Assembly (NCBI RefSeq): GCF_004010195.1
Contig: NC_057757.1
Coordinates: forward strand, 8,519,458 to 8,583,457
Source: Chiloscyllium plagiosum
Lineage: Eukaryota
DNA: 64,000 nt
Direction of reading: 5' to 3'
Position numbers and translations under genes: made by a program. A model generated the notes under the pieces. It was not told the origin of the DNA. It ran no database searches and was given only the letters and a program-made list of their open reading frames with translations. Of the stretch, positions 1 to 64,000 are shown one piece after another (the stretch's first letter is position 1; the number at the start of each line of letters is the position of its first letter).

Positions 1-89
1 GTAGACAGGATGGTTAAGAAGGTGTACGGGATCTAGTCTTAATTAGCCAGGGATTAGAATATCGAATCTAGAACACAGAACCTGAAGAG

Positions 90-448
90 ACCCCAGAATA
101 TTGCTATCTTATAAATGAGGTCTTCCTGAGGAATTGGAGACCAACACATATTCAGTGGGTTGGGAAGTGGGCAGCAGGTCATCAAGTTGCAGTCCCAGTA
201 GGATTTAGAAAGGAGATGTTGTGGGTATGAATTACCAAGAGGAGGTCATTTGGGAGTAAGGAAAACTTATGTAAAAATGCAAAAGCATTTTCATTGGCCT
301 GGACTGTGAAAAGATGTAGTCAAATTTTGGAGGACATTTCATATGTGTCAGGAAATTGGGAACTTTCAGGCCGTGATAAAGCCAGCACTTTTAATATCCA
401 TTCTCACATTTGGGGAACATTTTACAAGGGTGTGAATTGATTGGGTAG
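90..448 (+). mobile_element. Gmr1-like Gypsy integrase N-terminal fragment, cut off by the ERV LTR
   Basis: Degenerate GHLGVRKT..KHFHWPG..KDVVKF..CQ translation; colinear with 32710-33056; stops where the LTR terminus begins at 449. Confidence 0.8.
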
Positions 449-1121
449 TGTTGTAGTAAAATTAATAAAATTCACATTTAGAAACAAGTCAATCAAATTT
501 CGAAGTAAGTAAATCAAATTTATTAAATCGAAACCTTTTGGGAGGGGCAGTGTGATTCTGCCCCGAACTGTGGGACTTGACAGGACCATCTCTCCCTGAA
601 CAATAGGTACAGCAGCTTTTATAGTCTGGAAGGTGTGTACAACAAAAGGCCACGAAAGATGGTAGCTTGTGATCTGTGCATGTGCGAAGAGATTGCTGTT
701 TCCTGGATGAGCATACCACGCCATTGTGTTCTGAAGTTGCGCATGCTGAGATCGTGGTTTCCGGGAACAGTGTACCACGCCATTGTGTTCTGTACATGCA
801 CACATAGAGATTGCTGTTTCTGGGAACAGTGTACCACACCATAGTGTTCTGCATATGCACAGACAGAGATTGCTGTTTCTGGGAACAGTGTACCACGCCA
901 TAGTGTTCTGTACATGCACACACACAGATTGCTGCTTCTGGGAACAGTGTACCATGCCATAGTGTTCTGTACATGCACACACACAGATTGCTGTTTCTGG
1001 GAACAGTGTACCATGCTATAGTGTTCTGTACATGCACATGCAGGGATTGCTGTGTCTGGGAACAGTGTAACACACCATTGTGTTCTGTCAGTATTTCTTC
1101 TTTAGTTCATTCCTGTTTTCA
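449..1121 (-). mobile_element. ERV-A 3' LTR
   Basis: Minus strand reads TG(1121)...CA(449), with TATAAAA at 617-623, AATAAA at 519-524 and a purine-rich tract AAGGGGAGAC immediately upstream (1122-1131). Confidence 0.8.
689..1087. repeat. 59-bp tandem repeat (about 6.7 copies) in the LTR U3
   Basis: Unit approximately agattgctgtttctgggaacagtgtaccacgccatagtgttctgtacatgcacacacac at 59-bp spacing. Confidence 0.95.
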
Positions 1122-1249
1122 GTCTCCCCTTGTGGTCCGAGACATGCCGGAGCATGACGAACAGACCACCACCATCCAGTAATCAACGGTGGGGCCAGAA
1201 AGGGGTAACTCCCAGGTGAATCAACGTGGAGGTTAGCACCCGGAATAAT

Positions 1250-1645
1250 ACTCGCTGTCCAAACTTTCCAACATGAGGTAAGGACAGCCATAATGATGCA
1301 ACAAGTGATAACCGTAACAATGAACATGATGAAGGCGTGCAAAAGGTATGAGCCCCAGGATCTGCCTTATCGCCATCCTAGCCCCTTCCCCGGCAGTGGG
1401 GGGATAATAACCATGAAACTATTTCCACTCCTGCCGGATCTTATCAGCCTCCAGGTGGATGTGATCCATTTGGTCAGTTATATTGTCTGAGGTATTCAGA
1501 ATGTATGTGCCGCACTCGGGACCAATAACAGCACAGGGACCACCTTGTACCACTCACAAATAGTCAAGGGTCAAACGGTTCGACAACACAACAGTACGGG
1601 TGGAAATGACCTCAGCCGACACCTCGGAGATGGCCGTGCTGTTAG
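1250..1645 (-). pseudogene. env: ERV-A env transmembrane subunit remnant (gamma-type)
   Basis: Translates to ...VVLSNRLTLDYL*VVQGGPCAVIGPECGTYILN..., an immunosuppressive domain plus degenerate CX6CC, followed by hydrophobic AFIMFIVTVITCCIIMAVL. Confidence 0.85.
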
Positions 1646-1868
1646 AAATGGGGAAAAGTGTTGTTTTTGCAGATATAGAAAAAGCATACAGAAAAGGGGT
1701 ACAGCAAGAGAACTATTAACCCTGCAGGTATTTAGGGAAAAGCATGTCTACTTTTCAGTGCATAATTATGGATAATTCAGTACTAACTTTAATGTAGATT
1801 TATTAAAGAAAATAATTCATTTTACCATAATGTTTAAAATAACAGTTTCAGCAAAAAGCTAAGATTAC

Positions 1869-2272
1869 TGAAACATATAAGCGAAGCACGAAAAAGATAC
1901 ATTGTTAAGATGTATGTACAAGAATGGAATGTACCTAAGGACAATGAAAGAAGTTACAAAGGGAACATCAAGATAAGAGTTTAGCCTTATGACAGCACGT
2001 GCAAGAGGGAAAATTGCCAACTTGGAAAGAAGGGGGCAATGGGCATGGAACATAGATGGGCAGAGGCGAAATAGTAAGAAAGATTGGGTAATGTAGGGAT
2101 CGGAAGAAGTGACCTCACATAGCTCAAAAGTATAACTGTGTAATAGTTTGAATAATCATCACTTTAATTGCTTTCTGCAATTGGGGTCCTTTCTTGCAAG
2201 ATCGTAGAATAGATTGTCTTGTTTCCAGCTTTGGTGGTCTCGTCTAAATTTTATTGAATTTTGTTTCTAACA
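1869..2272 (+). mobile_element. ERV-B 5' LTR (5' boundary tentative)
   Basis: Ends ...AACA four bases before the PBS; TATA-like GTATAAC near 2131; candidate start TGAAA. Confidence 0.65.
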
Positions 2273-2276
2273 GATT

Positions 2277-2294
2277 TGGGGGCTCGTCTGGGAT
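2277..2294 (+). promoter_or_regulatory. tRNA-Pro primer binding site
   Basis: TGGGGGCTCGTCTGGGAT matches the MLV-type PBS-Pro TGGGGGCTCGTCCGGGAT at 17 of 18 positions. Confidence 0.9.
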
Positions 2295-2439
2295 CCCAAG
2301 CTCCGGTCGCTCGACAATTGTTGGGAAAACGGAGAAGGTGCACATCACTGATTTCGGTGATCTTTAGTTTCCCTCTTTGCCACAGCGGCTTGGGCGAGCG
2401 AAATCCGGACTGAGAGATCTGGGAAACAAAACGGTTTGA

Positions 2440-3050
2440 GAGGCGGCCGGTTTGGTCGGGTAACTCTTGTGCACAGGACCCGGGTAAGAAAAAGGTCTTG
2501 AATAAGTATTATCTAGGCGACCAGGGTAGGCAATGGTATTTACTGCCATTCACCACGGGGCGGAGCGCTCTGACATGAGGTTGGGTAACTCTTTTATACA
2601 CAAAACCCGGGTAAGATATATGTCTCCAGGCGACCGGGGCAAGCAACAGTTGTTGCTGCCATTGCTGTGGGCTGGCGTACGGCGGGTTTGGTCAGGTAAC
2701 TTTTGTGCACGGAAGACCCTGGTGAGATATATCTGTATATCTCCGGGCAACCGGGGCAAGCAACGGTTGTTGCTGCCACCATTGCCATGGGACAGGGCAC
2801 GCTGACACGCGGCGGCTTGGTCTGATCAACTCTTGTGTATACAAGACCCGGGTATCCGGGCAGCCGGGATAGGTAGTGACAGTTGTCTAGGGCAAGCAAC
2901 AGGGTGGTTGCTGCCAGGTATTGCCGCGGGACTGGGCGCATTCGACCAGGTAACTCTTGTGCACAGACCAAGGTATGAAAATGGACCGTTAGGTATTGCC
3001 TTGGTGGTCGGGCACGTACGAGAAGTACGGGGAATTGGCAACACATAAAT
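2440..3050 (+). repeat. Imperfect ~120-130 bp tandem repeats in the ERV-B leader
   Basis: Recurrent ggtaactcttgtgcac..gacccgggta and ggggcaagcaacngttgttgctgcca blocks, 4-5 copies. Confidence 0.8.
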
Positions 3051-3263
3051 TAAGGTATATAATTGGCTAAATTAATCTGATGAGTGAGGTGTCTACCTGA
3101 TTTGACCACCCAGCCTTAGACCAGTTGTTAAGAGGGAAATCCCCCACGTGAAGGTCAGGATCCTGAAGTGGGCGTGAAAGAAGGTGACACCGGATCTCAG
3201 TCAGGTTAATTAAATTACATAAAGAAACGGCCGAGTATTAGTTGTTTAAGTGTCGAAGGAGAC

Positions 3264-4544
3264 ATGAGAGGGACATCCGAGGACCACATCCCAACGGACA
3301 GTCCTTTAGGAAAAAGGTTGAGAGATTGGAAGTACAATCCTCGGACGCGAGGAAATGATATAAAAAAAGATAAAATGTCAATTGAAAACAGCCTTACAGT
3401 CAGGAGGAATCAGATTATGCTTCGTGTCAGAAGGGCTAGTAGCTGAAGGGCTATTGAGGGTACACTTCGTAACTAATTTATAGCCAGGCATCCAGAAAAA
3501 TATTCAAAACCTAGAGGAGTCGTTGCAGGAAGCTCAAAGTGTCTGTGTGTGTGTGTGTGTGAGAGAGAGAGACAGAGATAGAGAGAGAGAGAAAAGAGCT
3601 GTACAGCTAGTAGAAAGGTTAACCCTTTGTGATTCAGTCTGAATACACATTTGTTTGCTGGTGATTGAATGTTCCCTGGAACTTGAAATCTGGGACTGTT
3701 TTGAATCTGATTTCTATTATGGAAATTTTAACATGATTTCTTTTAAGTTTAAGGATTTTGCAAGATTATAAAATAAAATGTTAACTCCTGCTCATTTTAC
3801 AGGTCATGACTACCTTACTATTAGTTTTTAACTAATCTCTTTTATCCTTACATAAAAGCGATTTGTGGAGGACAGTTGAAGTCTCAGTTCAACATTAGAT
3901 TGTAATAAAGAAAAAAAAAACGAAAATCCTATAATTAAACTCAGTGACCTTGGATTTGGCCATTATTCATGCATTAGAAGTTTTTTTTAACAACCTATAG
4001 CATTGTAATTGAGCAATGACTGCTCAGGACTACTTAAGAAAACTAATTTTGGATCAAAGGACTAAAACCGGGTAATTATAGTGGATTTCAAAGTTGGAAA
4101 CTGTATGCATTTTACATTTGAAATATTAAACGCTGAATAAATGAATTTATATACACAAGTAAGATTCCTAAATGTATATAAAGGTTTTAAAGTTAGAGAA
4201 GCATAAATTGATAAATTATATTTGAGATTACAGGGAGCAAGAAATATTGCAATATTTCTTTAAAAATCAAGGTCTAAACAAAACATTGGATAATAAAGAA
4301 AACGACAAAACTAAAAGGAGGAGGAAACCGGAATGGTGGTGGGCAGCATGTTGAAAATAAAGGGAGGAGAAGGGATTGGGGAGGAGATGTTAAGGGGTCT
4401 GGTAGACAGGAACAAAGATCAATGTGGAAATCCCCACAGGCGGGATGTTATTACTATGGAAAGACAGGTCACTTCAACAGAGAGTGTCCTGATCCGAAAA
4501 AGGAAGCAAAGGCAGTGCTGTTTGTAAACCTTGATGAAAAATAG
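3264..4544 (+). pseudogene. gag: ERV-B gag remnants (matrix start and nucleocapsid end; middle replaced by AT-rich DNA)
   Basis: IPTDSPLG..L..W near 3290; degenerate zinc knuckle GCYYYGKTGHFNRECP at 4443-4490, in frame with TAG at 4542-4544. Confidence 0.75.
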
Positions 4545-4790
4545 GGGTGTCAGGGGTTCCTGCCCCCCGGCACCCACCAAGAACCCTTGATAAGTTTAAA
4601 GGTGGGACATTACAAAGACGACGTAGTTTTCCTAGTCGATACGGGGGCAGCAAGGTCATCCTTAACGTTTAAGCCAAAGGGAGTGGGAACGAAAAAGTTA
4701 ATTGGATTATGGCGACAGTTTTGTGATGTGAGGCATGAAGGGTCAGTTTTGCGCTCATGACGAGATATGGCCACCAAATTGGGGATTGAA
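4545..4790 (+). pseudogene. pro: ERV-B protease
   Basis: In frame after the gag stop: GCQGFLPPGTHQEPLISLKVG..VVFLVDTGAARSSL, with DTG starting at 4638. Confidence 0.9.
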
Positions 4791-5139
4791 TTAACTGCAA
4801 ATGGTGCTATGGAATCTGTTGAGGTTCTTAAAAATGAATGTGCTCGAAAAAAAAACAATTACAAAAACAGGGTGAGAGGTCGCAAGTGACTGGTAAACAA
4901 ACAGAACTATGCAATTACAGTTTTTAAAATGTTTTAGTCACTTGTTGTGCTTGCACCCTGAATTATATAATATATATACTTAATAATTAATATTTATAAT
5001 AAATCAATTGTGTTAGCCTGTATCAATAATAATTGGCAGGATTCTTTCACACATTCTCCGTGACCTGTCATATTGATTCACGGTTAATTTAAAACATGAC
5101 TGTATTAATTCATTGTTAATTAAAGAACGGAAAGTTACA

Positions 5140-5900
5140 TTACTGGCCGGAGTGTGTGCAGGCAGTGGGAGCAACAGCCTTATTGGTAGAGGAGAGTTGC
5201 AAACTTACTTTTGGGGGAGCCTTAATAGTCAGCACCCCACATCAGGTACGGAGCATACTAAATCAGAAAGCAGGACAATGGCTCACAGACTCTCGGATCT
5301 TAAAATATGAGACAATCTTAATAGAACAGGATGACCTTCTGTTAGTCACAGACAGTTGCTTGAATCCAGCGGCATTTCTGTGGCGGAGAGAGGGGGGTGG
5401 CCCTTGGCAATCCAGAACATGACTGCCTTGATATTACTGAATATCAGACTAAAGTGCGAATGAACTTAAGAGACGTACCGTTGCATGCGGGAACTCGGTT
5501 CTTTATCGACGGGTCCTCCCGGATGATTGAGGGTAAAAGGCATAATGGATATGCTGTAGTAGATGGGATAGAGGGAAGCATTATCGAGTCTGAAAGACTG
5601 CCTAACGGCTGGTCAGCGTAAACTTGTGAACTCTACGCCCGAGAAAGAGCTCTCAGAACCTTAGAAAACAAAAAAGGAACAATATGTACAGACTCCAAAT
5701 ATGCGTTTGGAGTCATATAAACGGGCATCAGAAGGGGAATGAATCGGAAGTACAGATGAGGTAGTTAAAGAAGCGACCCTGAATCCACAAGGAGCAGTGA
5801 TATACTCCCTAATACCTACAATTTTAGATCTTCAGGGTGCCCCGTTGTTTACTGCAAAGGGGGAAAAGGGACTAAAAGATTTAGGAGCTGCAATGACAGC
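5140..5900 (+). pseudogene. pol: ERV-B pol connection + RNase H, copy 1
   Basis: PHQVRSILNQKAGQWLTDSRILKYE, FFIDGSS..GYAVV, TDSKYAFG; frameshifts and stops. Confidence 0.9.
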
Positions 5901-5904
5901 AGAT

Positions 5905-6380
5905 GGAGCAGCCTTATAGTAGCTAGTAACCTCCCCACCCCCCCATCAAGTCAGAACTGTGTTAAACCAAAAGGCAGGGAGATGGTTGACAAGGCCATCC
6001 TGATGGAAGAAGATGACTTGGTGTTAGCAACAGACACCTGTCTAAACCCAGTTACCTTCTTATGGAAGGGAGACCCTCTAGACAAACGAGACTTAGAACA
6101 TGACTGTTTAGATATCATAGAGTATCATACCAAAATTAGACAGGACCTGAGAGATCTACCTTTACATGACGGGGATAGATTGTTTATAGATGGATCATCG
6201 AGAGCAGTGGAAGGAAAAAGACACAATGGATATGCAGTAGTGGACGGTAACAAAAACCAAACAGTGGAGGCAGACCGGCTGCCTAACACATGGTCAGCCC
6301 AGACCTGGAAATTGTACGCAGTAAATCAAGCTTTAAAACAGAGAATCGGGATGGGACAATTTACACTGATTCTAAGTATG
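5905..6380 (+). pseudogene. pol: ERV-B pol connection + RNase H, copy 2
   Basis: DDLVLATDTCLNP..LFIDGSSRAVEGKRHNGYAVVDG..LPNTWSAQ, paralogous to copy 1. Confidence 0.9.
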
Positions 6381-6384
6381 TATA

Positions 6385-7165
6385 AAATAATAAGGGAAGG
6401 GCTCAAAGGAGGAAGGAACCCAGGAGTGAGACCCTTCCAAAGTATACAGGTGGATTACACTGAACTACCCCCAGTGTGAAAACAGAAGTACCTGTTGGTC
6501 TTAGTAGACCACTTACCCGGGTGGTGGAAGCTTTCCCAATGTCATTAGCCACCTCAAAAGGAGTGGTGAAAACCTTCCTTGAACAAATCATCCCACGATA
6601 TGGAATAGTGGAAAGTATAGATTCAGACCAAGGTAGCCATTTTATTTCTAAGATCTTACAAAAAGTAATGGCAAGAATTTCATACCCCTTTGGCACCCAC
6701 CCTCCTCTGGGTGGGTTGAACGAATGAATCAAATCTTAAAGAAGCAATTATCTAAGCTAGTCCTAGAGACTTGATTCCCATGGACAAAATGTTTACCTAT
6801 CGCATTGCTATGCATTAGGACTGTTCCTAGACATGATATAGGCCTCTCTCCTTATCAGATGATGTTTTGGATTACCTTTTTTGTGTGGAAGAGGGGAATT
6901 ACCAGCTGTAGAGTTCAATGGTAAGTTTTTAAAGAACTATATTGTGGCGCTCGGCTCTTCCTTGTCTGTCCTTAGGAAGAAGGGTCTGTTGACCCAGATA
7001 CCTCCACTTGAGTTCGACAACCGGTTGATTGCGTCCTCATCAAGACCTGGAAGGATACCAAACTCCACCTGAGCTGGGAGGGACCATTCCTAACCTTCCT
7101 GACTACTGAGACAGCTATCCAGACTGGTGAGAAAGGGTGGAGTCATCACACTCGCGTCAAAGGTC
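6385..7165 (+). pseudogene. pol: ERV-B integrase
   Basis: PFQSIQVDYTELP, IIPRYGIVESIDSDQGSHF, VERMNQILK, WEGPF and WSHHTRVK motifs across frameshifts. Confidence 0.9.
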
Positions 7166-7171
7166 CATTTT

Positions 7172-7730
7172 CCAAATAAAACAGAAATTGTCACAGGCTA
7201 GATTATAAATAAAACTGAAATGGTCACAGGCCAGATTGAAGATAAAACTGAAAATGTGCCAGGCCAGATTAAAAATAAAACTGAAATTGCTCCAGACCAG
7301 ATTAAAAATAAAACTCAAATTGTCACAGGTCAGGTTAAAAGTAAAAGTCAAATTGTCACAGGTTAGGTTAGAAAAAAAATTGTCACAGGCATGATGTAAA
7401 AAAAACCTGAAGTTGTCACAGGCCAGATTAAAAATAAAACTCAAATTGTCACAGGCCTGATTTTTAAAAAAACTGAATTTGTCACAGACCAGATTAAAAT
7501 AAAACAGGAAGTGTCACAGATGGGTTAAAAATAAAACTGAAATGGTCACAGGCCAGATTAAAAATAAAAGTCAAATTGTCACAGGCCAGGTTAAAAAAAA
7601 ACTCAAATTGTCACAGGCCAGAGTAAAACTAAACTGAAATGATCACAGGCCAGATAAAAATAAAACTCAAATTGTCACAGGCCAGATTGAAAAAAAATCT
7701 GAAATGGTCACAGGCGAGATTAAAAAAACA
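7172..7730. repeat. 33-bp minisatellite, about 17 copies
   Basis: Unit approximately aaattgtcacaggccagattaaaaataaaactg. Confidence 0.95.
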
Positions 7731-8469
7731 ATTAAAGCAGTACCAATGTTAAGCAAAAGAAAACCCTATCTTAAAGTTGAGAGGTAAGGTTCTATTCCCC
7801 CAAGGTAGTAGTCCCATTCGGCAAGGGTCAAACTGAATGTACAGACTCTAGGAACAGTGAAAAGGTTAAATATAACCTCAGGGGCCCCAAACCCCAACAT
7901 TGAGGCCAAATCAAACAAACGCCGACTGAATCAGCCTAGACAGACCCTCCCTACGTTGGAATAGCGAATCACGGCACAATATATAAAATTAGAAATTCTG
8001 AGATCACCCGGAGGTTGCAGAATAGCACTCTCTTTCATTGTTACCAAGCTGGCTGAGAGATCAATTGGCAAAACTCAGGGTATCAAAGAGATGACCCTGA
8101 GGCAGCATATTTCATACCTATATTTTGCACAATCATATTATTTTACTTTAATGTTTCTAGCCTTAATTGGGTTCTCCTAAGGCAATTAATACATTAGTGT
8201 TGTTTCACACATACAATAAACAATGGAGTTACTGTGGTGACATTTGTGTCGTTGAGATAATACCGAGGTTACAATCAGCATTATGTTATAATGACTGTCT
8301 GGGTAATAGACAGATTACTTGATTATGCCAAGTTTCATGCACTCCTTATTCCATTCTCATGGTCACTGTGACTGCAGTAGCCATTTTAAGCTTTTCAGAC
8401 AAATTATTATCGCAAGGTGGAGATTTAAAATGAATGCTTTTGATGGTTAACTCCCCTACACTTTATCAC

Positions 8470-8993
8470 TATCTCTCTAACATCTCTCCTGTAAGAACCT
8501 GGTTTGAATTTTCCTTTTTGCCAAGGGATGTGTTTATGGGGAATTTGCAGGAAATAAGAATAGTATCATTAAGTTGTGATAGAGTTGGTTGGGTTTTCAG
8601 ATAGATGAAGGTATTCTATATTCTGTTCTCTTTGTTCGTGTTTCATTTGGAAGTCTGTAAGTAATTTCTGTTTTGTTTAAAACTGAGTGCTTTGACCAGC
8701 TGCATCATACATGGAATACCCACCTTATACCTGCTTAAAGCAACTAAAAATGTTAGGATCTAGGTTACCTTCTTAAAAGGTTTTGCGGGGCTCTGGCCTG
8801 ATTCATAGCATTCAGAACTACAGTTTATCCTTAGTAATGACATAGCTGGATCACAAATGGGAGTGATGCCCACTGTGGTTGAAAGGCCAGTGGAACATCA
8901 GGCAACTGAGATGTTACAGGAAGTATATCCTGGGACTTTTCCTGACTTTGTGGTAATAAGGACACAAAGTCCCAGGTAGAAACAGGAGGATGA
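8470..8993 (+). mobile_element. Gmr1-type LTR 3' half (to ~8810) plus a PR-IN linker fragment
   Basis: Similar to the LTRs at 23267-23890 and 29799-30309; 8815-8993 resembles 32400-32540. Confidence 0.65.
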
Positions 8994-9086
8994 TCATTGT
9001 ACCCAGCTGAGGGAGGGGGAACGTGAGATTGTATCCCTGTGGATTGAGGTTATTTCATCACCCAGCTGGGGGAGGTGAAGATAAAA

Positions 9087-9363
9087 TTGTGTGTGTGTGT
9101 GTGAGAGTGTGTGTGTCTGTCTGTACGTGTATGTCTGTATGTGCGTGTTGTGTCTGTGTGTGAGAGTGTGTGTGTCTGTGTGTGAGAAAGAGTGTGTGTA
9201 CCCGTGTGTACGTGTGTGTCTGTGTGTGTGTGCGTGTGTGTCTGTGTGTATTTGTGTGTGTCTGTGTGTGAGAGAGAGTGTGTACATGTGTGTCTGTGTG
9301 TGTACGTGTGTGTATTTGTGTGTGTCTGTGTGTGAGAGAGTGTACGTGTGTGTGTGTGTCTGT
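9087..9363. repeat. Compound (TG)n microsatellite
   Basis: Imperfect TG/TCTG/AG runs. Confidence 0.95.
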
Positions 9364-9557
9364 CCTGGATGATACAAATGTTTGTTGTCTGACCCGCCTA
9401 ACTGTATATCGGAGGGTTTGAGCTTGCTTGACCATTTCAGAATGTAGTTAACAGTCAAACACATTGTTGTGAGTGTGGAGTCACATACATACCAAAATAG
9501 ATAACCCCGACAGGTTTCCATCTGGAAGAGGGGATCAATGAGACACCTTTTCCAGGA

Positions 9558-9692
9558 GTAAAAGCAAAACACTGTGGATGCTGGAGATTTGAAACAAAGA
9601 ATGGAGAAACTCAACGGGTCCAGCAACATGTGTGAAGGCAGAGAGAGAAAGAGAGTTAACGTTTCGACTCTGGTATATGTCTTCTTCAGAAG
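9558..9692. mobile_element. Penelope-like terminal remnant
   Basis: gatgctggag..aaactcaacgggtccagcaacat..aacgtttcg..cttcttcag, a motif shared with 12200-12400, 15255-15330 and 43850. Confidence 0.6.
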
Positions 9693-10220
9693 CAAGTTTC
9701 TTCAGTATTTCCTGAGATTGTCCATGATCAGTGAGCTACTGCATTTATATTTCCCTTGTTCATTCAGGGGATGGTGGCATCACTGGCCAGCATTTATTGC
9801 CAATCCTTAATTTTCCAAAAATCAATTCATGGCCAGCATTAGAATCTTCATTAAAGATAATGTTTTGAATATTGAATTTAATGTCCACCATCTGCCTTAG
9901 CAGGATTCAAACCCAGGTTCCCAGAGCATTATCTGGATCTCTGTCCAGTGTTAATAGCACAAGGTCATTCACTCCGCGTGATATCACCAGTACAGGCCGG
10001 ATCAGAGTTTGCAAATCAGAACACAATGCAGGACAATATAAAGGAACTGGGTGTAAGGGTTCGGTCCTTAAAATTATAATCCTGAATGAGATTGTGTTTG
10101 TTAGAACGAGCCTTCTCAATTCAGACATATGCAAATCGGAACCACTTGTACAACACAATCTCTTTATAGCACCACATGCAAGATTACAGGATGAGGTTTA
10201 TTCATGAAATGTTTTGCATG

Positions 10221-11131
10221 TCAATTTTTTAAAATCTTCACAAAGAAATTGATGGAAAATTTAATCCCACTCCTTAACTCATTTCTGAACTTACTCTGGG
10301 TCCCTGCATAAATAAATGGGTTTATACAGGAACTTAACATCTGCAGCATGTACCCTACTTCTTCAAGAATGAAATTGGACTTATTGTAATTGGAACCTGA
10401 GAAATAACTCATGTTTGAAATTCGGACGTAGAGAAATGTTAACACATACAGCATCCATAACAGGACAAAACTGCCTGAGATACAGAAGAGCAGAATGATG
10501 GACTTTCTCCGGTTCCTGACCTCCATGTCATTCGGATTTTCCGACTGTTTGCCAACATGGAGTCTTTTGCGAGTTTGAATAGCCTTTAGGATTTGTCTGA
10601 CAGTCACAGCGTTGAGCAGTAAGATCAAAACGAATGGGAGACAAGGGGTTGAAATGAAATTAATCCAATGATATGCAGCCCATACAGATGAGGTGTAAAA
10701 TATAGACTTAAGTTTGCAATACCATGGTATATTATCAATTGTATATAATGGTTCATATATGAAATACCAGAATGTATTTTTGATACTGCTCATTCCACAA
10801 ACTGCCCCTATAACCACAGCTGCTACTTTCTCTGTGCAATATCTTGTCTTCATTTTTTGGCAAGAAATGGCTACAAATCGATCAATAGTGAATATGACAG
10901 TTGCCCAGACAGAACAATCCTTGCTTGCAGACATTAGTGCATAACTGACAGTACAGACTGGGGTGATATACATGACACTGCGTGGGAAGTAAATACCAAC
11001 AATACGGTTCAATATTACAGCTGTAATAATGATCAGCAGGTCTGTCACCGCCATGCATACGAGGTAGTAAGTGATGCATCTGGAGAGACCACACCTTCCT
11101 CTGGATAGGATCATAATCACTGCCACATTAG
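10221..11131 (-). CDS. GPR139-like class A GPCR, gene A, exon 2 (end of TM1 to TM7)
   Basis: Open frame with YLVCMAVTDLL, FTIDRFVAISC, RRKSIILLF and NPFIY; polypyrimidine tract and TGCAG acceptor (AG at 11133-11132), phase 1; spliced product 326 aa. Confidence 0.92.
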
Positions 11132-11569
11132 CTGCAATTTGAAAAAGAGACACAATCCAGAGGATAATAGAAATGAAACAGTGAGAGAGACACAGAGAGC
11201 AGAAACATAAGACTTGACTTCTCAAATAAAAGTTTTATTTTCAGAATTTTGGGTGAAATTTTCAGATCTGATACTTATAGTGAAACTAATTCTCCATTCT
11301 ATCAACAAGAATTTGAAGCTAAAATGTAGTAACTAGCCTTTAAAATTGATTATGTCACATTCACTCACACCTATTAAATGGCAATATTATTATCCACATT
11401 ATTGTGTTGAATAAAAGATTATAACATAATGTGGGTGTGATTATGGTTTTCTGGATTTCCATTAGTAATGTTGGTGAATGCTCAAGATCAATTTTCAGCA
11501 GTTCTCCTGATTCCCAGCTGTAAGGTTCAGTTATATACATTAACACACATGTTATGAGATTTTGTTCAG

Positions 11570-11780
11570 AAAGGGCTTGGTTGGGTGACTGGGCTGCAAT
11601 GCTGTTCAATGGTAATAGTGTGGGTTCAATTGCTGCACTGGCTGAGGTTACCATGAAGGTCTCTCCTCATCAACCTCTCCCCTTCCCTGAAGCATGATGA
11701 CCCCCAGGTTAAACCACCAATAACCATTCCTCCCAAATGAGAGAGCAACCCAATGGTCTAGTCAGACAATGGCAACTTTA
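11570..11780 (+). mobile_element. Old tRNA-derived SINE in the gene A intron
   Basis: B-box-like gggttcaattgc followed by a SINE-like body; family not established. Confidence 0.45.
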
Positions 11781-12199
11781 GCTTAACTGATTAATATCGA
11801 GACACACCATGTAAGCAGCATTCCCACTGGAGCTGCACAGGAGAATCAGGATAAGATATTTCCTTCTGCAATTGTGCAGATTGAACTACAACCTTTAAAC
11901 ACACATAGGAAAGATGCCACTTAAGTATAGCTCTTTAAGAAAACAATGAGAGTAGGAACATTTCAGACCATCGCCTCAGTATGGCCGCCACATGTGCACT
12001 GAGCAAATATCAGTCACAGGTCATTTTGAAGGTCAAGCTGATACTGAACCAGGAATGGAGTTAGAGGTTGAGAATGGAAACCCAGCGTTTTGTGGAGATT
12101 TTAAAAAGCACTTTCTGAAGAAAGCGACCAGACATATTCCATTTTCACCACATGCACATACTTTTGTTTTCACAACTTGTCACAAGGTAATATCATATT

Positions 12200-12405
12200 G
12201 CTGCACAAGCAGATCTAGCAGCATCTGTCAAGAAAAATACAGAGTTAACTTTTCGGGTCTGGTGACCTTTCTGCAGAACTTCTGAGGGAAGGGTCACTCA
12301 ACCTGAAAATTTAACTTCAATGTCTCTTCACAGATGCTGCCAGACCTGTAGAGCTTTTCCAGCTTTTCTGTGTTTGTTTCTGATTTGCAGCATCTGCAGT
12401 ACTTT
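12200..12405. mobile_element. Degenerate Penelope-derived palindrome
   Basis: Arms cagcatctgt..agttaacttttcgggt..gtgacc and ggtcac..acctgaaaatttaact..acagatgctg. Confidence 0.65.
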
Positions 12406-13837
12406 TGGATTTTCTCATTTCTCCGTAGTCGGGTGTCACATTCAGCTGAGAAATTTTAATCCCCTGAATATTGTGACTTTACACGAGGCATTTAATTATC
12501 ATGCACAGTGAGAAAGAGTCATCATATCATCGACATACAGCTACCTCTTGATTGCAGTGAATTAATAACCAATATAATCATTAATCTTTCCAATCTAATC
12601 TAGCATGTAAACCTGTCCCAAAACGTAGGAAGTTCAGAGAGGTTCTGAGGACAATTCTCCTTCACCCAGAGGGTCGTGAGATCTGAAATGTTCTGCCTGG
12701 AAGTGTAGTCGAGATGGGAAACCTCACATCATTCAAACAAAGGATGTGGATGAGCCTTTGAGATGGTAAAACATTCAAGGCTATGGGTTTGAAAGTGGAA
12801 CTAATGCAGATTTAGAGTAATTCTGTTGATGCAGACTCGATGGACCTCTTCTACACTATATGTTTCTACGTTTCTATGGTTACACACCTGTGATTCAGAT
12901 CATGAAGATGGACACTAGAAACTAATTGTCACTGCATTTTTGCTTAAATTTCAGAGTGAAACATTACACATGGATACCTCCTAACTCTACTCCAGGCCAG
13001 CTTCCCATCATAATGGTTTTGAATCGCATGTTGGGGATGCATTCTAGGATACCTACAGAGGCGCTGGCACTTGAACTTCTGACCCAGAGGTTGGGACACT
13101 GTATAACACAATCCTTCGTTATAATGACAGAGGTGGCAGACCAACCCACAACCATAGGGCACAATACACAATGTCCTTCAATGCACAACAGGAACAGAAG
13201 GTGCAATTATTTTTGGACCATCAGTTCATGGAAGTTACAACACACCTCAGGCACAGAAGGGACTGCAACCCAAACTTCATGGCACAGTGATAGAGACCAA
13301 ACAATGTTGTCACAAGGTCATTTTTAGGTTAGATTTCTGGATATTATGCGCTTCAGTGATGACCCACTCCCAAAGCTCTCTGCAGGTACACAATTAATGT
13401 CATTTTATGAAACCATCACATGCGTTTGAGAAATCTGTATGTTACCATACTTCTATTCATTCATGGAATGTAACCATCTTCACTGGCTGGGCCAGCATTT
13501 ATTGTCTCTCCGAACTGCCCTGACAATTGTCTTTGAGAGTTTCCCTTGTGCATCTCTGCCATGCCTCCCCTCTCACTGCTGTTCAGAGTGTCATCAGCTA
13601 ACTGGATACTGTCTGTTGGGAGCTGTGTCTGGTCAGCTTTTTTCCCCTAGTTCCCTACCTTTAAGACACTATTTAAAAACACAACTACTAATTGACCGCA
13701 ATTTTATTTCCCGTCACGATGGTCAGCATTCTACTGGAAAACCTGCCAGCCTCACTCCTGTTACGTTGATTCTCTTGCTCCTCGGATGCTGCCTGACCTG
13801 CTGCGCTTTTCCAGCACCATACCCTCGACTCACTCCT

Positions 13838-14420
13838 ATTATGGACAAGACCAGACTCCCTCAACATATTTAAGAATATCACCTAAACCCTAACTTTTTC
13901 TTATTTTAAAGATGGATGTGAAGTGTCATGTTCTATTTAAACACTGTAATTAAAATACAAACTAAAGAAAGAGGAATTTTGAATAGTTTAACACTATTGG
14001 AAAACTTAACTGAATAACAGATGCAGTAACTGGTACTAATGAAGTGTTCAAATATAATGACATCCCATAAACACACCTCTTAGCAAAAAGGCTATTTCAG
14101 ACACAGACTCTGACATGCAGTTCTCCAGTCTAGGAGGAAAGTAACATCAAGAGAAGGTTCAGAGAGAGTAGCAGTGAGGTGACATTTCCTGAAGCTACAA
14201 ACTCTTTTCAGACCCCAATGGCTACTGCTGCTGAAAGCTAAGAAAAACCCGAAAGCCTGGCCTTTCAGAGCCGGCCACACTCACTCAGGCTGTTTCCAAG
14301 GCTTCACAAGTTGTTTATTTAAACCATCTTCATTAGGCAGGTCCTCACCTCTGTCCTACAACCACTTTTCAAAAAACCACCAGGGCAACATCATCTCTTA
14401 CAGTAACAGCATCATCTCAC
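13838..14420 (-). mobile_element. Gmr1-type solo LTR
   Basis: Reverse-complement similarity to the 23267-23890 LTR family. Confidence 0.6.
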
Positions 14421-14929
14421 TCCATTACAAGTGACATAAATCCACAACGTTCTCTTGTAGCTGCTGGCTATCATTCACTCACATTGGTGGCTCAACACAT
14501 GGAATAATATCTGTGGTCACATGATCAAGAATGATAAAGGGGACACTTGCAGGGAAGGTTTGACACTTTAAGTCAAAATATAGCAAACGTACACAGCAGA
14601 TATGTAATTCACTGGTAGAAATACTACCTTTGATGATATTTTAAAACTATCCTGTGAAAGGGAGCAAATTATTATGTGCAAGTCAATAAAATATTGTGCT
14701 AAAAGTGAGAAATGATAATATTCAGCCAAAACAATGATGTAGACGAAAGATAGAATTATAGCTAAAAAGCCACATGAATAAGTTCAAAGGAAATATCTTT
14801 CCAGAAAAGACAGTAGAGAGCTGAAAGGGAAGAAGTTACACAAAACAGACCAGCAATCACAGCGTTTTGTGTTGAGGGAGTTAAAATCAAAATAACTTTC
14901 AAACCGTGTGACAGATTGCAGTCCAGTAC

Positions 14930-14999
14930 TTGGCACCCCGATAGCTGCAAGGATGGGATAATAAATGGCAAAGAGCAGACCTTCTGGTACACCATGCAT
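14930..14999 (-). CDS. Gene A exon 1, proximal copy (MHGVPEGLLFAIYYPILAAIGVP)
   Basis: ATG at 14999, 70 nt, donor A|GTACTG, phase 1 matches exon 2 and gives GVPTN in TM1. Confidence 0.75.
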
Positions 15000-15039
15000 T
15001 TCGGTAAGATTCACTACTCCCCATATAGTGGGTGAGACA

Positions 15040-15100
15040 TTTATACCTGATGTGAGCCTCCCAGGGGCATCGAGATGTTTAGAGTTTGGAAATTAATTGC
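15040..15100 (-). promoter_or_regulatory. Gene A core promoter (repeated at ~15535-15595)
   Basis: TATAAA about 40 nt upstream of the ATG, TCCCAGGGG and AATTAATT motifs. Confidence 0.5.
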
Positions 15101-15424
15101 GAAATTGCAACAACTAAAGGGGAGCCATTTTGAAATTACTTTGACTTGACGTCTTATGCACCAAAGGTGAACGGTGAAAGACCCCTGTCTGATCCCAATC
15201 ACGTATCCTCAGATTAAAAAAAAAATTAGGAACAATAGAATGGAGTCATTAGTTACAGCAAAGATGAAGAATGCTGGAGAAACTCAGCAGGTCTGGCTGC
15301 ATCTGGAGAGAGAGAGAGAGAGATAGTGTTTTACACAAAACAGACCAGCAATCACAGTGTTTTGTGTTGAGGGAGCTAAAATCAAAAGAACTTTCAAACC
15401 GTGTGACAGATTGCAGTCCAGTAC

Positions 15425-15494
15425 CTGGCACCCCAATAGCTGCAAGGATGGGATAATAAATGGCAAAGAGCAGACCTTCTGGTACACCATGCAT
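15425..15494 (-). CDS. Gene A exon 1, distal copy
   Basis: ATG at 15494, 70 nt, donor CAG|GTACTG, gives GVPAN. Confidence 0.75.
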
Positions 15495-16010
15495 TCCAGT
15501 AAGATTCACTACTCCCCATATAGTGGGTGAGACATTTATACCTGATGTGAGCCTCCCAGCGGCAATGAGATGTTTAGAGTTTGGAAATTAATTGCGAAAT
15601 TGCAACAACTAAAGGGGAGCCGTTTTGAAATTACTTTGACTTGACGTCATATGCACCAAAGGTGAACGGTGAAAGACCCCTGTCTGATCCCAATCACGTA
15701 TCCTCAGATTAAAAAAAAAATTAGGAACAATAGAATGGAGTCATTAGTTACAGCAAAGATGAAGAATGCTGGAGAAACTCAGCAGGTCTGGCTGCATCTG
15801 GAGAGAGAGAGAGAGATAGTGTTTCGAGTCTAGCATAACACTTTTTAAGAACTCAGTTCTGAGTAAAAACAAATTCAATGAATTACTGCAATTGGATGGT
15901 ACACAGTGCTATGACTCTGCGTGGAGGTCAATTTAGACACCGGAGAGACAAAGTGTATTCAGTTAAAAAGTAAATTTTGAGGCGGGAAAGACTGAAAGAC
16001 TGTGATATCA

Positions 16011-16067
16011 AGAATATTATCTCAGAATATTATCTCAGAATATTATCTCAGAATATTATCTCAGAAT
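16011..16067. repeat. 13-bp tandem repeat (agaatattatctc), about 4 copies
   Basis: Seen directly. Confidence 0.9.
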
Positions 16068-17208
16068 CCCTACATCTCAGGATCCATACAGTGTGGAAAC
16101 AGGCCCTTCAGCCCAACAAGTCTCTAAATTGGAAGGGGACTCATATACTGATAGGGAGATTTAGTAGAGCTGCTCGGGAGGATTTAAACTACTAAGGTGG
16201 AGGGTGGGGTGGGCGGAATAGTGAGAAAAGATTTCAATCTGAGACTGGTACAGTTGAGAACAAAGGCGAGTCAAACAGTCAGGGCAGGCAGGGACAAGGT
16301 AGGACTAATAAATTAAACTGATTCCCGGAAATACATCCAGGGAAGTTATTTGTAAGGAGCTGAGAAACAAGAAAGGGATGATCACTTTATTGGGACTATA
16401 TTATAGACCCCCTAATAGTCAGAGGGAAATTGAGAAACAAATTTGTAAGGAGATTTCAGTTAACTGTAAGAATAATAGGGTAGTTATGGTAGGGGATTTT
16501 AACTTTCCAAACATCGACTGGGACTGCCATAGTGTTAAGGGTTTAGTGTTAAGGAGAGGAATTTGTTAAGTGGGTACAAGAATATTTTCTGATTTAGTGT
16601 GTGGATATGCCTACTAGAGAAGGTGCAAAAGTTGACCTACTCTTGGGAAATAAGGCAGGGCAGGTGACTGAGGTGTCAGTGGGGGAGCACTTTGGGGCCA
16701 GCGACCATAATTCTATTAGATTTAAAGCAGTGATGTAAAAGGATAGACCAGATCTAAAAGTTGAAGTTCTAAATTGGAGAAAGGCCAATTTTGACGGTAT
16801 TAGGCAAGAACTTTCGAAAGCTGATTGGGGCAGATGTTCATAAGTAAAGGGACGGCTGGAAAATGGGAAGCCTTTAGAAATGAGATAACGAGAACCCAGA
16901 GAAAGTATATTCCTGATAGGGTGAAAGGAAAGGCTGGTAGGTCTAGGGAATGCTGGATGACTAAAGAAATTGAGGGTTTGGTTAAGAAAAGGAAGGAAGC
17001 TTATGTCAGGTATAGACAGGATAGATCGAATGAATCATTAGAAGAGTATAAAGGCAGCAGGAGTGTACTTAAGAGGGAAATCAGGAGGGCAAAAAGGGGA
17101 CATGATCTAGCTTTGGCAAATCGAATTAAGGAGAATCCAAAGGGTTTTTACAAATACATTAAGGACAAAAGGGTAACTAGGGAGAGAATAGGGCCCTTCA
17201 AATGACCA

Positions 17209-17427
17209 AGGAGAAAGTGAGGACTGCAGATGCTGGAGATCAGAGCTGAAAGTGTGTTGCTGGAAAAGCGCAGCAGGTCATGCAGCATCCAAGGAACAGG
17301 AGAATCGATGTTTCGGGCATAAGCCCTTCTTCAGGATTCCTAAAGAAGGGCTTATGCCCGAAACATCGATTCTCCTGTTCCTTGGATGCTGCCTGACTGC
17401 TGCGCTTTTCCAGCAACACATTTTCAC
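17209..17427. mobile_element. Penelope-derived palindromic element with hammerhead cores and a 15-bp TSD
   Basis: Near-perfect inverted repeat 17248-17426; TSD cccttcaaatga(c/t)ca at 17194-17208 and 17428-17442. Confidence 0.85.
17304..17335 (-). ncRNA. Minimal hammerhead ribozyme motif (Penelope type)
   Basis: Minus strand CCUGAAGA-A-GGGC-UUAU-GCCC-GAAAC-AUCG gives CUGANGA, stem II and GAAA; a mutated mirror copy lies at 17339-17370 on plus. Confidence 0.65.
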
Positions 17428-18450
17428 CCCTTCAAATGATCAGCAAGGCGGCCTTTGTGTAGAACCGCAGAAAATGGGGGAGATACTAAACAAGTATTTT
17501 GCCTCAGTATTTACTGTGGAGAAGGACATGGAAGATATAGAATGTAGGGAAATAGTTGGAGACATCTTGTAAAATGTCCATATTACAGAGGAGGAAGTGC
17601 TGGATGTCTTGAAACTTGAAATTACCAGAACTGGGGGAGTCAAAAATGGAGGTTGGGGGGTATATATTTTCTCTCATTTTGCCCACCTCCATTTGTTCAG
17701 TCCACCCCAGGTTTTTGAACCTGCCCCAATTAAGCAGCTTCTACCTCTTGACCCCACCCCATTTACCTGTCCCGGCATTTTTGCCCATCCCTACAATATT
17801 CACCCCCCACCCAACTCTTGCACTTTCCCCCAAACATTTTGCCCCTCACCTCCTTGTCCTGGTTTAGTTGCCCCTCCCCCAAACTGCCCCCTCTGCCATT
17901 TCTCCCTGCACACCCTCCACTGGATATAAAAGCCCCCTCTGTGTCTCCATCGTGTACAATAACCGCCTCCCCTCCCCTCCCCCCTCCCCTCACTGGGCCC
18001 TCGCCCCTGGGCTGGAGGGGGTGGGGCACAGGGAGGATGTGTACTGAAGACTGGCCTTTCAACTGTGTGTGTCTTCATGCACAGCAAGATCCCAGGCTCC
18101 CCCTCCATCCTGCTCAATGAGAAAGGGGCTTTATCTCCCCCACCCCCACTCACCATTGGGACAACAATGGGAGAAACATGGAACAGCAAGATCCCACTGT
18201 GATAACAACATGTGCAGCATTTAGTGGTACTGAGTCCAAATCTACCCCAGGGACAGGAACAGCGGGGCAGAGGGAGGGAGGGATAGATAGATAGGGAGAG
18301 AGAGAAAGTGAGTGACATGAGGGACAGATAGGGAGGGGGAGAGAAAGTGAGTGAGATGAGAGACAGATAAGGAGGGGGAGAGAAAGCGAGCGAGATGAGG
18401 GACAGAGAAGGACAGAGAGAGAAAGCGAGTGAGATGAGGGACGGGGGGGA

Positions 18451-18618
18451 NNNNNNNNNNNNNNNNNNNNNNNNNNNNNNNNNNNNNNNNNNNNNNNNNN
18501 NNNNNNNNNNNNNNNNNNNNNNNNNNNNNNNNNNNNNNNNNNNNNNNNNNNNNNNNNNNNNNNNNNNNNNNNNNNNNNNNNNNNNNNNNNNNNNNNNNNN
18601 NNNNNNNNNNNNNNNNNN
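18451..18618. other. Assembly gap (168 N)
   Basis: N run flanked by GA-rich repeats. Confidence 1.
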
Positions 18619-18633
18619 GAGAGAAATCCCAAG

Positions 18634-18666
<33 letters not shown>

Positions 18667-19160
18667 GAGAAGAGAGATACCAAAGATAGCTAGTGAAAGA
18701 GAGAGAGGGGGGTGGGTGATGGTATTAGTCAGTTAGAGTGATCCTCAGGCAGGAACAGCAAGATCCCTCAGGGCTGACAGAGAGAGGGGTGTAAGGAGAG
18801 GTGAGCAGGGAGGTTGGAGATTGAACAATTCAACAGTTCCAGGAAAGAGGGATGATATAGAGTTTTGTGGGAGGGAATCTACTGGGGAATGTGACCAGGG
18901 CAGAGATGGGATTTAAGGAAAGGTGTGGGACAGACAGAGACAGAGAAAGTGAGCTGAGAACACAGAGGTAGAGATGGGAGCTGGAGAGCAAGAGAGAGGC
19001 AGTGACATCTGTGGGATCAGACTGTGCGGCAGCTCCCTCTACATGTGGATGGCAGTGCTAGAGACCGGCGTTCAATTCCCGCCTCAGGCAACTGTCTGTG
19101 TGGAGTTTGCACATTCTCCCCGTGTCTGTGCGGGTTTCTTCTGGGTGCTCCGGTTTCCTC

Positions 19161-19660
19161 NNNNNNNNNNNNNNNNNNNNNNNNNNNNNNNNNNNNNNNN
19201 NNNNNNNNNNNNNNNNNNNNNNNNNNNNNNNNNNNNNNNNNNNNNNNNNNNNNNNNNNNNNNNNNNNNNNNNNNNNNNNNNNNNNNNNNNNNNNNNNNNN
19301 NNNNNNNNNNNNNNNNNNNNNNNNNNNNNNNNNNNNNNNNNNNNNNNNNNNNNNNNNNNNNNNNNNNNNNNNNNNNNNNNNNNNNNNNNNNNNNNNNNNN
19401 NNNNNNNNNNNNNNNNNNNNNNNNNNNNNNNNNNNNNNNNNNNNNNNNNNNNNNNNNNNNNNNNNNNNNNNNNNNNNNNNNNNNNNNNNNNNNNNNNNNN
19501 NNNNNNNNNNNNNNNNNNNNNNNNNNNNNNNNNNNNNNNNNNNNNNNNNNNNNNNNNNNNNNNNNNNNNNNNNNNNNNNNNNNNNNNNNNNNNNNNNNNN
19601 NNNNNNNNNNNNNNNNNNNNNNNNNNNNNNNNNNNNNNNNNNNNNNNNNNNNNNNNNNNN
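19161..19660. other. Assembly gap (500 N)
   Basis: N run directly after a partial SINE at 19055-19160. Confidence 1.
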
Positions 19661-19759
19661 CAGAAGATTTATAGGAACCTTCGATTTATAAATAGTGGCA
19701 TAGAAAATAAAAACAATGAAGTAATGTTGCACCTCTACAATCATTTATTCTTAGTGTTA

Positions 19760-20578
19760 CACAGCATGGAAACAGAACTAATTCAGTCCAACTAATTCAC
19801 ACCAGCCAAATGTCCTAATCTGACTGAGTTCCATTTGCCAGCGTTGGGTCCATGTCCCTCTAATTGTAGGCCCCTGCAGATACCTTTTAAATGTTGTAAT
19901 TGTGTTCATCTCCACCACTTCCTCTGGCAGCTCATTCCATACGCACACAACCCTCTGCATGAAAACGTTATCTCTCAAGTCCTTTTAAAATCTTCCCTTC
20001 TCACCTGAAACATTCACCTTCTCGTTTTGGACTCACTCACACCAAGAAAAATACCAATCTTGTCCATTGAAACTGTCCATGCCCCTCATGCACCTCAATA
20101 AGGTAACGCCTCAGCCTTTGATGTTACAGGGAAAATAGCTCTGGACTATTCAGCCTCTCCCAATAATACGAACTGCCCAGTCCTGGCAACATTCTTGGGA
20201 ATATTTTCCTCAACCTCTCGAATTTAACAACATCCTTCTGATAGAAGAGTGACCAGATTGTACACAATGAATGAGTAGTGGCCTCATCAATGTCCTGTCC
20301 AGCTGCAAACTTCCATCCCAACTCCTGAACTCAATGTCCTGACAAGTGAAGATAAGCAGGCCAAATACCTTCTTCTCCAATCTGTCCATCTGCCACTCCA
20401 GTTTCAAAGGATGATGTACCTGCTACCCCCTCGGTCTCCTAGTTTAACAACACTCTCAAGCGCCTTGCCATTAACTGTATAAGTCCTGTCCTGTTTTGCC
20501 TTAGCAAAATGCAACATCTCACATTTATATCAATTAAATTCCATCTTCCACTGCTCATCACAATGGCACATCTGAATA
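19760..20578 (-). mobile_element. CR1 LINE 3' fragment
   Basis: QRVVCVWNELPEEVVE and MLPGL on the minus strand. Confidence 0.85.
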
Positions 20579-20804
20579 ATTAATATATTATCTAAATGGC
20601 GAAGTTTTAGAGTTCTAAGATGCAGAGAAATCTGGATGTTTTAGTTGCCAAATCGCAGAAGGTTAATATATAGGCACAGCAAGTCATCAAGAAGGCGGAT
20701 AGAATGCTGTGTTTTATTCTGAGACTAATTGAATGCAAGAGTAGGGAGTTTATGATTCAGTTATACAGGATGTTGGTAAGCTGCATATGGAGTGCTCTGT
20801 ACAA

Positions 20805-23265
20805 GACAGGGCAGGTGACCGAACTAAAAGTGTGGGAAATATTTTACGTAAAGCGATCATAATGCTAATAGTTTCAAAATGGTTATTGGAAAAAGATAAA
20901 CCTTCCATAAAAGCTAAAGCTTTTAATTGGAGTGAGGCAAATTTTAATGGTATGAGCCAAGAACGTTCAAAGATTGATTGGAGTCGACTGTTCACAGGTA
21001 AAAGGATGTTTCACATGCGGGAGGAATTCGAAGAGTGAGATTTCAGAGGCACATTGTTTCTGTTAGAGTGAAAGGTAAGGCTGGTAAGAGGACGGAACAA
21101 TAGATTAATAAAGATATTGAGGTTCTAGTTGAGAATAAAATGGAATCTTTTTTTTTTAGATTAGATTCCTTACAGTGTGGAAACAGGCCCTTCAGCCCAA
21201 CCTGTCCACACCGACCCTCTGAAGAGTAACCCACCCAGAACCATTGCCCTCCTAACACTAGTGGGCAATTTGGCATAGCTAATTCACCTGACCTATACAG
21301 CTTTGGGAGGAAACCAACGCAGACGTGGGGAGAATGTGCAAACTCTACACAGACAGCCACCCGAAGTTGGAATCGAACCTGGGATCCTAATGCTGTGAGG
21401 CAGTAGTGCTAATCACTGAGCCGCCCAAATAGATGCATGCAACTTGGTTTGATTGAATCTCTTAATGATAAAAGCAGAGGGGCATTCTTCGGAGAGAATC
21501 AGGAAGGCAAAGAGAAGATATGAGATTACATTGGCAGATAATATTAAGAACAATCAAAAGAGATTCTACAAATACATGAAGAGCAAGAGGGTAACGAGAT
21601 AGAGAGAGCATAGGGTCTCTTAGAGATCAAGGAAGCCGTTTTTGTGTTGAACTCCAAGAGATGGGGGAGATACTAAATGAATATTTCACATCAGAAAGAA
21701 ATGGACCCTGTAGAATGCAGAGAAATACACTTTGACATTTTAAAAATAGTTCCAATTACAGAAGAGAAGGTTTGGGATATCGTAGAGAAGGTAAAAATGG
21801 ATAAGTCACTGGGATCTGATCAAATGTATCCCGGAATGTTGTGGGAAGTAAGGGAGGCAATTATGAGAGTCCTTGCAGAAATGATTGCATCATCTATAAC
21901 TACGGGTGAGGAGCCTGATGACTGGAGGGTGTCTAATATTGCACCTTTATTTAGGAATCATTGTAAGGAGAAACTGGGGAACCATAGACCTGTGAGTCTG
22001 ACTTTGGTTGTGGGTAAATTGTTGGAGGTTGTAGTAGTGACCTTGGTTTCTGAAGCAGGAAGACTCTGAAGGTGTCAGGAATTCAGCAGGAGCAGCAGTT
22101 AATTTGAGCAGCATTCGATTACAGCAAGAAGAGGATCTCAAGAACATCACGCAGGATGATGGAGCTCGCTTTGTCAAACGCCGATACAATACTGTTTTTA
22201 TACTTTCTTACATCAAAATTATGACAATCTACAAATGAACTGTTATTGTGCAGTTGATCATATCACGCCCATAAATCAACCAACTGGGTAGTGATTACAT
22301 CAAGTCTATAAATCAGTTGATGAGGCAGTTAATTGCATCAGGTCTGTAAATTATCTAAATCACATTTATAATTCAATTAACTAGGCATTTTGATGACATC
22401 AGATCAATGTGTATTACATATCTCCTAGTTGGATTCAAACACAAGTGCCTATTGACTTTTGCGGTCACTTGCTTATATAAAAAAAACCTGAATACTCTAT
22501 GAAGTGCTGAGGTTCTGCCCTGTTCATCCATATCGGTTAGTACTTAACATTGCCTCCATGGTCTAGCTGGTGTGTCTTTAGTGAGGCAGAGAGTCAGTCA
22601 TCGTAAAGCATTTTATTCTGTGTTTTTCTTTGAGATGTTGTATTATAAGTTTCTTTAGTTTTGCATTGGGGTCCTTTTTTTAACCAATCCAATCACAAGC
22701 AGTCTATATTTACTACGACCACATTTCATTCATTCATTCATAAAACCATGGTCTGTCCACTCTCCTGCATGTCACCCGAACTATGAAAAGATTTTAATAT
22801 TAATCCTCCCTCAGAATGATCTACCGGCACTTGAATAGCTTGCAGGGCATCAAACAAGTTTTCTCTTTAATTACTACTGATGTGATTATAAAATATAAAG
22901 TTTATTGACACTGCGAGAAGCAAACATTGATTCGGGATAGTCAGCATGGTTTTGTGTGAGGAAAATAGTGTTTTATAAACCTGACTGATTTATTTTGTGG
23001 GTGTTGCCAAAAAAGCTGATTATGGCAGAGTAGTAAATATTGTTTAGTTGGACCTTATTAAAGCCTTTGACATGGTTCTGCTTGCTAAACTAATTAGTAA
23101 AGTTAGGTCACGCCAGATTCGGCGCGAGCTTGCCAATTGGATCCATAATTGGCTTAGGGGCAGGAGACAGAGAGTAATGGTGAAAGCTTGCTTTTCGGCC
23201 TGGAGACCTCTTACCAGTAAGTGTTCCACAGGGATCAGTTTTGGGCCTTCTTTTATTTGTTGTTT
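20805..23265 (+). mobile_element. Degraded CR1 LINE ORF2, interrupted by a SINE (21157-21425) and an insertion (22030-22910)
   Basis: DKSLGSDQMYP, NHRPVSLT, KAFD, NWIHNWLRGRRQRV. Confidence 0.85.
21157..21425 (-). mobile_element. HE1-type SINE
   Basis: tRNA-like A/B boxes on the minus strand, LINE-like 3' end and (AATCT)n tail. Confidence 0.85.
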
Positions 23266-23266
23266 A

Positions 23267-24270
23267 TGTGATGATGATGCTCCTTTAACAAGATTATGTT
23301 GTTCTTTTTTCAGAGGGTTCATAAACCCAGAGACTGTGCGAGATTTCGGTTCGCAGGCCAATTTGATTCTAGCTAACAAATACAGGCTCAGGAAAAATGT
23401 TTTCAAGTTTAAAAAAGAAGCACTTGCACAATGAAAGGGGAGTGGACAGTTCTCCAAGCTGAGCTTCACTCTGGTTTGGTTTGGTTTTAGCAAGCAGTCA
23501 GTTCTCGGAGGCTGCTGGTCAAATAAACATCTAACACGGAAGGTGCTGAATCTCTCTGACATCTCCCTGTAAGACCCTGTGTTTAATTTTGCCTTTCGTG
23601 CCGAGGTGTGTTAATGGAGATTGTTGCAAGTATTTGGAACAAAATCATTAACATGAAAAAAATCTGTTGGGTTTTCGGTTGGGTTAAGTTATTCGATATT
23701 CTATTATCTTTTGTTCGTGTTTCATTAATGAATCTTGTAAATAAATTATGTTTTGTTTAAAACTAAGTGGGTTGACCAGCCGAATGCCTCCTAGAATATC
23801 TCTGTTATACTCGTCTAAAACAACTAGCAAAATTAGGGTCTCGGTGATTTTCTTCAAATGTTTTGAGGGGAACTGGACCAGTCCATAACAGACAGTTAAC
23901 TCTTTGAGGGATTTGCTGTACAGTTCCAAACTGGGAAGTAGGTTTGTTGGACTCGAAGGCAGTGTGTATTAGATGTTAGTGTCTTTTGTTCTGAGTGGTG
24001 GATTCGGTTTGTTGAAACTGTGCTTGGGATAGCAATAGCTCATTCATTCACCAATAGTTTTCTGGGTGTGGAATAAGTGAATTTGGGATTTACAAAAGGT
24101 GATGAAGGGAAAACTGCTAGAATTGGCAGACAAGCTGGTGTTGGACCTGCCTCTTTCCGTAAGGAAAGGTGAAATAATTGCAGCCATGGCTCAGCATTGA
24201 AATTTGTTGGTAATGTCATCACAATCGTTAGAGATGGCTAAACTTCAATTGAAAATGAAACAGCGTTTTT
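23267..24270 (+). mobile_element. Gmr1-type LTR (23267-23890) plus truncated leader
   Basis: TG...CCATAACA termini; downstream sequence resembles 30310-30490. Confidence 0.7.
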
Positions 24271-24289
24271 AGAGGGGGCCTGGCCTGGT

Positions 24290-25340
24290 CCAGAGCGCTA
24301 TTCCCTTTCTTGAACAAGGCAATAACATTTGCCAATCTTCAGTCATCTGGTACTACACAAGTGGATATTGAGGACGCAAAGATCATTGCCAAACGTGCAG
24401 CAATCTCTTCCCTCATTTTCCATTATGACTGACTATATCCCGTCTTGCCCAGAGGACTTATCTATCTTCACATTTTCCAAAATTTCCAGCACATCCTCCT
24501 TCTTAACATCAACCTGTTCGAGCACATCAGACTGTTTCATACTGTCCTCTCAAACAAAAGGTCCCTCTCACTAATGAATGCTGAAACAAAGTATTCATTC
24601 AGGACCTCACCTACCTCCTCCAGCTCCAGGCACAATATCCCTCTACTATCCCTGATCAGCCCTATCCTCACCATGGCCATCCTATTGTTCCTCACATAAG
24701 TGTAGAATGCCTTGAGGTTTTCCTTATTCCTGTTCGCCAAGGTTTATTCACGTCCCCCTCTAGCACTCCTAAGTTAATTCTTCCGTTCTTTTCTGGCTAC
24801 CTTATAACTATCCAGTGCCTTGTCTGATCCTTATTTCTGCAAAAGTAAGTAAGTTTCCTTCTACGTCTTGACTAGATGTTCCACATTTCTTGACGATCCA
24901 AGGTTTGTTCACCTTAACAGCCCTTTTTTTGCCTCAGCATGACAAACCTATCTAGCACTCCTAGCAAGAGCTCCCCAAACAATCCCACATTTCTGCTGTG
25001 AATTTCCATAAGAATATCTGTTACCCATTTTATGCTCCACATTTCCTGCCTCTTGGTATTGCAATTTCCCCTCACCAAATTAAATTCTTTCCATACAGCC
25101 TGTTCCTATCCCTCTCCCTGAATATAGCAAAGGTCAGGGAGTTATGATAACTATCTGCAAAATGAGCACCCGCCGAGATAGCTGACACCTGTCCTGGTTC
25201 ATTGGCAAGTACAAAATCCAATATGGCCTCCCTTCTAGTCATCCTATCTGCACATTGAGTCAGGAATCCTGCCCGGATGCACCTGAAAACATCTGCTCCA
25301 TCCAAGCCATTTGCTCTAAGGAGGTTCCAATCAATATTAA
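24290..25340 (-). mobile_element. CR1 LINE fragment
   Basis: ILDFVLANEPGQV, ENLKAFYTYV, LNEYFVSAF. Confidence 0.85.
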
Positions 25341-25434
25341 CGATAGGTCAGATCCCAGAGTGAAATCTGGATTGATAAATCATAGTTTGTTTTGCTCTAC
25401 CTTTAACAAGGTGGACTCTCACTGAAAAATGAAA

Positions 25435-26150
25435 ATAGACAATAGACATTAGACAATAGACAATAGGTGCAGGAGTAGGCCATTCTGCCCTTCGAGCCTG
25501 CACCACCATTCAATATGATCATGGTTGATCATCCTTAATCCGTATCCTGTTCCTGCCTTATCTCCATAACCCTTGATTCCACTGTCCTTGAGAGCTCTAT
25601 CCAACTCTTTCTTAAATGAATCCAGAGACTGGGCCTCCACTGCCCTCTGGGGCAGAGCATTCCACACAGCCACCACTCTCTGGGTGAAGAAGTTTCTCCT
25701 CATCTCTGTCCTAAATGGTCTACCCCGTATTTGTAAGCTGTGTCCTCTTGTTCGGCACTCACCCATCAGCAGAAACATGTTTTCTGCATCCAGGGTGTCC
25801 AATCCTTTAATAATCTTATATGTCTCAATCAGATCCCCTCTCAGTCTTCTAAACTCAAGGGTATACAAGCCCAGTCGCTCCAGTCTTTCAGCGTAAGGTA
25901 GTCCCGCCGTTCCTGGAATTGACCTGGAGTAAACCTATGCTGCACTCCCTCAATAGCCAGAATGTCTTTCCTCAAATTTGGAGACCAGAACTGCACACAG
26001 TACTCCAGGTGTGGTCTCACTAGGGCCCTGTACAGCTGCAGAAGAACCTCTTTGCTTCTATACTCAATCCCTGTTGTTATGAAGGCCATCTTTCTTCACT
26101 ACCTGCTGTACCTGCATGCTTGCCTTCATTGACTGGTGTACAAGAACACC
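25435..26150 (-). mobile_element. Young CR1 LINE 3' end with (TCTATTG)n tail
   Basis: LYRALVRPHLEYCVQFWSP, RRLRGDLIETYKII, FFTQRVVAVWNALP. Confidence 0.92.
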
Positions 26151-27009
26151 AGCACATAAACACATAATATTGGGGATTTTACTTTGGTAAGAAAACAGAA
26201 GATTATGGAGCAAAAAATGAAGATGAAATAGAATAAACCAACCTATTTAATTATAAAGCAAATTCATAACGATTTAAACACACAGCAAATGTATATTCCC
26301 ATTCACCTGAAACCACATGTTTCAATGTTCAAAGAAACACATCCCTTATGCAGCATCCAACAGCAATGCCTTGTACTGTAGCCACACCAGCATCCCTTCC
26401 TCTAACATCACAATTGGTTTAATGGAGCTGCGACTGTAGTTGCTGGACTAGAACCTCTGATAGCTATTTCCTGGAGCTGTCCTACATCTGGGTCTAAACA
26501 AACTCAGTTTCAAGTTTCACTTCAACATGTTCAATCTGAGACGATCATTAGTTCTTTACTCGAAGGTAATCTAGTTTCACCCCTTCTCAGGAGCACTGCT
26601 CTATACTGTAAAACCAGTTCCAAACAAGGGCTTCACGGAAGTGTCTGATTTAAAACAAAATTGAATAGCAATCTCTCACTGTAAGATTTAGGTGTTTGCA
26701 TTGACCTTAATGTACCTCATTTCTAACATTTGAACAATCTCAATACACAACAGTCTACTTAGCTAAGTCGTGAAACATTCCAAAGTAAAACCGAAAACAC
26801 ATTCATCTGCCCAGGTAACACACAAACCATTTGAAAAAATTCTGACACTTCGAAAAATTTTGGGTCAGTACAAATCAGTAACCACCAATTACCTTAGCTA
26901 CAGAAACACTTACAAGTAAATAGTTAACTGTTGACACACAAAAGCCCCATATGTAAATAACTCAAATACATATTTTAAAATAAATCAGGAAGTTTATTAC
27001 ACAACTGCC

Positions 27010-29043
27010 TACATTTTGTGCAAATGTCTGATTCAACCACCTTCGGGCAGTGAATTCCAGACTCCCACCACACTCTTGTGAAAATATTTCTACTCAACTT
27101 TCCTCTCAGTCACAGACCTTTTCGCTTAACTCAATGACAACTGGTTATTGACCCCTCTGCACATAGAAAAAGTGCCCTCCCATCTATCATATCTATGGCC
27201 TTCATAGCCTTAAACACATCTAAAAGCTCTCCTCTCGACCATCACTACTTCAGGTAAAACAACCCAAGCCTGTCCAATCTTTCTCCACAGTTCAGACCCT
27301 CCAGCCCATGCAGCGTGCTGGTAAATCTCCTCTGCATCCTTACGAGTGCAAGCACATCCTTTCAATAATGCAGTGACCAGAAATAAAAGCAGTGTTCCAA
27401 TTGCGGACTCACCAGCATTTTATACAGTTCCAGCATAACCTTTCTTGCTCTCGTGCTCTGTTCCTCAATTAATAAACACGAATATCCCAAATGCATCTTA
27501 ACCACCTGTCTTATCTGAAAATGGGCACACCAAGTCCCTCTGACCTCCAGTACTCTCCTGGGTATTACCAATCATCGTGTAATCTCTTGCCTTGTTAGTC
27601 CTCCCCAAGTGCATTGCCTCACACATTTCTGAGTTGAATTCCTTTTGCCATTGCTCTACTCAATTGACCAGTCCATTGGTATCCTCTTACTGTTTATGGC
27701 TACCCTCCTCATTATTTACCACGTTAATATTTGCCACCTTACCAGTTTTTTTTGTGTCGTCTGTGAATTTCTTCATGAAACATTTAAGTCCGACACAAGT
27801 AAAGACATTCAACCTTGTGCCCTTTTGCAGGAAGAATAGAAAGACAGAATATTGTTTCAATGCAGACAGAAATGTGAGGTACTGTGGTAATCTGGGTGTA
27901 CTGAATCACAAATAAAGTTAGTACTCAGGTAAAGCAAGTGATCAGGAAGGGAAGTTGTATGTTTTTACTCATTGAAAGTGCAACAAAATATATGAGTTGA
28001 GATGTTTGACTGCAATTTATAAACATTGTTGAGGCCAGATCTGAAGTACTGTGTATAATTTCCATCTCCAGATTGAAGGAAGGATCAATATAACTTATGT
28101 ACAGCTTAGATAAATTTAACTCAAGGGATTCCGGGAAATGGGATGGGTACATTTCTATCAGGAAGTGTCAGATATGTTGGGCCTGTATCGATTGGAGTTT
28201 AGGAGAATGAGAGGGGGGCTGTTGAAACAAATGCATCCAGAAGCGACCTTGGCTGGGCAGCTTTTGAAATGCTGTGGGATAGAATGAACTGATAGCCACA
28301 GTTTTAAAATAAGGTGTCACTCACTTATTAAAGCAGATATGAGGAAATGCTTTCACTCAGAGAATCGTGCATATTTGGAATATTCTTCCACAGAGAACTG
28401 TGGATATGGGATCCATGTTTGATTTCAATGCAGAGGTTGATGCCTTCTTGACTAGCAACTGAGTCAAGGTGTAGGAGACATCATGGAAACATAGATAATA
28501 GGAGCAAGAGGCGCCTATTCGGCCCCTCTGTCATTCAATATGTTCACGACTGTTCAAAAACAATGTGGAGTTGAGACAGCGATTTGATCACCCTTAGTCG
28601 AAATGAATGGTGGAGCAGGTTAGAGGGGCTGAAAGGCCTCATTCATATATTTACATGTTGGTCACCAAGACAAAGCTATCTAATTATTCACAGATCCCTG
28701 AAGTCAGCTGAGCATGTGAGTAGGATGTGAGTATCGAATGTGGCATAGCATATAATAGCAAGGAGGTAATGTTGGAGCTGTACAGAGCGTAGGTCAGGCC
28801 ACAGCTGGAGTATTATGTGCAGTTCTGATCGCTACAATACAGGAAGGATCTGATAGCACTAGTGGAGATACAAAGGAGGTTCACCAGGATGTTGCCTGGG
28901 ATGGAGAAATTGCGTGATAAGGAAGACTCGAGAGGGGAATATGATTGAGATGTATAACATTCTGAGGGGTATGGACAGGATGAATATAGAGCATCTGCTC
29001 CCCTTGGTTTAGGGCTGAGTTATGAGGTGGAATAGTTTTAGGG
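27010..29043. mobile_element. Cluster of old CR1 3' fragments (27010-27780 minus; 27820-29043 plus)
   Basis: Degenerate RPQLEYCVQFW and WN.LP motifs. Confidence 0.7.
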
Positions 29044-29692
29044 TGTTATGGATCAGACCAAAAAATATTAACAGGATAGATTAGATCTTAACTATTTTAA
29101 AGACAAGTGCAAGGAATTGCATTCCAGATACAATTCATTTGTTCAAATTATTAGTCTTGAAACAAACCTTTATTCATAAAGTATAATTAAAATACAACAA
29201 AAGAAAAAAAATGAATTTGGATAACTTAACTCAATTGGAAAACTTAACAGAAGAATAGATTATTGAACGACTAAACAGGTAATGTTCAATTGCAGTAATA
29301 TCCCTTCAACACACTCTTGGAAAAGGCAAATTCAGTAAAATAGATTGCCTCATGCAATTCTCCAGTCTGGGAAGAAATCCAGCAACAATAAAACTCAGAG
29401 AGAGAGAGAGAGAGAGAGACAGGGATATATATGCTACAGCTTCCAAACCCCACTTCAAACACCCAGCAACTGCTGGTGAAAAACTAAAGCTCAAAATCTT
29501 AGTTCCGTGGGAGCGTGAGTACACTCACTCAGGCTGCTTCTATTATTCCAACCTTTTAAAAAAAATGCAAGGCTTCACAAGCTGATTACCTTATTGGATC
29601 CAAATGGACAGCTCTATGCATCTGTCTAAAAACCTCACTTTATATAATAAACCAGGACAAAATACACCTCTGAAAGCTAGAATATCTTTATA
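29044..29692 (-). mobile_element. Gmr1-type solo LTR
   Basis: Begins tgttatgga, the reverse complement of the LTR end tccataaca; similar to 13838-14420. Confidence 0.65.
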
Positions 29693-32600
29693 ATTCCCCT
29701 GCAAAGAAATGAATCATAAATGTATAAAAAGGTTTCATTTTGAAAAATATTTAGTCCTACGATATAAGTACACAATAGTTGTACATTACGTTAAGTATTG
29801 TGAAGAAGCTGCTCCCATAGCAAGGTCAAATTGTCCTCGGGTTTCTTTCAGAGAGGTTGTAAATGACACAGGTTTACATTTAAGGTTGGATGGATATGAA
29901 GGCAAATGTGTTTACAGCTAACAAATAACGTCTCAAGCAGGAAGCTTTCATGTGTGTGTGTGTGTGTGTGTGTGTGTAAAGACTGCTGTCCCCTCTGTAT
30001 CTCTCTGACTTCTTTCCTTAAGAACGTGTGTGCCATTTTACCTTTTCTGACAAGGAGTGTTTATTATGTGAGGATTGTTGCAAGTATCATTAAGTTGGGA
30101 TAGTGTATTGGGTTTTCAGACAGGATAAGTTATTTGGTATTCTGATTTCTGTTCTTTGTGTTTCATTCAGTAACTAAATTCTCTTCTGTTAAACACTAAG
30201 TGATTCTCTTCTAGATTACCCACTTTACACCTGCTTAAAACCATTAGCAAAGCTGGGGTCTGAGCTACCTTTTTGAAATGATTTGAGGAGTCCAGTCTAG
30301 TCCATAACAGATTAAGGGCTCTTTGTGGGATTTGTTCTGTCATTCCAAAGTAGGATAGAATTGTAGGACTCAATGGCAGCGAGTGGTATGTGTTAGTGTC
30401 TTTTGTTTAGGATATTGATTTTGGTTGTTGTACACAGTGCTTGGGAGAGCAATGGCTCTTTAAGACACAAAGAGTTTTCTGGGAGGAAAGGAGTGGAAGA
30501 CGTGAAGTTGAGGGTTTTATAAGTACATAATAGTTGTACATTACATTGAGTATTGCGAAGAAGCTGCTCCCATAACAAGGTCAATTGTCCTCGGGTTTCT
30601 TTCAGAGAGGTTGTAAATGACACAGGTTCTGAAACGTCTAAGGTTTCAGAAAACCTTAGATATCTGAAGGTATCTGAAAACCCAATACACTATCCCAACT
30701 TATTGATACTTGCAACAATCCTAACATAATAAACACTCCTTGTCAGAAAAGGTAAAATGGCACACACGTTCTTAAGGAAAGAAGTCAGAGAGATACAGAG
30801 GGTACAGCAGTCTACACACACACACCCCCACACACCCCAGACCAGTGAAAAGCTGAGTTGAGGGAACTGGCCAGATCCTTTTTTAAAGGTGGTTAAGGCC
30901 ATGCGGCGGGAATTAGCAGGCCAGCTGGAGTTGGTGCTGCCTGCTTCCATGACTAAGGGAGAGGTAATTACAGTAATAGCACAGCACCATCAGAATCTTT
31001 AGAAATGGCTAAAATTCAATTGCAAATGAAGCAGCTCGGGTTAGAGACAAAATGCAAGGAAAAGGCAACAGAAATGAAACAATTTGAATTACGACTAAAA
31101 GCAGAAGACAGAGGAAAAGTAGAGAGCATCTGAACTTCAGAAATTGGCACTTGGACAGGCAATTCAGCTTAAAAGGATGGAGATGAAGGCAGAAGATAAG
31201 TTCAGTGAGGAAGATAGTGAGGATGTGCAAACCCATGGTAGCTAATGACCTGGTGAGAAACTGTTCAAATATATTCAAGCATTGTCTCAATTTGATGATA
31301 AGGATGTGGACGCCTCTTTCATTTCATTTGAAAAAAAGTGACTAAACAAATGACTATGTGGGCATTTTTGATCCAAACAAAGTTGGGAGGTAGGCCGAGT
31401 GAGGTATTTGCATCACTTTTGGGGGGGGGGGGGTATCTGGGGAGTTTGAGGAAATGAAGAAAATCATTTTAAGTGCATATGAGCTTGTGCCAGAAGCATA
31501 TAGACAACGTTTCAGGAATCTAAGGAGGGAACCTGGTCATACCTATATTGAGGTTAAAAGAATCAAACAAAGTAATTTTGATAGGTGGATAATAACATTA
31601 AAAACAGAGCAAACCTACAACGCTCTTAGAGAGACAATTGTTTTGGAGGAGGTCAAAAATTTATTTCCTGAAGTAGTGTAAATTCATGTGCAAGAGCAGA
31701 GAGTTAAAATGGCAATATTGGCATCTAAAATGGCTGACCGTTATGGGTTGGTCTATAAAAGAAATCTTGGCTTCTAGAATCAATTTCAATCCATGCAGAA
31801 TAGAATTTGTGGAAAAGAGAAATCCTGACGTGGAAAGTGAAAGGTAGATCTCGGTGAAGCAGATAAGGAGAATTTACCACAGGGTGAACAGGAAACCCTT
31901 GAAAGGGACAGAGAATTTAAAAAAGCTCTGGTGGTTTCACTGCAATAAAATTGTCCATTTGAAATCATAGTGTTGGTGGGTAAGGAAAAGTGCTGGGTAG
32001 CCAGATATAGGAAAATAGGGACAGTCTTTGAATTTTGTTGGAGTGATAACAGAAAGTACAGTGGAGACTGGAAAGTCGCACCAGAATGTACAAGCTGGAG
32101 GCTGATTAAGGAGGAAGAGACAGATCTCCTTAAAAAATACAGCTGCGAAGGTAAAGTTTATTCACATTGGCCACGGGCAGCTGTTAAAGAGGTTAAAATA
32201 TGAAGAGACACAGCATCCTCTCAATCTGTGATTCTAAAAGATGAGTAGATATGTACTTCTGGAGGACTGTTGCCAGAAAAGGTCCTGGTGACGGGAATTC
32301 ATGGTGAGACAAACAGGGCTCAATTATGTAAAATGGGGCTAGAGTGTCGAGAGAAGGGTAGAGAATTCATGATAGGAGGACTGAACAAACTCTCAGCCAC
32401 AGGAGTACAATTTGTCCTTGCTAACGATGTAGCTGATCCAGTGAAAACTCAGGCAACTGAACAATTGCAGGACACATATCCTGGAATTTTGATGATTGTA
32501 GGGTAACGAGATCAAAAGTCAGCAGTTGAAACAAGATAGAACAAAGAATATAGATACTAAAGTTGAAGTGGAATTAGCAGAGACCCTCTTTGATCAAATA

Positions 32601-34367
32601 GTTGAGACAATGCAAACATCTTTAGCTCAGATAAATTAACTGAGTTCCAGTAGAAAGATGGAACCTTAAAGAAGTTTTATCAAAAGGCATACACGGAAAT
32701 GAAATGTGAATGTATCCCTGAGTGTTACTACCTTAAAAATGATATTTTAATTTAGAAACAGAGACCATCACGTATTCAGGAAGATGAGAAATGGGCAGAA
32801 ATTCATCAAATCGTATTTCCAGTGAGTTATAGAAAGGAGGTGTTGCGACTGGCGTCATTTAGGAGTGATGAAAACACAAACTAAAATACTAAAACATTTT
32901 TACTGGCCTGGACAGCGCAAGGATGTAGTTGAATCTTGCCAGACGTGTCATCCATTGAAGGTAATTGGAAACCCACAGGCGGTAATAAAACCTGCACTTT
33001 TATTACCTATTCCAGCATTTGAAGAACCTTTTACAGGTGTCTTAATTGATTGTGTAGGTCCCCTACCTCAAACAAAATGTGGGAATCAGTATTTGGCCAC
33101 AATAATGGATGTATCAACTAGATTTCCAGAGGCCATCCCATTGCACGATTTTATAGCTGAAAGGATTGTTGTGGAATTACTCATTTTATTGACAAGATAT
33201 GGACTACCAATAGTGATACAATCAAATCAATGCTCACATTTAAGGAAGTTATGGACAGCTGAGGAATGAAACAATTGAAATCTACTGCACACCATCCTGA
33301 GTTACAGGGAGCGCAAGAAAAATGGCATCAGATATTAAAGACCATGTTGAGGACGTATAGTATCCAGATGAATGAGATAAGGGAATTCTGTTTGTACTTT
33401 TTGCAATCAGGGATACAGCAAATGAATTGACCAATTTGAATCCATTTGAATTAGTTTCTGGGCATGAAGTGAGAGAACCACTAAAAATGATTAAAGTGAA
33501 ATTGGTAAGTCAGAATTCAGAGACAAGATATTTAGACTATGAATCAAATTTGAGGAAACAATTGAATAGTGCTGGGAAGTTACCTAGACAACATTTAAAA
33601 GTGTCTCAGCATCTAATGAAATAGGAATCAGACAAGCAAACAGAATTTCATAATTTTGCTATCGAGGATAATGTGTTAGTGTTATTTCCAGTGATAGGTA
33701 AACCATTGCAAGCAAAGTTTAGTGGACCTTTTCAAGTCGAATGAAAATTTAATGCAGTGAACTACTTAATAGGGACTCCGGATGGAAAGATATCCCACAG
33801 TGTGTATCACGTGAATATGAGCAAAAGGTATTTTGACAGGGAAGCAAAGCAAGAGGAGAATGTATTATTGAATAGAAAACAGAGGGAAGAACCAAGCCCG
33901 ATTCTGAATTGGACATTTCTCAAATTAAGTTAGACAATGAAGAGGTTGCCAAATATTGGATGAAATAGTTGAGTTACCTTCCCAAGGAAAATCAAAATCA
34001 ACTGAAAGAGTTATTACGATCACATGGGGAGATAAGTGGAAATAAGCTGGGAAGTACTAACCTAATTATGCATGATGTAGACATAGGAGGTGCTGTTCCG
34101 ATTAACCAACATCCTTGTTGACATAGCCCTCGAAAGTTGGCACAGATTCAGATGGAGATTAAACACAAGCCCCAAGATGACATTATCTAAATAAGTTGCA
34201 GTGACTGGAGCTCACCCATAGTTTTGAAGACAATGTTGAGAAGGTGGGACAAGCAACTTATATTTCTAAGTTGGACGTGCTCAGAGGATACTGACAGGTA
34301 CCTTTCTCAGAAAGATCAAAGACAACTTCAGCTTTCGTAACACTGAATGGACTGTATCAGTTAAAAG

Positions 34368-34730
34368 TATAGAATAGAACAGAATCCATTCAGTGTGGTA
34401 ACAGACCCTTCAGCCCAACAATTCCGCACCTACCCCCCGAAGTGTAACCCACCCACATCCATGCCCCTACCCTATTATCATAAACACATCCCTGACTAAT
34501 GCACATAACTACACAAACTTGGACACTGTGGGCAATTTCCTATGGTCAATTCACCTAATCTGTGCATTATTTGATTGTAAGAGGAAACTGGAGCACCCAG
34601 AGAAACCCACACAGACATGGGTGAGAACATGCAAACTCCATACAGACAGTTAACCCCAGGTTGGAATCGAACCTGCGTCCCCGACATTGTGAGGTAGAAG
34701 TGCAAAATACTAAGCCATTGCACCGCCCTT
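34368..34730 (-). mobile_element. HE1-type SINE inside the Gmr1 RT
   Basis: A/B boxes and (TTCTA)n tail. Confidence 0.85.
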
Positions 34731-36229
34731 AAGTGGGCATGAAAATTCCATCAGCCACATTTTAGAGACGAAGCAATAAGGTCATTGCCCGATTACCCAA
34801 CTGTGTCATTTTTTTATTCACACATGGAAGGCACATTTGTAACATTTATCCAAATTGGTTGATCAACTTCGGAAGGCGGGCGTAGTGATAAACCTGGCTA
34901 AAAGTCAATTTAACAAAGCCTAAGTCCTCTTCCTTGGCCATGTCATTGGACACGTGCAAATGCCCCCACGGGATGCAATACCAAAGGTAATTGGGGAGTG
35001 TCCCATACTACCGACAAAAAGAACAGCACTACGGTTGCTGAGATTGAGTTGATTTTATAGAAAATTCGTACCTAATGTTCACAGTGTTGCTGTTCCACTC
35101 ACTGAATTGCTACAGAAGCAGAAAAGGTTTCAATGGACAGCAGACTATCAGAAGGCATTTGACAGCCTGAAAGCTGTATTAACCACTGTCCAATATGAGC
35201 CACTCCTATTTACACAACGCTATCGATGCAGGTGATGTGAGTATCAGTGCTGTGCTCTTGCAAGCAGATGACAAGAAGATAGAAAGACCTATCAGTATTT
35301 CTCCAGGAAGTTGAGCATTCCTCAGCAGAAGTATTCGACGTTTGAGAAGGAGACTTTGAGTTTCATGTTGGCATTATAACATTTCATATGTATGTTGTCA
35401 GTAATGCACCAGGGTGAATGATATACGCTGATCATATCCCATCGACGTTTGTGGACAAAAATGCCAGATTGTTTCGCTGGAGCTTGTTGGTACAGCCATT
35501 CAGTTTGAAAATTGTGGCAGGACGAGAAAGTGTGATTGCTGCATTGTCAAGACTCGAAATTAGATACAGTGGCATTCGGTGACAGGAGTACAACAGACTG
35601 AGGCGGAATGTAGTTGCACATATTTGCATGTTTCTAGTCAATATAACATATATGTGTGTGTTTAGAATACAATCAATTTCTTTTAATGGGTTTTAACAAT
35701 GAAGTGATCTTTGGATATTATTGGTTCTTTTATTTAAGGGGGGAGGTGCACTGAAGCTGTTCCTAGAAGAAGGTTACGTTGTCCTTGGGGTTTTTTTCAG
35801 AGAGGTTGTAAATGACACTGGTTCCAAAATGACTCAAGTTGGATGGATTTTATGACCAATATGTTCACAGCTGACAGATACTGTCTTAGGCAGAAGGCTT
35901 TTTTAAAAAAATCTTGTACAATGAAGGAGGAATGGCCAGTCTGTCTGCTCATCTGTCCTCTGGTCTGGTTTGTGTATGTGTGTGTCTGTCCATATCTGTG
36001 TATGTGTGTTGTGTGTCTGTCCGTGTGAGAGAGAGAGAGAGAGAGAAAATAAAGGATGCTTGAGCCTTTCTCTCTCTCTCTGACTTCATTGTTTTATGAA
36101 CCTGTGTTTCATTTACCTTATGTGCCAAGGGGTGTTTATGGAAATTGTTGCAAGTATTTTGGAACGGAATCATTAAGTTTGGATAGTCTCTTGTGTTGTC
36201 AGATAGGAAACGTTATTCGGTATTCTGTC

Positions 36230-36527
36230 AGATTAGATTAGATTACTTACAGTGTGGAAACAGGCCCAACAAGTCCACACCGACCCGCCAAAGCGCAACC
36301 CACCCATTCCCCTAATTTACCCCTTTTACCTAACACTACGGGCAATTTAGCATGGCCAATTCACCTAACCTGCACATCTTTGGACTGTGGGAGGAAACCG
36401 GAGCAAACCCACACAGACACGGGGAGAATGTGCAAACTCCACACAGTCAGTCGCCTGATTCGGGAATTGAACCCGGGTCTCTGGTGCTGTGAAGCAGCAG
36501 TGCTAACCACTGTGCCACCGTGCCGCC
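36230..36527 (-). mobile_element. HE1-type SINE inside the Gmr1 3' LTR
   Basis: ggcacggtggcacagtggttagc A box, gggttcaattccc B box, (AATCT)n tail. Confidence 0.9.
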
Positions 36528-36779
36528 GTGTTCTTTGTGTTATGAAGGTGCAGAGGTACTTCATAATATTTGTACTTCATTCAGTAATGTTGGAAATGCA
36601 TTCCGTTTTGCTTACAACTACACAGTCTGACGAGGTGATGGTCTCCTGGAATACCCACGGTACACTTGCTTAAAATAAAATAGCAAATTGAGAGTCTGGG
36701 CTACCTCCTAGAAATGTTTTGAGAGGGCTGACCTGGTCTATAACAGATTACACTTGCAAACATTCATTAGTATATTTCA

Positions 36780-38605
36780 GTACCTGTTTTCTCCATCACT
36801 GAACGCCTCCATCTTCCTTCATCAAAGTCACAAAAAGGCGTTGACAATTACGTTTTCTCTTCCTGCCAGGTGTATAATTTTCAAATTGAATGGCCGTAAT
36901 AATAATCTTTGTACAAACAGTCTGGAAGTTTTGTGCTTGAACTTCTCTAAACATTTATGGAGTTTTGATATATGTACAATTATCTCAGTCGCCTCGCTGG
37001 CAGTACAAATATTGAAATGTTGCAAAACCAAGTGCAAGGTTTCCTTATCAATCATAGAATATTTCTATTGATGTTTATTCAATTTTCTGTAAAAGATCGA
37101 ACAGGTCTTTCTAACCTCTCATTACCTTACATAGAACATGGAGCATAGAACAGTACAGCACAGTACAGGCCCTTCAGCCCTCGATGTAGTGCCGGCCATT
37201 TATTCTACTGTAAGGTCAGACTAACCTGCATACACTTCATTGTACTAACTTCCATATGCCTATCCAAGAGTGGCCTAAACAGCTCTAATGTATCTGACTC
37301 TACTACCAATGCTGGCAGGGCATTCCACACACACCACTCTCTAAGTAAAGAACTGACATCTCCCCAAAACCTCAGCCAATTGCCTTAAAATTATGCCCCC
37401 TCATGATAGAAATTTCCACGATGGGACAAAATCTCTTACTATCCACTATCTATGCCTCTCGACATCTTGTACACTTTTATCAAATCACCTCCCATTCTTC
37501 TTCACTCCAACGAGAAAAGCCCTAGCTCCCTCAACCTTCCTTTATAAAGCATGCCCTTCAGTCCAAGCAGTATCTTGGTAAAACCCCTCTGCACCCTCTC
37601 AGAAGCGTCCATATCTTTCCTACAATGATGCGACCAGAACAGAATGCAATATTCTGAGTGTGGTCTAACCAGGACTCGATAAAGCTGCAGCAAAAACTCG
37701 CAGCTCCTCAGCTCAATCGCCCTGCTAATGAAAGCCAACATAACATAGAGCCTTCTTACCAACCCTATGGGTGCTTGCCACCTCAAATTGGGTGGCAACT
37801 ATGAAGGATCTATGGATATGGACCCAAGCCCCTCTGTTCCTCCACAATGCTCAGAATCCTGCCTTTAACCCTGTATTCTGCATTCAAATGTGACCTTCTG
37901 AACTGAATCACTTCACACTTTTCCAGGTTGAACTCAATCTGCCACCTCTCGGCTCAGCTCTGCATCCTGTCAATGTCCAGTTGCAAACTATGAAGCGTTC
38001 ACACTATCCACAAATCCACCAACCTTCATGCCATTTCCAAACTTACTAATCCGCCCTCCTGCTTCCTCATGCAAATAATTTATAAAAATCAAAAACAGCA
38101 GAGATTCAACAACAGATCCCTGTGAAACACCACTGGTCACCGAGCTCCAGTCTGAATAGTTTTTATCTACTACTACCCTCTGTCTTCTATGGGCTGGTCA
38201 ATTCTGATTTCCCTGTATCCCATGCCTCCTTATTTCTGAATGAGCCTACCATGAGCAACCTTATCGAACACCTTACTAAAATCCATATACAACATGTCCA
38301 CTGTTCTACCTTCATCAATGTCTTTTCCCAAATCCTCAAAGAACTTAATGAGACTTGTAAGGCATTACCTGCCCCTCACAAAGCCATGCTGACTACCTCG
38401 AATCAAACTATGTTTCATTGACTAGTCTTCATGCAAGAATACAACATCGGACCCCATATTACTAGCACCTTGAATGGCTTTGCGTAATTAATAATGGCTA
38501 ACACTGGAGCAAATGCCTTCCGACAGTCTGCTGTCCACTGACATTTTCTGTGCTTCTTCAATAAGTCAATCAGTGGAACTACCACGTTGCTAAAATTTGG
38601 TTCCA
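36780..38605 (-). mobile_element. Gmr1 RT/RNase H fragment split by a CR1 (37130-38415, minus)
   Basis: WTADCRKAF..PVLA at 38416-38605 continues as IDKETL..PFNLKIIHLAGRENV at 36830-37125. Confidence 0.8.
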
Positions 38606-39758
38606 CCTGATGGCATATGTCAGGTAGCTCCGTTGTTTGGGTGTCTGGCTTGTCATTCACTGTGTCCCCCCTCAGTCCAGATTTTTGCAAGGAAGCAGAT
38701 GTTCTGTGAAGCTCCCTCGAAATCTTATATATTTCAAGAAGATCATTTCGGAAGGACGAGGTGACATGAACGAGGGTGCAGAGGAGGATAACTAGGATGT
38801 TGCCTGGGCTGGAGGGTTTGAACAATGAGGTAAGAAAGGATAGGCTGGAGGCTGTTTTCCTTGGAGCAGCGAAGGCTGAAATGGAAACTTTTAGAAATGT
38901 ACAAGATAATGAGGGATATAAATAGGGTGAAGAGGAAGGCAGCTCCTCCATTTGTAGTGGGGTCATTAACCGAGGAAAGGGGGCATTTATTTCAGATAAA
39001 GGATAGAAGGCTGAGAGGAGATTTGTGGCCAATTGCTTTTCACTCAGAAGGTGAAAAGAATCTGGGACTCCATACCTGAAAGGGTAATGTGTCACAAACT
39101 CTTTCACTACACAAGCCATATTGGGTGGGGCTCTTAAGTTGTAGTGGTAGCGTTCATACCTTTGGGCCAGGAGGCTTCAGGTTCAAACCCCCGCAGGATA
39201 TGAAATCGTCTAAACAAAACATTTATTTTTTAAAAAGATCTATAAGAAGTATTTCGATAACCACTTGTTGTGCCATTGCTTCAGGACAATGAGCTAAAAG
39301 CTGGAAAACGCAATTTAGTTGCAGCCAGGTCTCGGTGGTGGGGTGTGGGGTTTGGTGGTGGAGGGCTGCCATGTCCACAATGTCCTTAAATATCAATAAG
39401 TGCATTACATCACATGAATGATGCTGCAACATTTAGACCTCCATTTGACAACTATTCAAGGATTAATCCTTGTCCCCGTTTCTCTCTTCAGTTGATTTGA
39501 AAAGCAAAATATTTGACCTTTTGTGACTACAAAAAGAAATGTGAACTTAATACATAACGTCCTTTGCTCTGTAGAAATGTGTCTGAGTGTAAGTGAGTAG
39601 CTGAATGTGTTTGTTTAATGACTGTGATTAATCCCAATCCCAATGGGGCCATGATTGACACAGGAGAGCGTTCCCAGTATAATATGTAGGAGGAATCCTC
39701 TCTAAGTGCCAGTGAAATCCTTGTTTCTCCTTGAATGTGTTTCGAGGACTGAAGCCCC

Positions 39759-39900
39759 ATGCTGGAATTATACGGAAGCTCATGTCTCAGCCAAAGTGAG
39801 AAGTCCGGCTGGACCTTGATTGCACTGCTCAGGATACAGTTTGTTTTCCGGGATATACAGAAATTGTACTATCCCATCCTGGCTGCTTTTGGTGGTCCGT
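39759..39900 (+). CDS. GPR139-like gene B exon 1
   Basis: MLELYG..IQKLYYPILAAFGGP shares YYPILAA.G.P with gene A exon 1; donor GTAAGT at 39901; phase 1. Confidence 0.8.
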
Positions 39901-40232
39901 GTAAGTTACTCTTCCCAGATTTTATCTGTGCAATGCATTTAAATGTTATGATGGCTACTTCTGTTTACTATCCATGAGTTGGAAGTCTAGATTGCCTGGG
40001 AATTTCAAAGTCTCATGTTGTAAAATGTGGGCGATCTCTTTATATAAATGGCTATTATTTTCATTTGTGACCTAGTGTACGGGGAGAGACTGACTTGGTT
40101 TCCTAAGATTTATTAGAATGGCGGGGAAACTCCGAGAAATCTACAAAATTAGAAACAAATTTCTCATGGTCAAGGCAGGATCGATGTTCCTGATGACCTG
40201 GGAATCCAGAACCAGGGGGTCACAGTCTAAAG

Positions 40233-40326
40233 TTGAAACTTTATTGCTGGAACAGCACAGCAGGTCAGAATTCCAGCAATAAAGTTTCAACTTTGATCTC
40301 CAGCATCTGCAGACCTCACTTTCTCC
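40233..40326 (-). mobile_element. Internally deleted Penelope-derived hairpin element with a 13-bp TSD
   Basis: TSD tcacagtctaaag at 40220-40232 and 40327-40339. Confidence 0.8.
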
Positions 40327-40523
40327 TCACAGTCTAAAGGTCAAACTTTCAAAGGTGCCAAAGGTGGAATGGAGCAGACTGATCTTTAAGGAGGTCTGTA
40401 AGAAGTATTTAGATTGTTACGACACGAGTTAAACCACTCCCGTCTAATTTAATGAAGTTTAGTTGCAGTCAAGTCTTTCGTGGGTGGCATGCGCACAATG
40501 AACTGAATGGCGTCCTTCTGCGC

Positions 40524-40828
40524 TGTGCATTACATCACATGAACGATGCTGCAACATTTTGACCTCCTTTCGATTTTGGTTCAAGGATTATTCATTGTTT
40601 TCGTTTCTCTCTTCGACCAATTTGCAAAACAAAAATGTCTGTCCCTTTGTGTTTTTAGAACAAAATCTGATAACTCAGCTTGTAATGTCGTTTGCTCTGT
40701 AGAAATGTGTCTGAGTGCAGGCGAGTACCTGAGTGTGTTTGTGCAGTGATTGTGATTTAACACCATTCCCCATGGGGCCACGATTAAAACAAGACGTGCT
40801 TCCCAGTGTAATGTGTACGAGGAATCGT
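40524..40828 (+). repeat. Diverged copy of the gene B upstream region (39397-39697)
   Basis: Shared gtgcattacatcacatgaa...gaggaatc colinear block. Confidence 0.85.
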
Positions 40829-41164
40829 AGGGAAGGCAATTTTGGACGCAGATGAGGAGAAATGACTCAGAGCTTATTGAATCTGTGGAATTCTCTGTCC
40901 CAGAAGGCAGTGAAGGTCAGAACACTGAATGTCTCCATGAAGGAGTTAGCTAAATTCCTTCGGGTTAAAAGGCGAACAATGAGGGGGACTCATTTGGATG
41001 ATCAGATTGAATGGGGGAGCAGGTTGAAGGGCAGAATGGCCTCCAACAGTGATACAATCCGATGTTTCGATGTTCATTCCAAGTCCACGGTTAGTTAGTT
41101 CAAATTTCCAAGATTGCCCGCATGAACTTTGTCTTACAACAAGCTCAGACCCAAACTGTCGCAC

Positions 41165-43755
41165 CAGAGTGTTTTTTTACAGCTGCAGCATGACCACACG
41201 ATTCTAAAACTCAAACCCTCTACCAATAAAAGCTAACACACTGTTTGCCTTCTTAACAAACTTACCAACCTGGTGACAACTTTCAGGGATCTGTGCACAA
41301 GGACTGCTCGTCCACACTACCATGAATCTTACCATTAGCCCAGTACTTTGTGTTTCTGTTGCTCTTTCCAAAATGAATCACCTCACACTTTTCCGCATTA
41401 AACGTTATTTGCCACCTCTCAGACCAGCTCTGCAGCTTATCGTTGTCCCCTTGTAACCTGCAACATCTTTCGGCACTATCCACAACTCCACCAACCTTAG
41501 TGTCATCGCAAATTTACTAACCCATCTTACTTTGCCTTCAACCAGGTTATTAAAAATAAGGATAAACAGCAGTGGCCCCAAAACAGATCCTTGCAGTACA
41601 CCACTAGTAACCGAGCTCCAGGATGAACATGTCCCATGAACCACCATCCTCTGTCTTCTTTCAGCTAGCCAAACCACAAAACCACCCTCAATCCCATGGC
41701 TCCGTATTTCTGCAATAGACTACCATGGGGAAACTTATCAAACATTTTACTGAAATGCATACACACCACTTCAACTAATTTATCCTCATACACCTATCTG
41801 ATCACCTTCTGAAAGAACTCAATGAGAATTGTGAGGCATGAGCCACCGCTCACAAAACCTGTCATACATATTAACCAACCTGTTGTGGTAAGATTGACCA
41901 GGTCCACCTGTGCCGCAGTATTTCGTGCTGTCTCCTTTCCAATAATACTGAGGATCTGTTATATTTGTTGTTACACTAGATAGCACTGCAGGTCCACATC
42001 TTATCCCCCAAACAGTTGTCCACTCACTGAAGCTAGTTATTTTCATTTGCATAAGCCCCTCTTGACTTGCTTTTGCAACATAGATTCATGTCATCTGGAA
42101 GTATAAATGAGGGTATAGAAGGATGGGTTAGTAAATTTGCGATGACATGAAGGTCGGTGGAGTTGTGGATAGTGCCGAAGGATGTTGCAGGTTACAGAGG
42201 GACATCGATAAACTACAGAGCTTTGCTGAGAGGTGGCAAATAAAGTTTAACACGGAAAAGTGCGAGGTGGTTCACTTTGGAAGGAGTAACAGGAATACAA
42301 AGTACTGGGCTAATGGTAAGATTCTTGGTAATGGGACGAGCAGAGAGATCTTGGTTTCTATGTACATAGAGCCCTGAAAGTTGTCACCCAGATTCATCCA
42401 GTAGTAAAATCATTAACATAGATTGTAAATAGCTGGGATCCGAGTTCTGATCAGCAACATCATTATAAGTGGTTACAGTTCTGTCCCTCAACATGAGAGT
42501 TATTCCGATCTGTTTCTGTTGGATCGCCAGCCCTATATCCCTGCTAACAGATAGTCTTCAAATCCACCTGTTCTTATCTTGTCTGCTGGAGTTTCCTGGA
42601 TAATCAACGTGTTCCATTCCTGAGTATGTCTGTGCGACGATTTGAGTGCAATCGGAACATAGTACAGTTTAGTATGAAAATGTAAGGATAAGTGAATATT
42701 TATATGCCCAAATCTTAAAATTAATATTAATACGGGATTTTATTCGTAAGTATAGGTATTTTAACTCCAGTGTTCATAAACTGAAATAGAGGAACTGAAG
42801 CGTTTCTGACCAAGTATGCAGAAGATACAAAGATAGGTGGAGGGGCAGGTAGTATTGAGGAGGCAGGTTGGCTGCAGAAGGATTTGGGCAATATAGGAGA
42901 GTCTACTTTAGATTCCAGTATCTGCATTATTTTGTCTCTAACCAGCAAAGACGTAGCAGATGAAGTACAGTGTGGGAAAGTGTGAGGTCCTGCACTTTGG
43001 TGGGAAGGATAGAGGCAGAGATAATTTTCTAAATGCAGACTAAGCTCAGAAATCTCAAGTGCCAATTGTCCTGGGAGTCTTAGTCCAGGTTTCTCTTAAG
43101 GTAAACTTACAGGTTGAGTCGATAGTTGAAATATTGTTATTTATCACGAGAGAACAAGAATATTAAAGACAGGGACGCATTTCTGAGGCTCTACAAGGCT
43201 CTGGTCAGACCACATTGAGAGTATTGTGAGCAATTTTGGCTCCCATACATCAGGAAAGATGTATTGGCCCTGGAGTAGATCGAGACGAGGTTCACGAGAA
43301 TGATCCCAGAAATGAAAGGCTTAACATATGAGGATTTGAAGACCCTCGGGCTATACTCATTGCAGTTTAGAAGGATGAGGAAGATCTAATTGAAACTTAT
43401 GGACTACTGAACAGCCTGGACAGAGAGTGGACGGTCAGATGATGTTTCCATTTATCAGAGAGACAATGATGCGAGGGCATGCCTTAGAGTAAAGGGGAGA
43501 CATTTTCGAATGGAGGTAAGGATAAACTTCTTTTTCCAGAGGGTGGTGAATCTATGGAAGTCACTGTCACAGAATGTTATGGATGCTAGATAACTGAGTA
43601 TGATTAAGACAGAGTAGGTCGGTTCTTGAATATCAATGGGATCAAGGGTAATGGGGAGAATGGGGTTGAGACACCCACCAGCCATGATTGAATGATGGAG
43701 CAGACTCGAAGCGTCGAATGGCCGAATTTTTACTCCAACATCTTATGGTTTTATG
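41165..43755. mobile_element. CR1 fragments (41165-41865 minus; 42118-42392 plus; 42800-43755 plus)
   Basis: GVLQGSVLGPLLF, FNAEKCEVIHFG, KYAEDTKIGG. Confidence 0.85.
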
Positions 43756-43849
43756 GTTTAAACTGGGGACCCCTGTAGTAATATTTGGTGTGTAATCTTA
43801 CTGAATAGGTTTTGGAAATCCAAACACAGTACATCATTCAGTTTAAAAA

Positions 43850-44420
43850 CTGAAAGTGCTGAAGAAACTCAACAAGTTTGGCAACATTTATGGAGAGAGA
43901 AACAGAGTTAACATTTTGAGACCAGTATGCTTGGAAGGCGAAAGGTAGATGCAGGTTTAGGGCGATAGTGATGCGTCGGAATGGAGGGTGGGGCGGATAG
44001 GTGGGAAGGAAGATGGATACATCGGAATGTACAAGAGCGTGGTGCCGAGTTGGAAGGTAGGATCTGGAATGACACGTGGAGAGGTGAGATGAGGAAACTG
44101 ATGAAATCGACATTGATGTCATGTGGTTGGAGGATTCATAAGGAGGAAGATGTGATTTTCTTCCACCAAGCGTCGAATGCCTTGGATTAGCGGTGGAGGA
44201 GGTCCAGGGCTTTAATGTCTTTGGCGGAGTGGAAGGGGAAGTTAAAGTAGTTGGCCACAGTGCGGTGGGGTTGTTTGATGCGTGGCACTCAGAGATGTTC
44301 CCTGAAGCATTTTTTCATGTTGGCTTCTTGTTGCCCCAATGTAGAGGAGTCAACATCCAAAAGCAATGGACACAGTAGATGAGGTGTTCGGATGTACAGA
44401 AAATCTCTGCCAGATGTGGA
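43850..44420 (-). mobile_element. Penelope-like element 3' fragment (GIY-YIG endonuclease region and terminus)
   Basis: Minus-strand LYIG near 44340, VANYFNFP.HS, QPHDINVDFISF. Confidence 0.7.
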
Positions 44421-45277
44421 AGAATCCTCCACCGCTAAATCCTGGCCACCCAACAAGGTTCACATCGTTAAAGTTACAGGGCTGTGAATGTCTGAATTAC
44501 AAAATGCTCATACTTATGAACGCAATTTTATACACAGCTGTAACTTTAAAAATACAACACACTAATATCTCCTGTATTTGTGAATAGTTCTTTTATATTG
44601 TCCTGCATTGTGTTCTGAACTACACAGAGATTGACTTGTGAACACATTCACATCCCCTGGTGGCTGTAAGGTCTGTATTTTCAGTATTGGAATTGGATGA
44701 GGACATAAATTAGAAGCAGAGGTAGAACATTCAGCCCCTTCTCCCTGAAGACCCATTCATTAAAATCTGCTTGTTACTTAAATCCATGTGCCTTCTGACC
44801 CTCAACAACTGGTAGATCTGAAATAGCATTAAGGTTTTCATTTCTTTATCTTATCATTATTTATAGCTAGACAGCAATCTTTGCCATAGCCTGTGCTAAT
44901 ATTGATAAAGTACTAGTCCTACTCAGTCACACTTACTACTGGCCCATTTCTCATTTGTTATTGCAGGATCCCAAAGCCACTAAGTTGACACTGCTAACCT
45001 TCATCTGACCTCACCTTTTCACTTCAGTCTCTGCCTTAATTCATTTGGATCCGTGTTATTCTCTTTAATGAGGAGAAGTCAAAATGGCTGGTGTTGCTCT
45101 CCCTGGAGTGGGAAGGGTCAGCATGAAACTGAGTGACACGAGAAACAATGAAGGATTCTGACAGTGGGGATCTGGAGAAACTGGTCCCAAGCCAGGAGTG
45201 TTAACAATGAAATAACACAGATCATGGGAATTGATGAAGGTTTGACACGAAGGATGAGTTGTGCTGAATGATAAAAG

Positions 45278-45796
45278 TGTGACGATGCTGTGACTTTCAG
45301 GGGTCACATTGTCCTGTCTTTTTTAGGAAGAAGGGTTGAGACAGAGGTGCTAAACGGTCTGCTCAAAGCCAATAAAGGAAACAGATTGTGAAGCCTTGTG
45401 TTTTTTTTAGAAGTTGTAACAGTAGAAGCAGTCTGAATGGGTGGTGTCACGTTCCAACAGGACCCAGGTTTTTTGTTTAACATTTGTCAGAAGCTGGTTG
45501 TGGCTGCTCTTATTCATTTTCCTGTGACATTTAAAAGCTGGGGTTCACTTCCTGCTGCTGGTGCTGCATGTGAGATGACCCATTTTACTGATCCTGTCTT
45601 TGCCAAGGCTGTGTTTATGGGGTGTTACAGTATTGAAACAGTAAAATAAAGTGTGTTTTGCTTAAACTCGAGTGGTTTGCACAATTGAATTGTATCTGGA
45701 CTGCAAAGCCTTACACTTCACCTCAGAGTACAAGAAAGTTAGGGTCTCGGCTATCTTCTTAATATATCTAGTGGGGGTCTCGTCTGTTCCACAACT
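45278..45796 (+). mobile_element. Gmr1-type solo LTR
   Basis: tgccaagg.tgtgtttatggg and aaagttagggtctcggcta motifs shared with the other LTRs. Confidence 0.6.
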
Positions 45797-46599
45797 TATG
45801 CAAAAAGAAATTGACCCACAATGCCTGGTGGAAGTTGATAATTGCCACTTTCAGTCGAAGTATTGAATATAAAAGCAGTGAAGCTTTTTCTTTTAAAAAA
45901 AATATAACGTTCGTAAGGCCACAACTGGAGTACTTTGCCAGTTCTGGCCGCAGGATAAGATGGATATGATTGCATGTGAGAGGGTGCAGAGGGTTCATGT
46001 TGCCTGGGCTGGAGCAGTTCAGCTATGGATGAAGACTGGATAGGTTGGGATGTTTTCCTTCGAGCAGAAAAGGCTAGGGTTACTGGATTGAAGGCCAAGT
46101 TGGATCTTCATTTCTGAGCGGCAGAGACAGGTCGAATCCTTTCCCCTTCACAGAGGGATTAGTAACTAAAAGACGCGGTTTTATAACAAGGAACAGGGGG
46201 TTTTCAGTAGAAATCACAGAATCCTTACTCTGCAGAAAGCGGCCATTGGGCACATCGAGTTTGCAGTGACCCACCCTGGACACTGCGGAGCAATATAGCA
46301 TGACCAATACAGCCATGCTGGGCAATAGAGGGAGAGCAGAGGAAACCCACACAAACACGGGGAGAACGTACAAACTCCACACAGGCAGTCACCCAAGGCT
46401 GGGATCGAACCCAAAGGCTTGGCACTGAGAGGCTGCCGTGCTAACTCCTGAGCCACATTGAGAGACGGCTGAATGCAAAGAATTGTACCTATCTGGAACT
46501 CACTGCTGAAAAGGTGGTTGAAGCAAGTACTATTTAGAGGAGCATTCAATGGCATTCAAGGCTATGCCCACGTGCTGAAAAATGGAATGAGAATACTTT

Positions 46600-48590
46600 G
46601 CTTCAGTGTGCAATACTGAGAAGTATCTTGATGTTTCTGTGGACAGCGTGAAACAGATTGATAAGCTAGAACAGGTTAATGTTAGGCGGGAGAATATGCT
46701 GGAAATTTTGAAAAATGTAAGGATAGATAAATCACCGGGTCAGACAGGATTTACCCTCGGTTACTACAGGAAGCAAAGGAAAAGATTGCTGCACGTTTGG
46801 CTATGATCGTTGCATCCTCAGTGACCGCTGGAGTAATGCCAGATGTTTGGAGGGTGGCACATGTTATACCCTTGTTCAAGAAAAGGAAAAGGGATAATCC
46901 TGGGAATTACATGCCAGTCAGTGGCGGGCAAAATATTGGAGATTGTTCTGAGAGACAGGATGAATGATTACTTGGAAAACCATAGTTTGATTAGAGATAG
47001 TCACCTTGGCTTTGTGAGGGACAGGTCATGCCTCACAAACCTTATTGAATTCTTTGAGGCTGCAACAAAATGCGGTGGCACGATGGTACAGTGTCACAGT
47101 GATTAGCACTGCTACCTCACGGCGCCAGAGAACTGGGTTCAATTCCGGCCTCAGGCAACTGTCTGTGTGGAGTTTTCACATTCTCCCCGTGTCTGCGCGG
47201 GTTTAATCCGGGTGCTCTGGTTTCCTCCCACAGTCCAAAAACGTGCAGGTTAGGTGAATTGGCCATGCTAAATTGCCCGTACTGTTAGGTGCAAGGGAAT
47301 GGGTCTGTGTGGGTTGCTCTTTAGAGGGGCGGTGTGGACTTGTTGGGCCAAAGGCCCTGTTTCCACGCTGTAAGTAATCTAATCTAAAATACGTTGATGA
47401 AGGTGGATGTGGTGTACATAGATTTCAGTAAGGCATTTGATAGGATTCCCATAGTAAGCTCATTCAGAAACTAAGGGGGGATGGGATACAGGGAAGTTTG
47501 GCTGACTGAATACAGAATTGGCTGGCCCATAGAAGACAGAGGGTGGTAATAAATGGAAAAAAATAAGTAGCCTGGAGCACAGTGACTAGTGGTGTTCTGC
47601 GGGGATCTGTTCTGGAAATTCTGCTCTTTGCAATTTTTATAAATGATTTGGATGAGGAAGTGGATTAATAAGTTTGTTGATAAAACGTACATTGATGGAG
47701 TTGTGGAGGGCTGTTGTTGGTTGCAATAGGATATTGACAGGATGCAGAACTGGGCTGATAAGTGGCAAATGGACTTCAACCCGGAAAAGTGTGAAGTCAT
47801 TCATTTTGTAGGGTTGAATTTGAATTTGAAAGCAGAGTTAAATGCAGAATTCCTGGCAGTGTGGAGGAACAGACGGATCCTGGGGTCTATGTGCATAGAT
47901 CTCTCAAAGTTGCCGCCCAGGTTGATAGGAGGTTGTTAAGAAGATGTGGTGTGTTGGCTTTCATGAGCAACGCGATTGAGTTTAAGAACCGTGAGTTGAT
48001 GCTGCAGCGCTATAAAGCCCTGGTTAGACCACATTTGGAGTATTGTATTCAGTTCTGATCACCTCATCATCGGAAATTTGTGGAAATTTTACAGAGAGTG
48101 CAGAAGAGGTTTATCAGGATGCTGCCTACAAAGTAGAATTTGAGGGCGTGTTATATGAAGGAAGGTTGAATGAGCTAGGCCTTTTCTCATTGGAGAAAGA
48201 AGGATGAGATTTGACTTGACAGAGGTGTACAAAATATTGAGAGGCACAGAGAGAGTGCATAGCCAGATAATTTTTCCCATTGTGTAAATTTCTATAGGGA
48301 GGGGGCATAATTTTAAGGTGATTGGAAGAAGTTTTAGGGGAATGTCAGAGTTAGGTTCTTAACTCAGAGAGTCGTGGGTGTGTGGAATGCACTGCCAGCA
48401 GTGGTAGTAGAGTCAGCTACATTACTGATATTTAAGTGACTCTTGGCAAGGCAGATGAAATATAGTATAATGAAAGGTATGTAGGTTAGTATAATCTTTG
48501 AGGAGGATACAAGGCCGGTACAACATCAAGGGCAGAAGGTCTGGTACTGTGTTGTACTATTCTATGTTCTTTGTTCTATGTTCTATGTTC
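46600..48590 (+). mobile_element. CR1 LINE RT to 3' end, with an HE1 SINE at 47071-47385
   Basis: DKSPG, SCLTNLIEFFE, FNPEKCEVIHF, RPHLEYCIQF, (TTCTATG)n tail. Confidence 0.9.
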
Positions 48591-49538
48591 TAGGTGGATG
48601 TTTGAAGGCCAGTGTGGCCATGATGAATCGAAGGGTCGCTTCCTGGGCTGAAAAACTCTATGGCTCAATGAGACCCGACTGAGATGTGCAAAACAGAATT
48701 GTGCAAACATTTGAAGGGGATAAGTATTGGAAGAAGTGATAGTTACTGGCCTAGTTGGATTGCCCTGAAAAAGATGGAACACAGTTAGTCTGGAATTGTT
48801 TGTTTTCGGTGTGCTTTGTCATGATGAATTATTTTGTTTGCATGCAGTGTGGTGATATGCCCTAAAGACCATAATCTTAATACATGAATGATGTAAAATG
48901 CCTGAAAAGGTTCATTGCAGCTAACCAAGTCATATCTCAAATAAAACCTATCTCCTTGCTCCACAACAGCAGGTTATATTGAGTTCTTACAGAGAGGGAT
49001 CTTCCTCACATCCTCAGGTCAGAGGATAGTGATGAGATCTTCAATCATTGCTGACCCTTCTTATAAAAGAGAATACTGAGGCATGAGCATTTACTATTAC
49101 TAATCTAACATCTCTCAATCATATTAAACCATTGTTGCTCGCTGCTTTAATGCCTTCTGAGAATGTGCTCAGCAGTGATTTTAAATTCCCTGTTAAGACC
49201 CACACTGTTAGCTATAATGAAATAATTTCACTATCTGTAGTCTGCGTTCATGCGAACTTTTACATGGTCTTATTACAATTTGTGACCACATTAACTTGGT
49301 AGTTGACGAGCTGATCCACCACAATCTAAGGTAGTGAACTCTATAGATTCACAGCCCTTTGAGAGAAGAATTTCATCCTCGTTTCTGTTTCAAATCTGAC
49401 ACCCCTTCATCTCAACCTGTGATATTTTCCTCTGGATTACCCCCACAAGGTGAAACAGCTGCTCTATATTGACGCTTAAAAACTCCATTAATATTGCCTT
49501 TTCTCTTATTCTAATCTGTCCCGTTTGCTTCCTTCTAG

Positions 49539-50428
49539 TTAACATGGTGACAATTCTAATCCTATATCGGGGTAAGTGCGCCCTCTCCAAGTCTGCCACG
49601 CGTTACCTGATAGCCATTGCAGTAGCAGATCTACTGATCATTATCTTCGATCTAATATGGAGGCATATAGCTTCAACTTATCGTTTGGAATTCAGTTTCT
49701 TGCTGTATATCCCAGTGTGTAACATCCACGCTGCTGCGCTCTACACAGTGACTGACTATTCAGTCTGGTTCACAGTCGGTTTCACATTCGATCGCTACAT
49801 CGCCATTTGCGCCCAGAAGTTGAAAACTAAATACTGCATGGAGAAAACAGCGACTGTGGTTCTAGCAACAATTGCTCTGCTATTCTCATTGAAAAATACT
49901 TTCTGGTATTTTATGTTCACAAGTCGATATGAGTTGGCAAGTCTATCTTGGCCTTGTTACGTGACAACAAGTGTTGCACAATCAGAAGTGTGGGGTGCTA
50001 TCGAATTCGTCCACTATATATTGACGCCATGCATTCCATTTGTTGCGATCTTGCTGTTCAATGTTTTAACGATCAGGTACATTTTAGTGACTAACAGAGC
50101 CCGCAGCAGACTCCGGAGTCATGGCTCCAGGGGGTGTCCCAGTGACCCTGAGGTGGAGAGTCGCAGAAAGTCCATAATTATCCTGTACGCTATATCAGGG
50201 AACTTCATATTGTTATGGGCAGTCTCTATGATCCACAATATTTATTGGAGAATGATTTACCTCGGTTATCAGACTGTGTACCTCCCTGTGTACATTAGGG
50301 AGGTGGGGTTCATGCTTCAGCTTCTGAGTTGCTGTACCAACACCGCCATCTACGCAGTAACACAACGCAAATTCAGAGAAGAGCTGAAGTATTTGTTTTC
50401 ATTTTCATTTATTACCAATAAAAAATAA
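49539..50428 (+). CDS. GPR139-like gene B exon 2
   Basis: Branch-like CTAAT at 49511, pyrimidine tract, TAG acceptor ending 49538; YLIAIAVADLL, FTFDRYIAIC, RRKSIIIL, NTAIY; spliced product 343 aa. Confidence 0.92.
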
Positions 50429-51239
50429 TTTAAAACAGGAAACAAAATTATCACCTGTGCATCATTATTTGTCTCTGGCTTATTGGTTTCTGCACTGGGA
50501 TATAATGGAGAAAGTGTATTGCTTTGTAATAAGGAGTAGCTTTGTGATCATTCAACAGGGCGAGGAAGTGAATGGAGCTTCATGGCAGAAATGGTGTGTT
50601 CTCAATACTGAGATACCAGAGTGGGCCCGAGGCAAATGAACAAATGGGGAAAAACTTAGATTTGCTCACAGCCACTATTTTATATTCGAACAGCACTGAC
50701 ATTGACTTTATAAACAGGGAAAAACAAGTTAGACTGGCAACATCTATACATTTTGGAAATATTGAAAATTGTTACCATACTAACATCTAAGATTCTCTGA
50801 CCATAACCCCTTGAAGCTGAGGTTGTCTCTCAGGATTTCTTGCTCTCTGTGTGAATCCCAGATAAAAACTCTCTCTCTCTCTCTGACTTATATTTTGATA
50901 TTTCCATAAGAAATGTGTGTGTGTGTGTGTGTGCCTGCGCACACTTTTGTGTGTGTGGGTGGGTAGGTGTGTGTGTGAGAGTGTGTGTGAGTGCAGGCGT
51001 TTCTGTTTGAGTGATGTTCTGTGTGAGCGTGAGACCCAACCTGTGTGTATCCAACTTGAGGGTCAATGATTCCATGATGGAACTCCTAATACTGACATAC
51101 TTACTCACTCACTCTCTCTCACACACATCCTAACCCACAGGTACTCACACAGATACGCTGATACACACACTTTCATTCACATACATTTTCATGCACAGAT
51201 ACTGATTCTCACTCACTCACCACTCACACGCACACTCAT

Positions 51240-53627
51240 TGAGTCATAGAGTCAGAGATGTATAGCATGGAAACAGACCCTTCGGCCCAACCCATCCATG
51301 CTGAACAGATATACCAACACAATCCAGTCCCACCTGCCAGCACGCTTCCCATATCCCTCCAAACCTTACCTATTCATATACCCATCCAAATGCCTATTAA
51401 ATGTTGCAATTGTACCAGCCTCCACCACTTCCTCTGGCAACTCATTCCACACATGTATCACCCTCTGTGTGAAAAAATTGCCCGGTAGGTATCTTTTGTA
51501 TCACCTTAAACCTATGCCCTCTAGTTCAGGACTTCCCCCCACCCCCCGGAAATACGTTGCATATTTACCCTATCCATGCCCCTCATAATTTTGTAAACAT
51601 CTATAAGGTTACCCCTCAGCCTCTGACGCTCCAGGGAAAACAGCTCTAGCATGTTCAGCCTCTCCCTACAGCTCAAATCCTCCAACCCTGGGGACATCCT
51701 TGTAAATCTTTTCTAAAACCTTTCAAGTTTCACAATATCTTTCCGATAGAAGGAGACCAGAATTGCATGCAATATACCAACTGTGTCCTAACCAATGTCC
51801 TGTACAGCCGCAACATGACCTCCCACCTCTTGAACTCAATACTGTAACCAATAAAAGAAAGCATACCAAACACCTTCTTCACTATCCTATCGACCTGCGA
51901 CTCGACTTTCAAGCAGATATTAATCTGCACTCCAAAGTTTCTTTGTTCAGCAACACTCCCTTAGACCTTGCCATTAAGTGTATAAAATGCAACACCTCAC
52001 CTTGATCTGAATTAAACTCCATCTGCCACTTCTCAGCTTATTGGCCCATCTGGTCAAGATCCTGTTGTAATCTGAGGTAACCCTCTTTGCTATCCATCAC
52101 ACCTCCAACTTTGGTGTCATCTGCAAACTTACTAACTGTATCTCTTATGCTTGCATCTCAATCATTTATGTAAATGACAAAAAGTAGAGGACCTAGCACC
52201 TATCTTTGTGGTACTCCACTGGTCATAGGCCTCCAGTCTGAAAAACAATCCTCCTCCACCACCCTCTGTCTTCTACCTTTGGTCCAGTTCTGTATCCAAA
52301 CGGATAGTTCTCACTGCATTCCGTGAGATCTAACCTTGCTAATCAGTCTCCCATGGGGAACCTTGTCGAACGCCTTACTGAGTCCATATAGATCACATCT
52401 CCTACTCTGCCCTCATCAATCTTCTTTGTTACTCCCTCAAAAAACTCAATTAAGTTTGTGAGACATGATTTCCCCACACAAAGCCATGTTGACTATCCCT
52501 AATCAGTCCTTGTCTTTCCAAATACATGTACATCCTGTCCCTCAGGATTCCCTCCAAGACCTTGCCCACCACCGACTTCAGTCTCACTGGACTATAGTTC
52601 TCTGGCTTGTCCTTACCACCCTTCTTAAATAGTGGCACCACGTTAGCCAACCTCCAGTCTTCCGGTAACTCACCTGTGACTATCGATGATACAAGTATCT
52701 CAGGAAGAGGCCCAACAATCACTTCTCTGGGTACACCTGATCAGTTCCTGGGGATTTATCCATCTTTACCCGTTCCAAGACATCCAGCACTTCCTCCTCT
52801 GTAATATGGACATTATTCAAGATATCACCATCTACGTCCCTACAGTGTCTATCTTCCATATCCTTTTCCATAGTAAAGACTGCTGAAAAATAGTTAGTAT
52901 CTCCCCCATTTACTGCGGCTCCACACAAAGGCTGCCTTGCTGATCTTTGAGGGGCCCTATTCTCTCCCCGGTTACCCTTTTATCCTTAATGTATTTGTAT
53001 AAACTCTTTGTATTCTCCTTAATTCTATTTGCCAACACTATCTCATGTCCACTTTTTGCCCTCCTGATTTCCCTCTTAAGTATACTCCTACTTCCTTTTT
53101 ACTCTACTAATGATTCACTCGATCTATCCTGTTTATACCTGCCATGTGCTTCCTTCTTTTTCTTAACCAAACCCTCAACTTCTTTAGTCATGCAACATTC
53201 CCTATACCTACCAAGCTTTCCTTTCACCCTAACAGGAATATACATTCTCTGGATTGTCATTATCTCATTTCTGAAGGCTTCCCACTTTCCAGCATCCCTT
53301 TACCTGCGAACATCTGCCCCCAATCACCTTTCGAAAGTTCTTGTCTCACACTGTCAAAATTGGCCTTTCTCCAATTTAGAACTTCAACATTTAGATCTGG
53401 TCTATCCTTTTCCATCATTATTTTAAATCTAATAGAATTATGGTCACTGGCGCCAAAGTGCTCCACCACTGACACCCCAGTCACCTGCCCTGCCTTATTT
53501 CCCAAGAGTTGGTCAACATTTGCACCTTCTTTAGTAGGTAGATCCACATACTGAATCAGAAAACTGTATTGTACACACTTAAGAAATTCCTCTCCATCTA
53601 AACCCTTAACACTATGGCAGTTCCAGT
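51240..53627 (-). mobile_element. CR1/HER1 LINE, 5'-truncated
   Basis: GASDHNSIRF, NVVPLFKKG, DSQHGFV, KFADDTK, 3' tail near 51245. Confidence 0.92.
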
Positions 53628-54454
53628 GATTGACAGTCAGGAAGGGACTGAAGGAGATTTGGATTTCCAGATGACATCAGATCAGGGCAGAATTATATTG
53701 TTCTGTAACTGACCCTTTAATCCCATATGCATCAATTTTTCTCTCAATTCCAATTGGAGACCTTTTCTCATCCCCTCTCAGTAATTGGACCCTGACAATT
53801 CCATATTGCACTGTCTCCCATCAATCTTCATAGGATCCCTCTGGGAGAGGGTAAGAGTAAGCAAGGCCTTGCTGTTAGTATTTTACTGAGATACCATCAG
53901 GAATCCCTCCTCAGACCGAGTGTAAACAGTCTCTGCAAACGAACATCCCATTCACAAGATGGAGCAATGTCTGAGTGAAAACAGAGACTGCTGTGCTTCC
54001 CCGGTACAGTCCCAGAGACTTCTCAGGGCGAGATTTTCTGGACCACATTGAACTGATAGAAACATAGATACCAGGAGCAGGAAGAGGCCGTTCAGCTCCT
54101 CTAACCCTGCTCTCTCATTCAGTGTGATCACGGCTGATGATCCATCTCGACACCATATTCCCACTTTCTCTCCATACCCCGTGATGTCTTTAATCTGTAA
54201 AAACATCATCAAGCTCTTCCTGAATCTATGCAGGGACTTAACCTCCGCACTTCCAGACATCCAGACCCAGGGAAGGTTTGTCCCTGAAGGAGGGCAGCTT
54301 CAGATTTGCAGGAAGAACACAAAAAGCAGAATGTTTCTGTTTAAAATGGGGAGAAATTCTGAAATGTGATTGTCCAGGGTGTTCTGCTGATCTTGTACAC
54401 AAATATCAGAAAGTTAACATTGTGCTAATACCAGGAAATAGAAGAGCAAGCAAT

Positions 54455-56712
54455 TATTTCAATGCAAGATGCCGAACAGGGAAGGCAGATGAACTCAGGG
54501 CATGGTTAGGATCATGGGACTGGGATGTCAGAGTGATTACATAGACGTAGCTCAGGGATGGATAGGACTGGCAGCTTCATGTTCCAGTATGCAAATGCTA
54601 CAGGAAGGATAGAAAGGGGGCAAGGGAGGAAAGGGAGTGGGTGTTTTTGATCAGAATTAATATCACGGCTGTTCCTGAGAATACATCCAGTGAAGTTATT
54701 TGGGTGGAACTGAGAAATGAGAAAGGGATGATCATCTTATTGAGAATGTATTATGGAACTCCCCAATAGTCAGCTGCAAGTTGACTGAGGTGTCAGTGGG
54801 GGAGCACTTTGGGGCTAGTGACCGCAATTCTATTAGTTTTAAAATAGTGATGTAGAAGGATAGGCTGGATCTAAAAGTTAAAGTTCTAAATGGGAGGAAG
54901 GCCAATTTTGACGGTATTTAAATTAGATTGGATTTCCTACAGTGTGGAAACAGGCTCTTCAGCCCAACAAGTCCACAATGACCCTTCGAAGAGCAACCCA
55001 CCCAGACCCATACCCCTAACTAATGCACTTCACACTACGGGCAATTTAGCATGGCCTATTCACCTAACCTACACATATTTGGATTGTGGGAGGAGACCAG
55101 AGCCCCCAGAGGAAACCCACGCAGTCACAAGGATAATTTGCAAACTACACACAGGCAGTCACCTGAGGCAGGAATTTAACCCGGGTCCCTGGCGCTGTGA
55201 GGTAACAGTGCTAACCACTGAGCCACCGTGCCACCCCAAATGAAACCTACCTAGACCCATTCCCCTACCGTATATTTACCCCCGACTATGGACAATTTAG
55301 CATGACCAATCCACCCAACTGACACGTCTTTGGACTATGGGAGGAAACGCCACACAGACAGTCACCTAAGGCGGAAATTGAACCCGGGCTCCTAGTGCTG
55401 TGAGGCAACAGTGCTAACCACTGAGCCACCATATGTTCAAAAGTTGAGTGGGGGCAGATATTTGCAGATACAGCGACGGCTGGAAAATGGGAAACCTGCA
55501 GAAATGAGATGACGAGAATCCAGCGACAGTATGTTGCTGTTCGGGTGAAAGGTAAAGTTGGCAGGGGCATGGAATGCTGGGTGACCGGAGAAATTGAGGT
55601 TTTGGTCAAGAACCAGAAAGAAACATATGTCAGGGATAGACAGCAGAGATCGAGTGAATCCTTAACAGAGTTTAAAGGCAGTAGGAGTATACTTAAGAGG
55701 GAAATAAGGAGCTCAAGAACAGGTCAAGAGATAGCTTTGGCAAATAGGGTTAAGGAGAATCCCAAGGGATTTTATATACACATTAATGACAAAAGTGTAA
55801 CCAGGGAGAGAATAGGGCTCCTCAAAGATCAGCAAGGTAGCCTATAAGTAGAACTGCAGGAGATGGGGGAGATATTAAATGATTATTTTGTGTCAGTGTT
55901 TACTGTGGAGAAGGACATGGAAGATATAGAATGAGGGGAAATAGGTGGCGATATCTCGAATAACGTCCTTATCACAGAAGAGGAGGTACTGGATGTCCTC
56001 AAGGTGGATAAATCTCCAGGAACTGATCAGGTGCACACTAAAACTCTGTGGGAATCTATGCAAGTGATTCTTAGGCCCTTTGCTGAGACATTTGGAACAT
56101 CAAATTTCACAGGTGAGGTGCCAGAAGCCTGGAGGTTGGCTGACATGTTGGCACACTTTTGGAAAGCTGGTAAGGAAAACCAGGGAACTATAGACCAGTG
56201 ATCCTGACATCGATGGTGCACAAGTTGTTGCAGGGAATCCTAAGGGACAGGATTTACATATGCTTGGAAAGGCAAAGACTGATTATGAATCGTCAACATG
56301 GCTTTGTGCATGGGAAATCATGTCTCACAAACTCAATTGAGTTTTTTGATGAAGTAATGAAGAGGTATGATGAGGGTAGAGTGATGGACGTGATCTATGT
56401 GGACTTCAGTAAGGCATTCGACAAGGTTTGTCATGGTAAACTGGTTAGCAAGGTTAGATCACATGGAATTCAGGGAGAACTAGTCATTTGAATATAGTAC
56501 TGGCTCGAAAGTAAAAGACAGAGTGTGGTGGTGGAACGTTGTTTTTTAGATTGGAGGCCTGTGACCAATGGTGTACCACAAGGATTGGTGTTGGATCCAC
56601 TGTTTTTCACATTTATATAAATTATTTGGATGTGAACTTAAGTTTGCAGATGGAACCAAAATTGGAGGTGTAGTGGACAGTGAAGAAGGTTACCTCAGAG
56701 AACGATGGGATC
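54455..56712 (+). mobile_element. CR1/HER1 LINE ORF2 with two minus-strand HE1 SINEs (54922-55232, 55245-55430)
   Basis: NPKGFY, QHGFVHGKSCLTN, DFSKAFDKV. Confidence 0.9.
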
Positions 56713-56754
56713 TTGCAAAAGAGAAAGTGAGAGAGAGCGAGAGAAAGATACATC

Positions 56755-57965
56755 GAAACTGAGTGGAATGTAATTAAGGGGATCAAAGTAGTTTATACAT
56801 GGAATAACAGATATCCAGGAGTGAGTTACTGACTGGAATGTAATCAATACATCATTCATTAAAAAAAGAGATAGCCAAGTGTGAGTTCCAGCCTGGCATC
56901 TAGTTGAGTTGGTGAATGTGCATAGTCACAGATCTGTTGAAGTGAGTTACATACTGGAATCCTATCAAGGGGTTCAGGGTGGTTTGTAAATAGCATAACA
57001 TAAAGCCTTTTCAGGTTTTGTATATTTGAGTCCCTCAAATATTTGGCGTTTGAAAAGAAAGACAGACATTATCTCTCATTCACTAGAAACAGGTTCTGGA
57101 ATTTGCATTTTAATCACCTTCAAAGAGTTGTCTTCACTGACATTGCCTTTATAAATAGGGGAAAAAGAAGAGAGACTGGCAACATCAATACAGTTCGAAA
57201 ATATTAAACATTGGACCCACACTAACATATAAGATTCTCTGACCTTAAACCCCCCGAAACTGGGCAGATCGTGGGGATAATTGCTGAGGTTCTGTCTCAG
57301 ACTGTCCCTGCTCTCAGTGTGACTCCCAAATATAAGTCTCTTTCTCCGACTTATACTTTTATACTTCCATTAAATTTGTCTGTACTTCTCTCTGTGATTT
57401 TGCGTGTGTGTGTATGTGTGTATTTTTGCGTGCGCGCTTCTGACTGTGAGTGAGCATATCTGTGTGAGTGAGAGACCGTGCCCGTGTGTGTCCCGTTTTG
57501 AGTGTCAATGATTCCTGATGGAACTCCTAATGCTCTCTCTCACACACTCTCTCACACTCACTCACACTTACTCACATTCACTCACATTCATTCACAGATA
57601 CTCACACTAATGAACAGGTATTCACAGACCTGCCCAAACACTCTCACGTGCACTCACACATACTCATAAACGCACATTTTCGCACACACATACACTGATT
57701 GTCACTCACACATTACTCACACTTATGCCCACTCACTCTCATTTTCGCTCACTCTGCCATTGAGGATACTTTCAATGGTTTTACAAATCAAATAGCAGAT
57801 ATCCAAGAGTGAGTTACAGTCAGGAATCTAATTGAGGGCTCCAGGGAGTTTTATATCTGGAAAAACAGAGTCAGAAGAAAGTTACGGACAAGAATCAAAT
57901 TGAGGGGTTCAAGGTTCTTTTCAGATAGCGTAACAGTTACCTGGGAGTGAGTTATCGAAATGATA
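56755..57965 (+). repeat. Composite module, copy 2 (related to 50694-51240 and 60260-61430)
   Basis: atggaataacagat..gtgagttacagactggaatctaat units, TG tract, tcaatgattcctgatg core and CA tract. Confidence 0.8.
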
Positions 57966-58539
57966 GAAATTATAGGGTCATGCAGCACGGAAACAGGCCC
58001 TTCGGCCCAACTGGCCCGTGGTTGCACATTTCCTATCTTCACACCAATAAATGGAAGAATTGGTGCATCAGAAAATTGGAGAATTGGTGCAGTGCATACT
58101 GAAATTTAAGAATGCTGGCAGCAGGAAAGTCATTACAGAGAACTCCGAAATGGAAGAATTGGGCGAGGGCAACACTGAGTAGAGAACTTGTTCAGGGCAT
58201 TAGTAAATAGGGGAATTGGGACATGGTGGAACTACATTACAGAATTGATCCATGGCACCACTAAATGCAGAGAAAAACTTAATGATAAAATTCGGCATCA
58301 GGAAATGGTAAAATTGTTTCAGCGAAGCATTAAATGGAAGAATTGGTCCAGAGCTTCTGGAAATATTGCACGAGAATTGGTGCATGGCGCCAATAAATTA
58401 AACAACTGGTTCTAACTGATGCAAGGGACCAACAATTTAGATGAATGGAAAAAAAAACGAAGTGGGACTGGAGGGGAAGAGCATTAGTAAATAGGAAAAT
58501 CACTGCAGGGCATCAGTAAATGGAAGGTTGTCACAGGGC

Positions 58540-59700
58540 CCTCCCTCAATACTGATCAGTTGAAAGTGCTGCATGACCTCAGTCCTGAACGTCTCAATGG
58601 AAGCACTCCCTCAATTCTGACACCTGAGGCACTACCTCAGTATTGACCCTTTGCCAATAAGACACTCCTTCAGGACTGACCCTCCAACAATGAGGCACAG
58701 ACTCATAACTTGCCGACTGACAGTAATGTACTCCCACATTTCTGACTCTCTGACAATGAGGTACTGCCTCAGAACTGACCCTCTGACATCATAAGACCAT
58801 AAGGCCATAAGACATAGGAGATGAAGTAAGGTCATTCGGCCCATCAAGTCCACTCCGCCATTCAATCAATCATGGCTGATGGGCATTTCAACTCCACTTA
58901 CCCGCATTCTCCCCGTAGCCCTTAATTCCTTGTGACATCAAGAATTTATCAATTTCTGCCTTGAAGACATTTTGCGTCCCAGCCTCCACATCAAGGCCCT
59001 CCTCAGTTCTTACCCTCTGAACAACGAGGCCTTCCCCATTTCTGACCCTCTGACAACGAGGCGCTCCCTAGTTCTGACCCTCTGACAAACAGGCTTTCCC
59101 CAGTTCTGACCATCTGATGGTGCTGCAAGACCTTAGGTAATCCTCTAATTGTGAAGCACTCCCTCAGTTCTGACCCTTTATAATGAGGCAATGCCTCAGT
59201 ATCAACCCTCTGGCAAAGGGGCACTGGCTCAGAACGGACCCTCTGACAATGAGGCAATCCCTCAATTCTGATCCAATTACAAGGAGGTTCTGCCTCAGTA
59301 GTGACTGTCTGACACTGACCCTCAAAAGTGCTACACTCCCTCATTTCTGGACCCATTGCAGTGAGACAGCGCCTCAGTATTGACCCTCTGACAATGAGGC
59401 ACTCTCTCTCTAAATATGAGGCAGTCATTTAACTCTGATCCCTTACAATGCGACACTGCCTCAGAACGCACACTGCCTCAGGACTGACCATGCAATAATG
59501 AGTCCTTCCTTCAGTACTGAGGAGAAAGTGAGGTCTGCAGATGCTGGAGATCAGAGCTGAAAATGTGTTGCTGGAAAAGCGCAGCAGGTCAGGCAGCATC
59601 CAGGGAACAGGAGAATCGACGTTTCGGGCATAAGCCTGACCTGCTGCGCTTTTCCAGCAACACATTTTCAGCTTCCTTCAGTACTGACCATCTGACATTG
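58540..59700. repeat. Degenerate ~33-bp satellite, with a LINE tail at 58790-58990 and a hairpin element at 59521-59671
   Basis: Unit approximately cactccctcagtactgaccctctgacaatgagg; the hairpin element has a 16-bp TSD cttccttcagtactga. Confidence 0.85.
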
Positions 59701-60259
59701 ATACCCTCCCACAGAACATCCAGGGATTCTTTAATGGAGTTTTCATATTTGGAAATCCTGATGTTCTTACATAACTCTATGCCCCGAGCAGCGTTTTATA
59801 TATATATATATATAGTGTGTATGTGTGTGTCTGTGTCATTGGGGCCCTGTATCATTAGGTGATTAAAACGATTAATCTGGTACTTATTAAGATATGAAAC
59901 ATTATTTTCTGGATCTGTGTACACAAATCACGGAATCTAATGTGAACGTGTCATCAAATATTCGGAGGATACCTGATGATTTTCCAATTATTCCCGGGGA
60001 TGGGACACGGGAAGTGAGGAAGCCTCACTGGGATTGAACAGGGGACATGGACACCATGAACCCACTCAAAAAGACAAACGGATGGATGTGGGGATTTGCA
60101 GATGTTCCGGAAGTGGAGAGACAAACAGACAGATAGACACACACACTGACCATGGGACAGGGTGTGAGAGAAGGAGTTTTGGATGTAGAGATGGCAAGTG
60201 AATGAGTAAAATATTGTCCGGTTCTGAAATCTAATCGAGGAGTTAGGTGTTGGATTATA

Positions 60260-61430
60260 TATGGAATAACAGGCACCCGGGAGTGAGTCAGAGACTGGAA
60301 TCTAATTGACGGGATCAGGGTGGTTTATATATGGAATAACAGATGCCCGGGAGTAAGTTACAGACTGGAATCTAAGCAAGGGATTGGAAATCTATGGAAT
60401 AACAGATATCTAGCAGTGAGATACAGACCGGAATGTAATCAATGGATCATTCGAATTGTTTATAAAAAAAGACACCCAAGTGTGAGTTACATAATGGTAT
60501 CGAGTTGAGGGGTTTGAGGTAGTGAATGTACATAGTCACAGATCTGTGGGAGTGAGTTACTATTGGAATCCTATCGATGGGTTCGGGGTCGTTGTAAATA
60601 GAATAACAAAGAGCGTTTTCAGGTTTTATATATTTGAGTCTCTCATATATTTGGAGCTTGGAAAGTAAGGCAAACATTGCTGGGTAATTGCTGAGGTTCT
60701 GCCTCAGATTATCACTGCTCTCAGAGAGTCTCCGAGATATAATTCTCTTTCTCTGACATATTTCTATATTTCCATCAAATGTGTCTGTACTTCGCTCTGT
60801 GTGATGTTTTGTTTGTGTGTGTGTGTCTGTGTGTGTCTGTGTCTGTGTATGTGTCTGAGTCTGTGAGTGTCTGTGTCTGTGTGCCTGTGTCTGTGTCTGC
60901 GTCTGACTGAGTGAGCATATCTGTGTGAATGATAGATTGTGTCAGTGCGTGTCCCGGTTGAGTATCAATGATTCCTGATGAACTCCTGACGCTCTCTCAC
61001 ACACATTCTCTCCACACTCTAACTCACGCTCACTCAAACTTACTCACATTCACTCACATTCATTCACAGACTGACACGGATGCACAGATACTCACAGACC
61101 TGCCCAAACACTCTGACGTGCACTGACACACACTCATACATCACATTTTCACGTCCAGTGACTCTCGCTCATAAATTACCCCCCACACACAGACATATGC
61201 CAATTACTCTCATCCTCGCTCACTCCTCCACATTTGATATGTTCAAGGGATTTACAAATCAACCCACGAGTGAGTTACAGTCAGGAATCTATTTGAGGGC
61301 TCCAGGGGGATTTATATAAGGAACAACAGAGTCAGAAGAAAGTTACAGACAGGAATCTTATTGTGTGTTTCAAGGTGTTTTTCAGGTAGCATAACAGTTA
61401 CCTGGTAGTGAGTTACTGAGATGATAGAAA
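60260..61430 (+). repeat. Composite module, copy 3
   Basis: Colinear with 56755-57965 apart from an internal deletion near 60680. Confidence 0.8.
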
Positions 61431-62345
61431 TGGGAGATTTAGTGTAAGGTTATGAGTAAAAGGTAGAATTGGTCCGCATCAGTAAATGGGGGAATTAGTT
61501 GAAGGGTATGAGTAAATGGGAGAATTATTATAGGGGTATGAATAAATGGCAGAATTGGTGGGCATCAGTAAATGGGAGACAGGGTAGAGGGGTATGGGTA
61601 AATGGGGAATTGGTATAAGGATATGAATAAATGGTAGAATTGGTGGGAATCAGTAAATGGGAGAATTAGTTTAGGGGTATGAGTAAATGGGAGAATTTGT
61701 GGGCATCAGTAAATGGGAAATTTAGTATAGAGTATAAGTAAATAGGAGAAATAGTATAGAGTTATGGGAAAATGGGAGAATTGGTGGCATATAGGAGAAT
61801 TGGAGTAGGGCACTCCTGAATGGTAGATTAGGGATATGGCATCAGTAAATGGGACAATTAGTATAGGGGCATGAATAAATATTAGAATTGGTGGCCATCA
61901 GTAAATGGGAGAATTAATATAGGTATATGAGTAAGTGGGAGAATTAGTAGAGGGATATGAGTTAATGGGATAATTGGTGGGCAGCAGTAAATTGGAGAAT
62001 TGGTGGTCTTCCATAAGTGGGCGAAGTAGTATAGGTGTATGAGTAAATGGGAGAATTAGTAGATGGATATAAGTAAATGGCAGAATGGGTGGGGATCAGT
62101 AAATTGGAGAATTAGTAGAGGGTCATCAGTGAATGGGAGAATTAATACAGGGTGTGAGTAAACGGGAAAATTGGTGGGCATCTGCAAATGAGAGAAATAG
62201 TATAGGGGTTTGAGTAAGTGGGAGAGCTGGTGGCCATCAGTAAAAAGGAAAATTAGTTGAGGGGTATGAGTAAATAGGAGTGTTAGTATAGGTGTGTGTG
62301 TGTAAATGGGAGAACTAGTATAGGGTTATGAAAAAATGGGAGGAT
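61430..62345. repeat. Purine-rich minisatellite mixing 30-bp and 25-bp units
   Basis: agtaaatgggagaattagtataggggtatg and agtaaatgggagaattggtgggcatc; a related degenerate tract lies at 58045-58530. Confidence 0.9.
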
Positions 62346-62819
62346 TGTTGTGGTTCTGTTCGCCGAGCTGGGAGTTTGTGTTGAAAAGCGCTGTTGAGAC
62401 ATGTTTCCCTCTCCTGTGCTGACAGGATTCTTGATCCATAACTGAATCTTTCTCTGTTCCTATCCCCAGGTTAACATTGTACCATTTAGTCTGCATTGTC
62501 CCTCCTCAGTCTTTGGAGAGTTAGTGCTGACTCAATGAGCCAGAAGGCCTTTCTCGGCATTGCAGGAATGAACATAAATTGATTTATGAATAATCTTGAC
62601 CGCACCACAATTATAAAAGTGAGGGCTAACTGCGGCTGGGTGGGAGAGGGGAGATGCTTGGGTGATTTGAGAAACTGGTGCTCTCTGAACTGACCTTGCA
62701 TTGAAAATTCAATGCCATGGGAGAGATGATAGCCTCTTGAGAGAATTGCTAAGACCATTAATCCAGAGATCAGTGTTCTGTGGAGATAAGTTTAATCTTT
62801 GCTCTAGTGGTATGTAGTG

Positions 62820-63410
62820 GGACAAAGGGAACTTAGTGTTCAGGTGCACGGTTCTCTGAAAGTGGAATCAGAGGTAGACAGGGCAGTGAAGAAGGTTTTT
62901 GGCACATTGACCTTCCCAACTGCGTCAGTATAGCAGTTGGGAAGCTATGTTGCAGTTGTACAGGAATTGGTGAGGCCACATTTGGAGTATTGTGTTCAGT
63001 TTTGGTCACCTTGTTACAGGAAGGATTTTATTAAACTGGAAAGAGTGCAGAAGAACTTTACAAGGAAGTTGCCTGGTCTCAACTGTCTGAGTTATAGGGA
63101 GAGGTTGGCCAAGCTATGACATTTTTCTTCAGCGCATAGGAGACTGAGGGGCGAACTTATAGAGGGGTAAAAGATCATGAGAGGCATGGACTAGGCAAAT
63201 GCACTCAGTCTTTTTCCGAGGGTTGGGTAATCGAGAACTAGAGATCATCAGTTTAAGGTTAGGGGGAAAGAATAAAAGGAAATGTGAGGGGCAATTTTTT
63301 ATTAAAAAAAGGGTGGTATGCATATAGAATGAGCTTCCAGTGAAAGTGGCTAAGGCGGGTGCATTAACAACATTTAAAAGGCATTTAGACAAATACATAG
63401 ATAGGAGAAA
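62820..63410 (+). mobile_element. CR1 LINE 3' fragment
   Basis: LVRPHLEYCVQFWSPCYRKD, TFKRHLDKY. Confidence 0.88.
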
Positions 63411-64000
63411 GACAGTGAGCCAAGGACATAGCAAAGTTCCTGTGCATTTGGCACTATCAGTGCCCAGGGAAGCAGGGAACATCCTAAATGTGCTCGCTGG
63501 ACTCTGGACGTTGTCCAAATAAGGTTGTTTCCTTCGAGTAGGTATCTGTTACCCAAAATATTTCTTCACCTGTCACATGACTAGCTCGCTCTTTACGAAA
63601 GAGAAACTTCTCCTGAATTGAGCTCCCAATAATTTATTGAACATTGGCTGGTAGTGGGCAATATCTGCTTATAGCGATGGACCCATCAATCAGCAAAACA
63701 AACTTCCCATTGGCAGCTCACATCTTTTCCATTCCCTCCTCGATATCGGTCAATTTGACATTTACCTGGGTTGATCCCTTTCGTTTCATCAGCTCCGAAT
63801 ATCACATCGATGCTTTGTTTTAACACGGCAGGCATAAGTAAGATTTCAGCAATGGCATGGGGTATTCATTGATTTTGCTGCAAACTCAGCGATCTGGTAA
63901 CCCAAATAGCTGAAAGCAAATTTCCAAAAATGCTCAAATTTAAAACCAAAACAGCTGCCGATACTGTAGAAACAGAAATCCTGGAAAAGCTCAGCAGGTC

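What the first reader, a model, noticed from the sequence alone, without database searches (positions are those of the whole stretch)
10221..50428. Divergent pair of intact GPR139-like receptors: a candidate uncharacterised chemosensory family
Seen: two diverged 7TM genes share a two-exon, phase-1 architecture split in TM1 and very short N-termini. Their frames are intact among otherwise decayed repeats. Both lack the TM6 CWxP proline (LLWMLY, LLWAVS) and differ in TM7 (NPFIY vs NTAIY) and extracellular loops. Known: mammalian GPR139 and GPR142 are single-copy aromatic amino-acid sensors, and sharks have very few classical OR genes. Inference: these are members of a lineage-expanded receptor cluster with diversified ligand pockets, possibly sensory or immune.
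Basis: partly seen in the sequence, partly recalled or inferred. Interest (0 to 1): 0.75.

Follow-up and report, generated by a model that had tools for sequence, protein, structure and literature searches.

The report
Large unnamed shark receptor family
The two intact receptor genes in this shark DNA belong to a large, apparently undescribed family of distant GPR139 relatives that multiplied in sharks and rays and could be an overlooked set of chemical sensors, though where they are expressed and what they detect is still unknown.

Summary
Both genes are real, intact class A GPCRs with a phase-1 intron in TM1. They sit head to head and are 43% identical. They are not GPR139 orthologues. The family profile scores human GPR139 at 70 bits, below amphibian (216), coelacanth (193) and amphioxus (132) proteins, and both genes lack its R6.51/N7.39 amino-acid anchor. 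They belong to an elasmobranch clade with at least 119 distinct horn-shark clusters, against 20-62 known olfactory-type receptor genes per cartilaginous fish. Its sister group is an amphibian gene seen once per species that keeps the GPR139-type polar pocket. A and B represent two subfamilies older than the shark orders. Pocket residues are diversified in A's subfamily (2.1x other TM positions) but not significantly in B's (1.1x), and are conserved in the single-copy relatives (0.13x, 0.71x). Best reading: a ligand-diversified detector repertoire, with chemosensation the most likely single role (about 0.45). No expression or ligand evidence was obtained, and no true GPR139 sequence was in the tree. 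'Very short N-terminus' holds for A only. Ten literature searches found no description.

The parts
10221..11131 (-). Gene A exon 2 (TM1 second half to stop; 911 nt, phase-1 acceptor)
   Evidence: PF00001 E 4.7e-21
15425..15494 (-). Gene A exon 1, distal copy (ATG, 23 codons + 1 nt, GT donor; gives Ala at the junction as in the closest homologues)
   Evidence: N-termini of P0001, P0004, P0007
14930..14999 (-). Gene A exon 1, proximal copy (same 23 codons; gives Thr at the junction)
14836..15824 (.). Tandem duplication (period 495, 2 copies, 14 differences) of A's TATA-like box, exon 1 and donor
15535..15540 (-). TATAAA 46 nt upstream of the distal ATG (candidate TATA box; second copy at 15040-15045)
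   Evidence: function inferred
10197..10202 (-). AATAAA about 20 nt after A's stop codon (candidate polyadenylation signal)
   Evidence: function inferred
39759..39900 (+). Gene B exon 1 (only in-frame ATG after an in-frame stop at 39750; 47 codons + 1 nt; GTAAGT donor)
   Evidence: its 3' half matches the N-termini of P0152 and P0134; start codon inferred
39901..49538 (+). Gene B intron (9.6 kb, repeat-filled)
   Evidence: splice not shown by RNA
49539..50428 (+). Gene B exon 2 (890 nt, phase-1 acceptor)
   Evidence: PF00001 E 2.7e-14; 93% identical to a Chiloscyllium punctatum protein

Best explanation
A and B are two old subfamily members of an elasmobranch birth-and-death family of class A GPCRs. 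The family arose from an unnamed gene of the GPR139/142 clan whose bony-vertebrate counterpart was seen only in amphibians, once per species. SHOWN by sequence: intact two-exon genes; over a hundred paralogues in one shark; clustering; a conserved intracellular face (DR[FY], N5.58, Y7.53); an invariant C3.25-ECL2 cysteine pair; loss of the R6.51/N7.39 pair that holds the amino-acid backbone in GPR139; a conserved acidic set (D3.37, D/E5.39, E7.36); variable ligand-facing residues (deep pocket in A's subfamily, outer rim and loops in B's). INFERRED: each paralogue binds a different variant of a ligand class with a basic group (amines, or peptides with Arg/Lys) and signals through one shared G protein, probably Gq/11 as GPR139 does. 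INFERRED, weakest step: the ligands are external water-borne cues read by sensory cells (olfactory, taste or skin), so the family works like an extra chemoreceptor repertoire. The confidence below is for the chemosensory step; for 'real, expanded, selected family that is not GPR139 itself' it is about 0.9.
For: Copy number: 919 and 1056 proteins at E<=1e-10. Of the 240 listed rows, 238 are named elasmobranchs and 2 are unnamed; 78+41 are horn-shark clusters at 90% identity. Known olfactory-type genes number 20-62 per cartilaginous fish (PMC10869828, passages). Tree of 58 rows: 32 elasmobranch rows form one clade (96/90), sister to 7 amphibian rows (100/99); a second lineage has its own shark orthologues. 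Entropy of 28 pocket positions against other TM positions: 2.08x in A's 120 hits (0 of 20000 random sets as high); 2.22x in 57 paralogues from one horn-shark record (0 of 20000); 0.13x and 0.71x in the two single-copy lineages. K/R6.51 is 100% in both single-copy lineages but mostly F/L/Y in the shark sets. R244/N271 as the polar anchor: PMC5430874 (passages). Gq coupling of GPR139: PMC6367278 (passages) and PMC12287315 (abstract). 77 of 84 scorable A-set models have exactly 24 residues before N1.50. The horn-shark counterparts of A and B lie on one 19.5-Mb record, 9 accession numbers apart.
Against: No sensory expression was shown. In single-cell run X8 (tissue not given, about 2% of the run read) depth was zero over 10151-11018 and over both exon-1 copies; the reads laid were partial matches concentrated on intronic repeats. 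The catshark 'brain & olfactory epithelium' top-50 list held no GPCR (PMC11979771 section 11); this is weak, because it held no known olfactory receptor either. B's subfamily shows no pocket excess (1.14x; 4921 of 20000 random sets as high). A and B each sit in a small subtree spanning several shark orders, which fits conserved ligands as well as open-ended sensing. The relatives with known ligands (GPR139; the protostome MIP/FMRFamide-type receptors, PMC8514136 passages) respond to internal signals. Entropy is not dN/dS and is not corrected for phylogeny. The pocket position list is recalled, not taken from a call.
Confidence: 0.45

Rival explanations
1. The family is an immune or barrier-tissue sensor repertoire: receptors on leukocytes, mast-like cells or skin and gut epithelium that detect microbial or host cationic peptides, like mammalian FPRs and MRGPRs (recalled). 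The mechanism is the same as in the best explanation; the cell type differs.
For: The same expansion, clustering and pocket variation fit. The acidic pocket set and a predicted ECL2 hairpin (strands 125-128 and 137-140) suit basic peptides. Near-identical recent copies occur in Heptranchias (12-member cluster on several records). Cartilaginous fishes are reported to lack MAS1 and its relatives (PMC8455134, passage), so a functional stand-in is conceivable.
Against: No immune expression data were seen. The nearest solved relative is neuronal GPR139, not a chemoattractant receptor (69.6 bits against 49 or less for chemokine receptors).
Confidence: 0.25
2. They are receptors for endogenous peptides or metabolites (neural, endocrine or reproductive, for example on sperm), duplicated for dosage or tissue specificity.
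For: GPR139 binds dynorphin (PMC12287315, abstract) and Trp/Phe. The clan's protostome members are neuropeptide receptors. B's deep pocket is conserved, and B has counterparts across orders. The fold search ranks peptide receptors first, though without discrimination (E 3.5e-8 to 4.9e-7 over 50 rows).
Against: More than a hundred paralogues in one species, with A-subfamily pocket entropy twice the TM background, is hard to match to a small set of endogenous ligands. The single-copy relatives show what a fixed ligand looks like here (0.13x, 0.71x).
Confidence: 0.17
3. The expansion is mostly genomic drift: segmental duplication in repeat-rich regions multiplies a compact two-exon cassette, and most copies are redundant or silent.
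For: The local 495-bp promoter/exon-1 duplication; very uneven species counts in the hit lists; no exon reads in X8.
Against: Invariant motifs across 240 proteins (N5.58 240/240, ECL2 Cys 240/240, C3.25 239/240); dN/dS about 0.22 between A and B; variation concentrated at ligand-facing positions in A's subfamily; subfamilies kept across shark orders. The protein collection shows mainly open frames, so the pseudogene load is unknown.
Confidence: 0.11
4. They are co-orthologues of GPR139/GPR142 and sense aromatic amino acids as those do.
For: Human GPR139 is the best PDB match of the family profile and of B alone (E 3.7e-7). N5.58, S-x-W in TM3 and W6.48 are shared, and H187 is kept in B. GPR139 also has two exons (PMC7318219, passage).
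Against: True orthologues are 70% identical from human to zebrafish, yet A finds no GPR139 at E<=1e-3. Amphibian, coelacanth, amphioxus and leech proteins outscore human GPR139 on the same profile. Of F109, H187, W241, R244 and N271, A keeps 1 and B keeps 2 plus F-to-Y.
Confidence: 0.02

Closest known systems
GPR139 (human; PDB 7VUG, 9M42) and GPR142
   Same: Best solved-structure match by sequence profile (69.6 bits against 53.4 for the next); two exons; N5.58 in place of Tyr; W6.48; TM1 YY...G.P.N pattern. That the human intron lies at the same codon and phase is recalled, not checked.
   Different: Distant (B alone scores 33 bits). The shark family has the C3.25-ECL2 cysteine pair, while human GPR139 has no Cys at the aligned TM3 position. 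It mostly lacks P6.50 (14 of 240 keep it), which human GPR139 has (LWAPR). It lacks R6.51 and mostly N7.39, and has D3.37 for H. It has over a hundred copies in horn shark, against single conserved genes.
Unnamed amphibian 'probable GPR139' gene, lineage i here (Pleurodeles XP_069092602.1, Xenopus tropicalis XP_031757816.1)
   Same: Sister group of the elasmobranch clade (100/99); C3.25 and ECL2 Cys, N5.58, DR motif.
   Different: One row per species in 18 amphibian rows; near-invariant pocket with K6.51, N7.39 and P6.50. No description was found in the papers searched.
Unnamed gnathostome 'probable GPR139' gene, lineage ii here (Latimeria XP_005988539.1; shark members P0425, P0470, P0488)
   Same: Same clan; cysteine pair; mostly no P6.50 (T in 91%).
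   Different: About one row per species across sharks, ray-finned fishes, coelacanth, amphibians, squamates and a turtle; no mammal or bird among the 120 rows listed of 185; keeps R6.51; not expanded.
Vertebrate chemoreceptor families OR, TAAR, V1R/ORA, V2R/OlfC, T2R (PMC10869828); FPR and MRGPR expansions (recalled)
   Same: Lineage-specific expansion, clusters, compact genes, short N-terminus (A type), variable pocket over a conserved intracellular side.
   Different: Not matched to those families: PF00001 was the only Pfam family at E<=0.1. Sensory expression, which defines them, is not shown.

Membership tests
Class A (rhodopsin-like) GPCR | 7tm_1 match above the curated cut-off; N1.50, D2.50, DRY-like, P5.50, Y7.53 | tested here: met
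   75.9 and 53.7 bits against cut-off 30.5; motifs; AlphaFold model of A's exon 2 with TM helix bundle, pLDDT 77
GPR139/GPR142 clan (broad) | GPR139 is the closest characterised human receptor | tested here: met
   rank GPR139 first among PDB chains; A alone does not; Foldseek puts 7VUG at rank 20 among near-equal hits
GPR139 orthologue | High identity to human GPR139 (70% for zebrafish) | tested here: not met
   no hit for A at E<=1e-3; 33 bits for B; benchmark
GPR139 orthologue | Binding residues F109, H187, W241, R244, N271 | tested here: not met
   A: S, N, W, Y, Y; B: Y, H, W, S, F
GPR139 orthologue | Groups with GPR139/142 in a tree; conserved synteny | not testable with these tools
   no tool returned a true GPR139/142 protein as a stored sequence; no whole genome is held for this window
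Chemoreceptor family (functional class) | Lineage-specific expansion in clusters | tested here: met
   shown in other elasmobranchs, only two genes in this window
Chemoreceptor family (functional class) | Ligand pocket more variable than the rest of the TM bundle | tested here: inconclusive
   met for A's subfamily, not for B's; no site-wise dN/dS
Chemoreceptor family (functional class) | Expression in chemosensory cells, sparse pattern | tested here: inconclusive
   no exon reads for A in one single-cell run of unstated tissue; catshark tissue tables could not be read
Chemoreceptor family (functional class) | Activation by environmental ligands | not testable with these tools
   needs heterologous assays

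The most novel reading that the evidence does not exclude
Sharks and rays possess a further chemoreceptor family that, at least in horn shark, is larger than their OR, TAAR, V1R and V2R repertoires combined. It evolved independently from an orphan GPR139-clan peptide or amino-acid receptor by losing the R6.51/N7.39 anchor, and it reads amines or basic peptides in water. This would account for the mismatch between sharks' many olfactory neurons and their few known receptor genes.
Probability: 0.3. Interest if true: 0.9.

Novelty: new variant of a known kind. Interest (0 to 1): 0.66.

Why it matters
Published surveys treat cartilaginous fishes as poor in GPCRs (PMC8455134, passage) and in olfactory receptors (mean 43.8 genes; PMC10869828, passages). 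A family with at least 119 distinct members in one shark, hidden under an automatic 'probable GPR139' label, qualifies the first claim whatever its function. If it is sensory, it adds an independently evolved vertebrate chemoreceptor class. The single-copy amphibian sister gene (present in Xenopus) and a second unnamed lineage present in ray-finned fishes give laboratory entry points for finding the ancestral ligand.

Tried and rejected
Whole-genome copy count: no genome is held for this window, so copy number comes from other species' protein sets. Expression: no RNA holder listed. X9 laid 0 reads (no test). X1, guessed to be RNA, runs unspliced across A's intron/exon boundary and covers introns, so it was treated as DNA. 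X4 shows higher summed contig depth on A's exon 2 (57-735) than on several unique intron bins (7-40), but X1 does not; not used as a copy number. Nucleotide sequences of paralogues for site-wise dN/dS: viral and prokaryote collections gave nothing; the metagenome scan gave 38 distant loci (E no better than 8e-9), none a close family member, and was not used. Whether the exon-1 duplication is real in other individuals: 2 of 7 X4 variants match the other copy and 5 are private, so inconclusive. The fold search does not discriminate among class A receptors. The ESM Atlas returned clusters with the same automatic name. Literature: searches found no description (one search was for GPR139 pharmacology). 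PMC11979771, PMC10620051, PMC10115646, PMC8455134 and PMC10869828 have no GPR139/GPR hit in the main text. PMC8455134's 24 supplements hold one 'GPR142' orthogroup label. Hara et al. 2018 is not held, and the PMC11979771 supplement could not be read. Rejected: 'missing P6.50 marks GPR139 kinship', because human GPR139 has that proline. The N-terminus tally stopped with an error before the two single-copy lineages.
Full report
OBSERVATION. Fifty base shuffles of the window gave at most 210 codons. Both match Pfam 7tm_1 and nothing else at E<=0.1. Each frame begins at a pyrimidine-rich AG acceptor one base into a codon just before N1.50. For A, a 70-nt first exon with ATG and a phase-1 GT donor exists twice, inside a 495-bp tandem duplication with 14 differences that also copies a TATAAA 46 nt upstream. 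For B the first exon is 39759-39900, 9.6 kb upstream, and its 3' half matches homologues. The genes lie head to head, with start codons 24 kb apart, and are 43% identical over exon 2. No third copy or fragment is in the window. A has 24 residues before N1.50 and B has 48, so only A has a very short N-terminus. B is 93% identical to a Chiloscyllium punctatum protein, which suggests a carpet shark (inference).

FAMILY SIZE. A finds 919 and B 1056 proteins at E<=1e-10. I saw only the best 120 of each, so the unlisted rows may include outsiders. All 120 rows for A and 118 of 120 for B are named elasmobranch proteins, mostly labelled 'probable G-protein coupled receptor 139', some 'GPR15-like', 'capa', 'FMRFamide', 'TRH' or 'sex peptide receptor-like'. 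Counting by hand, 78 of A's rows and 41 of B's are horn shark (Heterodontus francisci): at least 119 clusters at 90% identity, 57 of them on one 59.5-Mb record. Alternative gene models or haplotigs could inflate this somewhat. More divergent members occur in catsharks, a stingray and a skate. No chimaera protein appeared in any row I could name. For comparison, ten cartilaginous fishes have 20-62 complete OR+TAAR+V1R+V2R genes (PMC10869828, passages), and a 'relative paucity' of GPCRs in this group is stated in PMC8455134 (passage).

RELATION TO GPR139. A alone does not find human GPR139 in the PDB at E<=1e-3; B finds it at 33 bits; a 33-sequence family profile ranks it first at 69.6 bits. The same profile scores a newt protein at 215.5 bits, a coelacanth protein at 192.6, an amphioxus protein at 131.6 and a leech protein at 104.9. 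The PDB chain is a fusion, which may lower its score a little. True orthologues are 70% identical between human and zebrafish (PMC7318219, passage). In the alignment human GPR139 has P6.50 and R6.51 and no C3.25, whereas 240 shark proteins have C3.25 (239), the ECL2 cysteine (240) and P6.50 in only 14. Of the five residues tied to Trp/Phe binding (PMC5430874, passages), A keeps W6.48 only; B keeps H and W with F-to-Y; both lack R244 and N271. The label therefore names the nearest characterised human gene, not an orthologue.

TREE. I chose 58 of the roughly 530 stored proteins by hand to span the groups and built a maximum-likelihood tree rooted on three protostome-like rows (long-branch warning at the root). 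The 32 elasmobranch rows form one clade (96/90). Its sister (100/99) is an amphibian lineage, seen as 18 rows from 18 species (7 rows in the tree, one of them). A second lineage (11 rows, 100/99) holds coelacanth, sharks, ray-finned fishes, amphibians, a lizard and a turtle at about one row per species. A third has 2 long-branch rows, and amphioxus lies outside. No true GPR139 or GPR142 could be included, so their position among these lineages is open. A and B fall in two subfamilies (100/99 and 100/100) that each contain several shark orders; A's also holds an electric ray. Each gene sits in a small subtree that spans orders. The horn-shark counterparts of A and B lie on the same 19.5-Mb record, accessions XP_067879934 and XP_067879943, with other family members. 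This suggests an old mixed cluster, although accession order is only a proxy for position.

SELECTION AND POCKET. A against B gives dN 0.50 and dS 2.26 over 294 codons; dS is near saturation, so this shows only net purifying selection. I compared column entropy at 28 recalled class A pocket positions with other positions of TM1-3 and TM5-7 (TM4 and the first half of TM1 were not included). Ratios: 2.08 for A's 120 hits and 2.22 for the 57 single-record horn-shark paralogues (0 of 20000 random sets as high); 1.14 for B's 120 hits (4921 of 20000); 0.13 for 19 amphibian proteins and 0.71 for 46 lineage-ii proteins, chosen. In B's subfamily variation lies at 6.58, 7.32, 7.35, ECL1 and ECL2 (1.7 bits) while the deep pocket is nearly fixed. 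D3.37, D/E5.39 and E7.36 are conserved in both subfamilies. K/R6.51 is invariant in both single-copy lineages, and N7.39 in the amphibian one. So the expansion coincides with loss of the GPR139-type polar anchor and gain of an acidic pocket. The test is not corrected for phylogeny and is not a test of positive selection.

EXPRESSION. In single-cell run X8 (tissue not given, about 2% read) the 1776 reads laid on 9500-16000 were partial matches concentrated on intronic repeats, with zero depth over most of exon 2 and over both exon-1 copies. X9 laid nothing, and X1 behaved as DNA. The catshark sensory paper does not mention the family, and its top-50 olfactory list had no GPCR (PMC11979771, passages and section 11); its supplementary tissue tables, which could decide the question, could not be read. 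Function is therefore inferred from anatomy and evolution alone.

MECHANISM. Shown: intact receptors with a conserved intracellular face and, in A's subfamily, a diversified pocket. Inferred: common coupling, probably Gq/11 as for GPR139 (PMC6367278 passages; PMC12287315 abstract); ligands with a basic group held by the acidic residues; different paralogues for different side groups. The least certain step is the cell type. I give external chemosensation 0.45, immune or barrier sensing 0.25, endogenous signalling 0.17, drift 0.11 and GPR139-type amino-acid sensing 0.02.

NOVELTY. The genes are annotated automatically in NCBI, but I found no description of the expansion or of the unnamed bony-vertebrate lineages in the searches, which cover open-licence PMC and bioRxiv full text only. 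Of the shark genome papers I saw passages of PMC10620051, PMC10115646 and PMC8455134 (plus the latter's supplements, searched for four terms) and nothing of Hara et al. 2018; of PMC12208981 and PMC8514136 I saw passages. Subscription papers and unread supplements could already note it. Two earlier notes of this scan report the same family in other genomes; they are AI notes and not independent support. One says the family is confined to cartilaginous fishes: the expanded clade is, in my rows, but it has an amphibian sister gene. The other reports a 26-bp satellite upstream of every copy: here TRF shows only a 57-bp array of period 13 about 520 bp upstream of A and no array within 3.7 kb upstream of B. 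Expanded GPCR repertoires are a known kind; this is a new variant, from a clan for which I found no report of a vertebrate expansion.

VERDICT. Interest 0.66.

Noticed in passing
window 14836-15824: Tandem duplication of gene A's TATA-like box, exon 1 and donor; both copies intact, giving two possible first exons that differ by one junction residue. Could be a recent duplication or an assembly effect.
   Followed up: partly
window 39400-39697 and 40525-40826: A 300-bp segment just upstream of B's exon 1 recurs at 77% identity inside B's intron, without the exon: possibly an older promoter-region duplication.
   Followed up: partly
window 5120-6476: Broken retrovirus-like pol fragments (RNase H- and integrase-like stretches, recognised from memory) in different frames, near a 33-bp tandem array at 7174-7726.
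   Followed up: no
window 31403-33266 and 38418-39176: Broken gypsy-like gag/integrase and reverse-transcriptase fragments (labels recalled); CR1/L2-like LINE fragments are scattered through the window.
   Followed up: no
P0346, P0425, P0493, P0502: An unnamed GPR139-clan gene at about one row per species from sharks to squamates and a turtle, with no mammal or bird among the 120 rows listed; it keeps R6.51 but mostly lacks W6.48 and P6.50.
   Followed up: partly
P0339, P0473: The amphibian sister gene has S1.50 and N2.50 in place of the canonical N and D in all 19 proteins, with an almost invariant pocket: an orphan with a probably fixed ligand.
   Followed up: partly
P0293: One family representative is predicted with a coiled-coil, TRIM-like N-terminal piece (label recalled) fused to the receptor; probably a gene-model artefact, but it hints at TRIM-type neighbours in some clusters.
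   Followed up: no
window 688-1088, 61428-62346, 18451-18618, 19161-19660: A 59-bp array, a 30/56/86-bp array, and two assembly gaps between the genes.
   Followed up: no
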